DNA of 64,000 nt from Haliotis rufescens. Its lineage: Eukaryota. The notes under the pieces were generated by a model, which was not told the DNA's origin, did no database searches, and saw only the letters and a program-made list of their open reading frames with translations. The stretch's first letter is position 1. Every line of letters starts with the position of its first letter. This document shows, piece after piece, positions 1 to 64,000 of the stretch. A program made the position numbers and the translations under genes. The stretch covers positions 40,052,001-40,116,000 of the forward strand of contig NW_025964223.1 in NCBI RefSeq assembly GCF_023055435.1. Direction: 5' to 3'.

Positions 1-357
1 TCGTGCAAAAACATCCAAGCAACACCAAAGTGCTGACCGGGGGTTAAAACAGACCAACATAGAATGCAAAGCACTCCTCAAACGGACAGAACCCTTTACA
101 ACCATCTCATTAAAAGTTTCCCAGTTTATTTTATTGACAGATGAAAATTGTTTTCAGACACATTTTATGTACTTTATGGACCTTTCACCTGAAGTAATAA
201 TAAGTGACATGCTGGTTAATTTAGATTCATGCTCTGGACAACACACGCTGTTGTTAAAAATGTATTTCGTCTGATGACCTGGGAATATAAAAACAATGAC
301 ATAAGACATTTTGATGGAATTTGTTTAATAATGTCAAAGTTGAGGAATATATCATTA

Positions 358-3300
358 TCATGACTTTAAGTCAGTTTGGACAAACTTGGCTGTGACAAGA
401 GCAACTGAAGAAACATGTCCCGCTGTCATGTTGTTAGAGAAGTGAATCTGTACTTGGTTAGGCCCGGTGGCAAACAGGGAGGTTGGGACAGCAAACTCCC
501 AGACCTCCCAAAAGGTGGTACTTCCAATCATGTTGGCATCATACAGCTTATAGAAAGATTCAAGGAGGTGGAGGTTCAAGGTAAGATATGATACACTGTT
601 TCTTCATTAATCGGCCAACTGGCAGAAACTCTCAGTCTGGCACTGTGATATTGACCATTTGGAAGAGCTATTACTGTTAAGGCGATATTGCCCTTGATTG
701 ATATAAGTGTATCAGCTCCGTAGTATGTGGTTTCATTGAGTGTGACATTAGGTAGTTGGTCTGAGGGGGTCTTGAATGTGAAGTGACATGTTGCTTCAGG
801 AGGAAGTTCAACAATTCCCTGGGTTTTCTGGATATCGAAGGTTTCATTGAATGTGATGACTGGGTACCAGTCGTCCTTGATGGTGATACAAGTAGCTTCT
901 CCATTGGTTGGTTTGATCCAGTCGTCTTCAAAGTCTAGCTTCACGGCCTGTGACTTCTGAGAATAGCTATGCAAAAGAATGACGGTTTCATTATGTAGGG
1001 AACTAGACATTGCTAACGGCGACACCGTTCGTTCCACTCCATCATACTGGCTGGTAGTTCTGATAAAGGAGTAGTCTGGCGTGAATTTGTACCAGAACTT
1101 GAAGACGTCGATGACACGTTTAGGTCGTCCTCGGTTAGTGAAAAGTTGCGAGTTGGGAAAAGGATATTCATTATTGGCTAAAAGAAACACCACTGTTCTG
1201 TCAATGTATTCCCTAAGACCTAGCTGGGTAAATCGGTGGGCATTGGAGTGGTATATTGTTGCAAAATCTACTATTGCTGATGGAGCAGTTGGGCTGATTC
1301 CTTTCACGATGTCGCGACCATACTCACTGATAACAAGGGGGACAATCTTCCCTGTCTTCAGAGAGGCATAATTTTCAACCAGGTCGACAAATGCTACTAA
1401 CCTTGCTTCATTCATCCCAGTGAAATTGTGAGATTTTCCCGAGACTATAAGTGAGTTGTACGAATGAAAGGAAAACACATCTAAATAGTCTAAAGTGAGG
1501 TCCATGAAATTTGCCACTGTTTTCCAGTCGGTAAAGTTGTTTCTGTCCGAATTTCTGGCGAAACCATCAAGTGTGGGACCAGTAACTTTGATGTTAAATC
1601 TTGCATGGAGTTTCTCCGCAACTGATTTGTGGAACGTGGCAACTGTTGTGAAATTCAAGATGTTAAATTTGGTGTCCGGTTCATTCATGGGTTCAATGTA
1701 GGGTGGGATCTGTCCTTTGGTGAAATCATAAACTCCTTGCACCATCAACATCATGAACTCTGCAGCAGCATCGACGTTGTTGGGGAATTGACCTGCATGT
1801 TCGGACTGGTTCATCCAACTCGGGTAAAACAAACCTGTAAATAGCATGTGAAAAAACACGTTCGTAAATGAACACAAAAGAAACGGTTTTCAATACTTGA
1901 AGCCTCAAATGTATGGCCTAATTAAGAATGATATATCATTGCCAAAGTCATCATCACATCTTGATTTGTTCTTCTGATTCATGTGTTTCAGTTTTATTAT
2001 GCTTAGTACTGTCCAATAGAAATAGATTGTTCTCTTCAGAATTTTTATTATCAAGAAGCATAACATACCACATGCCTCTCGACCTTCTTGTCTCATAGTG
2101 TCTCCTGTTTTGTAAAGCACTTCATTTAGGCCAAAAATGGTATAAATCATTGGAGCGTGATGTGTATTTTGAAAGTTCGCATCATCAGATAATTCCTTTC
2201 TACAAGTCACTATGTTACTATTGTATGTTATAATACGACCTTTTCTGCAATATCCTTACTTAAGAAAATCAAAAATAACATTACAGCCATATAGCGATTA
2301 TAAGTGAGTGAGTGGTTTTACGCCGCTTTTGGCAATGTTCCAGGGAAATCACGGCGGAGAACACCAGAAATGGGCTTCACACATTGTACCCATGTGGGGA
2401 ATCGAACCCGGCTCTTCGGCGTGACGAGCGAACGCTTCAACCACTGGGCTACCCCACCGCCCCTCGTGACTATCAAATGTTATGCATAATATATACATTT
2501 AAACAATAAAAGCCTCTCAACAAAGGACAGTAAAATAACTAGAACATCACAGATTTAAGTTTTAAACTAGCATACAACCATAAAAAGATAAAACTATATA
2601 TAACAATATAATATAAAAACGGCCCATAGATCGCCAGCAACGAAAGGTATTTCACCATAATAGGGACAATGGGGACTTACAGTACCTTTAATACCTGTAT
2701 GGACCCCAGCAGGATTTACATCATCCCTGTTGGCGATTATTGATCAATTTAGCCAAACATTAAGACAACACATGTGACAGAAATAAAACTACTTTGATAG
2801 GGGTGGTCTTACATACCCTCGCAGGGGGACAATACGTTTACACTACTTCAACCTCCTTCGAGGACACAGCCACTAAGAATCTCAGTTATTAAATTATAAA
2901 AAATAGTCCTTGATTATATCCAAAACATGTCAATCAAAATGTCTTGACCAATTCTATTTCTTTAAAAAACACACCAAGAATTAAATGAGAACTGATATAA
3001 TTGTTAAAAATATCATTTAGGGATGAAACTTTTAGTTGTCCCTTGTGATGGAAAATAAACATAAATAAACAATATATTGCCCGCTCAATAAGGAAGATAT
3101 TCATTTGATGTTGTGAAACAAACATCAAATGAAACCGTTATGTACAACATTGTATCCTGGTATATTTGATAACACTTGTTTGCGTATTGGACTATTTCGA
3201 TATATTATGGTATTTTTCCCTTTTTGGCTTTGTGCATTAATACTGTCTTACCTCTCGACATCATGATCATGTCGTTCTCATAACCACTGTTAATGTTAGC

Positions 3301-4698
3301 AAGGTACAAGGAAAACAGTTCCTTCTGCTTGGTGGCATTCTTCAAGTAGCTGGGATCTGGGTAGCCGCTACGGTTTGGATCCTCAGGCCACTGAATTGAA
3401 TATTTATTTTATCAAGTAAACATTCAGTTAGGAGAAGAACATGATGTGTCTTAAGGAGTTATTAAATATTCATACCTAGAAAATACAATCGCAGCCTATT
3501 TCTAAGTATGTTCAAACTGCTGTGAGGCTTTGGTGACGTCTCTGCGGAATGGTATGGCGTCATACGCTTCCATGACGACTTTCACGCAGCTAAATCTGAA
3601 AAGCAGTTTTTCTGACAAGTATTAGTCACGCCCATTAAATAACGAATTATAGTTCCCATGTCCAATGTCATGTTTCCAAATTTGGATTATGATACCTATG
3701 AACTGAAGTAACCATACGCAATGAAATGTTCCTTAGTACATGTAGTTCAAATCACATTTAACAGCGTGTTTCAACCAATCATAATGCGGCACATGCCCCC
3801 ATTTGTTTTGCAATGTATGTTAACATAAATATCATGTCGGCAGAATACCTAAAATCACACGATGTCACACTTCTTCTTATGTTCAGTGGTTGTGAAGAGA
3901 CTGAAGGTTTTTTTACATGCAATAACGCCCCGTGGATAAACAATTACTGATAACATTACTGACAGGACTTAAAACAATTACCATTTACACTGTATTCTGA
4001 TTTGTTTGGCTGTATAAAGTTATATATAATATTCCACTTAGTGACATTTTGTAAACATTTGTCAGTGCATATTAACAAAAACATTTATGTCAACCTGAAC
4101 AGCAGCGAAAATATGGCGTCAAGATTTATTTAGTCATTCTTATTTTCAGTTGTATTGACATTATATTTTCATTTCTGCTGTTGCATGTGGGCTATTGTTT
4201 GAAAGTAATTTGCTGTCAGTTCAGTAGCTAGGTTTAGTATCACGTGCCTGCACAGCAGAAATATATTTTTGCAACACGATATTTTAAGAAATATTGAAGT
4301 TCTTCCTGCTGTTTAGATCTCATTTGAAATGAACATATTATAAATAATAAAGTATAATCGTCACTGAACTTTCAATGTTAAGGTCCAATATCTCTATATA
4401 CAAATTGAATGTATTATCAAGTAAGTAGTATCTGGTATTATGTATGAGGTGATCTTACATCTTCGAAGAGACGATAACTAAAGCCATTGTTATTCCAGCG
4501 CCCAGCGTCAGTCCGAAGGTTCCGACATTCGGGAATAAGGGACTCCTGATCAAGGCTATTGTGCTTGTTCCACCTGTTACTGTCATAGCGAGCACTACCT
4601 CCCTGTGCCAACCATTGAGAGTGGATCGTCACCGTCGTGTCGCTGTACACACCGCCTATTGACAGGCTCAAAGTGAAATAGGCCAGCATCCATTTCAT
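358..4698 (-). pseudogene. GH86 beta-porphyranase/beta-agarase-like gene, copy 1; exons 4459-4698, 3252-3390, 358-1834; 1-bp frameshift near 600-603 (pseudogene, truncated allele or assembly error)
   Basis: Exon 1 MKWMLAYFTLSLSIGGVYSD...RLFED|GTAAG; exon 2 cag|WPEDPNRSGYPDP...MIMMSR-G|GTAAG; exon 3 cag|GLFYPSW...EPMNEP...FSFHSY...ISEYG. ORFs 576-1877 and 358-579 join only through a frame change; sequence near 595-610 (cactgtttcttcatt) is one base shorter than copy 6 (cactgtttgtttcatt). Confidence 0.8.
2304..2463 (-). mobile_element. tRNA-derived SINE, family A ((ACTC)n tail), in intron 2 of copy 1
   Basis: Reverse complement has A box TAGCCCAGTGGTTGAAGCG, B box GGTTCGATTCCC, body GAAGCCCATTTCTGGTGT and tail GCGGCGTAAAACCACTCACTCAC; homologous to 19660-19822 and 59088-59250. 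Confidence 0.85.
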
Positions 4699-4749
4699 TT
4701 TCTGTGAATTGTAAAGTTCACTGGATTGTGACCTTGGCGTAGTGTCGAA

Positions 4750-5315
4750 GACTATATATCGCCTTCTTCCCGAGGCAAAGGAGTTAACTGACTATAAAAG
4801 TCCAGTTTCCACCCTTTCCGAACTAGGCTGGTATTATGGAGTTACGTTTTGTCTGGACTAACGAGTCTATGAATAGTCTAATCAAAATCGCGCACCGAAA
4901 TCAAAATCCGGTTCGTAAACTGTCGTGCAGATTTCGATCGATTGCAGGGTTTGCAAAGCATGTGCATCGCCAATTCGTTGTCAGCAGATATTTTCCAAAT
5001 CCTTTCATGTTTTTAATCAAGGTGCTCACGTGATTTGATGCATTTCGCGATGACCCGTTTTATCACAATATAGATCTTGATTTTCGATCAGATCGTCTTG
5101 ACTGGGCGCCACAATTTTGTGTGAAGCAAACGCAAGTGATACGAGAGGTGGAATCTGATTGGTCCATAGGAGAGGCTTAGAAGGGACATAATTGGTAATA
5201 GCCACTTGGGGCGCAACGATCGAGCCCAGTAATTCCAGCCTAGTTCGGCAAGGGTGGAAACTGGACTTTTAAAGTCAGTTAACTCCCTTGCCTCAGGAAG
5301 ATGATATATCGTTAA
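4750..5315. mobile_element. MITE-like element with about 90-bp terminal inverted repeats immediately upstream of the copy 1 ATG
   Basis: 4750-4840 (cttcccgaggcaaaggagttaactgactataaaagtccagtttccaccctttccgaactaggctgg) is the near-perfect reverse complement of 5225-5315; absent upstream of copies 5 and 6. Confidence 0.75.
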
Positions 5316-5564
5316 CTTGGACATGGACTAAACGATGCGAGATCGATACTTCTCCATTATTTTCATTATCACCATCATTATTATCATCATCAATCCTTTA
5401 CGGATCTGACTATTGATATAAGGCCAACAGGCAGCATATGCATACAGTTGTTCAAAAAGTAATGTATTTTCGCAAATACAACATGTAAAACAGTGGACGT
5501 AATGGACAGAGACGTAATGATATGAACGTTTTTTTATGGATAACAACTTCTCTATTATTTGTTA

Positions 5565-5815
5565 CAACGTTTCGGGGCTACATTCTGTCACCTTATCAGG
5601 TGAATATTGAGTATTTGTATGTGAGTTATTATATATACCTTCTGATATGTGCATTTATGTGCATTTATGGTAGGATTAATGTACAAAGGTAATATATACG
5701 CAGTCACAGTGCACCTGAAGTAGTCCTGAAACGTGTTATAGTGAATTCTTAGTTATTTCAGACACAAAAAGGTTCATATCTTTCTGTTCTTCAAACTTCT
5801 AAATGCCTTTTGAAA
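5565..5815. repeat. Penelope-like pseudo-LTR remnant with degenerate hammerhead-ribozyme-like motifs in opposite orientations
   Basis: Minus strand CACCTGATAAGGTG...CCCCGAAACGTTG (about 5565-5612) and plus strand CACCTGAAGTAGTCCTGAAACGTG (about 5712-5735); related copies at 43630-43745, 50245-50410 and 56450-56912. Confidence 0.45.
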
Positions 5816-6483
5816 ACCAACATAGACGTAGATTATCAGCAGGTTTCTTGGTTCCATGAGCAGGAGTTGTAACCCACAATGGTCGACACACAAGCTACCA
5901 GGCTTTACGACTTGGAAGCCTTGTAAACGTAAAAAAAAGGAATCTCTTGAAAACTGCAGATGCGTTTCTTTTTAATAGGAGCTCATACATGGAGATAAAG
6001 CAAGTCTGACTGGGACAACTGCGTTGTCTTGAGGAACGAACGTGGCAATCTCTGGCATTCTTTTTGTCAGATCACATACGATGAGCAGATATCATAGCAA
6101 TGTATGTAACTGCATGGCTCATTTCAAAAATAAACAGTTCGTCTTACAATCCGACCTATCCTGGTAAATTGAGTCAAAATTAGAAAATTGATAGGTAATT
6201 AGCATTTTGGAATGACAACACTTAGAATGATTTGGGGGCCCAAAACCAGAACCATTTTCTTCTTTTTATACACGTGAGCTGCTTTGAACGCACGATTCGT
6301 CAAAGGTCACGTTCCGGGTGGGTCATGAATTAGTTTCCAACCATTATCTTAACTTTCTATCTGTGCAATTTCTAAATAAGGGATACACTTACGCAATTTT
6401 CGATCTTTTGGGGAAGCATGTTCTTTACAATGTAACACTATTAACAAGTAATGATACCTTGTGTAAAAGCAGCTCATTCATTC

Positions 6484-7211
6484 CTCTGGCCACTACAATC
6501 AATATACCCATTTGTAAATACTCATCAATGCATATTAGAATGGACATATACCGTCAGCCATAATAGCAGCCATAATGTGGCGTCGAGTTTGGTATATTCT
6601 CTATCTTTGTCAATGGTAAAGATGCTGAAATGTTGAAATTAATTACGAACATTACAAAATTCGATATATTCATATTTTAAAGATTTGCTTTTATTTTTGT
6701 TGTAACATGCTTGGCAATATTCGACATGTTTTTGGCACTTCGACATTTCTCTCAGTTCATTAGACATCTAATCATGAAATAACATGTGTCTTAAGTACTT
6801 CAAATATATTTTTTGTAGGCATTCTAAGACAAAAATGGAATTGTTTTTTTTCTTGATATTGATGAATATGATTTTAATCGAAATAGCAAAGGGTCACCAA
6901 GTTCGTGAAATGGTTGCATAAAATAATTATATACTATTACATTATCAGCGTTTGACTTTTCAATGTGATGATGTCACATATGTTGTTATTCATCAGTTGA
7001 TCTCACGTCATTATATTCTTCACAATCTGTTATTCCAGCGCCCACTATTAGTGGATGTTGAGGGATGTTCGATCCAGGCAATTGTGCTTGTTCCACCTTT
7101 TACTGTCTTAGTGAGCACTACCTCCCTGTGACAACCATCGGGGTGGATCGTTACGGTGGTGTCACTGTATACACCGCCCACTGTCAGGGACAAAGTGTAA
7201 AAGACCTGTGT
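6484..7211 (-). pseudogene. Relic GH86-like gene (copy 3/4 type): decayed exon 1 (about 7007-7211) plus first codons of exon 2 (about 6484-6492)
   Basis: Exon-1 homology (ttgtgcttgttccacc...gcactacctccctgtg...gtgtcactgtatacaccgcc) with in-frame TAA, deletions and no ATG; donor ctcac at 7002-7006; tag|TGGCCAGAG exon-2 start; intervening sequence matches copy 3 intron 1. Confidence 0.75.
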
Positions 7212-7339
7212 ATACGGTGACCTGGTTTCGTTTCACTGACGAAACTTATTTAACATCAACTATAAAACGGACTTTCAACATTGTCATTTATGGTTTAATA
7301 TGATTCTAACAGTTACACTTGTCCATATCAATTCCATGT

Positions 7340-7780
7340 TATAATCCCCAATCACGAAGTGGTGTGGGGGATATAGGAACGGAGTTCGTCCGTCCGTCCG
7401 TCCGTCTGTCCTTCCGTCCGCTTCATAAAGGGGACAAATTTTCTCAAAAACTTTTTAAGTTAGAGAAATTAAATCATACACACTGATATTACCGGTCATG
7501 ATCTTAAATGAGTTCGGAAATTGGTGTCTTTAATTAATTTATACAGAGTTATGGCCCTTGCTAGTCTTCTCAGGAACTACGGGCGTTACATGAATGAAAT
7601 GCAAGCAAGGTACTTGTCAAGACTGAGTTCGAAAATTGGTTACGTAAACAATTATTTCCAGGGTTAATTGCATCATGTTTTTTTAGATATGGAGCATGCA
7701 GAGTTACGGCCCTTGATCACTGATATTTTACAAATTGCCTTTTGACATAAAACGACCCCGGTGCCTTTAACTTCTTAAGG
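7340..7780 (+). mobile_element. Non-autonomous Helentron/DINE-1-like (HINE) element with (GTCC)n microsatellite
   Basis: TTATAATCCCC...GGGGGATATAG stem, then (CGTC)n at about 7386-7420 and repeated GAGTTA(T/C)GGCCCTTG cores at about 7545 and 7700, the typical DINE-1/HINE layout. End coordinate approximate. Confidence 0.55.
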
Positions 7781-7799
7781 CTTTATAGGACTTTATTTT

Positions 7800-10100
7800 C
7801 TCTACTATATGAACAAACAAAATTCCCATCGTGATAGCGATAACGCTGTTTTCCTGTTGTGTTTTCACTGAGCTGTTTTTATATATTCTTTAATCAGTAT
7901 ATCAGTATATCCTTTGTATTTATATGTAAACATTTAACCCAATCGATTCGGAAAATATAATAACTTTGACTGTCTAACAGCACTATTTAAATGAAGAAAA
8001 TACACGAACTTTCTATTCTGTTTCCTCGTTTACATATTACTTGACACGTGTGTTTAAATCTGTAAACCGGAGCACGGAGCTGTCAATGAAATCCGACTAC
8101 AGTAATCAATATCTTCAAGAAAATGTACTGGTATGTAGTTTCAGATACTGTGATGAAGTGAACCAGCCTTCCAAAATCGTATTTGTTCAAATGTTTGACA
8201 TCAAATATGTGAGACAGGATCCTGAAGTGCTACGAGTCTCATTAAACCATTGCCCGACAATACTAATTCTGTGTTCCAAACCTCGACGGTCATCTCTCGT
8301 TTGACAAGCTTGTAAAGGGATGAAAACCACATAAACATGTTTATGATCATAAGACAACTCTGCTAAAAGCAGAGTCGATTGTATGATTTCGACTGTATCA
8401 TTAGCATGTGTTTATGAATATATATATATATAAATAAGAAACAGATGAGGCAGTTTCACGCCTTCCAGTAAAGCCAATAATGTTTAGCATACATCATTCA
8501 GTCTGACATCTGACATGAATATAACACACATACTCACCAGACGGCTCAGGTTCAACTGGTCATTACTAAACCTTCCGACAAGATTATCAACAACTCTTAT
8601 CAACAACTTAGTGACGTCAAGTTTACATATTACTCTTTGCCATTATGGGCGTCGATTTAACGGGATAAAGCACACCGGATGTTGTCCATGTGTACTGGTT
8701 ATGTCCTTAACTCTGACGAGATGGTATGTTCTGGGTCCTTGCAGGTGATTTTTTCTTGATCCGCTAAACCTTGTCTGTAATATGGTTAGTCTGTCTGCAC
8801 TGTTTCACATAAATAAAAAGCTACAAAACCATTCAATAAGAAAGCTCTGCATAAAGCAGAGTCGATTGTACGATTCCGACTATATCATTAGCATGTGTTC
8901 ATTAAACTCTATCAAGTAGTGATGATACCAGGTGTTCGCAAAAACGTACGCGTGTCCTGCCCGACGATGGCAGCTGTCACAATCAGGCGATTCTGTTGAC
9001 ACTTACACTCTGCACTGACAAGACATCCTAGTTATTGCCTCTGGCTACAACTTAAAAATTTCCCATTTCAAGATTTCTCGTGAACTCGAATATTACCACA
9101 GACCCTTAATCAATTTGTCTTACTATGTCGCTGCACTACTGTGAACTTTGTCAACTTTTAAACTATATATTGGTATGTTGAAGTGGAATGTATGTATGTA
9201 CTCGAAGTGGAAAATATTCGTTTTCACGAGTAAATTCCTTTCCTAAAATGGCCATGTCTGGAGGCCGTGTCAAGGAGAATGATAAGGTGTCATGTCACGG
9301 AGTATGTCATGAACAACAGGCCGCCATCTTGACCTTTTATTTAACGGAAGGCGTTTTCTCAGCTCTTTTCTCAGCATATTACAACCGTACAAGTACAATC
9401 TACTCAACACGTATGCATGGGGAATGTTTATACTTGTTAAAACAAACATGGATCTATGAATTGTTCCAAAAAAACATATTGTGAAGTGAAACAAAGTACT
9501 CTCATTAAACCTAGGGCCTTCCCGCTGAAAGAAATATAAATCGATAGATGCATCAAGTTGTCTAAACATACTTATCTTTTGAACAGTACAGCATACATTT
9601 TCATTAGAGATTGTGTAGGGAGACTTCAAACAATCCATAACTAATTTCTCTTGTCTACCAAAACAAAGATGCATAATGCTCAAATGCTGTTTAAAGTTTT
9701 AGAACTTTTAACGACAACGAGGGTTCCATATCCCGGGCATGTAGCCCTGAAATAGATCTAAGACAACCATGTGTGTCGTAACCAAATAACAAGCAACTAT
9801 ATGCGAATTGGTCACCGAAAACTAACATTTGCATTAGTCTTGTGATGGTATCAAATTTGAACGGCTCAAAAATGTAAAAAATCAAATAGAAAAGATTGGG
9901 ACATCCCAGCTTATCCCGTTACGTTGTAAAAAGTAGGTGGAGATATATTGGTGGTCACTTGCCCTGGAAGCGAATGGGTGAGAACAGGAAAGGATGTTAT
10001 TCGTGTTTCTGAGATATTACCTGCTCCTCATCAACCGCGATACACAATGTGCAATTGTATCTAATGTATCATTTATTTAGGGAACACTCGCACAGATATT
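7800..10100. repeat. Intergenic block duplicated with the array (homologous to about 35500-36760, 43200-46800 and 53520-53877), containing highly degraded Penelope-like sequence
   Basis: Shared strings such as gtctggagg(c/t)cgtgtcaaggagaatg(a/g)taaggtgtcatgtca at about 9256 and 35913 (diverged copy about 45700), and tttgacatcaaatatgtgagacaggatcc at about 8194 and 44308. The minus-strand frame near 45150-45330 gives GIY-YIG-like remnants (TSGLLYPVK...RFKEHL). Confidence 0.7.
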
Positions 10101-10224
10101 ACAACTGAGGAAAGGGAACGACAATTTAATATTAGGGGGAGGGGGTGTAATTTTTTCAGCTTCAGCTACAAACCATAACGGACGGTGCTGTGAGGTGAGG
10201 TGGCACAAGTTTGGATGTGATAAG

Positions 10225-10445
10225 GTGAGTGAGTGAGTCGGGGTTAACGCCGCTTTTAACAGTTTTATTGCGGCGTGTCAGCTTAATTTGGGAGGAAAGC
10301 CCGAAATGATGCAGTTCTCAGAACTTTACCATTTCGGTGAAACCCACGAGCATGGGTATGGTGCTGACAAACCTAGAAACATAATCGAGGCGAACCGGGA
10401 TTCGAACTCACAATCAAAGGTTTCTGGTGGGCCACCCGTGCCCCG
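10225..10445 (-). mobile_element. SINE family B (GGCTTTCCTCCC core, (ACTC)n tail), internally deleted
   Basis: Reverse complement of the element at 24553-24818. Confidence 0.8.
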
Positions 10446-10920
10446 GATGTGATAAGGACAACTCGATGTTGGAGAAGTAAACTCGGACCAGGTTATATGA
10501 TGTTGTAGCTTACAAATAGGTAGGAACACCAAACCTCCAAACTTCCAATCGGTGTCGTCGCAAAACTTGTCAACTCAAAAAGCTTATAGAAAGATGATGT
10601 GGAAGATGATAGATTGTTTGTTAGATTGGTTGACTTGCTAATCACAGTATTTCATTGAGTTAACAGAAATCATAATCATGTTCTAATTTTACATTAGACA
10701 GAGAAGAACGACTTTGTAATCAATCCAGTGACTATTTAAAAAGTTTAAAGTGAAAACTACCAAAAGCAGTTACAAAACAACCTATCGGAAACTTACACAC
10801 AGATGGGTATATAGAACGAATTGATCAGGCCTGTATTAAATTAACAACAGCAATTTGAAATCATTATGTTGTATAACATTTGTTTAGCTGATGCATCACG
10901 AAATGGTGTAGCGTTTTATA

Positions 10921-11736
10921 TACTGAACCGCAAAAGAAACGTCAACCCAAGTAACATTGCATGAAAAATTGTAATTTAATATTTGGGTAATTTTTATCAA
11001 AATTTCTAAGATTTAACATTACCTTGTCCGGAAAATAATAATTTGATGATAAAAAGACAAAGCAGATGACAATAAACCCGATCGCCCAAACGTATTACGG
11101 CAAAGGCCATGGTAACCCGATGCACGTGAGTTCCGTGCAAATTGAAATGCACATGCGTTCCCCAATTTCTCGCCCTATAATAGATCGGATAACATTCATT
11201 CGTTATTGAATTGCTACCACATGCCAAGATAGACAAGAAACCAGCGACACCAAGTTCTTGGACGATTGAAATCGCCCGCCAAGTAGCCAATGCATTTCAA
11301 GTCCACGTGAGGACCATATACAGGCCACCAACACTACAGATGACCGACCACGTAGTGGAAGACCAAGTCCCGATTTAAATCCCACTGAAAGCATGTTGGA
11401 CGAGACGGCTGAATGACGTCCGACCAAGGCCAACAACTGCAGCTGAACTGCGTCAGGCGTTCCTCAGAGTGTGGGCTCAAGTGCCTATGGCCCACATCAA
11501 CCGCCTCATCCATTCCATGTATCGACGTTGCACGGCAGTCATCAATGCACATGGCGAACACACGAGATACTGACTAGCGTTGTGTTTAAGAACATTTGAC
11601 ACTTTAATTTCAACCTTGATGATCAGTTTTTTCAAGTTTCATCTTTTTAATATGTCTCAAAGGATGTTTACAGTATTTGGACAAATAAGGTTTCTCATAT
11701 ATCTATCCATGGTGACGTTTCTTTTGCAGTTCAGTA
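10921..11736 (+). mobile_element. Internally deleted Tc1/mariner transposon with intact TIRs
   Basis: TIR TACTGAACCGCAAAAGAAACGTCAAC at 10921 and reverse complement GGTGACGTTTCTTTTGCAGTTCAGTA ending 11736, flanked by TA. Transposase C-terminal remnant SPDLNP...RPRPTTAAELRQAFLRVWAQVP...SMYRRCTAVINAHGEHTRY* at about 11360-11573. Confidence 0.9.
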
Positions 11737-12075
11737 TATAACCAGTATGCTAACAGAATGGATGCAACGGTGATCGTCCCATGTCTTTCCTTAGTACTAA
11801 ACAAACCTCATCAAGGTTGATTAGAATTTCCCGAAAGCATGTTCCTTGTCATAAGGAAATACCCTTATTACTTCCTATCAATATCCAGTTCTAAAAGTTT
11901 TAAAAGCATCAGCACCGAAACGTAACTTGAATCTCCATGCTCCGCGTCATGCACGAGGTTACTAAGGCGCTAAGGCGAGCCCCCAGTCACCTTCCAGGAA
12001 CACAATAACAAATATATGAGGAACGACAAAACAATTTATATCAATTCAATGCAAAATTATTTGTCAGTAATATTA

Positions 12076-15000
12076 TCATTTGATGTCAGATGGGACAAGC
12101 TTGGCTGTGACAAGGGCTACCGCAGTCACATATCCTTCCGAATCTTTGTTGGAAAAGTTAACTTGGACCGTGATAGAAGTGGTGTTCAACAAGGTGGAAG
12201 GGACGAAAAACTCCCAAACATCCATGTAGTTGAAGATTTTACTGTTCTGTTTGTCTGAGTCGTACAGCTTGTAACAGGAGTAAAGAGGTTGGTGGTTAAA
12301 GGTAACAGATGACAGAATGTTTGTTTCATTGATGGGAAGACTCGCAGAAACTCGCAGTCTTGCGCTGTCGAATTCATCTTTTGGAAGAGCTATGGTTGTC
12401 ACAGCGATGCCGTCCTTGATGGGTATAACCATACCAGCTCCGTAGTATGTTGTTTCATTGAAAGTGTCTCTTGGCAACTGGTTTGAGGGAATCTTGAATG
12501 TATAGCGACATGTTGCTTCAGGTGGAAGTTCAACCATTCCTCCAGTATTACCGATGTCAAAGGGTTCGTTGAAGGTGATAATTGGATACCAGTTGTCCTT
12601 GATGGTGATACAAGTAGCTTCTCCTGTGATTGGTGTTATCCAGTCGTCTTGAAAAATTAATTTGACCATCTGTGATTGTTGAGAATAGCTGTGTAAGAGA
12701 ATGACCGTTTCATTACGTACAGAACTTGACATTGATAGCGGCGATACCGTTCGTTCCTGACCATCACATTTGCTGGCAGTTCTGATGAAGGAGTACTCTG
12801 ACGTGAAATTGTACCAAAATTTGAATACATCTGCATTCCTTGAGGCGTTTCCTTGGCGGGTGAAAAGTGACCAGTTGGAACCATTATTTCCAGGATCTTG
12901 TTCACTGCTTAAAAGAAACACCACCGATCTGTCAATGTATTCTCTGAGACCAAGTTGGGTGAACCTATGGGCATTAGACTGGTATATTGTTGAAAAGTCA
13001 ACTATCCCAGATAGAGCAGTTTTACTAATTCCTGCCACTCCCCCGCGACCATATTCACTGATAATGAGTGGGATTTTTTCCCCCTTCTTTTGATGAACAT
13101 AGTTTTCAATCAGGTCAACAAATGCTACCAGGCGTGCTTCATTTATACCAGTAAATCGGTGAGATTTCCCTGAAACAATAAGTGCGTTGTACGAATGAAA
13201 GGAAAACACGTCTAAATAGTCTAAAGTGATGTCCATGAACTCTACCAGTTTTGTCCAGAACGAAAAGTCGTTCCTGTCTACCACTGTGTTATATCCTGTC
13301 ATTGTCGGGCCAACCACTTTGATGTTAAACCTGGAATGGAGTTTCTCGGCAACTGTTTTGTGGAAAATGGCGACAGTGGTGGTGAAATTCATTATATCCT
13401 CTTTAACATCTGGTTCGTTGACGACCTCGAAGTATGGCGGAATCCGACCTTGAGTGTAGTCAAAGACTCCTTGCACCAGCAACAATATGAACTCTGAAGC
13501 AGCATCGATGTTGTTGGGGAATTGACCCTTATGATCGGACGTATTCATCCAGTTTGGCCAGTGAAGACCTTAAATCAATAATACAACATAAAACTGATTG
13601 ATAAATACATATGCCGTTTCTATAAGAGCTTACGCATGTATGTCCGTTTTAAAGACTGCCACTGTTTCCTTGACGATACAGGACGTCAAGCTGGCGATAA
13701 TATATGGGTATTAAGTAGTTGCTGTGCTGTGTAATTGCTGTGTAATCAACCAAATAAGACAAAGGCCGCCTGTTCTTGTATTTCCTTATTACAATCAATG
13801 AAGGACTATCTTTATATTCACAGAAAGTATTTAAGACAATTTGAATAATATTATGTTGAATGTTATAATTTCATGTTCAACTTTGTACACCACTATCCCA
13901 CATGACAGACTGAAGGTAAAACTCATTCCTTGATCCATGGGACTTTGTTTTAAATAACGTGTTGACCACAGATATAGTTACATGTCTATTTTCAGAGGTT
14001 CAGGTCAATTTGTCAAAATGGAAGCAAATGACATCTGAAGTTTACTGCAAAAACATTATCTGAAATGCTAGACATCCTTATTGATAATATCTATTTAACA
14101 TTTTGGGAAAAAACATTCAGGCAAGAAGTAGGCATCCCCATAGTCACCGATTCCGCTCCCCTCCTTGCTGATCTGTTTCTTTATTCATATGAATCAGAAT
14201 TTCTGCTCGGACTGGCAAAGTCAAACCAAGTTAATTTGGCCAGGAACTTTAACATAAACTTCAGGTATATAGATGATCTGATATCGTTCAATAACGGTCA
14301 AATTGCCAATTCCCTTACACCTATACTAGAAATGTAGGCGACCAGTGAGACCGCCTCATCTGTTTCATATTTGGATCTACACAAAAAGATTCTGAGTGAA
14401 AAAAAACACTCTCAACAAGACTGTATGACAAGAGGGATGACTTCAACTTTTCAAAAGTCAACATATCCTTTATTCCACAATTTTTGAGGTGCAATCTAGC
14501 ATACTCTTTCTACCAAGATTTCAAAGAGAACTATACAACTCTTGCCCAGAGGTTGTTTGATCAAGGTTACAACATTCAAGGCCTCTGTAAAACTTTAAAG
14601 GGTTTTATGGAAGGCAGACATGTCGAGGACATTTCAAAATTTGACAAAAATCAGTGATAAAAATTATGTCTGATGCAATGCTCTATTTGGACTTCTACCC
14701 TATGTTCACGTGTTTTCAGATGAACAATTGACTTGCCTTTGCAAGTGTTTGTGACGGATGCCACCGGTGGAGCAGAATATGTTAACCTCTTCGCGAACAC
14801 CTTGTATTATCACTATTTGATACTGATTCACAAACATATGGTCATGATATACTAGTAGTCGGAAACGTACAATCGACTCTGTTTTTAGCAGATATTGCTT
14901 ATGAATATGGAGAGGGTTTTGCCACGTTTTATTTATAAGTCCATTAATCTCACACCTATCGTTGGTAACTACACGTAAAGTACGTCCAGGCGATTTTGGG

Positions 15001-17839
15001 TTATTTTCTACCATCTGCACATCATTTGCTTCTCTCGTTCACAGAGGTCATAACATAAGAAGGCAATATAAAATGCGATCTTGACGTCCATGCATGATGT
15101 GTGATAGAGCAACTGCCATATATAGGTGCAATATCTATCGAACGCCTGACTTCGTTATTGCAGTGATTCGTGAGTGCATCTAATCTTCGAATTTGTCTAT
15201 TACAAATTGTTCGGACTTTCTGCGGCTATTACTATTGTGACGGGAAAGAAATATGAATCCCTCTACGTCCGTTTTAATAATATTACCAATCAAATAACAG
15301 CATTTGTTTCTGAATACTCTTACCTTTCATCATCATGATCATTTCATTCTTATAACCACTGTCAATGTTAGCAAGGTAATCGGAGAACCATTCCTGTTGC
15401 ACGCTGACGTTCTTCAGGTAGTTGGGGTCGGGGTAGCCACTTCGGTGTGCGTCTTCTGGCCACTACAATCAATATGCTTATTAGGCAAGGAGAATGTTAT
15501 TCCAAACAGTGCTACTTTGTGAATATTCGTCAATGCATATTAGCTTAATCATTTACTTTCAGTCTAAACATGGGTCAGGGTACCCTCTGGCCAATGTATA
15601 ACTTATATATGAAAATTTGGGTTTAGTATAATTAATCGCATATTAATGACAATTCACTGTTGTGCAATGTTTCCCAGTAATATAATACTATACTTGTATC
15701 ATGCATAAAAGGAAAAGGTTAATTCAATAATTGTCCAGTCATTTGTTACCTGTTCACTGGCAAGTGTACAAGTCCATATTAGTCTTAAGTAATTACTTCA
15801 TTTGTATGAGTGGATACGACCATGGGACATCTAGCAACAATTGTCTATCCCAATTAAAGAAAGACAAAGACTCTAAAACATAGTGTTTATTTCTTAGCAG
15901 GAGAATCGGCCTCAAAACATTCATCCCACCACATTCATACATTTATCGTATGCTACATCACTGTAGCTCTATAAATGTAAACTAATGTCTGTTTGCAATA
16001 TTCATGACATTACTGTCAAAACGAACCCTCGAAGCCATACATAACAAGACAGGATGAGCAAATGAATGACACAGAAATGCTTCATGTTTTCTGTCTCAAC
16101 TGCCGGGCAAAAGACCCTTATCACCTTGTACCGCAGCTCCATAAAAAGAAACAAAAAAGGTGTTATCGATATGATGATTATTTTAATGAAAGGAATAATT
16201 TTTTATGTCTGTACACATTGCAATGCTATATCGATAGTGCACTTGCCAAAAGTCCGAGCGAAAGAGACACGGGATCAAAAGAAAAGACGAATCCACTCAA
16301 AAGGTGCTCATAAAGTCAAATCATGTGACAAGACATGTCCCTAGTAGCGTGTGTGACCATCCCCTGCATCAATGCGCGCCAAAATAGTCTCCTCGTGGAT
16401 GTCGTTAGTCGCCGGATGACGTCATTAGGAATTCTGCGCTACTCGTCCAATAAAACCTGTTCAAGCTGCTGTCTGTTTGCTGGGGGAGATACGCGTTGTC
16501 TCATCTGTCGATCACGATGATCCCAGAGATCCTCTATGGGATTCATGTCTGGAGAACATGCTGGCCAAGGCAATACGTTGACGTTAACGTTGTGCAGATA
16601 TTGCTGAACACGTCTGGCGGTATGAGATCGTGCATTATCCTGCGGCAAAAGAGTACCCCTTGCCCGTCCACGTAATTGGCACTAGAGCAGATCGAACGCC
16701 TCATCTCTGTATCTTTGGCAATTAAGATTCCCACGGATGATGACAAGCCTTGTTGTCCTCTGACCGCAAATACTGCCCGATACCATAACGCTGCCTCCAC
16801 CATACGGCTGCTCATCTTGGATGCAGTAAGATGCCAGTCGCTCGCCCCTACGACGATAAACACGGACTCGGCCATCATTTCTGATCAAGTAAAAGCGACT
16901 TTCATCTGGGAACAGCACCCTTTCCAAATCACGCCGCTGCCACCGACGTACAGTTCTTGCCCATTGTAATGCGTTGACGTAGAAGATGGATCAATGCCGT
17001 TCCATGGAAGGGGCGGTAGGCTCTGATACCACCAATGCGGAGTCATCGTAAGGGTGTTCATCTGCTGATGGGGTGTCCCATTGGCGTCGCTGCCGTTGAC
17101 GTCGCTGTCACGTATCGGATGTAGCGGTCTTCAACTGGTGTTGTGACTCTTTGTGTCTGGCCTATTTGCTGATACAGGCTCAACTAGTTGCTGATACTGG
17201 TTTGACTGCAGTTAAAGGTTCTTGCAAACTGCCGTTGAGAGGCCCCTATATCGGCTATACCAACAGCTCTGTCACGTTCCTCTTGTGTGAGTATCGGCAT
17301 TTCTCTGCTGTTCTTTTTGATGCTGCATCCTTCCTCTACCCCACACCGGTATTTATGCAACAATTATGCACGAACACTTTTTACAGTTCCCCAAAATACT
17401 GTTTCCGATTTATCATGACTGCACTACACTCACTAAAACGTGACTTCCATTGTGCACATGGTGTGTGTTGGTGAATGTTTTCTGATAACATTCTAACTTA
17501 TCGCACTTATCGCCTTTAATTCAGTGATACGTTTCTTTAGCCCGGCATTTTACAATGTGACTTATTACGATAATATAATGGATCAAATTAGAAAGAAAAT
17601 CTCACCACTCGGAAGAGAGTAAAATCTTCGTGTATCCAGCGGCCGCTGTCAGTCCGAAGGCGGCGACAGTTTGCAATACGGGACTCCTTTTCCAGGCCAT
17701 TGTGCTTGTTCCATCTGTCACTCTCATAGCGCACACTACCCCCCTGTGCCAGCCACTGAGGATAGACCGTCACAGTCGTGTCACTATATACACCACCTAT
17801 TACCAGGCTCAGGGTGAGAAAGACCAGTGTCAATTTCAT
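12076..17839 (-). CDS. Secreted GH86 beta-porphyranase/beta-agarase-like glycoside hydrolase, copy 2 (most divergent); exons 17606-17839, 15324-15462, 12076-13568; 621 aa
   Basis: Open spliced frame with GT-AG sites (phases 0 and 1); signal peptide MKLTLVFLTLSLVIGGVYS; EVVNEPD (Glu codon 13414-13416), DVFSFHSY, PLIISEYG (Glu codon 13054-13056), TYYGA..IPI, ARLRVS and VQVNFS...GYVTAVAL resemble bacterial GH86 enzymes. Confidence 0.88.
13990..14900 (+). mobile_element. Penelope-like retroelement reverse transcriptase fragment plus 3' region in intron 2 of copy 2
   Basis: MLDILIDNIYLTF...FRQEVGIPIVTDSAPLLADLFLYSYESEF...FRYIDDLISFNN (YIDD motif); downstream SYLDL and LYDKRDDFNF remnants with frameshifts; 3' motif GTGACGGATGCCACCGGTGGAGCAG recurs at about 57640. 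Confidence 0.8.
16098..17551 (-). mobile_element. Degenerate Tc1-family (DD34E) transposon in intron 1 of copy 2
   Basis: Frameshifted transposase: VLFPDESRF...GRVRVYRRRGER...GGGSVMV, QDNARSHTAR, LPWPACSPDMNPIEDLWD, GDGHTRY*; degenerate TIRs tgccgggcaaaagacccttatcac (about 16101) and gtgatacgtttctttagcccggca (about 17524-17547). Confidence 0.88.
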
Positions 17840-17879
17840 TGTCACCGAAATGTAATGTGTCATCACAAAGACATGAACA

Positions 17880-18010
17880 GCTTTTATGCTTAGAATTCGT
17901 CGGAATTATCAGTGACCCAATTTTGCCGTTCTATAAATCCTTGTACATGATAAGAACATGCGTAGGCATGTTGATGTGGTGAAAGGATAGCCTTGAGGTT
18001 TGTGCATGTC
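17880..18010 (-). promoter_or_regulatory. Candidate proximal promoter of copy 2 (TATA-like CATAAAA about 17882-17888; conserved block with GATA site)
   Basis: Block gttcta(t/g)aaat...tgataagaacatgcg...gtggtga...tagccttg is conserved upstream of copies 2, 3 (about 25228) and 4 (about 32909), with more diverged copies at about 25900 and 33160. Confidence 0.45.
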
Positions 18011-19659
18011 AGCATTGCTCAGCGGATACTACGTCTTTATCTTCTGTAAAAAAAATACAATTTAAAGTGACTCCTTATCATTATGTTTGACAGCTCAGTA
18101 ACTTGGTTAACTGCATTTCATCGTCCCTCGACGACTTGTTTCGTTGTTCACAATGTTAATCATTTTAATATCTTGCCCAGGCTCGATTATTTGCAGGCAG
18201 ACTGAATACTGGAATAAACGATACGCCACAGTCTCCCATTAAGTACACACTGTTGTACATTTCCAGTAACTGTTTGTTATGGTATTAATAGTGTGTTCAC
18301 GTCACAGAGCAGAGACTTTCACACAAGGTTGGGCCTATCTATGATCCTGCGATATAGTGTACAGTTTTTGGAAATGTACATAAAACCAATATACATAGTC
18401 GACTACTTGATGTCCAACTTATACTTTGTACATGCATAAAGTCAGGGTTTACCATGATATCAGAGAAGTATTGGAGTTAAGAAGAATCACTTTAAGGTCT
18501 TGCCAATTAAGAATTCATTCCCTTGCCAACTGTGCGGATGTTGTGGGGTGGTCTTTTGCTTGTTTGACGCAACAGTACACATTATTACATTTATTTAACG
18601 TCCGCCTCCTAATTCCCGATTCTTGACCAGGCGTCAGACACCGGCAACCTGGTTTGTAACCTGTAACCTCAGTCGCGGAATTTTTCGTTTGGGGGACGAT
18701 TTTGCCTGTAATTTCTTTTCGTCCGTTTGACGCGATTTCCCTTTTCCAAATTAAATTTTGGTCAGCCAATTGTGATTAGGTATCCTCTCAAGTATTAAAT
18801 TCTGCAAAGTTGCTATGTTTACTTTACTTGCTAAATAGTCCGTGAAGAGGTCCCCTCTTTGAAGGACTGAAGTAGGTTTCTGCTCTTGTCTCGATGGCTG
18901 AAGACGTGCCTGTTTAGGCCTCAACCAAGGGGTATCTGAACATGCTTGTCAAATGGGCCAAAATACTGGCCCGCTGTCTGTTTTGCTTTTTTCTACTTTA
19001 CCACAATATTAGAATAGTGAAGGTTGGACGAGGTGTTTAACAGACAACCTATGCTGGTGTTGCACAAAACATTTTTCTTTGAAGTAAAATTTTGTTTCCA
19101 TGACAACCCAATGGAAAAAATTCATCTATCCCATTGGTCACCAATGTGTTCAGATAATTACATGAATATATAGCTAGTGTGTGATGGGGCCGGTCTTTGA
19201 TATGATGTTCCAATCAAGCACCTGCCTTGACTTCTTTTGCCCATGACAGCTTTGTCGCTTTGGTGACACAAACAATTGTATTTGCTGTAAATGTGAACAG
19301 GTAGGAACAACCAGAAGATGTTCAGCAACATCCATGCACATGTTGTAGCTTGAGTACGTAACAGACAGACGTCATTGTTGGCTATAAGATAAGAATATGC
19401 TAAATATACGTAAAATGTTTTTCCCATGTGATATGTTTGATGCATGTGACATTTGTTTAGCACACAAAAGTGATTTTACTCACAAAATAATAACCTGTCC
19501 ATCATAATACCTGCATCTTTCCAAATTTGCCCACACACTAGCTGTGAGTTAGCTAATTTTATAACTAGTCATCATAGTTCTTATGATATTGTGTCTGACA
19601 AAAACATAGATAATGGTCACATGTGTAATCTATATCCTGGCTGCTTTATTTTCGTGGTT

Positions 19660-19822
19660 GGTGCGGTCGGGTAGCCTAGTGGTTAGAGCGTTCGTCATGC
19701 CTATAACGTGGGTTCGATTCCCGACAAGGGTACACTGTGTGAAGCCCATTTCTGGTGTCCCAAGCCGGGATATGGTGGAATATTACTAAAAGCGGCGTAA
19801 AACCAAACTCACTCACTCACCA
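19660..19822 (+). mobile_element. tRNA-derived SINE, family A
   Basis: GGTAGCCTAGTGGTTAGAGCG...GGTTCGATTCCC...GAAGCCCATTTCTGGTGTCCC...GCGGCGTAAAACCAAACTCACTCACTCAC. Confidence 0.85.
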
Positions 19823-20199
19823 TTTTCGGGGTCAATTATCAGCTTCACGTATCCTTGAACGTAGCGACATTGTTTCTTTTATTGATTTTTGTTGCCTACA
19901 TGCACGTCGAACTGAGCAACAGTCCTTCTATAGGATGGCAGCCCGTAAATTATCATGTCATACTCAAACAGGTAAGACATACAGTTCTTTGGTGTGTGTG
20001 TGTGTACATTATATGTACATTGTAGACAGTTAAACAAACATAATTACAACCGACATAGTATTCAAGCTAAGTACAACACCAGCTGTTCTTAAAAATAAAT
20101 TTGCGACCTGGGAATATAACAACAATGACACATTGATGTAATTTGTTTAATACTGTCAAATTTGAGGAATTTGTCAGAAATAGTATTATTTTCATGATT

Positions 20200-23100
20200 T
20201 CAAATCGGTTGGGTAAGCTTGGCTGTGACAAGAGCAACTGAAGAAACATATCCTGCTGTCATGTTGTTGGAGAAGTAGACCTGTACCAGATTAGCCCCCG
20301 TGACAAACAGGGAGGTAGGGACAGCAAACTCCCAAACTTCCCAATAGGTGGTGCTGTTAAACTTGTCGGAATCATACAGCTTATAGAAACAGTCAAGGCG
20401 GTGGAGGTTAAAGGTTATATATGATACATTGTTTGTTTCATTGATCGGCCAACTGGTTGAAACTCTCAGTCTTGCACTGTGATATTGGCCATCTGGTAGA
20501 GATATTACTGTCAAGACGATATTGCCCTTGATTGGTATCAGTGTATCAGCTCCGTAGTATGTGGTTTCGTTGAGAGTGACTGAAGGCAGTTTATTTGAAG
20601 GGGTCTTGAATGTAAGGTGGCATGTTGCTTCAGGAGGAAGTTCAACCATTCCTTGGGTCTTCTGGATGTCGAAGGGTTCATTAAAGGTAATGAGTGGGTA
20701 CCAGTCGTCCTTGATGGTGATACAAGTAGCTTCTCCAGTGGTTGGCTTGATCCAGCCGTCTTCAAAGTCTAACTTGACCGCCTGTGACTTCTGAGAATAG
20801 CTATGCAAGAGAATGACGGTTTCGTTATTCAGTGTACTGGACATTGCTAACGGCGACACCGTTCGTTCCTCTCCATCATACTGACTGGTAGTTCTGATAA
20901 AGGAGTAGCCTGACGTGAATTTGTACCAAAACTTGAAGACGTCGACCATACGCGTGGCGTTTCCTTGAAGAGTGAAAAGTGACCAGTTGAGACTATCATG
21001 TCCTGGATATTTTTCATTGGCTAAAAGAAACACCACTGCTCTGTCAATGTATTCCCTGAGACCTAGTTGGGTGAATCTGTGGCCATTGGCTTGGTATATT
21101 GTTGAAAAGTCAACTATACCTGATGGAGCATATTTGTCAATTCCTTCCACGGGACCGCGGCCATATTCACTAATAACAAGGGGAATAATCTTTCCAGTCT
21201 TCTGAGAGACATAGTTTTCAACCAGGTCGACAAATGCTACCAGACGTGCTTCATTCATACCACTGAAATTGTGAGAATTTCCCGAAACAGTCAGCGAGTT
21301 GTACGAATGAAAAGAAAATACATCGATATAACCCAAAGTGACGTCCAGAAAATTGGCCACTCTTCGCCAATACGAAAAGTCTTTTCTATCCGCCAGCCCA
21401 GTTTCTCCATCAAGTGTAGGACCAGAAACTTTAATATTAAATCTCGCATGGAGTTTCTCAGCAACTAATTTGTGAAATTTGGCAACAGTCGTGAAATTCA
21501 GTATACGCCCTTTACCATCCGGCTCGTTGATGGGCTCAAAGTAGTGTGGCATGTGTCCTTTTGTGTAGTCATATACTCCTTGCAGCATCAACGTCATGAA
21601 CTCTGCAGCAGCATCGACATTGTTTGGGAATTGACCTTCATGTTCAGACGTGTTTATCCAACTCGGGTAATAGAGACCTGAAAAATACTATGATAACAGT
21701 TACTATGATAGATTTGTATTTAATTTTGAAAAAATAAGTGGACATGAAACGGTTTGTAAATATATGAAATATTAAACACTTCGGTAATATCAAAGAATCC
21801 CTGATGTAGAGAAGATGAGTTGTGTAGGAAAGAATGAAATACTATGGTTCACGGTTCGGAAAATTCGGAAAATTGCTTGTTTTTGTCTTTTCCCAATACC
21901 CATACGCCCCAGTCAACCAAGCGATTGACATCATGAGAATAGATCTTTTCATTTTGGATACGGTGACATGCATCAACCAAATCAGTGATCCTGACCACCC
22001 GATCTCGTTAGTTGCCTCCTTCGACAACACATATGATACTGTTTGTGGCAAGTGGGTGGGTGGGTTTACATTTCCTGACATTAATCAGTTCAGGTCAGTT
22101 TCCTATGATTAAATTCTTAGAGAAAATGAAACAAAACACGCTTTGGACAGAAGCAACCTTTTAACGACTGATTTGACTTTTTAGAAGAAAACAAACACGA
22201 CATCTTATATTATCTATTTTATATTTGGAGTACTATAACACCATCAAATGTGTAAGGTCAATGATTTTTTAGCTTCATAATAAACATTTTACTATATTGG
22301 TGTAGTGTTGCTTTTAAAATTAACTTTGAGTCAAATTTTCCATTGCTTTTTGGGAGGAACACAGGAGAAATCTGCTTCCAAGACACACATGATCAAGGAT
22401 GTGAATAATTTTTCATATGACGGATAGTGTTATCGATGTGATTACCATCCACATTTAGTTTGTGTTTGCACCCGAAGTCACCAGTGGGAACCTTTGATTA
22501 GCTCCACCCATCCACCCCCTTTAATAAACTATGGTCCCAAGTTCCTCCAAAATGTCGCTAAGATTATCATAAGAATGAAGTAATAAAAAGACGTTGTCAC
22601 ACTGTTTTCATAATGATACATTTTATTAAATCAAAACTTGAATTGTACACCTTATGACACTGCCAGCGACCTGGGAGTATTAAAGTTCAGTTCAGTTTAG
22701 TTATTATCCTTGCGTATTCCCGTATCCTTGCCACCTCATGTAATGAGTAGATTTATATATTTGTTATTTAGGACGACACTCAGTGATAACCTAGCTATAT
22801 GACGACCAGACAAACTAATAATTGATATAATGAACAAAGATCCACGACGTCGAGTTATGATCGAAAGCTATGAACACACAATGTCATTTAGAAAGTGGTC
22901 AAGGGTAACAAATGTTATATTTGGGATAACACTTTCTTGATAACGTACAGATTCTCGTACTTTGTTTTGGTAATGTCCCGTCCACTTTCGAATACCAAGA
23001 AAGTACGAGAATCTGTACCTAAGCAAGAAAGTGTTATCCAAAATGTAACATTTGTTACAATTTTATTTACATTACATTCTTTCTTCAACATTATATTTAC

Positions 23101-24310
23101 ATACATAGCACCGGTTGTTTACAGACAGGCATAATATAGCGACGTTAATCAACAAACAAAACAATGAACAAAATCTGACTCATCAGGCAAGTTTAGGTTC
23201 GCTGTAAGATATTTTCAATTTATCATTGGTTAAGTAGACTTTAGTTCACAATTTGGCTTCTACGTGGCAGGTGACGATGAACCGACAGTGGGCACATGTC
23301 GCACGAATGGGCACCGATGACGTTGACCCAAAGACGGCATCTAGCATTGCCTAAATTATGTATTCTACCAGAGGTCCAGAGGTCCAACAGAATAAAACGA
23401 ACGAGATTTAAAAAGTTTGCTTTGGTCTTTTCTACTAACGATGATTAGTTCCGTAATGCCTACAATGTCAGCATATTGAACAGTCTTACCTCCAGCCATC
23501 ATGATCATGTCGTTCTCATAACCACTCATAATGTTCTCAACGTACTTGGAGAACAGTTCCTGCTGTTTGGTGACGTTCTTCAGATGGTTGGGGTCAGGGT
23601 AGCCACTACGGTTTGGATCTTCTGGCCACTACAATACATATTCATTTTAACTCTATCACTCAATATGCTTATTAGATTAGTAGAATTGTATTCCTCTTTA
23701 TGCCATTTTGTAAACATACTTCTATGCACATTAGCTCTGACATTTACTGTGAACTGACATAATGTGGCGTCAAGAAGTGATATATTAGCTCCTATTGTAA
23801 ATGGTAAAGAATATATCACCAAAGCTTGACATAAATTACGAACAGTTCAAAATTCAATATACATGTATTTCTTATTTTAAATGTTTGTTTTTGTTTCTTT
23901 TAGTAATGGGTCACCACGTTCGTGGGAGGGCTGTTTGAAATGAATATATACCATTGCGTTATAGACATCGTTGACTTTTCAATTTGATCATGTCAAATAT
24001 CTCTTTGAACAAAACTGGTGACCGCTTCCATTTGCAAACAGTATTTTTGATTACTAGTAGTTGATCTCACGTCTTGGAAGAGACGACCGTTAAGGTCTCT
24101 GTTATTCCAGCGCCCACTGTCAGTTCCAATGCTCCGACAGTTAGGAATGAGAGATGTTCGATCCAGACCATTGTGTTTGTTCCACCTATTACTGTCATAG
24201 CGAGCACTACCTCCCTGTGCCAGCCATTGAGGGTGGATTGTAACAGTGTTTTCACTGTATACACCGCCTACTATCAGACTCAAAGTGAGAAAGACCTGTG
24301 TCCAGTTCAT
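20200..24310 (-). CDS. Secreted GH86 beta-porphyranase/beta-agarase-like glycoside hydrolase, copy 3; exons 24071-24310, 23490-23628, 20200-21677; 618 aa
   Basis: Open spliced frame with GT-AG sites; signal peptide MNWTQVFLTLSLIVGGVYS; EPINEPD, FSFHSY and PLVISEYG intact. Confidence 0.9.
21915..22030 (-). mobile_element. SINE family D fragment in intron 2 of copy 3
   Basis: Reverse complement reads GAGGCAACTAACGAGATCGGGTGGTCAGG...TCTCATGATGTCAATC, related to 41345-41492. Confidence 0.55.
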
Positions 24311-24552
24311 TTTCTGAAACAAATATCCAATTTAATGAAATGACTTATTTACAATACTGGTTTCATTTCATCGTTGAAAATGTTTTACTATGAATCATAA
24401 AACGTTCTATCAAGATTGTCATATATAGTTTAATATGATTCAAGTTAGCATGATGCATACAGTTATATACAATTACGTGTTATTGTAAGTGTTTCCACTG
24501 AGCTGTTTATTTTGTAGTCAGTTGACGCAGGATACCAGTCTCTAAAAGCATA

Positions 24553-24818
24553 CGGGGGCACGGGTGGCCCTGTCGACTGAGGCGCCGCGATTCGCTGTGC
24601 AGAGTTGCGTCCCTTGAACACGCCAGAAACCTATGATTGTGGGTTCGAGTACCGGTTCTAGGTTTGTCAACACCATACCCGTGCTCGTGGGTTTCACCGA
24701 AGTGGTAAACGTCTGAGACCTGCATCACTTCGGGCTTTCCTCCCACATTAAGCTGACACGCGGCGATATAACTTGAATACTGTTAAAGGCGGCGTTAAAC
24801 CAAACTCACTCACTCATT
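24553..24818 (+). mobile_element. SINE family B, near full length
   Basis: GGGGCACGGGTGGCCC head, GGTTCGAGTACC B box, GGGCTTTCCTCCCACA core and GCGGCGTTAAACCAAACTCACTCACTC tail. Confidence 0.85.
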
Positions 24819-25126
24819 CTAAAATATACACAATATATAAACATTAATAATTCCGATATAGACTACATGTAGATGTCGGCATTTGGACATTTCGCTTCCG
24901 TTGTTTTATTAAATATAGATGTCATTACTGTATTATATTATACAATACCATATTCTACAATTACAAGAATGATAATAAATCCAACATGTATGAAAGAATG
25001 TAATGGCGTTCTTCTCAAATATTTATGAGGCATGTTTTACAGTCTATAAATATTTGAGATATTATCCCTGCGTGCTAGGACCGTTGTTTTTGTGTGTCTG
25101 GCATGAATATTACAAACAAAAGGCAA

Positions 25127-25310
25127 ACTCACGTGACAGTTCGGGTTCAGATGGTCATCTTTACACTCTACACGACGAGTGAGAGTCTTTATAGTTAGAT
25201 TTCCTAAATCGGTGACCTTGACACTACCGTTCTAGAAATGTTTGTAAATGATAAGAACATGCGTCGGTATGTAGGTGTGGTGATAGAGTAGCCTTGAGGA
25301 ATGTGCATGT
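25127..25310 (-). promoter_or_regulatory. Candidate promoter and short non-coding first exon of copy 3
   Basis: Minus-strand CTATAAA at 25188-25194, GTGAGT donor at 25127-25132, matching acceptor cag at 24314-24316 three bases before the ATG; TGATAA block at about 25248. Homologous arrangement at 32817-32990 for copy 4. Confidence 0.5.
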
Positions 25311-25619
25311 CGCCGTACCACTCTAAAAGAAAGATGAGTATCGTATACGAATAAATTAACATTGAAATGCCACTTCTTGATTTATACCCTTTTCTCTTTC
25401 ACATGAAATCTAAACAGATGCTGCAAAATACCTTAGAGGACCTTTTGTTTTCAGACAACCCCTTCTATGATTCTCAGATGTGTTATTTCCCCGATGAATC
25501 AAATGCGTGCTAAAGGAAATAACGCATAAGGAGGCGAACTTTTGCGGTTACAATAATAGTAGAATTATGTGACAAAGTAAGTATTGACAACCTCTAAGCA
25601 TCGAGGACATTGTGCTTAT

Positions 25620-25965
25620 TCATCATGTCACTCTCATAGCGAACACTACGTCCTTTTTGTGCAAAATAAATACAATATAAATGTAATGATTAACAGTACT
25701 TGGTGGTTGCCTCATGGTCATTATGTTGGAGGCTTGGTCGAGTTTTGGCTCGATTATTATTTTTTATGAGGCTAAAGGTGAGAAAGACCAGTGTCCATTT
25801 CATTGTCGCTGGAATGTAATGTAACCTCATGAGAAATGAAGTGATGTGCTTGGAAGCGAGAGTTTTCTATTGTTAAAATTCACGGAAAATGTCTGTGGCC
25901 GTTCTGTAAATGTAGATGATATGGAAAGGCGCTGTTAACTAGGTGTGGTGATAGGGTAGCCTTGA
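25620..25965 (-). pseudogene. Relic exon 1 of copy-2 type (start MKWTLVFLTFSL) with its upstream block
   Basis: aggctaaaggtgagaaagaccagtgtccatttcattgtc (about 25768-25807) matches the copy 2 exon 1 start; tgtcactctcatagcgaacactac (about 25626-25649) matches the exon 1 interior. Confidence 0.6.
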
Positions 25966-26952
25966 TATTAATCAAAGTCACTTAGTCCCATAGAACTTAC
26001 AACAACTGTACATCCCAAACCGGCAAAACACTACTCTGTCACTGTTCACGAATATGTGCAGATAATCCGATGAAATATGGCTTGTGTGCGATGTGGTCTC
26101 ACGTATGCCTTGTCAAATTTGAACCTACCTCGACTTATTTTGCCAATGACTGCAGTTTCACTCATTTGACCTCAGCTATTGTTTATGCTGTAAATGTGAA
26201 AAGGTCGAGTGAAGGTTTCAGCTGCATTGGTCTTATAGTTTCCGAGATGTTGAACATGTAGTACCTTTGAAAAGAGAGGTTACATGAAGGTCAAATGTCG
26301 TTTTTTCCGCATACAACATAATCGCTGCATATCAAATTTCATAAAGTTACATGTTGAAATTGTTAAATTATTGACTTTAGATACGGGTCGGAGTTTGGAG
26401 AGTTCTTTTCAGCGACATCCTAGCTGGGATCATTCATGCCCATTTCCGGCTCTATAAACTTACATGATTTTCAGTCAAAAATCGATAATATGCCAAAAGA
26501 ACGTATTGTGTCATTCCGCATACCACATACTTGCTGCATATGAGTTTTCATAATGGTCAACAGTAGAGCGTCTGCCCTGGGAGCGAGGGGTCGGGGGTTA
26601 CATCCCCCGCCGCGTCATACCAAAGAGATGGAACTTATTGTTAAACCCCGTTTAACCTCACCTCACAACGTTAAACACCTGAATTGAGTGAGTGAGAACG
26701 TTTTAGTGACACCTAAGCCGACTCCCAAATAGTTTGAAAGCAGATGTCGGAAATGCAAACGTAAGCGACGTGTTCAGTAAGGTGAGCTAAAACGTACATT
26801 AGCTGGCGAATCTTTACTTCAATAATAATGGCGAACACTACGTCCTAATTCCAGCTACTGGGTGTTTATAGTTGAATGCACCTGTTGTTAGGCTCAAGTT
26901 TCAAATTATTTTCCTGCAAAATGGACAGAAAGACAATCAGATCAAACGCATT

Positions 26953-27218
26953 GGGGGGACCTAGTGGTCTAAGGTTCCGCAATTCGGTGTGCATCACCTG
27001 CGTCCCTTGGGCACCCTAGAAACCTATGATTGTTGGTCCGAATCCTGGTAAGCGCCGATTATGTTTCTAGATTTGTCAGCTCCATACCCGTGCTCGTTGG
27101 TTTTACCAAAGTGGCGAACGTCTTAAATCCGCATCACTTTGGACTTTACTCCAACATTACGTTCACACGCCATAACATGATTGGAATACTGTTAAAAGCG
27201 GCGTTAAACCCATCTCAA
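26953..27218 (+). mobile_element. SINE family B, degenerate
   Basis: Homologous to 24553-24818 (agaaacctatgattg...ccatacccgtgctcg...gcggcgttaaacc). Confidence 0.75.
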
Positions 27219-27219
27219 T

Positions 27220-27452
27220 AATCTAGTGGACAGACTGTCTGCCCGGAGAGCGGAAGGTCAATGGTTCGATCCCTAAGCCGCGTCATACCTAAAGGCTCTA
27301 AATGGTGGTACTTGTTGTTTCCCTCCCTGGCGCCCAGCATTGGGGGGATAAATCAAAGACTGGTTGGGTCGAAGTCAGTATACTATGTTTGAGTTGAGTA
27401 TTGATGATAAAATGCGGCTGGCTCTATGCAACTGGCATAAGTTAGAACTAGT
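27220..27452 (+). mobile_element. SINE family C (tRNA head plus mollusc-type core), running into the gap; a shorter relative lies at about 26560-26670
   Basis: GGTTCGATCCC...GCCGCGTCATACC...TGGTACTTGTTG...CCTGGCGCCCAGCATT; reverse complement of part of 33273-33628. Confidence 0.7.
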
Positions 27453-27619
27453 NNNNNNNNNNNNNNNNNNNNNNNNNNNNNNNNNNNNNNNNNNNNNNNN
27501 NNNNNNNNNNNNNNNNNNNNNNNNNNNNNNNNNNNNNNNNNNNNNNNNNNNNNNNNNNNNNNNNNNNNNNNNNNNNNNNNNNNNNNNNNNNNNNNNNNNN
27601 NNNNNNNNNNNNNNNNNNN
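27453..27619. other. Assembly gap (N run)
   Basis: Run of n characters. Confidence 1.
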
Positions 27620-27939
27620 TCGATTCCGTTACTTTACATAACTAGCTTAGGTATGTCGGCGGAGTCTTGTCCCAAAGGGGCTGATTACCCATGCCCATTG
27701 ATTACTAACTCAAGAACCAAGTACACAGCGTTAACACTCACAAAAGTATTACAGCTGTGCGTCATTACACCTGCACCTTACGAAGTTTATCCACAGGCTA
27801 GCTGTGGGATAACTAATTGGATAACTGTTCATTATTATTTTTATGATTTATTTGGTCAGATATGAAACCAGATGATGGTGATATGCGCGGATGTGTATTT
27901 TTGTGCTAAAACACCCTAGCCCCGCCATAGTGCTGAGTA

Positions 27940-28095
27940 AAAACAACCATAAAATGCAAAGCACTTCTCAAACTGACCTTTGTCATTATATAGTTTACCA
28001 ATTTATATTTCTGACGTTAAAAACAACCATAAAATGCAAAGCACTTCTCAAACTGACCTTTGTCATTATATAGTTTACCAATTTATATTTCTGAC
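27940..28095. repeat. Perfect two-copy tandem duplication, period 80 bp
   Basis: aaacaaccataaaatgcaaagcacttctcaaactgacctttgtcattatatagtttaccaatttatatttctgac at 27941 and 28021. Confidence 0.9.
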
Positions 28096-28313
28096 CAATG
28101 AACGTTGTTTTCAAAATGAATTATTGGTACATTATGGACCATTCAAGTAATTATAAATAACATGCTGATTACTGTAGCATTCAACCTCACGACAACACTT
28201 GTTAAAAATCTATTTGGTCTGATGATCTGTGAATATCACAACAATGACATGAGACACATAGCGGAATTTATTTAATGATGTCAAATTTGAAAAAATTATC
28301 AAAATGAGTATCA

Positions 28314-31300
28314 TTATCGTGACATCAAATCAGGTTGTACAAACTTGGCTGTGACAAGAGCAACTGAAGAAACATATCCCGATGTCATGTTGTTGGAGAA
28401 GTGAACCTGTACCTTATTAGCCCCCGTGACAAACAGGGAGGTAGGAACAGCAAACTCCCAAACCTCCCAATATGTAGTGCGGCCAAACTTGTCGGAATCA
28501 TACAGCTTATAGAAACAGTCAAGGCGGTGGAGGTTAAAGGTTATATATGATACATTGTTTGTTTCATTGATCGGCCAACTGGTTGAAACTCTCAGTCTTG
28601 CACTGTGATATTGGCCATCTGGTAGAGATATTACTGTCAAGACGATATTGCCCTTGATTGGTATCAGTGTATCAGCTCCGTAGTATGTGGTTTCGTTGAG
28701 AGTGACTGAAGGCAGTTTATTTGAAGGGGTCTTGAATGTAAGGTGGCATGTTGCTTCAGGTGGAATTGTCACCATTCCTTGAGTCTTCTGGATGTCGAAG
28801 GGTTCATTGAAAGTGATGACTGGGTACCAGTCGTCCTTGATGGTGATGCAAGTAGCTTCTCCAGTGGTTGGTTTGATCCAGTCGTCTTCAAAGTCTAGCT
28901 TCACGACATGTGACTTCTGAGAATAGCTGTGCAAGAGAATGACAGTTTCGTTGTTCAGTGGACTTGACATTGCTAACGGCGACACCGTTCGTTCCTCTCC
29001 ATCATACTGACTGGTAGTTCTGATAAAGGAGTAGCCTGACGTGAATTTGTACCAAAACTTAAAAACGTCGACAATACGCGTGGCGTTTCCTTGAAGAGTG
29101 AAAAGTGACCAGTTGAGACTATCATGTCCCGGATATTTTTCATTGGCTAAAAGAAACACCACTGTTCTGTCAATGTATTCCCTGAGACCTAGTTGGGTAA
29201 ATCTATGGGCATTGGAATGGTATATTGTTGAAAAGTCAACTATACCTGATGGAGCATATTTGTCAATTCCTGTCACCTTGTCTCGACCATATTCACTGAT
29301 AACAACGGGAATAATCTTTCCAGTCTTCTGAGAGACATAGTTTTCAACCAGGTCGACAAATGCTACCAGACGTGCTTCATTCATACCAGTGAAATTGTGA
29401 GATTTTCCCGAAACAGTCAGCGAGTTGTACGAATGAAAAGAAAATACATCGATATAGCCTAAGGTGACGTCCAGGAAATTAGCCACTCTTCGCCAATACG
29501 AAAAGTCTTTTCTATCCGCCAACCCAGTTTCTCCATCAAGTGTAGGACCAGAAACTTTTATGTTAAATCTCGCATGGAGTTTCTCAGCAACTAATTTGTG
29601 AAATTTGGCAACAGTCGTGAAATTCAGTATACGCCCTTTACCATCCGGCTCATTGATAGGCTCAAAGTAGTGTGGCATTTGTCCTTTTGTGTAATCATAA
29701 ACACCTTGCACCATCAACATCATGAACTCTGCAGCAGCATCGACATTGTTTGGGAATTGACCTTCATGTTCAGACGTGTTTATCCAACTCGGGTAATAAA
29801 GTCCTGTAAATAGCGTAAGAGTTAGACAGTTACAGTAATTAATTTGTACTGAAAATTGAGTTGACGTGAAAGTTTGAATATATCCGAAGTTCAAAGATTT
29901 TAACATCAAAGAATATATGGTCACCTTCGTCTCTTTTTTTAAAACACAGTGTTTTTTGCTTTCATTTTCTTTATCCAGATTTTTTGTTTTGTTTGTTTAA
30001 CGCCGCACTCAGCAATATTCCAGCTATATGACGGTCTTTATCCAGAAGCACAGTAAAAGTGTCATATCATTTGAGTGTCATTCAAGCATTTTATGCAAAC
30101 GATTGGAACGATTGGTAAAACTGCTTGTTTTAGTCCGACCCCTTCCCAATTTCCTTACTTATATAACTTGATAACGAATATTGACAAATTTGTGTTTATT
30201 TGTTTGTTTATTGTTTAAGGGAAAGGAAACTCAACATCTCAACATTGCAGATTTAAGTACTTTAGGTCATACGTAATCATAAATGCTTGACCAAAATTGT
30301 ATTTGAAACACGGAAAAAGCGTAAAACAGAAGATATAAAATGACGAAATCTTCCATCAAACGAAAACATCCGCCATTGAGGTGAAACCTTCTCAATGGGG
30401 TTAAATCGGGTTCCAGTGTTCAATTTCAATGATCGGGCCGTCGCCCAGTCTGCTTGTTTCCACCATGGATGTTTTAATCCCAATACCAACTTTGTTCTGT
30501 CTGCTCACCGGTTTGATTACCGTCCCCACAACTTATGTCAACTTATGCCATATTAGAACCAACGTTTAAGATTCCTTCAGTTATCTGCTCATGGGATTAA
30601 GTACTGACAGGCAATCAATGTGTTGAATTGGATCGAGGGCAGTGGATTTTTTATTGGGATCTTTAGGATTTTGCCACCACCTTTTGTTTAGAATAACTAA
30701 AGCAGTCATGCATGCTGGTTGGGAGTACAATAGCAGACAGCTGGGGTCTGATAATTATTTTGTCAGGTTTACACTTGCACATAACTGTAATATTAATTAC
30801 AACTACTATTATAAAGAATGGACAATGTCATTTAATGACTTTTTTATCATTCATGCTAATTAAACAAAATAATCTCATGCAACACATACAACTGAAGTCC
30901 AATGAAGTGCGTTACTCCACTGGCGTCTTGATGTTGGCTATAGGTAGGAGGTTGTCTTTCCCACGTTGAATAGGGTTTTTCGATAATTCATTTTTCGAGG
31001 GAGGCAAGCGCCCGCCTGAGTGAATCTGGCTGATCAATTCATATTTTGTAATAATTTTGTATGGATGTCGGCAACATTCTGTCATATATTTACGAATTAC
31101 TATTTTTGCGGTTGTTTTTTTTGCAGAGTATATGTTTATTGTTTTACGCGGTACTCAGCACCATCCAAGCTCAGCGACATCGGCCTGCAAATAATCAGGT
31201 TTTGAGCAGACAAACCAGTTACTGATATTATGAGCAACGTTCCACACCGTCGATGTTCGGGGATACGCAATCAGCTGAGCTTGACAAGTGGATCCTTATG

Positions 31301-32556
31301 ATTAACATAGGTTGTTTGGAGCCTATTCTAACCCAGAATCCCCGGGGCAGAAAGTATGTCCTATGCTTCATACATTTTTCACTCCAATTCTTTCATATCT
31401 ACGATACGGAAAAACTTTCAACTCATAATCTTTATTTACATACATATTATTTCTTTAACATTATATTTACATACATAGCACCGGTTGTTTACAGAGCGCC
31501 TTCATACGGTGACGTTAAACAATAACAAAACTTTAACAAAATCTCTATCATCAGAAAAGTTGAGGTTCGCAGTTAGATATTTCGATATTATCGCGGGTTA
31601 AATAGACGTTAGTTGACTATTAGGCTTCTGTGCGGCAAGTGACGATGAACCGACAGTGGGCTCATATCCCCCAAATTGGCACCAATGGCCACCAGTGGGA
31701 ACCCATGGGCAAACATGAGAATAGCCCAAAGATGGTGGCCAGTTTTTCACTAATGTCGTCTGCTACTGGAGGTCTAGCGAACAAACAATAAAACTAACGT
31801 TGTTTTAAAAATTGTCATTGGTTTGTCTTGGCCTGATCTATTAAATGTCATGGCTACAGTGCCATCATATCGAAGATTCTTACCTCCAGCCATCATGATC
31901 ATGTCGTTCTCATAACCACTGTTGATGTTCTCAACGTACTTGTAGAACAGTTCCTGCTGTTTGGTGACGTTCTTCAGATGGTTGGGGTCAGGGTAGCCAC
32001 TACGGTTTGGATCTTCTGGCCACTACAATACATATTCATTTTAACTCTCTCACTCAATATGTTTAGAAGATTAGTAAAAGTGTATTCCACTTAGTGACAT
32101 TTGTGGACATTTATCAATGCATATCAGCACGGATATTTACCCTGTCTAAAACCTCACATAATGTGGCGTCAGGATGGTTATTTAAATGAATATATACCAT
32201 CACATAATCACCGTGCTTTGCTTTCAACTAAGTAATGTCTAAAATAACTGTGAACAAGACTAGAAACAGCTTTCATTTGCAAGTAATATTTAGTATTATT
32301 CATGAGTTGATCTCACGTCTTGGAAGAGACGACCGTTAAGGTCTCTGTTTGTCCAGCGCCCACTATCAGTCCCAATGTTCCGACAGTTGGGAATGAGGGA
32401 TGTTCGATCCAGACCATTGTGTTTGTTCCACCTGTTACTTTCATAGCGAGCACTACCTCCCTGTGCCAACCATTGAGGGTGGATCGTTACAGTGGTGTCA
32501 CTGTATATACCGCTTACTGTCAGGCTAAATGTGAAAAGGACCTGCGTCCATTTCAT
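28314..32556 (-). CDS. Secreted GH86 beta-porphyranase/beta-agarase-like glycoside hydrolase, copy 4; exons 32317-32556, 31884-32022, 28314-29803; 622 aa
   Basis: Open spliced frame with GT-AG sites; signal peptide MKWTQVLFTFSLTVSGIYS; EPINEPD and PVVISEYG intact; near-identical to copy 3 in exons 2 and 3. Confidence 0.9.
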
Positions 32557-32670
32557 TTTTTCTCTGCAACAAACGTGATATTTAAGGAAATGATTTATTT
32601 ACAGTACGGTGACTTGGGTTTATTTCATTGACAAAAGATGTTTGCTATTCACATAAAACGAACTATCATG

Positions 32671-32816
32671 NNNNNNNNNNNNNNNNNNNNNNNNNNNNNN
32701 NNNNNNNNNNNNNNNNNNNNNNNNNNNNNNNNNNNNNNNNNNNNNNNNNNNNNNNNNNNNNNNNNNNNNNNNNNNNNNNNNNNNNNNNNNNNNNNNNNNN
32801 NNNNNNNNNNNNNNNN
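32671..32816. other. Assembly gap (N run)
   Basis: Run of n characters. Confidence 1.
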
Positions 32817-33272
32817 AGCTGTTCAGGTTCAGCTGGTCATCTACACACTACAATCGAGTCTTTATAGTTAGATTTCATTAAAAAAACATCCGTGACTTTT
32901 GACACTACCGTTCTAGAAATGTTTGTACATGATAAGAACATGCGTCGGTATGTAGGTGTGGTGATAGAGTAGCCTTGGAGTATGTGCCTGTCACCCTGTC
33001 ACTCTAAAATTTAATAAGGAAGACAAGTATATCAAACGAATACATTAAAATTGAAACGCAATGATTTATACTCATTTCTCTGGCATATGAAACTTTAAAC
33101 TGATATTGCAAAAATATCGCGAACAACTTTGTTTTCAGACAACGTTGACATTGCCACTATCATTCTACAAATGTACATGTATGTAATAAGGGATGGCGCA
33201 GTTATGTAGGTGTCGTGATAAGGTTGCCAAGAAGTTAGTGCATGGCATTGCCTCTCTCTCTACAGCTTATGT

Positions 33273-33628
33273 GGTGAGGTGAGGTTAAATGGGGTTTAAC
33301 GTCGCGTTCAAGATCATTCCACTTATATAGCGACGTGCATGCACGTGTGTGTGTGTGGCTGCTTGTACTAGTGCGGACTGATGCCGATTTATAGTGCTAG
33401 CACACTGAGATACCATGCCGCAGTTAACATGAACACCCCACTCAGACACAGTATACTGACACCGAGCTGACCAGTCCTTGTTTTAGCCCCTTAATGCCGA
33501 GGAGCGCCAGACAGGTTAACAACAAGTACCATCCTTTAACGTCTTTTGGTATGACGCGGCCGGGGATCGAACCTCGGACCTTCCGCTCTTCGGGCGGACG
33601 CTCTACCACTTAGACCACGGAGGCGGTC
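33273..33628 (-). mobile_element. Full-length SINE family C with 13-bp target-site duplication
   Basis: TSD CTACAGCTTATGT at 33260-33272 and 33629-33641; tRNA head GACCGCCTCCGTGGTCTAAGTGGTAGAGCGTCCGCCCG...GGTTCGATCCCCGGCCGCG; (ACCTC)n tail. Confidence 0.9.
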
Positions 33629-34057
33629 CTACAGCTTATGTAGAACGAGGAGCTGTACATACTTCCACAGTCTCACTTAAACGCCAATTCCTTAGCGGAT
33701 ACTCATTTTTCGGTTCTACATGATATATATAATAAAACGTACGCTGACGGGTTTGCCTTCTCAGTACAACTCTCAATGTTATTCTGAGATGCGTTGTGTT
33801 CACGATGCTCCAAACTTTTTTCTAAAGGGACATATAGAGCCAAGAAAACTGATTTATGAATCAATAATTTTATGAAGTTTAGTCGTATGAGGGTGACACA
33901 AATCTATACAGCTACATGCAAAGTTTCAGCCCCATAGGCCATATATTTTCATTACAGATGTCGAGAATGTAAAGCTAAAACCTACATTAGCTGGCTAGCC
34001 TTTACTCCAATACAAGATGGTAAAGTGATGTGCCATGGTAGGCAGTTGCAACTACTA

Positions 34058-34160
34058 ACCATCCAGGATATTGTGCTTGTTCCACCTGCAACTCTCACAG
34101 CGAAGACTATGTCCCTGTTGCAACTGCTGAGTTTGTATAGTCACAACCGTGTCATTGACG
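34058..34160 (-). pseudogene. Highly decayed GH86 exon-1 relic
   Basis: tccaggatattgtgcttgttccacctgcaactctcacagcgaagactatgtccctgt matches the GGSxRYESxRWNKHNxL coding segment. Confidence 0.6.
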
Positions 34161-36859
34161 ACTCAAGGTTCCAATTAGTTTCAGCAAAATATATAGAACC
34201 ACAATTTGAATTTGTCGATTGACAATACTTGTTGGTTACTCATCATCATCATATTTAACAAAGCCTCACGGTACGACAATAGAGATAGATAAAATCAATA
34301 TACAACAAATACTATAATTATACATTTCCAATAAGTAGTTCTTACAATAACGGTTTCAACTGAAGACATCAGAGATTACATACAAGGTCTGCCCCATCAT
34401 GTATGATCTCTTACATATGTTTGCTACCTTATTCGTGTACATATTACAAATGTTATTGTGACTTTCATTTTACGCTGTAGCACGAAAGTTCCATGTCAAT
34501 TTAGATACGTCTAATGTATTTATGATCGTTTTTGACCCCTAAGTAATTGTACATGTTTTTTTGTAAATCTTTAATGATACCGTTGGATAGCTAATGTTCA
34601 GCGCTTTGTTTTGATATTCACATCTTCCGTATGGATATAGTAGTAAGTTTGCTATTCCTGTTTTCCCCATATTAAGAAGCACACTAAGCACGCCCAGACT
34701 ATACTGTTCCCTGGCTGTCTAGGAGGGAAAGACCCCTCCGAGGTCCGCGCGCAAGTATATGTAAACTGTGTCAGAATCTTGTGTCTTTTCCCCAGAATTT
34801 GTTAGATCGTTTAAGGGACAGCACGCTACTGGGCGGTCGCTCGAAACTCTAGTTTCGTTAGTAAGTGATTACGGGGTACTTTTCATCCAGTACCGACTTA
34901 CTCTGGTTGTATTGAGCTAAACTTGGTAACTAGGATTTACAATACTCCCCTTTTCTAGTAATCTGTGGATACCAACCTTCCGTTGATTGTCTAGCGTTTT
35001 TTTGGAATTTTAGAATGTCCTTGCTCAGGTCAAAGTGGCTTAATTTTCGTCTTTTAGACGAGTTTGATATTCAGACGTCCTTATCTATTTTATTTTCCAG
35101 TGGATTTTTTAAGGATAGACCTTCTGTGTTCATTTCTTGTTATTTAACCCAGCCGAAGTTATTCACTCGTTAGAGTGTTGATTTAATTAACATAGGTGTT
35201 ACTTGGTCTCAGCCGACTTATTTGGCTGTCTATGCTTCTTGGCTTTATTTTGTCAAAGTGTTGATTCGGGTACTCTCAATTTATTACTGCAATACCATTG
35301 CTTAGCTAAGCCGCTTGTGTATTTGCTCTGATTAACTTCATCAGTGAAGCTTGATAGTTCCGATTGTTTTTTTCAATCCTTTTGTTGTCATCTATTGCTA
35401 CATTTAGCTGTTATATAATGATAAACTCACAGCTCCATGACACGTTGCAAAAGCTGAGGTACGGAAGGCAAAGTTTACGAAGATATCTACAAAAACTGAC
35501 GTGAATGTTCAGGTCAGTAATGAGGCGCTGGCGTCCTTGGGCGTCGATTTAACTGAATAAAGCTGACGTGTTGGTATGCCATGGATCTTTGCCATGTCAT
35601 TTTCTGGATCCATTCAGTCTTATCTGTAATGTCGTGAGACAAAAACACCCAACACAAACAAAACTGCAGATCCTAATCATAACCTTATGGTAAAACTTAG
35701 AAATTTCCTATTTCAAGACTTTGTGAACTCAGATAGACCCTGAATGAATTTGTCCGGCAAAATAGCTGCAATTTGTGTTGTAACATTTTACATCAAACTG
35801 ACAATATGGTAGTATATAGTAGGTTTGTCAAAAACATGCTGTCATGGTAACAAATACTCGAAGAGGAAAATAAATGTTATGCTCAACAACTAAATACCTT
35901 TCTTAAAATAGTGTCTGGAGGTCGTGTCAAGGAGAATGGTAAGGTGTCATGTCAAGGAGTATGTCGTGAACAACAGGCCCTAATCATTAGCTTTCGTTTC
36001 ACGGAAAGGCGTTTTCACAGTAAAACATTGCTCTTTAAAACGAAGAATCAACTTGTTAATTTGGTGTATTCCAATTATTCATGTACAATCTTCCCAACAA
36101 ATATGAATGGGGAATGTTTGTACTTATTCAAATAAAGCTATTCATGAATTGTTCCAAACTGAATTATTGTGAAAAGAAAATATATATAATATATAAACCT
36201 CAACAAACCAAGACCCTATAGATGCGTCAAATTATCTAAGCACACATTTCTGTTAAACGGTACTGCATATATTTCGTCACAGATTTTGTGGTAGGAAATC
36301 AAACAATCCTTATCTAGTTAATATTGTTTTTAAGCACTCTTCGAAAAAAAAAAGATGTATGTTGTCCAATTGTTGTTTTAGGTTTTAGGGCTTTTGATAA
36401 CATCGTGGACGCCTAATCACGGGTGTGTGTCTTAAAACCATGTGTGTGGCAGCAACATTTTATGTGAATTCGTCACAGGAAACTTAACTTTTATCCCTTG
36501 CTCAAATAAACATGTGTTTACATTGGAAACAACATAATGATTCTTTGGATGCTGGGACCAATGATTTGATAGACACAATGGGAGCTATGGTTATAACAGT
36601 CTTGTCTACCGAATCCGAGTGAAATATCTGGTCACAACAACATCCACTTTATCCAGCATATTCCAGTTGTAGACACCGCAATAGACAACGTTAAATCTGA
36701 TCTAATGTACCAATGTTCACTTTATTTAGGAAAGACTTGCAAAATTGTTACTGTGGGGCAGACAATTTCTCTTTTAACAGACAGAAACATAATTATGTTT
36801 TTCAAGCATTTTCCGGGAAATTTTATTTCTTAGAAAAAATCCGATTTTAAAAAAATCCA

Positions 36860-39800
36860 TCATGACTTCAAATCAGAGGGAACAAGTTTGGCTGTGACAA
36901 GGGCTATTGAAGAAACATATCCCGCGGTCATGTTTTTGGAGAAGTGAACCTGTATCTGGTTAACGCCGTTGACAAACAAGGAGGCAGGGACAGCAAACTC
37001 CCAGACCTCCCAATAGGTGGTACTGCCAATCATGTTGGCATCATACAGCTTATAGAAAGAGTCAAGGGGGTAAAGGTTGAAGGTAAGATATGAAACACCG
37101 TTTGTTTCATTGATCGGCCAACTGGCAGCAACTCTCAGTCTGGCACTGTGATATTGGCCATTTGGTAGAGATATTATTGTCGTGGCGATATTGCCCTTGA
37201 TTGGTATAAGTGTATCAGCTCCGTAGTATGTGGTTTCGTTGAGAGTGACATTAGGTAGTTGGTCTGAGGGTGTCTTGAATGTAAAATGACATGTTGCTTC
37301 AGGAGGAAGTTCAACCATTCCATGGGTCTTCTGGATGTCGAAGGGTTCATTGAAGGTGATGACTGGGTACCAGTCGTCCTTGATGGTGACGCAAGTAGCT
37401 TCTCCAGTGGTTGGTTTGATCCAGTCGTCTTCAAAGTCTAGCTTCACGACATGTGACTCCTGCGAATAGCTGTGCAAGAGAATGACAGTTTCGTTATGCT
37501 GAGAACTAGACATTGCTAACGGCGACACCGTTCGTTCCTCTCCATCATACTGGCTGGTAGTTCTGATAAAGGAGTAATCTGACGTGAATTTGTACCAAAA
37601 CTCGAAGACGTCGATAACTCTTCTGGGTTTTCCTTCATTAGTGAAAAGAGACCAGTTGTAATATGGATTTTGTATATTGGCTAAAAGGAACACCACTGCT
37701 CTGTCAATGTATTCCCTAAGACCGAGCTGGGTAAATCGGTGGGCATTGGAATGATATATTGTCGAAAAATCTACTATACCCGATGGAGCATATTTGTCAA
37801 TTCCTATCACAGTATCGCGGCCATATTCACTGATAACAAGGGGGACAATTTTCCTTTTCTTCAGATAGGCATAGTTTTCAACCAGGTCGACAAATGCTAC
37901 TAATCGTGCTTCATTCATACCTGTAAACTTGTGTGATTTCCCCGAAACAATAAGTGAGTTGTAAGAATGAAAGGAAAACACGTCTAAATAGTCGGAAGTG
38001 ACGTCCATGAAATCGGCCACTTTCTTCCAGTCTGTAAAATTGTTTCTGTCCGAATTTCTGGCAAAACCGTCAAGTGTAGGACCAGCAACTTTGATGTTAA
38101 ACCTTGAATGGAGTTTCTCTGCAACTGATTTGTGGAACAAAGCAACAGTTGTGAAATTCAAGATGTTAAATTCGGGGTCCGGTTCATTCATGGGTTCAAT
38201 GTAGGGTGGAATCTGTCCTTTGGTGAAGTCATAAACACCTTGCACCATCAACATCATGAACTCTGCAGCAGCATCGACGTTGTTGGGGAATTGTCCTGCA
38301 TGTTCAGACTGGTTCAACCAGTTTGGCCATTTAAGAGCTAAAATCAATGATACAACAGAACATGAATTTGATTTATGCATAAAATATCATTGTCAAAGTC
38401 GTGTACGAATGTCAGTTTCTACTTCTGAATCACGTTTGTCAGCTTTATGATGCTTAGCCCTCTTCACAAATTATCAAGAAGCTTACATCAGTACAATACG
38501 CATTTCGACCTTCTTGTCTCATAGAGTCTCCTGTTTTGTATGACACCTCATTTTAAGAATAAATGGTATAAATCATTGGAGTGTATTGTGTATTTTGTAG
38601 GTTAGCATCAGAAGATAATTCTTTTCGTCATTTAATTATGTTAATATTGCATGTTCTGCAATTTCCTTTTACTTAAGAAAATTAATCATAAAAACACCAA
38701 GGACAATAAGGAAAATATTCATTCGATGTTCTGAAACAATTATCAAATGAAACTGTTGTGAACAACATTGCATCCTGGCATATCTGATAACTAAAATGAA
38801 ATGTAGAATTGTAAATTTCAAGCTTTAAGGTAGGAGTAAAATTCAGATATGCATTTATTAGGTGCCCAATACGAAGAGATGAAGAGGCGTAGGGTCAGTG
38901 CACAAATACTGTCTTACCTTCCGACATCATGATCATGTCGTTCTCATAACCAGTGTTAATGTTAGCAAGGTACACCGAAAACAGTTCTTTCTGCTTTGTA
39001 GCATTCTTCAGGTAGCTGGGATCTGGGTAGCCGCTACGGTTCGGGTCCTCTGGCCACTGAATTATTTTTTTATTTAATCCAATAAACATTCAGTTAGGAG
39101 TTGAACATGATGTGTCTTCCGATATGAAGGCGTTATTAAATGTTCGTACCTGGAAATTACATTTGTTACAATTTTCGACGATATGGCTGAAATACTGCCG
39201 ATGTGACATTAAATTTTAACTCACTCACTCACTCACTCACTCACTCACTCACTCACTCACTCACTCACAATTTTCGACAACCATGTAAACAGTGACATCT
39301 GTAGTAATTTCAACTACATTGAAAAAACAATAGCAGTCTACTTTTTCATATGTTCTGTTGTGTGACTTAGGTTACGTCACTGGAATGGTATAGTGTCATA
39401 TGCTTCCATAACGACTTACCCTTAGAGAATTATAAACCAAAAAGCTAAATCTGAAAAATCATTTGTTCTGACAAGTATTAATCAAAGGCATTAAAAATGA
39501 ATGCGGTAGTTCCTTCTTCCAATGACATCTTTTCCAAATTTGGATTATGATGCAGTTTCAAATTCGATTAAAAAACATTTCCAGCCAATCGGACTTCAGC
39601 AAATGTTCCCATATATTTTACAATGAAAAAATATAGCATGAATATCATGTCAGCAAAATAGCTGAAATCTTTGATACCACACTGCTTCTTATGTTCAATG
39701 TGTGTGAATAGACTTCAGTTGTTTCACAAGTAAAAACACTATGTGGATAGACATTGATTAAATTATCACGGGCGCCTAAAACAATTAAAATTTACACTGT

Positions 39801-41053
39801 ATTCTCATAATAACTATTGTGTCATTAATGTTGAAGCATCTTGTTTATTTTCTAGTTTTTCAGTAGCAAAAAGTGAGTGAGAATGGTTTTTGCGCCGTTT
39901 TTTTTCTCAATATTCCAGCAATATCACGGAGGGAGACAGAAATGGGAATCGAAGCCAGGTCTTCGGCTAGACGAACGAAAGCTTTAACCACGAGGCTACC
40001 CGACCGCCCCTCTAGGGTAACTACATGGTCACCGTACCTGAACTGTAAGACTATTATGGGGAGAGATCATGAGAACAAAGTGTTATTTGCTTTTGAAAAA
40101 GGCATAAAGAGTATACGGTTTTATATTATACTTCGTCTATGCATTTTAACACAAACATTTATGTCAGCCTAAATAGCAGCGATAATATGGTGCCAGAAAT
40201 TGATTCATCGTCGTTCTGATTTTCAATGGTAATTTTATTTTCGTTACTGGTGTGACATTTTGGGCAATATTTCACAGTTATTGGTCGTGGGCCCTCCTGT
40301 TAGTTCAGTAGTAATATATAGTAGCACGTGTCTGCACAATAGAGTTTTACATTATGTTCCAATTGGAGCCTTTTTGTCAACATTCCTCAAAGCATATAAA
40401 CACAAACATTTATGTCAGCCTAAATAGCAGTGATAATATGGCGTCGAGAAGTGATTTATAAAGCGTCTAATGTTCAATGGTAATGATATCTTATTTTCAT
40501 TTGTGTTGTACAATGTTTGGGCAATATGTTTCCAAGGCCATTCCTGTCAGTTCAGTTGCTAAATATAATAACAAGTGCTTGCACAACAGAATATATGTTT
40601 TTGCAACAGAATGTGGAGTCTTTCTGAGAAACAATAAAGTTGATCCTTTGGTTCATGAATCTGAGAAAAAGTTAATAAAAGATAATAATTTGAAATAAAT
40701 AGATTCTATCACAGCATAATCGTCGCAGGATTTCAACGTGTTAAAGTCCACTATCTGTGAACTAGTATCAGCTAAGTAAGTAGTATCTGGTATTATGTAT
40801 AAGGTGATCTTACATCTTCGAAGAGACGATAACTTAAGCCATTGTTATTCCACCGTCCGCCATCAGTCCGAAGGCTCCGACATTTGGGAATAAGGGACTC
40901 CTGATCCAGGCCATTGTGCTTGTTCCACCTATTACTGTCATAGCGAGCACTGCCTCCCTGTGCCAACCATTGAGAGTGGATCGTCACCGCCGTGTCGCTG
41001 TATACACCGCCTATGGACAGGCTCAAAGTGAAATAGGCCAATATCCATTCCAT
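36860..41053 (-). CDS. Secreted GH86 beta-porphyranase/beta-agarase-like glycoside hydrolase, copy 5; exons 40814-41053, 38918-39056, 36860-38337; 618 aa
   Basis: Open spliced frame with GT-AG sites; signal peptide MEWILAYFTLSLSIGGVYS; EPMNEPD, FSFHSY and PLVISEYG intact. Confidence 0.9.
39180..39268 (+). repeat. SINE/LINE 3' tail with (ACTC)n microsatellite in intron 1 of copy 5
   Basis: gatatggctgaaatactgccgatgtgacattaaa followed by about 12 ACTC units; flanked by the direct repeat caattttcgac. Confidence 0.75.
39873..40010 (-). mobile_element. SINE family A, internally deleted
   Basis: gtgagtgag...gcgccgttttt...atattccagcaatatcacgg...gaaatgggaatcgaagccagg...gctacccgaccgcccc. Confidence 0.75.
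40150..40630. repeat. Diverged tandem duplication (about 250-bp period) in intron 1 of copy 5
   Basis: acaaacatttatgtcagcctaaatagcag(c/t)gataatatgg at about 40151 and 40403. Confidence 0.75.
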
Positions 41054-41344
41054 GTTCTGTGAAATGTAAGTTAAGGCTTTCTTTAATGATGACTTGTGAC
41101 CTTGGCGAATTGCATCATCATCCAGGCTTTACATATATGGCTAAAATTATATAAGGTCTATACAAACAGTTGTTCATAGAAGCGTGTACGTTCGCAAATG
41201 AAACATAACACCAGATTACAGAGATATAATGGTTTGAAACCACTTCTCTATAATTTGTAACAGCGCGAATTTCAAGACGACATCAAGTCTCTTTATTATG
41301 TAAATATTGAGTAATTGTTACATATAATACGTAATATGTTCATA

Positions 41345-41492
41345 TGCATCGTATCCCAATTGCATGGATCGATGCTCATGATGTCAATCACTGGAATGTC
41401 TGGTCCAAACTCGATTATTTACAGACCGCACTCATATAGCTGGAATATTGCTGAGTGCGGCGTTAAAACAACAAACAAACAAACAAAACAAA
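41345..41492 (+). mobile_element. SINE family D 3' part ((AAAC)n tail); relatives at about 29985-30035 and 31135-31345
   Basis: gatgctcatgatgtcaatcactgg...tatttacagaccgc...atatagctggaatattgctgagtgcggcgttaaaacaacaaacaaac. Confidence 0.7.
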
Positions 41493-42504
41493 CATGTTCA
41501 TATGTGTCTTCAGAGTAGGATAAGGTATATTATTCACACTCTCACTCACACACTTCACCTAAGGTAGAATTGAAAGGTCTTCTAACTTCTTTACGCGGTG
41601 CATTAATACGGGTACATATGTCATGGTTCAACTTTGACACAAACGTTTACCCAGGTTCATAGCCATAAGATTATAGAAATAATTTTTTGAAAGAAATCCA
41701 TCTTTATGACAAGATAAAGGTTTTAGCGAACATAGTACGTTTTTCTTCTTTTTCTGTGATTTTTCTTACATGTACTGATACGGCGTAAACAATTCATTCA
41801 TTCATTCATTCATTCATTCAACTTCTAAATGACTTCCAAAAACCAACATAGACGTAGATTACGTGTTAATATGTTACATTGAAAAGTACATGTTTTTAAA
41901 AAAAAGATCCAACGTCTTATTTAGGAACCGCACAGACAGAAAAATCGACCATTCTAAGTATTGTTTTTTTCATAATGCCAGTTCCCTATCAATTGTCTCA
42001 TTTTGACTCACTTGGCCAGAAGAGGTCGGATTGGCATACATAAGGCAATGCGGTTGTTTATACTCACATTAAGCACGACACAAATCAACCTGGCTATCAA
42101 CACACTGCCTTCTTACTAGCTTAGGTCAACACGTACTAGCTGTGTGGCGGCCGGTATTATACAGTTTTGTTATGATATCTTCTTATCGTATGAGGTCACG
42201 ATTTTGCCAGAATTTGCCAGAATTTGCCATGTGCCATGTCCAAAACAGTTTTTGACTTGTTCTATCTCCATATATACTCCACTTAAAAAGAAACGCATAT
42301 TTAGTTTTCAAGAGATTCTTTCTGTGACATTTGGAAAGATATAAAAAACACGTGTGTGTTTGGAAGATTACAAAGTTAAACACAGAGTTCTTCAAACTTT
42401 AACTGACACGTTTCTGCACAGTCATAAAATCTACAAGCGTGAGTGTCGACCATCTCCTGCTCATTGAACCAAGAAACCTGCGGATGACAATTTGCACATT
42501 CTTC

Positions 42505-43015
42505 CCTCAAGCCATACAATCAATATGCATTTTCAATGCATTCGAGAATGCATATTAACACGGACATTTACTCCTCAGTCTAAATACTGGCATAATGTGG
42601 CGTCAAGAACTGATATATTCACCACCAATGTCAATGATAAAGAATACACCACAAATATTTCTGTTGTAACATGTTTGGCAATATTCTATCATTATTGTCC
42701 CTTCGACATTTCTGTCAGTTCAGTAGACATGCATACATGAAGTAACACGTGTCTAAAGTATTTCAAATACATTTTTCGTCACAAAGATGTGGAGACATTC
42801 TAATACTTAAAAGGTCAACAAATTCATCGAATGGTTGTATAAAGTGAATTTGATAATGTTAAATATCTCATTATTCATTGCAAAGTCCGATAATTACAAT
42901 ATCTGTTTTTCAAATACTGACTCCCTGTGCCAGCAATTGAGGGTGAATCGTCACAGTGATGTCACTGTATACACCGCCTACTGTCAGACTCAAAGTGAAA
43001 AAGACCTGTGTCCAA
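42505..43015 (-). pseudogene. Relic GH86-like gene (copy 3/4 type): 5' part of exon 1 (about 42921-43015) and intron 1
   Basis: ctccctgtgccagcaattgagggtgaatcg...gtcactgtatacaccgcctactgtcagactcaaagtgaaaaagacctgtgtcca matches copy 3 exon 1; no ATG; homologous to the relic at 6484-7211. Confidence 0.7.
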
Positions 43016-43349
43016 TCAAATGTCTTTAACAAATATCTACTGCAACTCTTACAATACGGTGACATTCATTTTGTTGACGAAAATTGTTAGTATTGACCAT
43101 AAAAAATGGCTCTTAACATTGTCATATATGGTTTTAATATCACTTAGGTCAATATGATGTATACAATTATGCATGTCCATATCAATTACATATATTGTGT
43201 TTCCACATAGCTAAGTTTTTTATCTATTCTTTAATCAGGTGACGTTGGACACAGCATATAAAATATACATAATAATTCCCATGTACACATACATATGTGT
43301 AAATGGCACTATTTTGAATAGTATATCGTCTTTTTGGTTTGGTTTAGAT

Positions 43350-43487
43350 TGTCACGGATATGGTCCTGACAAACCTAGAAACATAACCGGGATTCGAACC
43401 CACAATCATAGGTTTCTGGCGTGCTCAAGGGAAGCAAGGGACGCACAGCGAATTGCGGCGCCTCCGACTGGGCCACACGTGCCCCCT
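43350..43487 (-). mobile_element. SINE family B 5' fragment
   Basis: gacaaacctagaaac...ccgggattcgaacccacaatcataggtttctggcgtg...gggccacacgtgcccc. Confidence 0.75.
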
Positions 43488-46214
43488 TTCAAAGAAAGAA
43501 TGATATTTTGGAATTGCATTTCAACTTTTTTTTCCATTGTTGGGATTCCGGGTTAGAATAGGTCAGAAAAGAACAAGAAATCCAATTTTCTACCCCTTGA
43601 TACAACTAGACAAACAGGAAACTTTAAGTCTTTGAAAGGCATTTAGAAGTTATACACATCAGGAAGAGAATTTATGGATGTCAACTTCTTTATTATGAGG
43701 AACACAACGTTTCAGAGTATATGCTTACTCCTTCATCGGGTGAATGAATGATATGAGGCAGAGGGCATATATATGTACACGTAAGAACAACAAGAGTAAT
43801 AAGATAACAAATGGTGGGAAGTTAACAAGGGAAGCCAACAGATAACTGGCGCTGGTAGGCCATCATCGCCACCCTCACCCGATGTGACAAATCCATTTTC
43901 CGCCCTGATGCCATCAACAGTGGACTACCTCAAGAAACCCTTCACGTCCCCCAACAGTAAAAAAGCACAGTACACATCATAGGTTTCCACACGCGCATTT
44001 CTATTGGAGTATATATACACTTTGTATTATATTCAATAATTTAACCCAGTTTGATTCAGAAAATATTGTATTTTCGACTGTCTAACAGTACCAATCTTGG
44101 GAAACCACGAACTTTTTTTCTTTTTCTCGTGTACTTCGTGATAAATTGAATACAGTCTGTGAACCGATCAACGAACATATTACAGAGAACGAAGCATGTC
44201 TATGATACCCGACTACAGTTAGCAATATCTCCAAAAAAAATTGGTATGTATGGTATCAAATAATACAATGAAGTGAACATGTCTCCAAAATATCTTTTGG
44301 TCAAAGATTTGACATCAAATATGTGAGACAGGATCCAAAAGTGCTACGGGTTTCGTTAGACCATTTCCCGACTGTACTAATTCTGTAAGGCAAACCTCGA
44401 CGAGAGTCTCTTGTTTGACAAGCTTGTATGGAAAGGAAAGTGACAAAACACATTTCCATAATCATGAGAAATATCTGCTGAAAGCAGTCCATTGCCATTG
44501 TACGATTCCGACAATAGCATAAGCATATGTTTATGAATCACAACCAAACAGTGACGATACCAGGGGCTCGCGAGCTTATCCCGACCCATCGATAGCACTC
44601 GCCACAAACACATGTAAGGGGAAAACAATTGTTCATCTGAAAAAACACGGGTACATATGGTACAAGTTAAAAACGGAAATTACATCTGACATCATTTGAC
44701 TCACTGATCCCTCAAATTTGGAAATGGCGTCTACCATAAAACGTTTCGAAAACCTTTCTGAGGCCATGAATTTCATAACCTCGATCAAAACAACTTTTAA
44801 GCATGACTCGTATGACACTGTTTGAAAACGGCGTAGAAAAAGCATGCTTTATTGTACCTTAAAAGTTGTAAAATGTAGATAACGTTGGTTGGAGCTCCTG
44901 AAATATTGCTTGACATAAAGGGAAAGTTTACTATTGGAAAAGTGAAGCCATTCATCTTATCATACCATCTTGTGGAGGGGTGTTTACAACTGAACCTTTA
45001 TACCTATTTTTAAGAAGAAGCAATGAGGCGGTCTCACTGGTCTCTTTTATTACTATTTCAGTTAGGTAAATCAGTGCCAAGACTTGGCAATTGGACCGTT
45101 GTTAAAAGGCATCCACTAAAGCCAATAATCCTGGACATACATCATTCAGTCTGGCGTGAATATTACATACATACCCACGAGATGCTCCTTAAACCTTCCT
45201 ACAACATTACAACGCACTCTTATCGCAAGCTTTGTGACCTCAAGTTCTCGTATTAACCTTTATCATAGTAGTCGATTTAACTGGATAAAGCAAACCAGAT
45301 GTTGGTCACGTGTCTTGGTTATATCGTCAACCTCGACCTGTTGGTATGTCCAGGGAGTTTGCCAGGTGGTTATCTGGATCCAGTCTGTCCAATCCAATCT
45401 AGACAGGCGATTTTCTTTACAAATGCACTCTACACTACGAAAACTACACATATTAATCATTGCCTTTTGCTACTCCTTAGAAATCCTATTCCAAGATATC
45501 TCCTGAACTCAAATATTATGACTAACCCTAAATCAATTTGTCCCACGACATAGCTGCAATATTGTGGTTTAACATTTTAAATCAACTCCCTATATAATGA
45601 TTTGTTGTAAGTTTGTTCAAAACATCTTATCATAACAGTAACAAGTACTCGAAGTGGAAAATGTAATTCTGATCAAAATACCTTTCCTAAAATAGCCATA
45701 TCTGGAGACGATGTCAAGGAGAATGATAAGGAGTCATGTCAAGAAAACGGAAAAATAATGGATAGAGGCGTCAAGAGATCTAAGATCTCTTTTAAACATT
45801 TAAACAGTATTACATATATTTTCTTTAAAGATGTTATGGGCAGAAATCAGGTGATCCTTATCTAATTTCTCATGTCTTAAAGCATTCTTCGGAAACGAAA
45901 ATGCATGTTGCTCGATTGTTGTTTAAGGTTTTAGAACTTTTGAGGACAACGTGGGCTCCTTTGAACAGGCATTTATAACTGGAATAGAACGATTCTGTGG
46001 ATGTTGGTGCCCTGATTTAATAGACAAATTTGGGTGCTACGGTGAAATCAGTTTTGTTTAGGTATCGAAATTGAACGACTCAAAATTGTCAAGCAAGTCA
46101 AATCAGAGAAAAATCTGTTGACATGAACATCAATTTTATCCAGCACGGTGACATTCCAGCTTATCCAGTTACCTTGAAGTGGTAGGTGAAGATCTGGGTG
46201 GTATCCTTGAAGCG

Positions 46215-46637
46215 ATATGTATTAGCTATCCCTTTCTCTTTGTTTAGAACCTCAAGCCACCATTTACCTATTGAACTAGGTAGGTGGCACAAATCCCTGT
46301 CAATGAACGAACGTGTAAACTCTGCGACATGAGTGATGTTGGTGATGAATTCCATTATATGTTTCTTTGTCCTTTTTTTAAACACCCAAGGACATATATG
46401 TTCCAAATTCATATGCTACGTAACAATCCAAATATCTTTTAATTTAAAGAACTTATTTTTTTGAAAAAAATGAATGTCAATAAAAAAACTCTGAACATTC
46501 TATAATGTCATTATGAAAACAGTAAAATCTTCCATGTAAACCACCCCGCCATCTTATGTATATACTGTTTGCAAATTTATTCCTCATATGCCGAAGATCC
46601 CGGCCTGAGTGTAAAAAAGGTTCTGTTCTGTTCTGTT
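46215..46637 (+). mobile_element. LINE (CR1/L2-like) 3' end fragment
   Basis: FRTSSHHLPIELGRWH...CKLCDMSDVGDEFHYMFLC zinc-finger-like C-terminus; (GTTCT)n tail at about 46620-46637; interrupts the shared intergenic block. Confidence 0.75.
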
Positions 46638-46974
46638 CAGAGATATAATGTGTTCCTCATCCACCGCTATAGACAACGTAAAATCTGATCCAATGTACCA
46701 ATGTTCCATTTATTTAGGAAAGACTCGCACACACTTTACAATTGAGGATTTTGTATGGAGACACGACATTTTTTCAGCTACAGCTGCAAAGCCAGATAAT
46801 TGTTTCTTTAAAACTATCAGCCTAAATATGTCTTTAAACAAGCACCTTCCAACTTTGTATATATTATGGCAGACTATTTTTTTCAACATACTGAATCATA
46901 ATTACTTATATCGAGCATTTTCCAAGGCAGTTTTTCTTTTCGATAAAAACCCATTTGAGGAACTGTCATCATTA

Positions 46975-49950
46975 TCATGACTTCAAATCAGATGGGATAG
47001 ACTTGGCTGTAACAAGAGCAAATGAAGAAACATATCCTGCTGTCATGTCGTTAGAGAAGAGAACCTGAACCTGGTTAGCCCCAGTGACAAATAAGGATGT
47101 GGGGACTACAAACTCCCAAACCTCCCAATAGGTGGTGCTGTTAAACTTGTCGGAATCAAACAGCTTATAGTAAGAGTCAAGGCGGTGAACGTTGAAGGTT
47201 AGATATGTTACACTGTTTGTTTCATTAATCGGCCAACTGGCAGAAACTCTCAGTCTGGCACTGTAATATTGTCCATTTGGTAGATATATTACTGTTGAGG
47301 CGAATTTGTCCTTGATTGGTATAAGTGTATCAGCTCCGTAGTATGTGGTTTCGTTGAGAGTGACAGAAGGCAGTTTATTTGAAGGGGTCTTGAATGTAAA
47401 ATGACATGTTGCTTCAGCAGGAAGCTCAACAATTCCATGGGTCTGCTGAATGTCGAAGGTTTCATTGAAGGTGATGATCGGGTACCAGTCGTCATTGATG
47501 GTAACGCAAGTAGCTTCTCCAGTGGTTGGTTTGATCCAGTCGTCTTCAAAGTCTAGCTTCACGGCCTGTGACTCCTGCGAATAGCTGTGCAAGAGAATGA
47601 CCGTTTCGTTATGCTGAGAACTTGACATTGCTAACGGCGACACCGTTCGTTCCTCTCCATCATACTGGCTGGTAGTTCTGATAAAGGAGTAGTCTGACGT
47701 GAATTTGTACCAGAACTCGAAGACGTCGATAACTCTTCTGGGTTCTCCTTGGTTAGTGAAAAGAGACCAGTTGTAATATGGATTTTGTATATTGGCTAAA
47801 AGAAACACCACTGCTCTGTCAATGTATTCCCTGAGACCGAGCTGGGTAAATCGATGGGCATTGGAATGATATATTGTCGAAAAATCTACTATACCTGATT
47901 GAGCATATTTGTCAATTCCTAACACAATATCGCGGCCATATTCACTGATAACCAGGGGGACAATTTTCCTTTTCTTCAGATAGGCATAATTTTCAACCAG
48001 GTCGACAAATGCTACTAATCGTGCTTCATTCATACCAGTAAGATTGTAAGATTTCCCCGAAACAATAAGTGAGTTGTACGAATGAAAGGAAAACACGTCT
48101 AAATTGTCTAAAGTGACGTCCATGAAATTGGCCACTATTTTCCAGTACGTGAAGTTGTTTCTATCTGACGATCCAGTTTCCCCGTCGAGTGTAGGACCAG
48201 CAACTTTGATGTTAAACCTTGCATGGAGTTTCTCCGCAATTGATTTGTGGAACATGGCTACAGTCGTGAGGTTCAAGATGTTATAGTTGACTTCCGGTTC
48301 ATTCATGGGTTCAATGTAGGGTGGGATCTGTCCTTTGGTAAATTCGTAAACTCCTTGCACCATCAGCATCATGAACTCAGCAGCAGCATCGACGTTGTTG
48401 GGGAATTGACCTGCATGTTCGGACTGGTTCATCCAACTCGGGTAAAACAAACCTGTAAAAAGCATGAGAAAAAGAAATATGTACAAAACAAATTTCGTCG
48501 TAAATGAATGTAAAAGAAACGGTTTTGAATGCTAGTTATGATATGAAATGTTAACACATTGAAGCTAAGAATGTATGGACTAACTAAGGATAACATATCA
48601 TTGCAAAAGTCATGGTATCATCTCAGTTTCTTCTTCCGAAATAGCTTTATTATGTCTATTGAAAATAGTAGATGTTCCCTCCAGAAATTATTATTATGAA
48701 GAAGCATGACATGTGTACCATGTGCCTTACGACCTTCCAGTCTCGAAGTGTTTTTCAAGGCACCTCATTTTGGCAATAAATTGTACAAATGCTTGGAGTT
48801 TATTGTGTAAGTCACCCTCATCAATTACTTTATATGTACATCTAACAGGTGTTAATAGTGCATGTTTTAATATGACTTTTTGTGCAATATCCTCACTCAA
48901 GATAATAAAATCATAAATAAACAATGTATTGCCCGGAAAATAAGGTTATTATTAACTTGCTTTGAAACAAATATCAAATAAAACTGTTATGTACAACACT
49001 GTATCCTAACTAAAATGAAATGTAGAATTGCAAATTTCAAGCTTTGGGGTTAAAGTAAAATTAAGTTGGGCCTTTAATGGTTGCCGAATCTGAAGGGTTG
49101 AAAAGTCCCAGAATAATTATGCATTCTTTATTCTCAACAAGGCCAAAGAACATTGTTTGCCTAATGTCCTATTTTAATCATTGTATTTTCTATCTTTGGC
49201 TTAGTGCACAAATACCTTCTTACCTTCCGACATCATGATCATGTCGTTCTCATAACCACTGTTAATGTTAGCAAGGTATAGGGAAAACAGTTCCTTCTGT
49301 TTTGTGGCATTCTTCAGGTAGTTGGGATCTGGGTAGCCGCTTCGGTTTGGGTCCTCTGGCCACTGATCACAATAGAATTTTTATTCGATCAAGTAAACAG
49401 TTAGGAGAGGGAAATTATGTGTCTTTCGATTTGGAAGTGTAATTTGGACTATATCACCTTTGAACTAACGTATCCAACGTATCAAATTCCAATTAAGAAC
49501 ATTCAACCACTCGGCATGCAGTACATGCTCCCATACACTTTACAATCTTATGTGTTTTAGCATAAATATCACGTCAGCAAAGTAGTTAAAATTATACGAT
49601 GTCACACTGGATTAATGTTCAGTGTTTGTGAAGAGACTGCAGTTGGTTGACATATAACCCTCCGTGGATAGACACTGACTGGTTAAATGACTGGTATAAG
49701 GTGATCTTACATCTTCGAAAAGACGATAACTTAAGCCATTGTTATTCCAGCGCCCAGCGTCAGTCCGAAGGCTCCGACATTTGGGAATAAACGACTCCTG
49801 ATCAAGGCCGTTGTGCTTGTTCCACCTATTACTGTCATAGCGAGCACTGCCTCCCTGTGCCAACCATTGAGAGTGGATCGTCACCGTCGTGTCACTGTAC
49901 ACACTGCCTATGGACAGGCTCAAGGTGAAATAGGCCAGTGTCCATTCAGA
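46975..49950 (-). CDS. GH86 beta-porphyranase/beta-agarase-like gene, copy 6; exons 49711-49950, 49224-49362, 46975-48452; frame open but start codon position reads TCT (possible pseudogene)
   Basis: All splice sites and catalytic motifs (EPMNEPE, PLVISEYG) intact; 5' reads cag CAA TCT GAA TGG ACA CTG GCC TAT versus cag AAC ATG GAA TGG ATA TTG GCC TAT in copy 5; intron 1 shortened to 348 bp. Confidence 0.75.
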
Positions 49951-51189
49951 TTGCTGTAAATGTAAAGTTATGGCAAAATTAAATGATCACTGGATTGTGA
50001 CCTTGACGTCAACTTAGATACCGACTCAAAAAAAGCCGTTACATGTGCGAGATCGTTACATCTCCGTTATCCTACTCCTCCTCCTCGTCGTCATCATCTA
50101 GACTTAACATATCTGGCTACATTGATATAAGGTCAATAAGCAGCTTATAGAAACATTTGTTCAAATAATCATGTAGTTTTGCAAATAAAACATAAAAACA
50201 GACGACTGAGACATAATGATATGAAACTTTTCTATTGTTTTTAACGACGTTTCATGGCTACATCCTGTCTCTTCATCTGTTGAATATTGAGTATTTTTAA
50301 GTGAGTTATCATATACATATGCTGAAATGTTTATTCTGGAAGGGATCAAAGTACAATGATAGTATATACGCTCTCACAATGCACCTGAAGTACGCAACGA
50401 AAGATGTTACAAACATTAAATAATGTGCTGGTTCAGACCAACTTCTAAATATCTTTTTAAACCCAACGTAGAATAAGTGTAAATAATGTTACATTGTAAA
50501 GTACATGCTTCCAAAAAAAATTTCGAAAGTTATGTTAGTATCAGGAACGTGACCTGTAACGTATCATTCATTAAAAGCAACTCACGTGTATGAAAAATGA
50601 AAGAAGATTGTTCTGGTTTTGAGTCCCCATAGACGCACCAACCATCTAAGTGTTGTCTTTTCATAATCCAAATCGATAGATTATCTTATTTTGACTCACT
50701 TTGACAGGAGATGTCGGATTGTAAATCAATATGTTAATTCTTGACATGCATGCAGTTTGACATGCACTTTTCACATTCATACGGCGACACGGGTGTTTGT
50801 ACTCACATGAAGCATTACGCAAATTCACCTGGATATCAACACACCAACTTCTGACAAAGTTAGGTCAACACTCACTTGCTGTGTAGCGGCAAGTTTTATA
50901 CACTTTCATGAGATCTTCTTATCGTGTGATATCACAAATGTGTCACCTACATACCCTTGGACCAGATTGTTGTCCCAGTCACTTTTCAAATTGCTTTATC
51001 TCCAAATATGTTCCCCTTTAAAAGCGCATGTGTCGTTTTCAAGATATACTTTTTGTGACGTTTACAATGCTGCTTTTAGGACCATATGTATGTGGAAAAA
51101 GATGTGTCGACTATTGTAAATGTCTACATTAAACCTCCTGCCCATGGAACCAAGAAGCCTGCGGATGAGACCTTGTGTAATGGCAGCTC

Positions 51190-51490
51190 ATTCCACCCTC
51201 TGGCCAAAACAATCGATTTGCTTAGTAGATTAGTGGAATTGTATTCCGCTTACTGTCATTTTGCAAACATTCGTGAATGCATATTAGCATGGACATTTAC
51301 CCTCATGTTTGTCAGTGCTGAAGAATGTACCACCAAGATACTGAAATGTTAAACTTTATTACGAACATTTCAAAATTCATTATATTCTCATATTAAACAT
51401 TTGTTTTTCATTCTGTTGTTAGATGATTAGCAATAGTCAACTTGTTATTGGCCCTTCGACATTTTGGTCAGTTCAATAGACAGATATAGA
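51190..51490 (-). pseudogene. Relic of exon-2 start and intron 1 of a copy 3/4-type gene
   Basis: ccctctggcca followed by tgcttagtagattagtggaattgtattcc...gcatattagcatggacatttac, homologous to copy 3 intron 1 and to the relics at about 6484 and 42505. Confidence 0.5.
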
Positions 51491-52639
51491 TTAATTAATA
51501 AGTACCAAAAATAAATTACACCCCGTCAAGTATCGCACCACCAAGATAATTTGATGATCAGAAGAGATGGGTATGAAAAAGCAATCAAAAATGTTATTTG
51601 AAGTCAAATATAATACCCACATCACATTTAAATGATCAACAGTGTAAGTCAATATTCTGTACAAGAGTATCACTGGCTCTAACCCTACGTCCTAATTGAT
51701 TCACATAGATGCTCGATAGGATTCCTGTCTGGGCTTCGAGAAGGCCACTGTTCGCCACTATTTCCATTCATTTTTTTTAAACAATCTGTCAAAGGAATAG
51801 ATTTCTGCCTGAGGATTTTTTTATGGGGTTTGTATAAAAAATGGGCTTGGTTTTTTGGGGGGAAAAGAAAGCGAATTAATAAAGATTGGATCGAAACGAT
51901 CTATGCATTGTAGCTTGCTTCTACCTTCTTTATGTATCCATGTACCATCATTCTATCTAAGTTATATCTATGTCGCGCACAGACCTATACCCAAATGTCA
52001 TACAGACACCCTGAAACATCTGCAATGAATATATATCAAGAAACACCATAATCAGAAAAGGAAATACACACTAATATATATTAAACGATTGCTTGGAAGT
52101 TTTTTACATGAGTTTAGTGAAAAGAAAATCATTGACTACATTGGACAATTAACTGGTTATCAGTTGTGTCACCAGGTCGTGAAACTACCCTGGACATGGT
52201 CTACTGACCGCACTGCTTCCCTGCTTTTTTCCGACACCACTCGGCAAAATCCGGCGATCGTCGCTGTACAGTGTCATTGCATGCTGTGTTAGAAAATTAC
52301 TCGACTATTTCATTCTCCAGTGATTTAATGGCACACTCTTACAATGCTTTGACTTGATGTATGTTATCTCATATATGTTTGCTACCTCATTCATGTATTA
52401 AAATGTGTTCGTGACTACAAGTTTACTGTACGTTCAGATATTTCTGATAAATTTATTATCGCTTTTTACACGTGTGTAAACTTGTATATTAGGGTAAAAA
52501 GTCTGAAAATGATACTGGAAAAGATGCAGATGTTCATTATGATAGAGGCAAGATAACGTTTGTTAAACATATCGTTTTCTTTATTCATGAGTATTTCACA
52601 ATAGCAACTTTTCACAATAAAAAGAACCTATATACTGAT

Positions 52640-53222
52640 TGTAAACCAGTTATTAGGCAATATGTTAATAAATGTTGGCAGTCAAATTGAGATACTCAAA
52701 CCACTTACAAGCTGCACAATATTCAACCACTGACAATATCAGTGTCGGTTGCCGTAGATGATGTTGCTTTACGCTGATGTCGTATAGGACATTCACAATT
52801 TTACTCATGCTTTCCTATGAAAGGGAGAAGATGCTCCCATGTGTATTCCCTGTCAATGTCAAGTTACCATGAAACACATACTTTAAGACTGTGTGGATTT
52901 AATATGTGCGACATATTTTAATGTTTCTACTTTGGAACAACTTTTTATTCAAGTTCATGGCCATACAATTGTAGCATTTGTGAAAGAAATTCGTCTTTAT
53001 GACAATGGACAATATTGTAGGTTTTAACCCAAATAGTCAAGTCTTTTCTATTTGTCAGCGATATATGACTGACATTTTATAAGATCTTTGATATCATACT
53101 TTTATGGATGTTTTTTTTTTTTATAAGCACGTGTTTGAAATTTTAACTGGTTCTCGCCGTATATGACTGGAGGATTGCTGATGCGGCGTAAAACAATATT
53201 TATTCATCCATTCATTCAATAA
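52640..53222 (+). mobile_element. LINE (I-group/Nimb-like) ORF2 C-terminal fragment with 3' tail
   Basis: Decayed frame ...CWQS...YKLHNIQP...CRIGHSQ...GEDAPMCIPCQCQVTMKHIL*DC; tail GATGCGGCGTAAAACAATA(TTCA)n. Confidence 0.75.
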
Positions 53223-53877
53223 AAAGAAAACTTAAGCTTCTCTCTTCTATGATTTGTGTAAGGAGAAATAATTTCAAAATGGCGGCCCGTTTTCGTTTAA
53301 TAGAAGTTGTTGACGACTATTGATGTCTCTTAAGTCGTAATATCAATATATTAGACTTATTAGTGATGACTTAAATATGTATTTTCAAATACTTATTAAT
53401 TTTCATTGATATAGATGTAGTTTTCACGATAATATTGAGTGGCGAGCAGATTCTATATTTGCACGGATTACTGAAAAATAAGTGTCACAGGCATACTGTC
53501 TATAATGCTCATGTCTTGCTGTCAATGATTATGGCTACTCCAAAGTCTATTGTACGATTTCGACTTCATCATACAATGTGTCTATGAATCACAACCAAAT
53601 AGTGATGAAACGAAAGGTCCTCTCCAAGCTTTGTGGCGTCAAGGTCACGTCTTAATCTTTATCATTATGGGCGTCGATTTAACTGATAGAGCATATCAGA
53701 TGTTGGTGACGTGTATTGGTTATCTCCCCTGCCTCGAATTGTCGGTGTGCCCTGGGTCTTGGCCGGGTGGTTTTCTGGACCCGTTAAACCTTATCTGTAA
53801 TGTCATGAGTCTTTCTGTAGGTGGTTCATTTTGACAAATACACCCCACACGAACAAAACTGCACATCTTAATCATTA

Positions 53878-56156
53878 CGAATAGCTGTGCAAGAGAATGA
53901 CCGTTTCGTTATGCTGAGAACTTGACATTGCTAACGGTTCGTTCCTCTCCATCAAGCTGGCTGGTAGTTCTGATAAAGGAGTACGTGAATTTGTACCAGA
54001 ACTCGAAGACGTCGATAACTCTTTTGGGTTCTCCTTGGTTAGTGAAAAGTGACCAGTTGTAATATGGATATTCTATGTTGGCTAACAGAAACACCCTGAG
54101 ACCGAGCTGGGTAAATCGGTGGGCATTGAAGTGATATATTGTCGCAAAATCTACTATCCCTGGAGGAGTATAAGTTCAAAAACTGACTTAAGTCTGAGTT
54201 TTTACTCAAATCTGAGAAAACTCAGCAAAATGCATTTCTCCAACCAAACTGAGTTCAATTTTCGACTCAAACTGAGTTCGAAACCACATAAAACTTAAGT
54301 AAGCCTACATGGTTACTTAAGTTTTTATTCGGACAAAAATGGCGATTGCTAATAGACGTAAGCGGAGATCGAGAAGGAGACAGGTTATTTCCAGGCGGCT
54401 TACCGATCGTGAAAACCCACTGGAATACATGTCGAACGATGATTTGTTCACGTTGTCAATGAGTAAAATTCGCTCTTCTGCAGTCCAATTCGGCCTCAGT
54501 TTGCTTTCAGCCATCGCGGATATGTTAGCAGACGACAAAACGTAACATCACGCGCTTCCGTGTTTACATTGGAAACGGAAGTCAAATCTCGCGCCAAGGC
54601 CGCTTACATCGCATAAAAAAACAAACTGAGATCGAACTTAAGTCCTGAGTTAAAAACTCAGCTGAGTTTTTGCTGAGTTTGATTCGAGAAATGCAGTTGA
54701 GTAAAAAGCTTTATCCGTACCAGTAGAATTGTGAGATTTTCCAGAAACAATAAGTGAGTTGTACGAATGAAAGGAAAACACGTCTAAATAGTATCTAAAA
54801 AGTATCGTCCATGAAAGTGGCCACTTTTTTCCAGTATCTAAAATTGTTTCTATCCTACGCTCCAGTTTCTCCATCAAGTGTAGGACCAGGAACTTTGATG
54901 TTAAATCTTGCATGGAGTTTCTCCGCAACTGATTTGTGGAACATGGCAACAGTTGTGAAATTCTGGATGTTAAATTTGGGGTCCGGTTCATTCATGGGTT
55001 CAATGTAGGGTGGGATCTGTCCGATGGTGAAGTCGTGAACTCCTTGCACCATCAACGTCATGAACACAGCAGCAGCATCGACGTTGTTGGGGAATTGACC
55101 TTCATGTTCAGACTGGTTCATCTAACTCGGATAGAACAAGCCTGAAAAATGAATTTGTTCGTAAACGAATATAAAAGAGATGGCTTTGAACACTTGATAT
55201 GATATGAATTTTGGTCTTGTTTGATGTTAAGAATGTGTGTCCTAATTAAGAATAAAGCATAATTGTCAAAGTCATAGTCACATCTTAGTTTCTTCTTCTG
55301 AATCACGTTTTACAGCTTAATAATGCTTATTCATCTTAATTGTCCTCCAAAAAGTATGATTATCAAAAAGCTTAACATCGGTACAATGCGCATTTCGACC
55401 TTCTTGTCTCATATTGTCCCGAATATGTTTGAGTGTAAACTGCAAAGGGTATAAAGTTGTATATCATTTTACACTTAGGACCATTTTGTGAACATTCGTC
55501 AATGCATATTGACACATATATTTATGTCAGCCAAAATATGGCATATATAGCTCTGGTTTTAAATGGTAATGACCTAAATTTTGATATCTTTTGTGACATT
55601 TTGGGCAATATTTGAAAGTTATTGGTGCTGTACCAGTCCTGTCTGTTCAGTAGTGAGATATAGTTACATATAGTTTATATAGAACATATAGCTTTTGTAA
55701 CAGGATGTGGAGACATTCTAAGAAGCAATCGTGGTTTTTTACTGAAGTTGGTGAATCTGAGTTTAACCTGAACAGCAAATGATCCTCCTATTCGTGGAAC
55801 AGATAACGGTTATAAATGAACAGATTCCATTACAGTATCATCGTCACTTGAATTTCAACCTCTTAAGGTCCAGTGCCTCGCTGAAGTCGTGACAACAAAG
55901 TAAGTTATATCAAGTAAGGCGTTTGAGATGATCTCACATCTTCGAAGAGACGATGATTGAGGTCATTGTCATACCACCGCCCGCCGTCAGTCCGAAGTCT
56001 CCGGCGGTTGGACCCCTGATCCAGGCCGTTGTGCTTGTTCAACCTCTGTCATAGCGAGCACTACCTCCCTGCGCCAACCGTTGATGGTGGATCGCCACCG
56101 TCGTGTCACTGTATACACTGCCTATTGACAGCAAAAGAGACCAGTGCCCATTCCAT
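53878..56156 (-). pseudogene. GH86-like pseudogene, copy 7: frameshifted exon 1 (55938-56156), exon 2 absent, exon 3 (55141-54719 and 54170-53878) with stops, Harbinger insertion and 3' truncation
   Basis: MEWALVSF then deletion/frameshift; W>TAG at the exon 3 start; TAG at 54855; EPMNEPD retained but the segment carrying ISEYG is lost; sequence ends at LHSYS and is fused to the intergenic block. Confidence 0.9.
54171..54718. mobile_element. Internally deleted PIF/Harbinger transposon
   Basis: Plus strand MAIANRRKRRSRRRQVISRRLTDRENPLEYMSNDDLF (Harbinger transposase-like N-terminus) converges on minus strand MAESKLRPNWTAEERILLIDNV (Myb/SANT-like N-terminus); subterminal AACTCAG/CTGAGTT and TGCATTTCTC/GAGAAATGCA inverted repeats at both ends. 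Confidence 0.75.
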
Positions 56157-57429
56157 TTTCAATATACAGTTAAGGCTTATTAAAATGATTACTGGATTGT
56201 GACTGTCGACTGGCGAAAGAACCTTGTCGTTAAGTTTGAAAAGGACTCAGAAAACATCTTTACATGTGTGATATCGGTCATCATCATCATCAGCATCCGG
56301 TTTTACGTATCTGGCTATAATTATATCAATAAGCACCATGTACATCCAGTTGTTCAAACGAGCGTGTACTTTCGCAAATGAAACATAAAACCAGACAACA
56401 GAGACGTAACGATACCTGTGAAACTTCTGTTTATGGATAACAAATTCTACGATGTTTCGGGGTTACATATTGACTCATCATTGGGTGAATATTTGAATGT
56501 GAATTATTATTTTATGTTATTATATATTTACATGCTGATATGAAAAATCATTGTAAGTCCCCATGATCTCCAATAAGGTGGTCTACCTTTGGTTGCTGGT
56601 GGTCTATAGCCCAGTGTTAATTTCTACAAACTAGTCTACTGAAAACTTATTTAAGTGCGATCTGGTTTGTTTTATACCAAAAAATGAGATACTTGCCTTG
56701 GTGTTTTACTGTCCTTTTGTCGACAGGTATTTAATAATAATTAGGATTATAGTTCTCATCGCAATATGGCTGCAATATTGCCGATGCGATGTAACATTGT
56801 AACTCACTCATTCACTCATTTATTCGGGGTAGGATTAAGGTACAAAGATAACAATGTATACGCTTACTTTGTGCACCTGATGAAGGCGTAAGGCGTAGCC
56901 CTGCAACGTCGTTAATACAGGTAATAGAAGTTGTTGTTTACAAAAAAAGTTTGTGTCTTCGTTTTCTGCTTACTTCAATATGCCTACATGCGGAACGTGA
57001 CCTGTAACCATGGTAACGAACCATTCATTAAACACAACACATCAGCAACTCGCGTGATTGAAAAAAAGATTATTTTATCCTTTTGGGTCCAAATAGACAC
57101 AACAGCCATTCTGCGTACTCTCATATAATAATGCCAATTGGATTTCAGTTATTTCATTTTGAGTCGAGCCGTTAATTCTTGACAATGTCATAGGCTATAC
57201 AGTTTGGCTTGTACCTTACATTTTATGAAATCTTCTTATCGTACGTTGTCCGACAAAAAGAATACCAGAATTCGCCACGTACGTTTCTTAGGACCAGATG
57301 GCATCCAGTTATTTTTCGACTTGTTTTATCTCTCGATATAGACTTATCTGCAAAAGAAAAACATATATGGGTTTCAAGAGATTTTTTCCGTGACTTTTAC
57401 AAGGCCATGTGTGTGGTACTTTAACGGAG

Positions 57430-57790
57430 AGGTTTTTCTACGAAGATTTCATAAGACACTTGGTCAAAAAATCATCCACTGTCTCAGTGACGGTTTCACA
57501 GCGTTTTATAGTAGACATGTGGAGGGCATTTCCAATTTTGACTCACCAGTGACAAAAAATTATGTCTGATACACTTCTCTACTTTCACGTGTACTTGGTT
57601 TCTTTCGGGTGAACAACTGACTTGCCTTAGCATGTGTTTGTGACGGATGCCACAGGTGGGACAGAATACGATGACGCTTTCGCGCACACCTGGAATCATC
57701 ACTATTTGATAGAAATCATTTCCACATGCTCATGATATAGTCGGAATCGTAAAACGACTCTGCTTTTAGCAGAGATTTCTTATGAATGTG
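57430..57790 (+). mobile_element. Penelope-like element 3' fragment
   Basis: Homologous to 14510-14900 (agacatgt...aaattatgtctgat...gtgacggatgccac...aatcgtaaaacgactctgcttttagcaga). Confidence 0.65.
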
Positions 57791-58249
57791 GAAAGGGTTC
57801 TGTAGCTCTTATCTGCATGTGCCGGTTACGGCACTCCCCGTGGGGAGTAGAATGTGTCCCCAGCACCCCATTGCTGGTCGTAAAAGGCGACCGAATTGGC
57901 ATCCCGTTGGCCCTGGGTTGTGCCCCAGTGGTGGTTGAGGGCATAGGTTCCAGGAATAGTGTTCCTGTGCCAAATACACCACTTCGACTCTTAATTCGCC
58001 GAGACGGGTGGTAGGATGGGCCCGGTCCAACAATCGACTGGTCATGCCAAGCCCTGTGCGTTATCTGTTTATGCAAGGATTTCACCCAATTTCGTCCTTA
58101 TTTTGCAAATTTTCTTCTTCTGAAATTGTTCTGAAACCAAATATGTTTGTTTGAATGTTGAATTATTTGCAGTATTTGCCAAGAGTTTCATGGGCCAATC
58201 TAGTGGTACGTCAGTTATGTTTCTGCTTGAGTATGCCCTCGGTGTAGGC

Positions 58250-59885
58250 TTGGTACCGACTGCTGGAGACCCACAGGCATTTACGTTATCATACAGATGA
58301 CACTGATGATGAGGAAGATATGATCACCAGACTATGCTATCCAGAACGTGAAACCTGGCCTCGGTTCATCGTTGCTGAATCTAATGAAAATCCAATGACT
58401 TCTTGTTCTACTTTTTAGAAAAAAGCAATCAAAGGTATCGCTGGAACTTTAAAGAATGTCACGAAAATTAGATATGGTGCTGTTCTTAAATCTTATCGAA
58501 GCAACCTGCTAACCACCTAAATTTCTGAACTTCAGCAAAGGAATTATCGATGACAGAGATAAGAGTCTTGCTGATCTCTCAACGTTGTGAGTCAATTACG
58601 TATGCAGGGTGTAGTTGAGGCTGAGCGTTTCAACTTAAGAAGGAATGAGTCTATTCACTTTCCAACACATGCCTGCTTAAGATTAATGTTCCAATGTTAC
58701 ATCAAACAATTAAAGTAGGTTGCTCCTCTTTGAGAATTGACAAGTATGTTTCCAATCATCTCAGATGCTTTAATTGCCAGACACTTGGCCATGGACAGAA
58801 AACATGTAACAATCATGCTGCTTGCTATCGTTGAGGCAGCGAAGATCATGATAGCAGCACATGAAAATCTGAACTTAAATGTGTTCATTGCTCTGGTTCA
58901 CACATGTCCTCATGATCATCAAAACAATGCCAAGTTTGGTCATTTGAAATGACCACTCAATAAAACCGATACAAAAGGATACAGATACCCTATATCCATT
59001 TTCAATAGATTTGGTATTTTAGATTACATGAAATAACTTTATGCTGATCATATATACCTCAATCATCTCTCTTCAAATGGGTATCAGCGGCGGTCGGGTA
59101 GCCTGGTGGTTAAAGCGTTCGATCGTAACGCCGAAGACCCGGATTCGATCCCCGACATGGGTACAATTGGTGAAGCCCATTTCTGGTGTCCCCCGCCGGG
59201 ATATTGCTGGAATATTGCTAAAAGCGGCGTAAAACCACACTCACTCACTCAAATGGGGATCTGGATATGTCCATTGACTTAAATGGTCACAATCCCTTAT
59301 GGGGTTCATCTCATCAGAATGATAAGGAGAAAAGTGCTAGAATAATTGCTTGATAAGCATAGCCTATGCTTTCTTCATGATGGAAGTAGCACCTACCGCC
59401 ATCCAGCAACAGGTACGTACTCTGCTTTGGGTTTGTCTGTTTCTGACCCATCTCTCTTTAATGAATTTTCTTGTTCAGTTCATGGTGATTTGTGCGGCAG
59501 CGATCACTTTCCTACCGGACTTAAAGCTATCTCTCACTTTGTGGATAGTTCTATTTCCAATGGCAATTTTCCAAGGCTGATTTGCCTGTCTTTTCGTACT
59601 TTGTTTAGTAATCGATTGAACACTGATCATTTAAAAAATGATCTTGACCATTGAAATTGTTTTCTGATACCTTAATAAACATTGCCACTGAAACAATCTC
59701 AAAGACATCGTAAACTCCACGTGTTAGTATGACTGCCAAAAAGCTACAACAAAAACAGGAAATAGCTTTCAATAAACATCAGACTCAAGAAAACCTTAAG
59801 CACTTAAGGATATCAAGAGTAAAGTCTCGTAGAACAATTAAACAAATAAAATGTAGCAGCTGCAGACATTTTGTTTGCAAATTGA
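58250..59885 (+). mobile_element. Degenerate I-group/Nimb-like LINE: ORF1 with zinc knuckles and ORF2 APE endonuclease fragment, interrupted by a SINE
   Basis: TWPRFIVAES...AIKGIAGTLKNVTKIR; CFNCQTLGHGQKTC; KCVHCSGSH; DLNGHNPLWGS; GSSTYRHPATGTYSAL...DLCGSDHFP. Confidence 0.8.
59088..59250 (+). mobile_element. tRNA-derived SINE, family A, nested in the LINE
   Basis: GGCGGTCGGGTAGCCTGGTGGTTAAAGCG...GAAGCCCATTTCTGGTGTCCC...GCGGCGTAAAACCACACTCACTCACTC; flanked by the repeat CAAATGGG. Confidence 0.85.
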
Positions 59886-60151
59886 GAGAGAGAGAGATCC
59901 CACAGTGTCGTAATAAACACAAAACTTATGTTACCGATGTTTTAGATACACTAAAGTATGTTTGCTAATTTTTTTAACTTTAATGATTTCACAAAACTGA
60001 AGTTATTGTTGACACAATTACAATATTTAACATATAATTTTACCAAAGTTAATCACTGTGGTTCGCTCCGGATTAAATTGATCCGGTATAAACTAATGCA
60101 TGTTTTCCGGATTTCAAGGAAGTCGGATTCCATTTCCGGCTACAAACAAAC

Positions 60152-63100
60152 ATGGCGGCACCGAAACGACCGTGGGATCCTTGGAAAGTGTTTGATGTTA
60201 GTGCAGATGAATTGAAAGCTGTGCAAGAAAGAGCAAAGATGCGGTCTGCATTAAAAGCGGAATTTCAAAAGAAAGTCACAAACCCCCACCAAGGTGCAAA
60301 CAATGGAGGATTTATGGTTTGTATCTTTGTATGACCTTCAGCACTCAGTCTTACCGTTCGTTCACAACACGGCCTTCCCGGCATTTGTTATCAGCGAGAG
60401 AGTGATGCGTCACAGGGCTAATGCTCCTAATACAGTAACAGTGTTTATAAAGTTCCCCGAGTTTAGTCATGCTGTAGTACTGCTACCAGGGCTAAACGCT
60501 CGTCTATAAAATAACTTGCTGTCGGTGTCCTGGTCACTTCGACGGGCAGATTTTTCTTACTTCATAACCTAATTAGTCATTGCTCATGTCCCTTATTTTC
60601 AAGTCCTTGACAATGTTAACACACCTACGCTGTAAGCAAATGGTCATGTTATTGTCTTTATGTTGCTAAAATTGGTCAGATGTCGGTGATAGAAACTTAA
60701 CATAAAAAGTCCACTAGTCCTTATTTGTTTAAAATCTAAACATGCTAAACAACATTAGGATACACACATCTAGTGATAGAAATTGGCACTAGTACTCAAG
60801 TCCTCGACAAAAGCCCTAATAGTTAAGGTATCACAAGGACAAGTAGAAAATTGCCATTTTCAGAGATATTCATAAGCTGATTTTACCTGACATATTTGCA
60901 CAAGTTTATCAAGATACTCAACCTGTCAATGGTCTGACACATATTTCACATCATATCTGGCTAAAACGCTGACATGCCATGACAGCCCCACATTTTGCTG
61001 GCAGAAAACACCCCATTTGTCGCTGTCCAAAATGCCTTTGCACAGACTCACTCAAAATAACAACAAACAAAACATAGCAAATTGTGTGTTTACCAGTGCT
61101 TAATAAAAGTCTAATCCCGCGCCAGGTTTCAACAACTTATTTCTTCAACTTGATTCTATGTATTTTCATATTAAAATTTGGTATCCTCTGTGCTCTTCTT
61201 GCTCCTATGATCATAATGATTATATGAAAATAGTCAGTTATCATGGTTATAATATCTCAGCCATGTTTACTAATTTTCAGGTGCACAAAATTTTTGAAAA
61301 AGCAATTATACTGCGAGAACTGCCGAAGGCATAGTAGCCTATGACTAGAATTATGCACGATTCAGAGATTTATTCAACATGTTAAAATATAACATCATCT
61401 CATGTAGGAAAGGAGTTATGTAACACTCTGTGGAAGATAAGGCCGACAGAGTACATGGAGTATGTGTACATGTATTTTGTAAAGCATATCACTTAACTAA
61501 TAGTTAAAGTGTCATTCTCAGAGCTCCAGATAAGCTTTTGGTGTAGTGGGTATTTTACCCATGCATTTTAAAATTATTGGGTATCAGTAATTCTATCTGG
61601 GTATTAAAATTTCTGTTACCCACTAGTTTTTACACATGTGGGTATTTAAGTTAAATATTTAAAAACACTATTCATCTAGTCCCTGCAAACTGGTGTTGTG
61701 TGGGTTCGAGAGCTTTATAGGACTCAAAAATACTGCGATACTTCCACAAGAAAGTGGGATGGCAAATGATCATGATGTAACTGTCATCGTGGAGTTTGGC
61801 AAGGTTGACGTAATGTCCGTATATAATTTCAACATAAGTTGCTGATTTGCTAATCAAATACGCAGGGTTACTTCCCAATATTTTGATGATACGCGCAAGT
61901 TTTATTTTTGTAGCATATCTGTAATGTTCGTTGCGTATTTGATACGCTTGAATTTTATTTCTGATGCATATTTTACGCAGATACTCAGCTTATCTGGAGC
62001 TCTGCATTCTGGATAAAAATGATGTGTCTTGTGGTTCTGTTTCAGTTTGATCCTGCTATACAACGGTTCATGTCGATGAGGTCATCCCAGGTTGATTACT
62101 TCAAGGCTTCACCTAAGACTGTGTGGCAGGGCTTTGCTTTCGTCATATTGCCAGTAGCCATTTTCTCATATCTGACTATTTCAGGAAGGGTAAGTGTTCA
62201 CCTTAATGTAAGATGATGCTCTCTGTAGGGCTGGCAAAAAAGATTGATAATCGGAATTATCATCGATGGGGAGAAATATTAGCAATTGTCGATATGAAAA
62301 TTGTGTCATCAATAATACCTTACATAAATGTTTATTGCTGAAGATGGAAAGTAACTGTTTTTGTTATATCTCAAATGTCCACTAAGAAGTCCCTGAATAA
62401 ATATTCCACCACTCACCAGTAGATTAAAATATTATCTGTATCTCTCTCCCATAAAACAGCGGAAGATCAAGCAGAAAAAGCAATACATATGTTTCAGTAA
62501 AGATAACAAATGTGGAAACTTAACAAGGGGATAATATGTCTTCTGGTGGAAATAAACATAAAAACCAACAAGGGAAGCCAACAGTTAATTGTCGCTGAAA
62601 ACTACAAGAAGCCATTGACATCAGGAGGCACCAGCAAGCCATGAACGAAGAAACCTATCTGCTTTGATTATTGTCTGTGCTGGTTAATCAGCTGGTTTCC
62701 ATTTGTCCATTGCTATTACCTATTTGTGCTAATTACCTACAGCCTCCTGTTTGCCCATTACCTATTACCAGTCATTTGACTATGGGGTGGGGTTATGCAT
62801 TAGGAACAAAAGTTTTTTTTATAGCTTGTTAAATTTTGGGTAGGGGAGGTAACTCTGGTCAGTTAAGGGATTTAGATATCCAGTACCTTGTTTCTCTGGA
62901 CAATATTGGAGAAAATGCAGGTGTCCAGATAAACAAGGTTTGTATCATGTGTTTGCACACATAGCATCTCGAACCAGTAATTACTGTTATACCACCATGA
63001 GTATAATAATTGTTATCGTGTTAATGTACTGACACCAGGGATGTATCTGCAGGCTCATCAGCCGATATTTGGCACCACACCAAGTGTGCTGCAGATGTCA

Positions 63101-63696
63101 GAACAAATTCCAAAATTGGGATTAAAATTGTCCACACTCCTGTTATTAGAGTTATAACAAACATGACTACTGTTTATTTTTATATCATTGCATTGAATGC
63201 AGTGTTAAAATACAATGTTGTTTAATCTGAGTTTGGAACGTAAAAAAATGTTTTTCCCCAATTTAGGGGGCTGGGGGCTGGGGGCTGGGATGTTGTCTGG
63301 ATTAGATAGTTTTTCATTACAGTGGCAAAACCTGAGATATATATTTTAAATTAAAACTATGAACCTGAATATATTTTTAAGAAAAAACACCACATTTTTT
63401 GTGGCTGCCAGTTATTTCAAGAACTTTCTTGGACAATTTCTGTGTGTGTGTGTGTGTGTGGGATGGGGGGGGGGGGGGGGGGGTTAAAATCTACCTCATC
63501 CCCTCCTCCCTCCCTCTCTGAATATCAAATGGTCAGTCCCTTGGCTTGTAGTCCTAGCTATATCCTAGTGTCACTGTGTTGTGATTTAACAGCTCATTTC
63601 ATGTTGCTGCTTCCACTGTTTCAGAGGGAGAGAGAGAAGAAGTATCGTGCTGGTGAGATCAGTTACAAGGACAGAACGTGGAAGTTCATGTATTAA
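60152..63696 (+). CDS. NDUFB4: NADH dehydrogenase [ubiquinone] 1 beta subcomplex subunit 4 (B15); exons 60152-60316, 62046-62189, 63625-63696; 126 aa
   Basis: Spliced protein ...ERAKMRSALKAEFQKKVTNPH...FDPAIQRFMSMR...DYFKASPKT...TM helix...REREKKYRAGEISYKDRTWKFMY; all phase-0 GT-AG introns; AATAAA at about 63817. Confidence 0.92.
61519..62004. mobile_element. MITE with perfect 18-bp TIRs and 6-bp TSD in NDUFB4 intron 1
   Basis: CAGAGCTCCAGATAAGCT at 61519 and AGCTTATCTGGAGCTCTG ending 62004; CATTCT directly flanks both ends. Confidence 0.88.
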
Positions 63697-64000
63697 TGAC
63701 ACTATCTAGATAAATAATGGGGAACAGCTTGGGAACTTTATTCACCTTGGATCCCTCAATGGTCGAGGACAAGTCATTATCCTGGATAACGTTGCCATAG
63801 TGTGTGTAAATTCAGGAATAAATACGTTGTGTGACATATGGAGCTTGTTGTCCTCATCTATCATCTGTCTTTTTCTCATCTGGACCAAGCATCCAAGTTA
63901 GCTTACTACATGACATGCTTGCCGCCATTGGCCTGCATGTCATCTGTCTTTCAACTTACGACTACAACATGCCTCGTTGGAAGGATCTCAAAATGTAACT

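What the first reader, a model, noticed from the sequence alone, without database searches (positions are those of the whole stretch)
358..56156. Tandem array of intron-containing, secreted GH86 porphyranase/agarase-like genes in an animal genome: a candidate horizontally acquired red-seaweed digestion system
Seen: seven paralogous three-exon genes or pseudogenes encoding signal-peptide proteins of about 620 aa, embedded in animal SINEs and LINEs next to NDUFB4. Established: the motif order EDPxRxGYPDP / EPxNEP (acid-base) / FSxHxY / DLVENY...PLxISEYG (nucleophile) / YY...IPI / LRVS / GxVSSxxL matches clan GH-A family GH86 beta-agarases and beta-porphyranases. That family is characterised mainly from marine bacteria and from Bacteroides plebeius BpGH86A. 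Algae-grazing molluscs have endogenous alginate lyases, cellulases and laminarinases, whereas agar/porphyran breakdown is usually credited to gut bacteria. Inference: a bacterial galactanase was transferred into a grazing mollusc (probably abalone), gained introns and was amplified, giving the host its own agar/porphyran digestion. Automated annotation may already label these genes, but I know of no functional description.
Basis: partly seen in the sequence, partly recalled or inferred. Interest (0 to 1): 0.93.

Follow-up and report, generated by a model that had tools for sequence, protein, structure and literature searches.

The report
Abalone's own GH86 seaweed-galactanase gene array
The red abalone chromosome carries a tandem array of spliced, transcribed genes for secreted enzymes of glycoside hydrolase family 86, a family otherwise known from bacteria that cut red-seaweed agar and porphyran. 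The same intron-bearing gene occurs in mussels, pearl oysters and chitons, so molluscs acquired it long before abalones existed.

Summary
The window is Haliotis rufescens chromosome DNA. It holds seven minus-strand paralogues, each with three coding exons: four intact, one frameshifted, one with an early stop, one wreck. They lie next to NDUFB4, and at least one intron carries an interspersed repeat. Both N gaps are intergenic.

GH86 membership is well supported. A mollusc-only profile hits only GH86 crystal structures over nearly the full length of two of them (E 1e-37). The AlphaFold model matches them at TM 0.74-0.81, and both catalytic Glu motifs are kept. RNA-derived contigs from two studies show GT-AG splicing. 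dN/dS is 0.21-0.29.

The window holds the NDUFB4-side end of an 18-locus array. The genome holds at least 60 loci.

The family is also in Mytilus, Pinctada and the chiton Liolophura. It forms one clade, and intron 1 sits at the same place in bivalves. The acquisition therefore predates the mollusc classes, and abalone only expanded the family. The nearest outgroups look like protist sequences, one labelled as a choanoflagellate, so the donor is unresolved.

Activity on red-algal galactans is inferred, not shown. RefSeq already names the genes "beta-porphyranase A-like". No paper describing them was found. This scan had already noted the family four times elsewhere in this genome.

The parts
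361..4698 (-). Copy 1. Exon 1 is 4459-4698, exon 2 about 3252-3390, exon 3 about 361-1834. A frameshift near 600 truncates the C-terminal beta-sandwich. It is annotated as the 545-aa protein P0022.
12079..17863 (-). Copy 2. Exon 1 is about 17600-17863, exon 2 about 15324-15462, exon 3 12079-13568. An in-frame stop lies just upstream of 13548, at the start of exon 3. The annotated isoform P0040 skips the acid/base region. This copy is probably a pseudogene or a non-catalytic variant.
20200..24310 (-). Copy 3, apparently intact. Exon 1 is 24071-24310, exon 2 about 23490-23628, exon 3 20200-21677.
28314..32556 (-). Copy 4, apparently intact. Exon 1 is 32317-32556, exon 2 about 31884-32022, exon 3 28314-29803. 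All coding exons lie between the two N gaps.
36860..41056 (-). Copy 5, equal to P0001 (618 aa). Exon 1 is 40814-41053, with the exon starting at 41056 after a 5'UTR intron. Exon 2 is 38918-39056. Exon 3 is 36860-38337, stop codon included.
   Evidence: (joints 38337>38918 and 39056>40814, which read GT..AG on the minus strand)
46975..49947 (-). Copy 6, equal to P0002 (622 aa). Exon 1 is 49711-49947; the usual ATG is lost and the start lies further upstream. Exon 2 is 49224-49362. Exon 3 is 46975-48452.
53864..56149 (-). Copy 7, a pseudogene. An exon-1 remnant lies at 55938-56149. Exon 2 is absent. Exon-3 fragments at 54707-55142 and 53864-54172 carry stops, and the nucleophile motif is lost.
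27453..27619 (.). Assembly gap in the spacer downstream of copy 4. No exon or frame crosses it. Continuity across it is untested.
32671..32816 (.). Assembly gap 115 bp upstream of the copy 4 ATG. Its flanks are collinear with the copy 3 unit. The promoter and 5'UTR of copy 4 may lie in it.
60152..62216 (+). Host gene NDUFB4. Its first two coding exons lie within the open frames 60152-60334 and 62019-62216. It bounds the array on this side.
59346..59654 (+). Fragment of a LINE-type endonuclease/reverse-transcriptase between the array and NDUFB4.
39944..40016 (.). Core of an interspersed repeat inside intron 1 of copy 5. It is dispersed over many chromosomes.
   Evidence: (depth spike)

Best explanation
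These are endogenous abalone genes. They lie at the NDUFB4-side end of an 18-locus tandem array on one chromosome, within a family of at least 60 loci genome-wide. They encode secreted retaining glycoside hydrolases of family GH86, about 68 kDa and probably N-glycosylated.

Each protein has a (beta/alpha)8 barrel followed by two beta-sandwich domains. Glu178 in the NEP motif would act as acid/base. Glu297 in the SEYG motif would act as nucleophile.

The most likely role is endo-hydrolysis of beta-1,4 links in agar-type galactans of dietary algae (agarose, porphyran, funoran) in the gut lumen or digestive gland. That would complement the animal's known endogenous alginate lyases, cellulases and laminarinases.

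The gene entered the mollusc lineage once. It probably came by horizontal transfer from a microbe, at or before the last common ancestor of chitons, gastropods and bivalves. It gained two coding-region introns early. Abalones later amplified it by tandem duplication, under purifying selection, with occasional decay to pseudogenes.

Shown here: endogeneity, splicing, transcription, family membership, conserved catalytic residues, the mollusc-wide clade, shared intron positions and the expansion.

Inferred: secretion, substrate, tissue of expression, and the direction and donor of the transfer.
For: Family membership:
- Exon 3 alone hits BpGH86A at 8e-10.
- A mollusc-only profile hits only GH86 structures: 8h97 at 2.5e-37, 5ta1 at 1e-36, 4aw7 at 1e-28. 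The first two are matched over nearly the full length. No other chain, GH39 included, reaches E 0.01.
- The Glu of ISEYG aligns with the residue mutated in BuGH86 E322Q, since 5ta0 reads ISQY there.
- The AlphaFold model has pLDDT 89.7. Its top seven Foldseek hits are all GH86 at TM 0.74-0.81. The next best is GH30 at TM 0.4.
- Divergent paralogues pass the Pfam BPA_C threshold.

Endogeneity:
- NDUFB4 and a LINE fragment flank the array, and a dispersed repeat lies in an intron.
- GC content matches the surroundings.
- Introns are GT-AG.
- Spliced contigs appear in runs of two studies.
- The GH86 of an abalone-gut bacterium shares only 29% identity over 140 aa.

Constraint: dN/dS is 0.21-0.29 at dS 0.16-0.83.

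Expansion: 71 matches in the own genome.

Age:
- Mytilus, Pinctada and Liolophura homologues exist.
- The mollusc clade has SH-aLRT 100, with chiton and bivalve subclades.
- Haliotis monophyly is not rejected, p-AU 0.42.
- Intron 1 is at the same site in bivalve contigs, whose open frames read through into Val-Arg or Val-Ser as GT-type splice donors would translate.

Leader peptides are present in all members examined.
Against: - No enzymatic assay exists. Pfam finds nothing in the window's own subfamily, which is the most derived one.
- Filter-feeding bivalves carry the gene, so red macroalgae cannot be the only substrate.
- The tissue of expression is unknown, because run labels are coded and the runs are only guessed to be RNA.
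- The tree is unrooted. Placement of the eukaryote clade inside the bacterial sequences has only 82-93 support.
- Three of the seven copies in this window are damaged.
- The AlphaFold alignment included bacterial GH86 sequences, which may favour that fold.
Confidence: 0.72

Rival explanations
1. The proteins are true GH86-fold hydrolases, but their natural substrate is not red-seaweed agar or porphyran. Candidates are microalgal or biofilm exopolysaccharides, other sulfated galactans, or an endogenous molluscan galactan or mucus polymer. The abalone expansion would then reflect diversification on such substrates.
For: The family is present in the filter feeders Mytilus and Pinctada. Identity to characterised GH86 enzymes is only 17-19% in the structural alignment. 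Abalone subfamilies differ strongly in predicted charge (pI 5 versus 8) and in number of glycosylation sites, which suggests functional divergence. Substrate-subsite residues were not examined.
Against: By my own knowledge of CAZy, every characterised GH86 acts on agar-type galactans. The three solved enzymes found here are named as a beta-agarase, a beta-porphyranase and one crystallised with neoagarooctaose. The largest expansions are in macroalgal grazers. Chitons, which graze on algae, also carry the family.
Confidence: 0.2
2. The gene descends from an older eukaryotic GH86 lineage. It was either inherited vertically from a holozoan ancestor and lost in most animals, or passed from a protist to an early mollusc. 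It was not transferred directly from a bacterium.
For: The sister groups of the mollusc clade (SH-aLRT 99-100) are EukProt transcript P0091 and a group holding a Picozoa single-cell record and metagenome proteins. P0091 has a signal peptide and 17 N-glycosylation sequons. A fragment from the choanoflagellate Diaphanoeca grandis is 34-40% identical to members of the second group.
Against: Transcriptomes and single-cell genomes of bacterivorous protists often contain prey or contaminant sequences. Branches are long and flagged as possible long-branch joins. No other animal phylum appeared among the 195 hits from 1.84 billion representatives, so the vertical version needs very many losses.
Confidence: 0.15
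3. This was a recent, abalone-specific transfer from gut or epiphytic bacteria.
For: Abalone guts hold agarolytic bacteria with GH86 genes, for example Agaribacterium haliotis.
Against: That bacterial GH86 is only 29% identical, over the catalytic core alone. Homologues in three mollusc classes form one clade with a shared intron position. Paralogue dS reaches 0.8, and abalone subfamilies are only 35% identical to each other.
Confidence: 0.03
4. The array is bacterial contamination or a misassembly, not animal DNA.
For: Two scaffold gaps lie within the array.
Against: The evidence for animal DNA is strong:
- Spliceosomal introns are confirmed by spliced contigs.
- A host gene and animal repeats lie in the introns and flanks.
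- GC content is host-like.
- The family is present in chromosome-scale assemblies of four Haliotis species.
- The flanks of the second gap are collinear with a paralogous unit.
Confidence: 0.01

Closest known systems
BuGH86 from Bacteroides uniformis (PDB 5ta1, 5ta0, 5ta5) and Aga86A_Wa (PDB 8h97), both GH86 beta-agarases
   Same: The architecture matches over nearly the full length: a (beta/alpha)8 barrel plus two beta-sandwich domains (TM 0.79-0.80). The NEP acid/base and SE[YF]G nucleophile motifs align, and the nucleophile matches the E322Q site. Profile E-values are about 1e-37.
   Different: Identity is only 17-19%. The abalone genes are animal-encoded with introns, a eukaryotic leader peptide and N-glycosylation sequons. 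They lack a carbohydrate-binding module, a T9SS sorting domain and a polysaccharide-utilisation-locus context. They exist as dozens of paralogues. Their activity is untested.
BpGH86A beta-porphyranase from Bacteroides plebeius (PDB 4aw7)
   Same: It is the best single-sequence hit of exon 3 (8e-10), has the same fold (TM 0.74-0.81), and the C-terminal BPA_C domain is shared. It is the source of the RefSeq name 'beta-porphyranase A-like'.
   Different: The mollusc profile aligns only from residue 171 onward. Nothing here shows a preference for porphyran over agarose or funoran.
Endogenous algal-polysaccharide enzymes of abalones and sea hares: PL14 alginate lyases, GH9 and GH45 cellulases, GH16 laminarinases, GH5 mannanases. 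This list rests on my own knowledge and on PMC11025796 and PMC4123733 as listed.
   Same: The concept is the same: secreted digestive CAZymes encoded by the herbivorous mollusc itself. Horizontal transfer is discussed for some of them.
   Different: No GH86 or any agar/porphyran-active enzyme has been described among them. No paper linking GH86 to an animal was found. The copy number here, at least 60 loci, is far larger.

Membership tests
Glycoside hydrolase family 86 (CAZy GH86, clan GH-A) | Significant sequence similarity to characterised GH86 catalytic modules, better than to any other GH family | tested here: met
   Exon 3 alone hits 4aw7 at 8e-10. The mollusc-only profile hits 8h97 at 2.5e-37, 5ta1 at 1e-36 and 4aw7 at 1e-28, with no other family at E 0.01. 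The nearest ESM Atlas clusters are beta-porphyranase A clusters.
Glycoside hydrolase family 86 (CAZy GH86, clan GH-A) | Three-domain fold: a (beta/alpha)8 barrel followed by two beta-sandwich domains (Pfam Porphyrn_cat_1 and BPA_C) | tested here: met
   The AlphaFold model has pLDDT 89.7. Its top seven Foldseek hits are all GH86 at TM 0.74-0.81, and the next family reaches TM 0.4. BPA_C is above threshold in paralogues P0044, P0074 and P0083. Porphyrn_cat_1 is below threshold. The window's own subfamily gets no Pfam hit.
Glycoside hydrolase family 86 (CAZy GH86, clan GH-A) | Clan GH-A catalytic pair: the acid/base Glu in the N-E-P motif after strand 4, and the nucleophile Glu after strand 7 | tested here: met
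   E178 and N177 are invariant, and E297 is at least 90% conserved, across 38 mollusc and microbial sequences. E297 aligns with the BuGH86 E322Q site. Both motifs are present in copies 1-6. Copy 7 has lost the nucleophile motif.
Glycoside hydrolase family 86 (CAZy GH86, clan GH-A) | Endo-beta-hydrolysis of agar-type galactans (agarose, porphyran, funoran) | not testable with these tools
   This needs a recombinant or native enzyme assay.
Horizontally acquired gene domesticated in an animal genome | Physically integrated in host DNA, with host-type gene structure and transcription | tested here: met
   NDUFB4 and a LINE fragment flank the array, and a dispersed repeat sits in an intron. Introns are GT-AG. 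Spliced contigs are seen in two studies.
Horizontally acquired gene domesticated in an animal genome | The phylogeny places the animal clade inside the diversity of a non-animal donor group, and the gene is absent from most other animals | tested here: inconclusive
   The mollusc clade has support 100, and all other animals are absent among the 195 hits. However, the trees are unrooted, nesting inside the bacterial-like clades has only 82-93 support, and the nearest sisters look like protists.

The most novel reading that the evidence does not exclude
GH86 was already present, with its two coding-region introns, in the last common ancestor of living molluscs. It belongs to a wider, so far unrecognised eukaryotic branch of GH86 shared with choanoflagellate-like marine protists. 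Host-encoded digestion of agar-type algal galactans would then be an ancestral molluscan trait dating to around the Cambrian. It would have been lost in most lineages and re-expanded to at least 60 genes in abalones, rather than being a service provided by gut bacteria.
Probability: 0.4. Interest if true: 0.8.

Novelty: new member of a known kind. Interest (0 to 1): 0.62.

Why it matters
Breakdown of agar and porphyran in abalone guts is normally credited to bacteria (PMC5870069). A large, constrained, transcribed host-encoded GH86 family makes the question of host versus microbiome directly testable with recombinant enzymes and tissue expression.

It would add the first animal clade to a glycoside hydrolase family regarded as bacterial. 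It documents a very old gene acquisition shared by three mollusc classes, followed by one of the larger CAZyme expansions reported in an animal.

It also offers eukaryote-expressed agarase or porphyranase candidates for seaweed processing, and possible markers for diet and growth traits in abalone aquaculture.

Tried and rejected
The genomic context of the unnamed relatives P0085, P0086, P0090, P0103 and P0237 could not be read, and the EukProt species of P0091 stays unknown.
- The search for related loci with alignment A1 failed because no stretch was conserved enough. With P0096 it found no genome relative. With P0094 it gave a single locus, in Agaribacterium haliotis. The bacterial donor group was therefore not named.
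- The 72-row tree under the mixture model did not finish. The careful LG+G4 search also did not finish, and its quick tree was used instead. The mixture model was then run on 38 rows.
- Pfam on the window's own proteins gave only sub-threshold noise.
- No tRNA-like SINE heads were found by ARAGORN.
- Ten inter-genic ORFs of 98-137 aa had no Pfam match.
- Seven literature searches and one full-text term check found no description of GH86 in any animal.
- The joined spliced model of the window's exons was not sent to any search tool. Exon 3 was searched by reference, and the database protein P0001 stood in for the whole protein. P0001 is identical to copy 5 over both matched stretches.
- The 5'UTR exon indicated by a loose end at 41056 was not mapped.
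- The N gaps were not filled.


Full report
**What is in the window**

Six long minus-strand open frames of 433-536 aa recur every 8-10 kb. A search with one of them returned a 100% identical protein, P0001, named "beta-porphyranase A-like isoform X2 [Haliotis rufescens]", on a 63.3-Mb contig. The window is therefore red abalone chromosomal DNA, at G000:C445:40052001-40116000.

Mapping P0001 back onto the window shows seven copies, all on the minus strand:

| Copy | Coordinates | State |
|---|---|---|
| c1 | 361-4698 | Frameshift near 600; annotated as a 545-aa product |
| c2 | 12079-17863 | In-frame stop at the start of exon 3; the annotated isoform skips the acid/base region |
| c3 | 20200-24310 | Intact |
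| c4 | 28314-32556 | Intact |
| c5 | 36860-41053 | Intact; equals P0001 |
| c6 | 46975-49947 | Intact; equals P0002 |
| c7 | 53864-56149 | Wreck: no exon 2, several stops |

Each copy has three coding exons of about 240, 139 and 1475 nt, with GT donors and AG acceptors at conserved places.

**The gaps, tested first**

The N run at 27453-27619 lies about 700 bp downstream of the c4 stop. The run at 32671-32816 lies 115 bp upstream of the c4 ATG. No exon or reading frame crosses either one.

The two flanks of the second gap map in the same order and orientation onto the neighbouring c3 unit, where they are about 0.7 kb apart. The join looks right, but the written length may be too short. The left flank of the first gap is unique, so continuity there is untested. 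Nothing was filled in.

**Host context**

NDUFB4 exons lie on the plus strand within the open frames 60152-60334 and 62019-62216 (PF07225). A LINE endonuclease fragment lies at 59346-59654. A roughly 70-bp core in intron 1 of c5 is dispersed over many chromosomes. GC content is uniform at 36-41%, apart from one 2-kb bin at 0.46.

**Transcription and splicing**

Contigs of four public runs from two studies of the same organism were laid on c5. They show two joints: 38337>38918 and 39056>40814. The skipped parts begin CT and end AC on the plus strand, which is GT..AG on the gene's strand.

Loose ends in a third run carry the exon 1 / exon 2 junction. A loose end at 41056 points to a further 5'UTR intron. 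In two of the runs, intron depth is 0-7 against 50-370 over exons.

The runs are only guessed to be RNA, and their tissues are coded. Still, spliced forms can only come from transcripts.

**What the protein is**

- Exon 3 alone hits BpGH86A (4aw7, 8e-10), a GH86 agarase (8h97) and BuGH86 (5ta1).
- A profile built from molluscan sequences only (A2) hits exactly four PDB sequences, all GH86. The E-values are 2.5e-37, 1e-36, 4e-36 and 1e-28. The first three are matched over nearly the full length. No other chain reaches E 0.01, GH39 included.
- In that alignment the Glu of ISEYG sits where 5ta0, the BuGH86 E322Q mutant, reads Q. It is therefore the nucleophile position.
- N177 and E178 of the NEP motif are invariant across 38 mollusc and microbial sequences.
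- An AlphaFold model has pLDDT 89.7 and pTM 0.91. Its top seven Foldseek hits are all GH86 structures at TM 0.74-0.81. The next family, GH30, reaches TM 0.4. The input alignment contained bacterial GH86 sequences, which is a caveat.
- Pfam finds nothing in the window's own subfamily. BPA_C is above threshold in more conservative abalone paralogues.
- All members have a hydrophobic leader of about 19 aa directly before the first conserved strand. P0001 has 11 N-glycosylation sequons.

**Selection and family size**

Pairwise dN/dS among the exon 3 sequences of c1-c6 is 0.21-0.29, at dS 0.16-0.83. These are old duplicates kept under purifying selection.

A six-frame search of the whole assembly gave 71 matches:
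- 18 loci lie in one array at 39.93-40.11 Mb. The window is its NDUFB4-side end.
- A second array of about seven loci lies at 45.28-45.44 Mb on the same chromosome.
- Further clusters lie on at least seven other contigs, at 33-48% identity.

Some unplaced contigs may be haplotype duplicates, so "at least 60 loci" is approximate.

**Distribution and age**

A search of 1.84 billion representatives gave 195 hits. Named relatives occur in:
- four Haliotis species;
- five Mytilus species;
- the pearl oyster Pinctada imbricata and the chiton Liolophura sinensis.

No other animal phylum appeared among these hits.

Trees by FastTree (189 rows), IQ-TREE LG+G4 (72 rows) and IQ-TREE LG+C20 PMSF (38 rows) all recover one molluscan clade with support 100. 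In the last tree, chitons (98) and bivalves (100) are each one clade. Three abalone clades sit in a basal polytomy. An AU test does not reject abalone monophyly (p 0.42).

Intron positions give an independent line of evidence.
- Both coding introns lie at the same codon and phase in abalone subfamilies that are only 35-48% identical.
- Short ORFs called on bivalve contigs (P0150, P0158, P0123) follow exon 1 up to the same residue. They then run into Val-Arg or Val-Ser, as GT-type splice donors would translate.
- ORFs called on contigs from a chiton-like source (P0085) and an unplaced source (P0087) start a few codons before the WPxW motif, where abalone exon 3 begins.

The intron-bearing gene therefore predates the divergence of the mollusc classes. 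Abalone did not acquire it; abalone expanded it.

**Origin**

The non-animal diversity of the family is large. The nearest named clusters are Bacteroidota and Planctomycetota.

The immediate sisters of the mollusc clade (support 99-100) are of a different kind. One is EukProt transcript P0091, which has a signal peptide and 17 sequons. The other is a group holding a Picozoa single-cell record and metagenome proteins. A Diaphanoeca grandis (choanoflagellate) fragment is 34-40% identical to members of that group.

These branches are long and may include contaminants. Horizontal acquisition remains the most economical reading, given the absence from other animals. The donor, and whether it was a bacterium or a protist, is open.

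A GH86 from the abalone-gut bacterium Agaribacterium haliotis is only 29% identical, over the catalytic core alone. This excludes contamination or a recent transfer from such bacteria.

**Function**

By my own knowledge of CAZy, every characterised GH86 cleaves agar-type galactans. The solved structures found here are named as a beta-agarase, a beta-porphyranase and an enzyme crystallised with neoagarooctaose. The catalytic machinery is intact, the proteins look secreted, and abalones and chitons graze on algae. I therefore rate digestive endo-hydrolysis of agar-type galactans as most likely.

Two observations keep a different or broader substrate range open, at about 0.2. The family occurs in filter-feeding bivalves. 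Abalone subfamilies also differ sharply in predicted pI, 5 versus 8.

**Novelty**

RefSeq already labels the genes automatically. Seven full-text searches and one full-text term check found no paper that links GH86 to any animal. The abalone microbiome literature credits agar and porphyran breakdown to bacteria.

This scan had already noted the same family at four other places in this genome, one of them followed up. The present window is therefore not an independent discovery.

**Left out**

The joined spliced model of the window's exons was not sent to any search tool. Exon 3 was searched by reference, and the identical database protein P0001 was used for whole-protein work.

Noticed in passing
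window 42916-43017, 34061-34162 and 7029-7205 (minus strand): Isolated exon-1-like fragments, 35-70% identical to the first 35-70 residues of P0001, lie in the spacers upstream of copies 5, 4 and 1. They look like relics of partial duplications.
   Followed up: no
P0001 and P0002 versus P0044, P0076 and P0084 (abalone subfamilies): The window's subfamily is acidic (predicted pI 5.1-5.5) with 11-12 N-glycosylation sequons. The other abalone subfamilies are basic (pI about 8) with 3-7 sequons. This may reflect specialisation by compartment or pH.
   Followed up: partly
L005:3437-5479 (Agaribacterium haliotis strain feces2): A bacterium isolated from abalone faeces carries a typical bacterial GH86, with Porphyrn_cat_1 and BPA_C domains. 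It is only 29% identical to the host enzyme, over the catalytic core alone. Host and gut microbe each have their own GH86.
   Followed up: yes
P0103, P0243 (Picozoa single-cell record and metagenomes): This 879-aa GH86-like protein carries a fragment of a GH3 N-terminal domain at its C-terminus. Identical copies recur in several metagenomes. The organism is unknown.
   Followed up: partly
window 49947-50050 (copy 6 start): The usual ATG of exon 1 is lost in copy 6. The annotated protein P0002 starts five residues earlier, presumably in the upstream exon.
   Followed up: no
window 16001-18000: GC content is 0.46, against 0.36-0.41 elsewhere. The region lies around exon 1 of the damaged copy 2. 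ORFs there have no Pfam match.
   Followed up: no
P0088, P0089 (Mytilus gene models): Two Mytilus gene models fuse GH86 exons with a sulfotransferase (named CHST1) or with a DDE transposase domain. These are probably annotation chimeras. A neighbouring sulfotransferase could still be worth a look.
   Followed up: no
window 41269-41400 and 39981-40141: Contig depth is extremely high (10^4 and above) in all four runs. This marks highly expressed or very abundant repeats beside and inside copy 5.
   Followed up: partly
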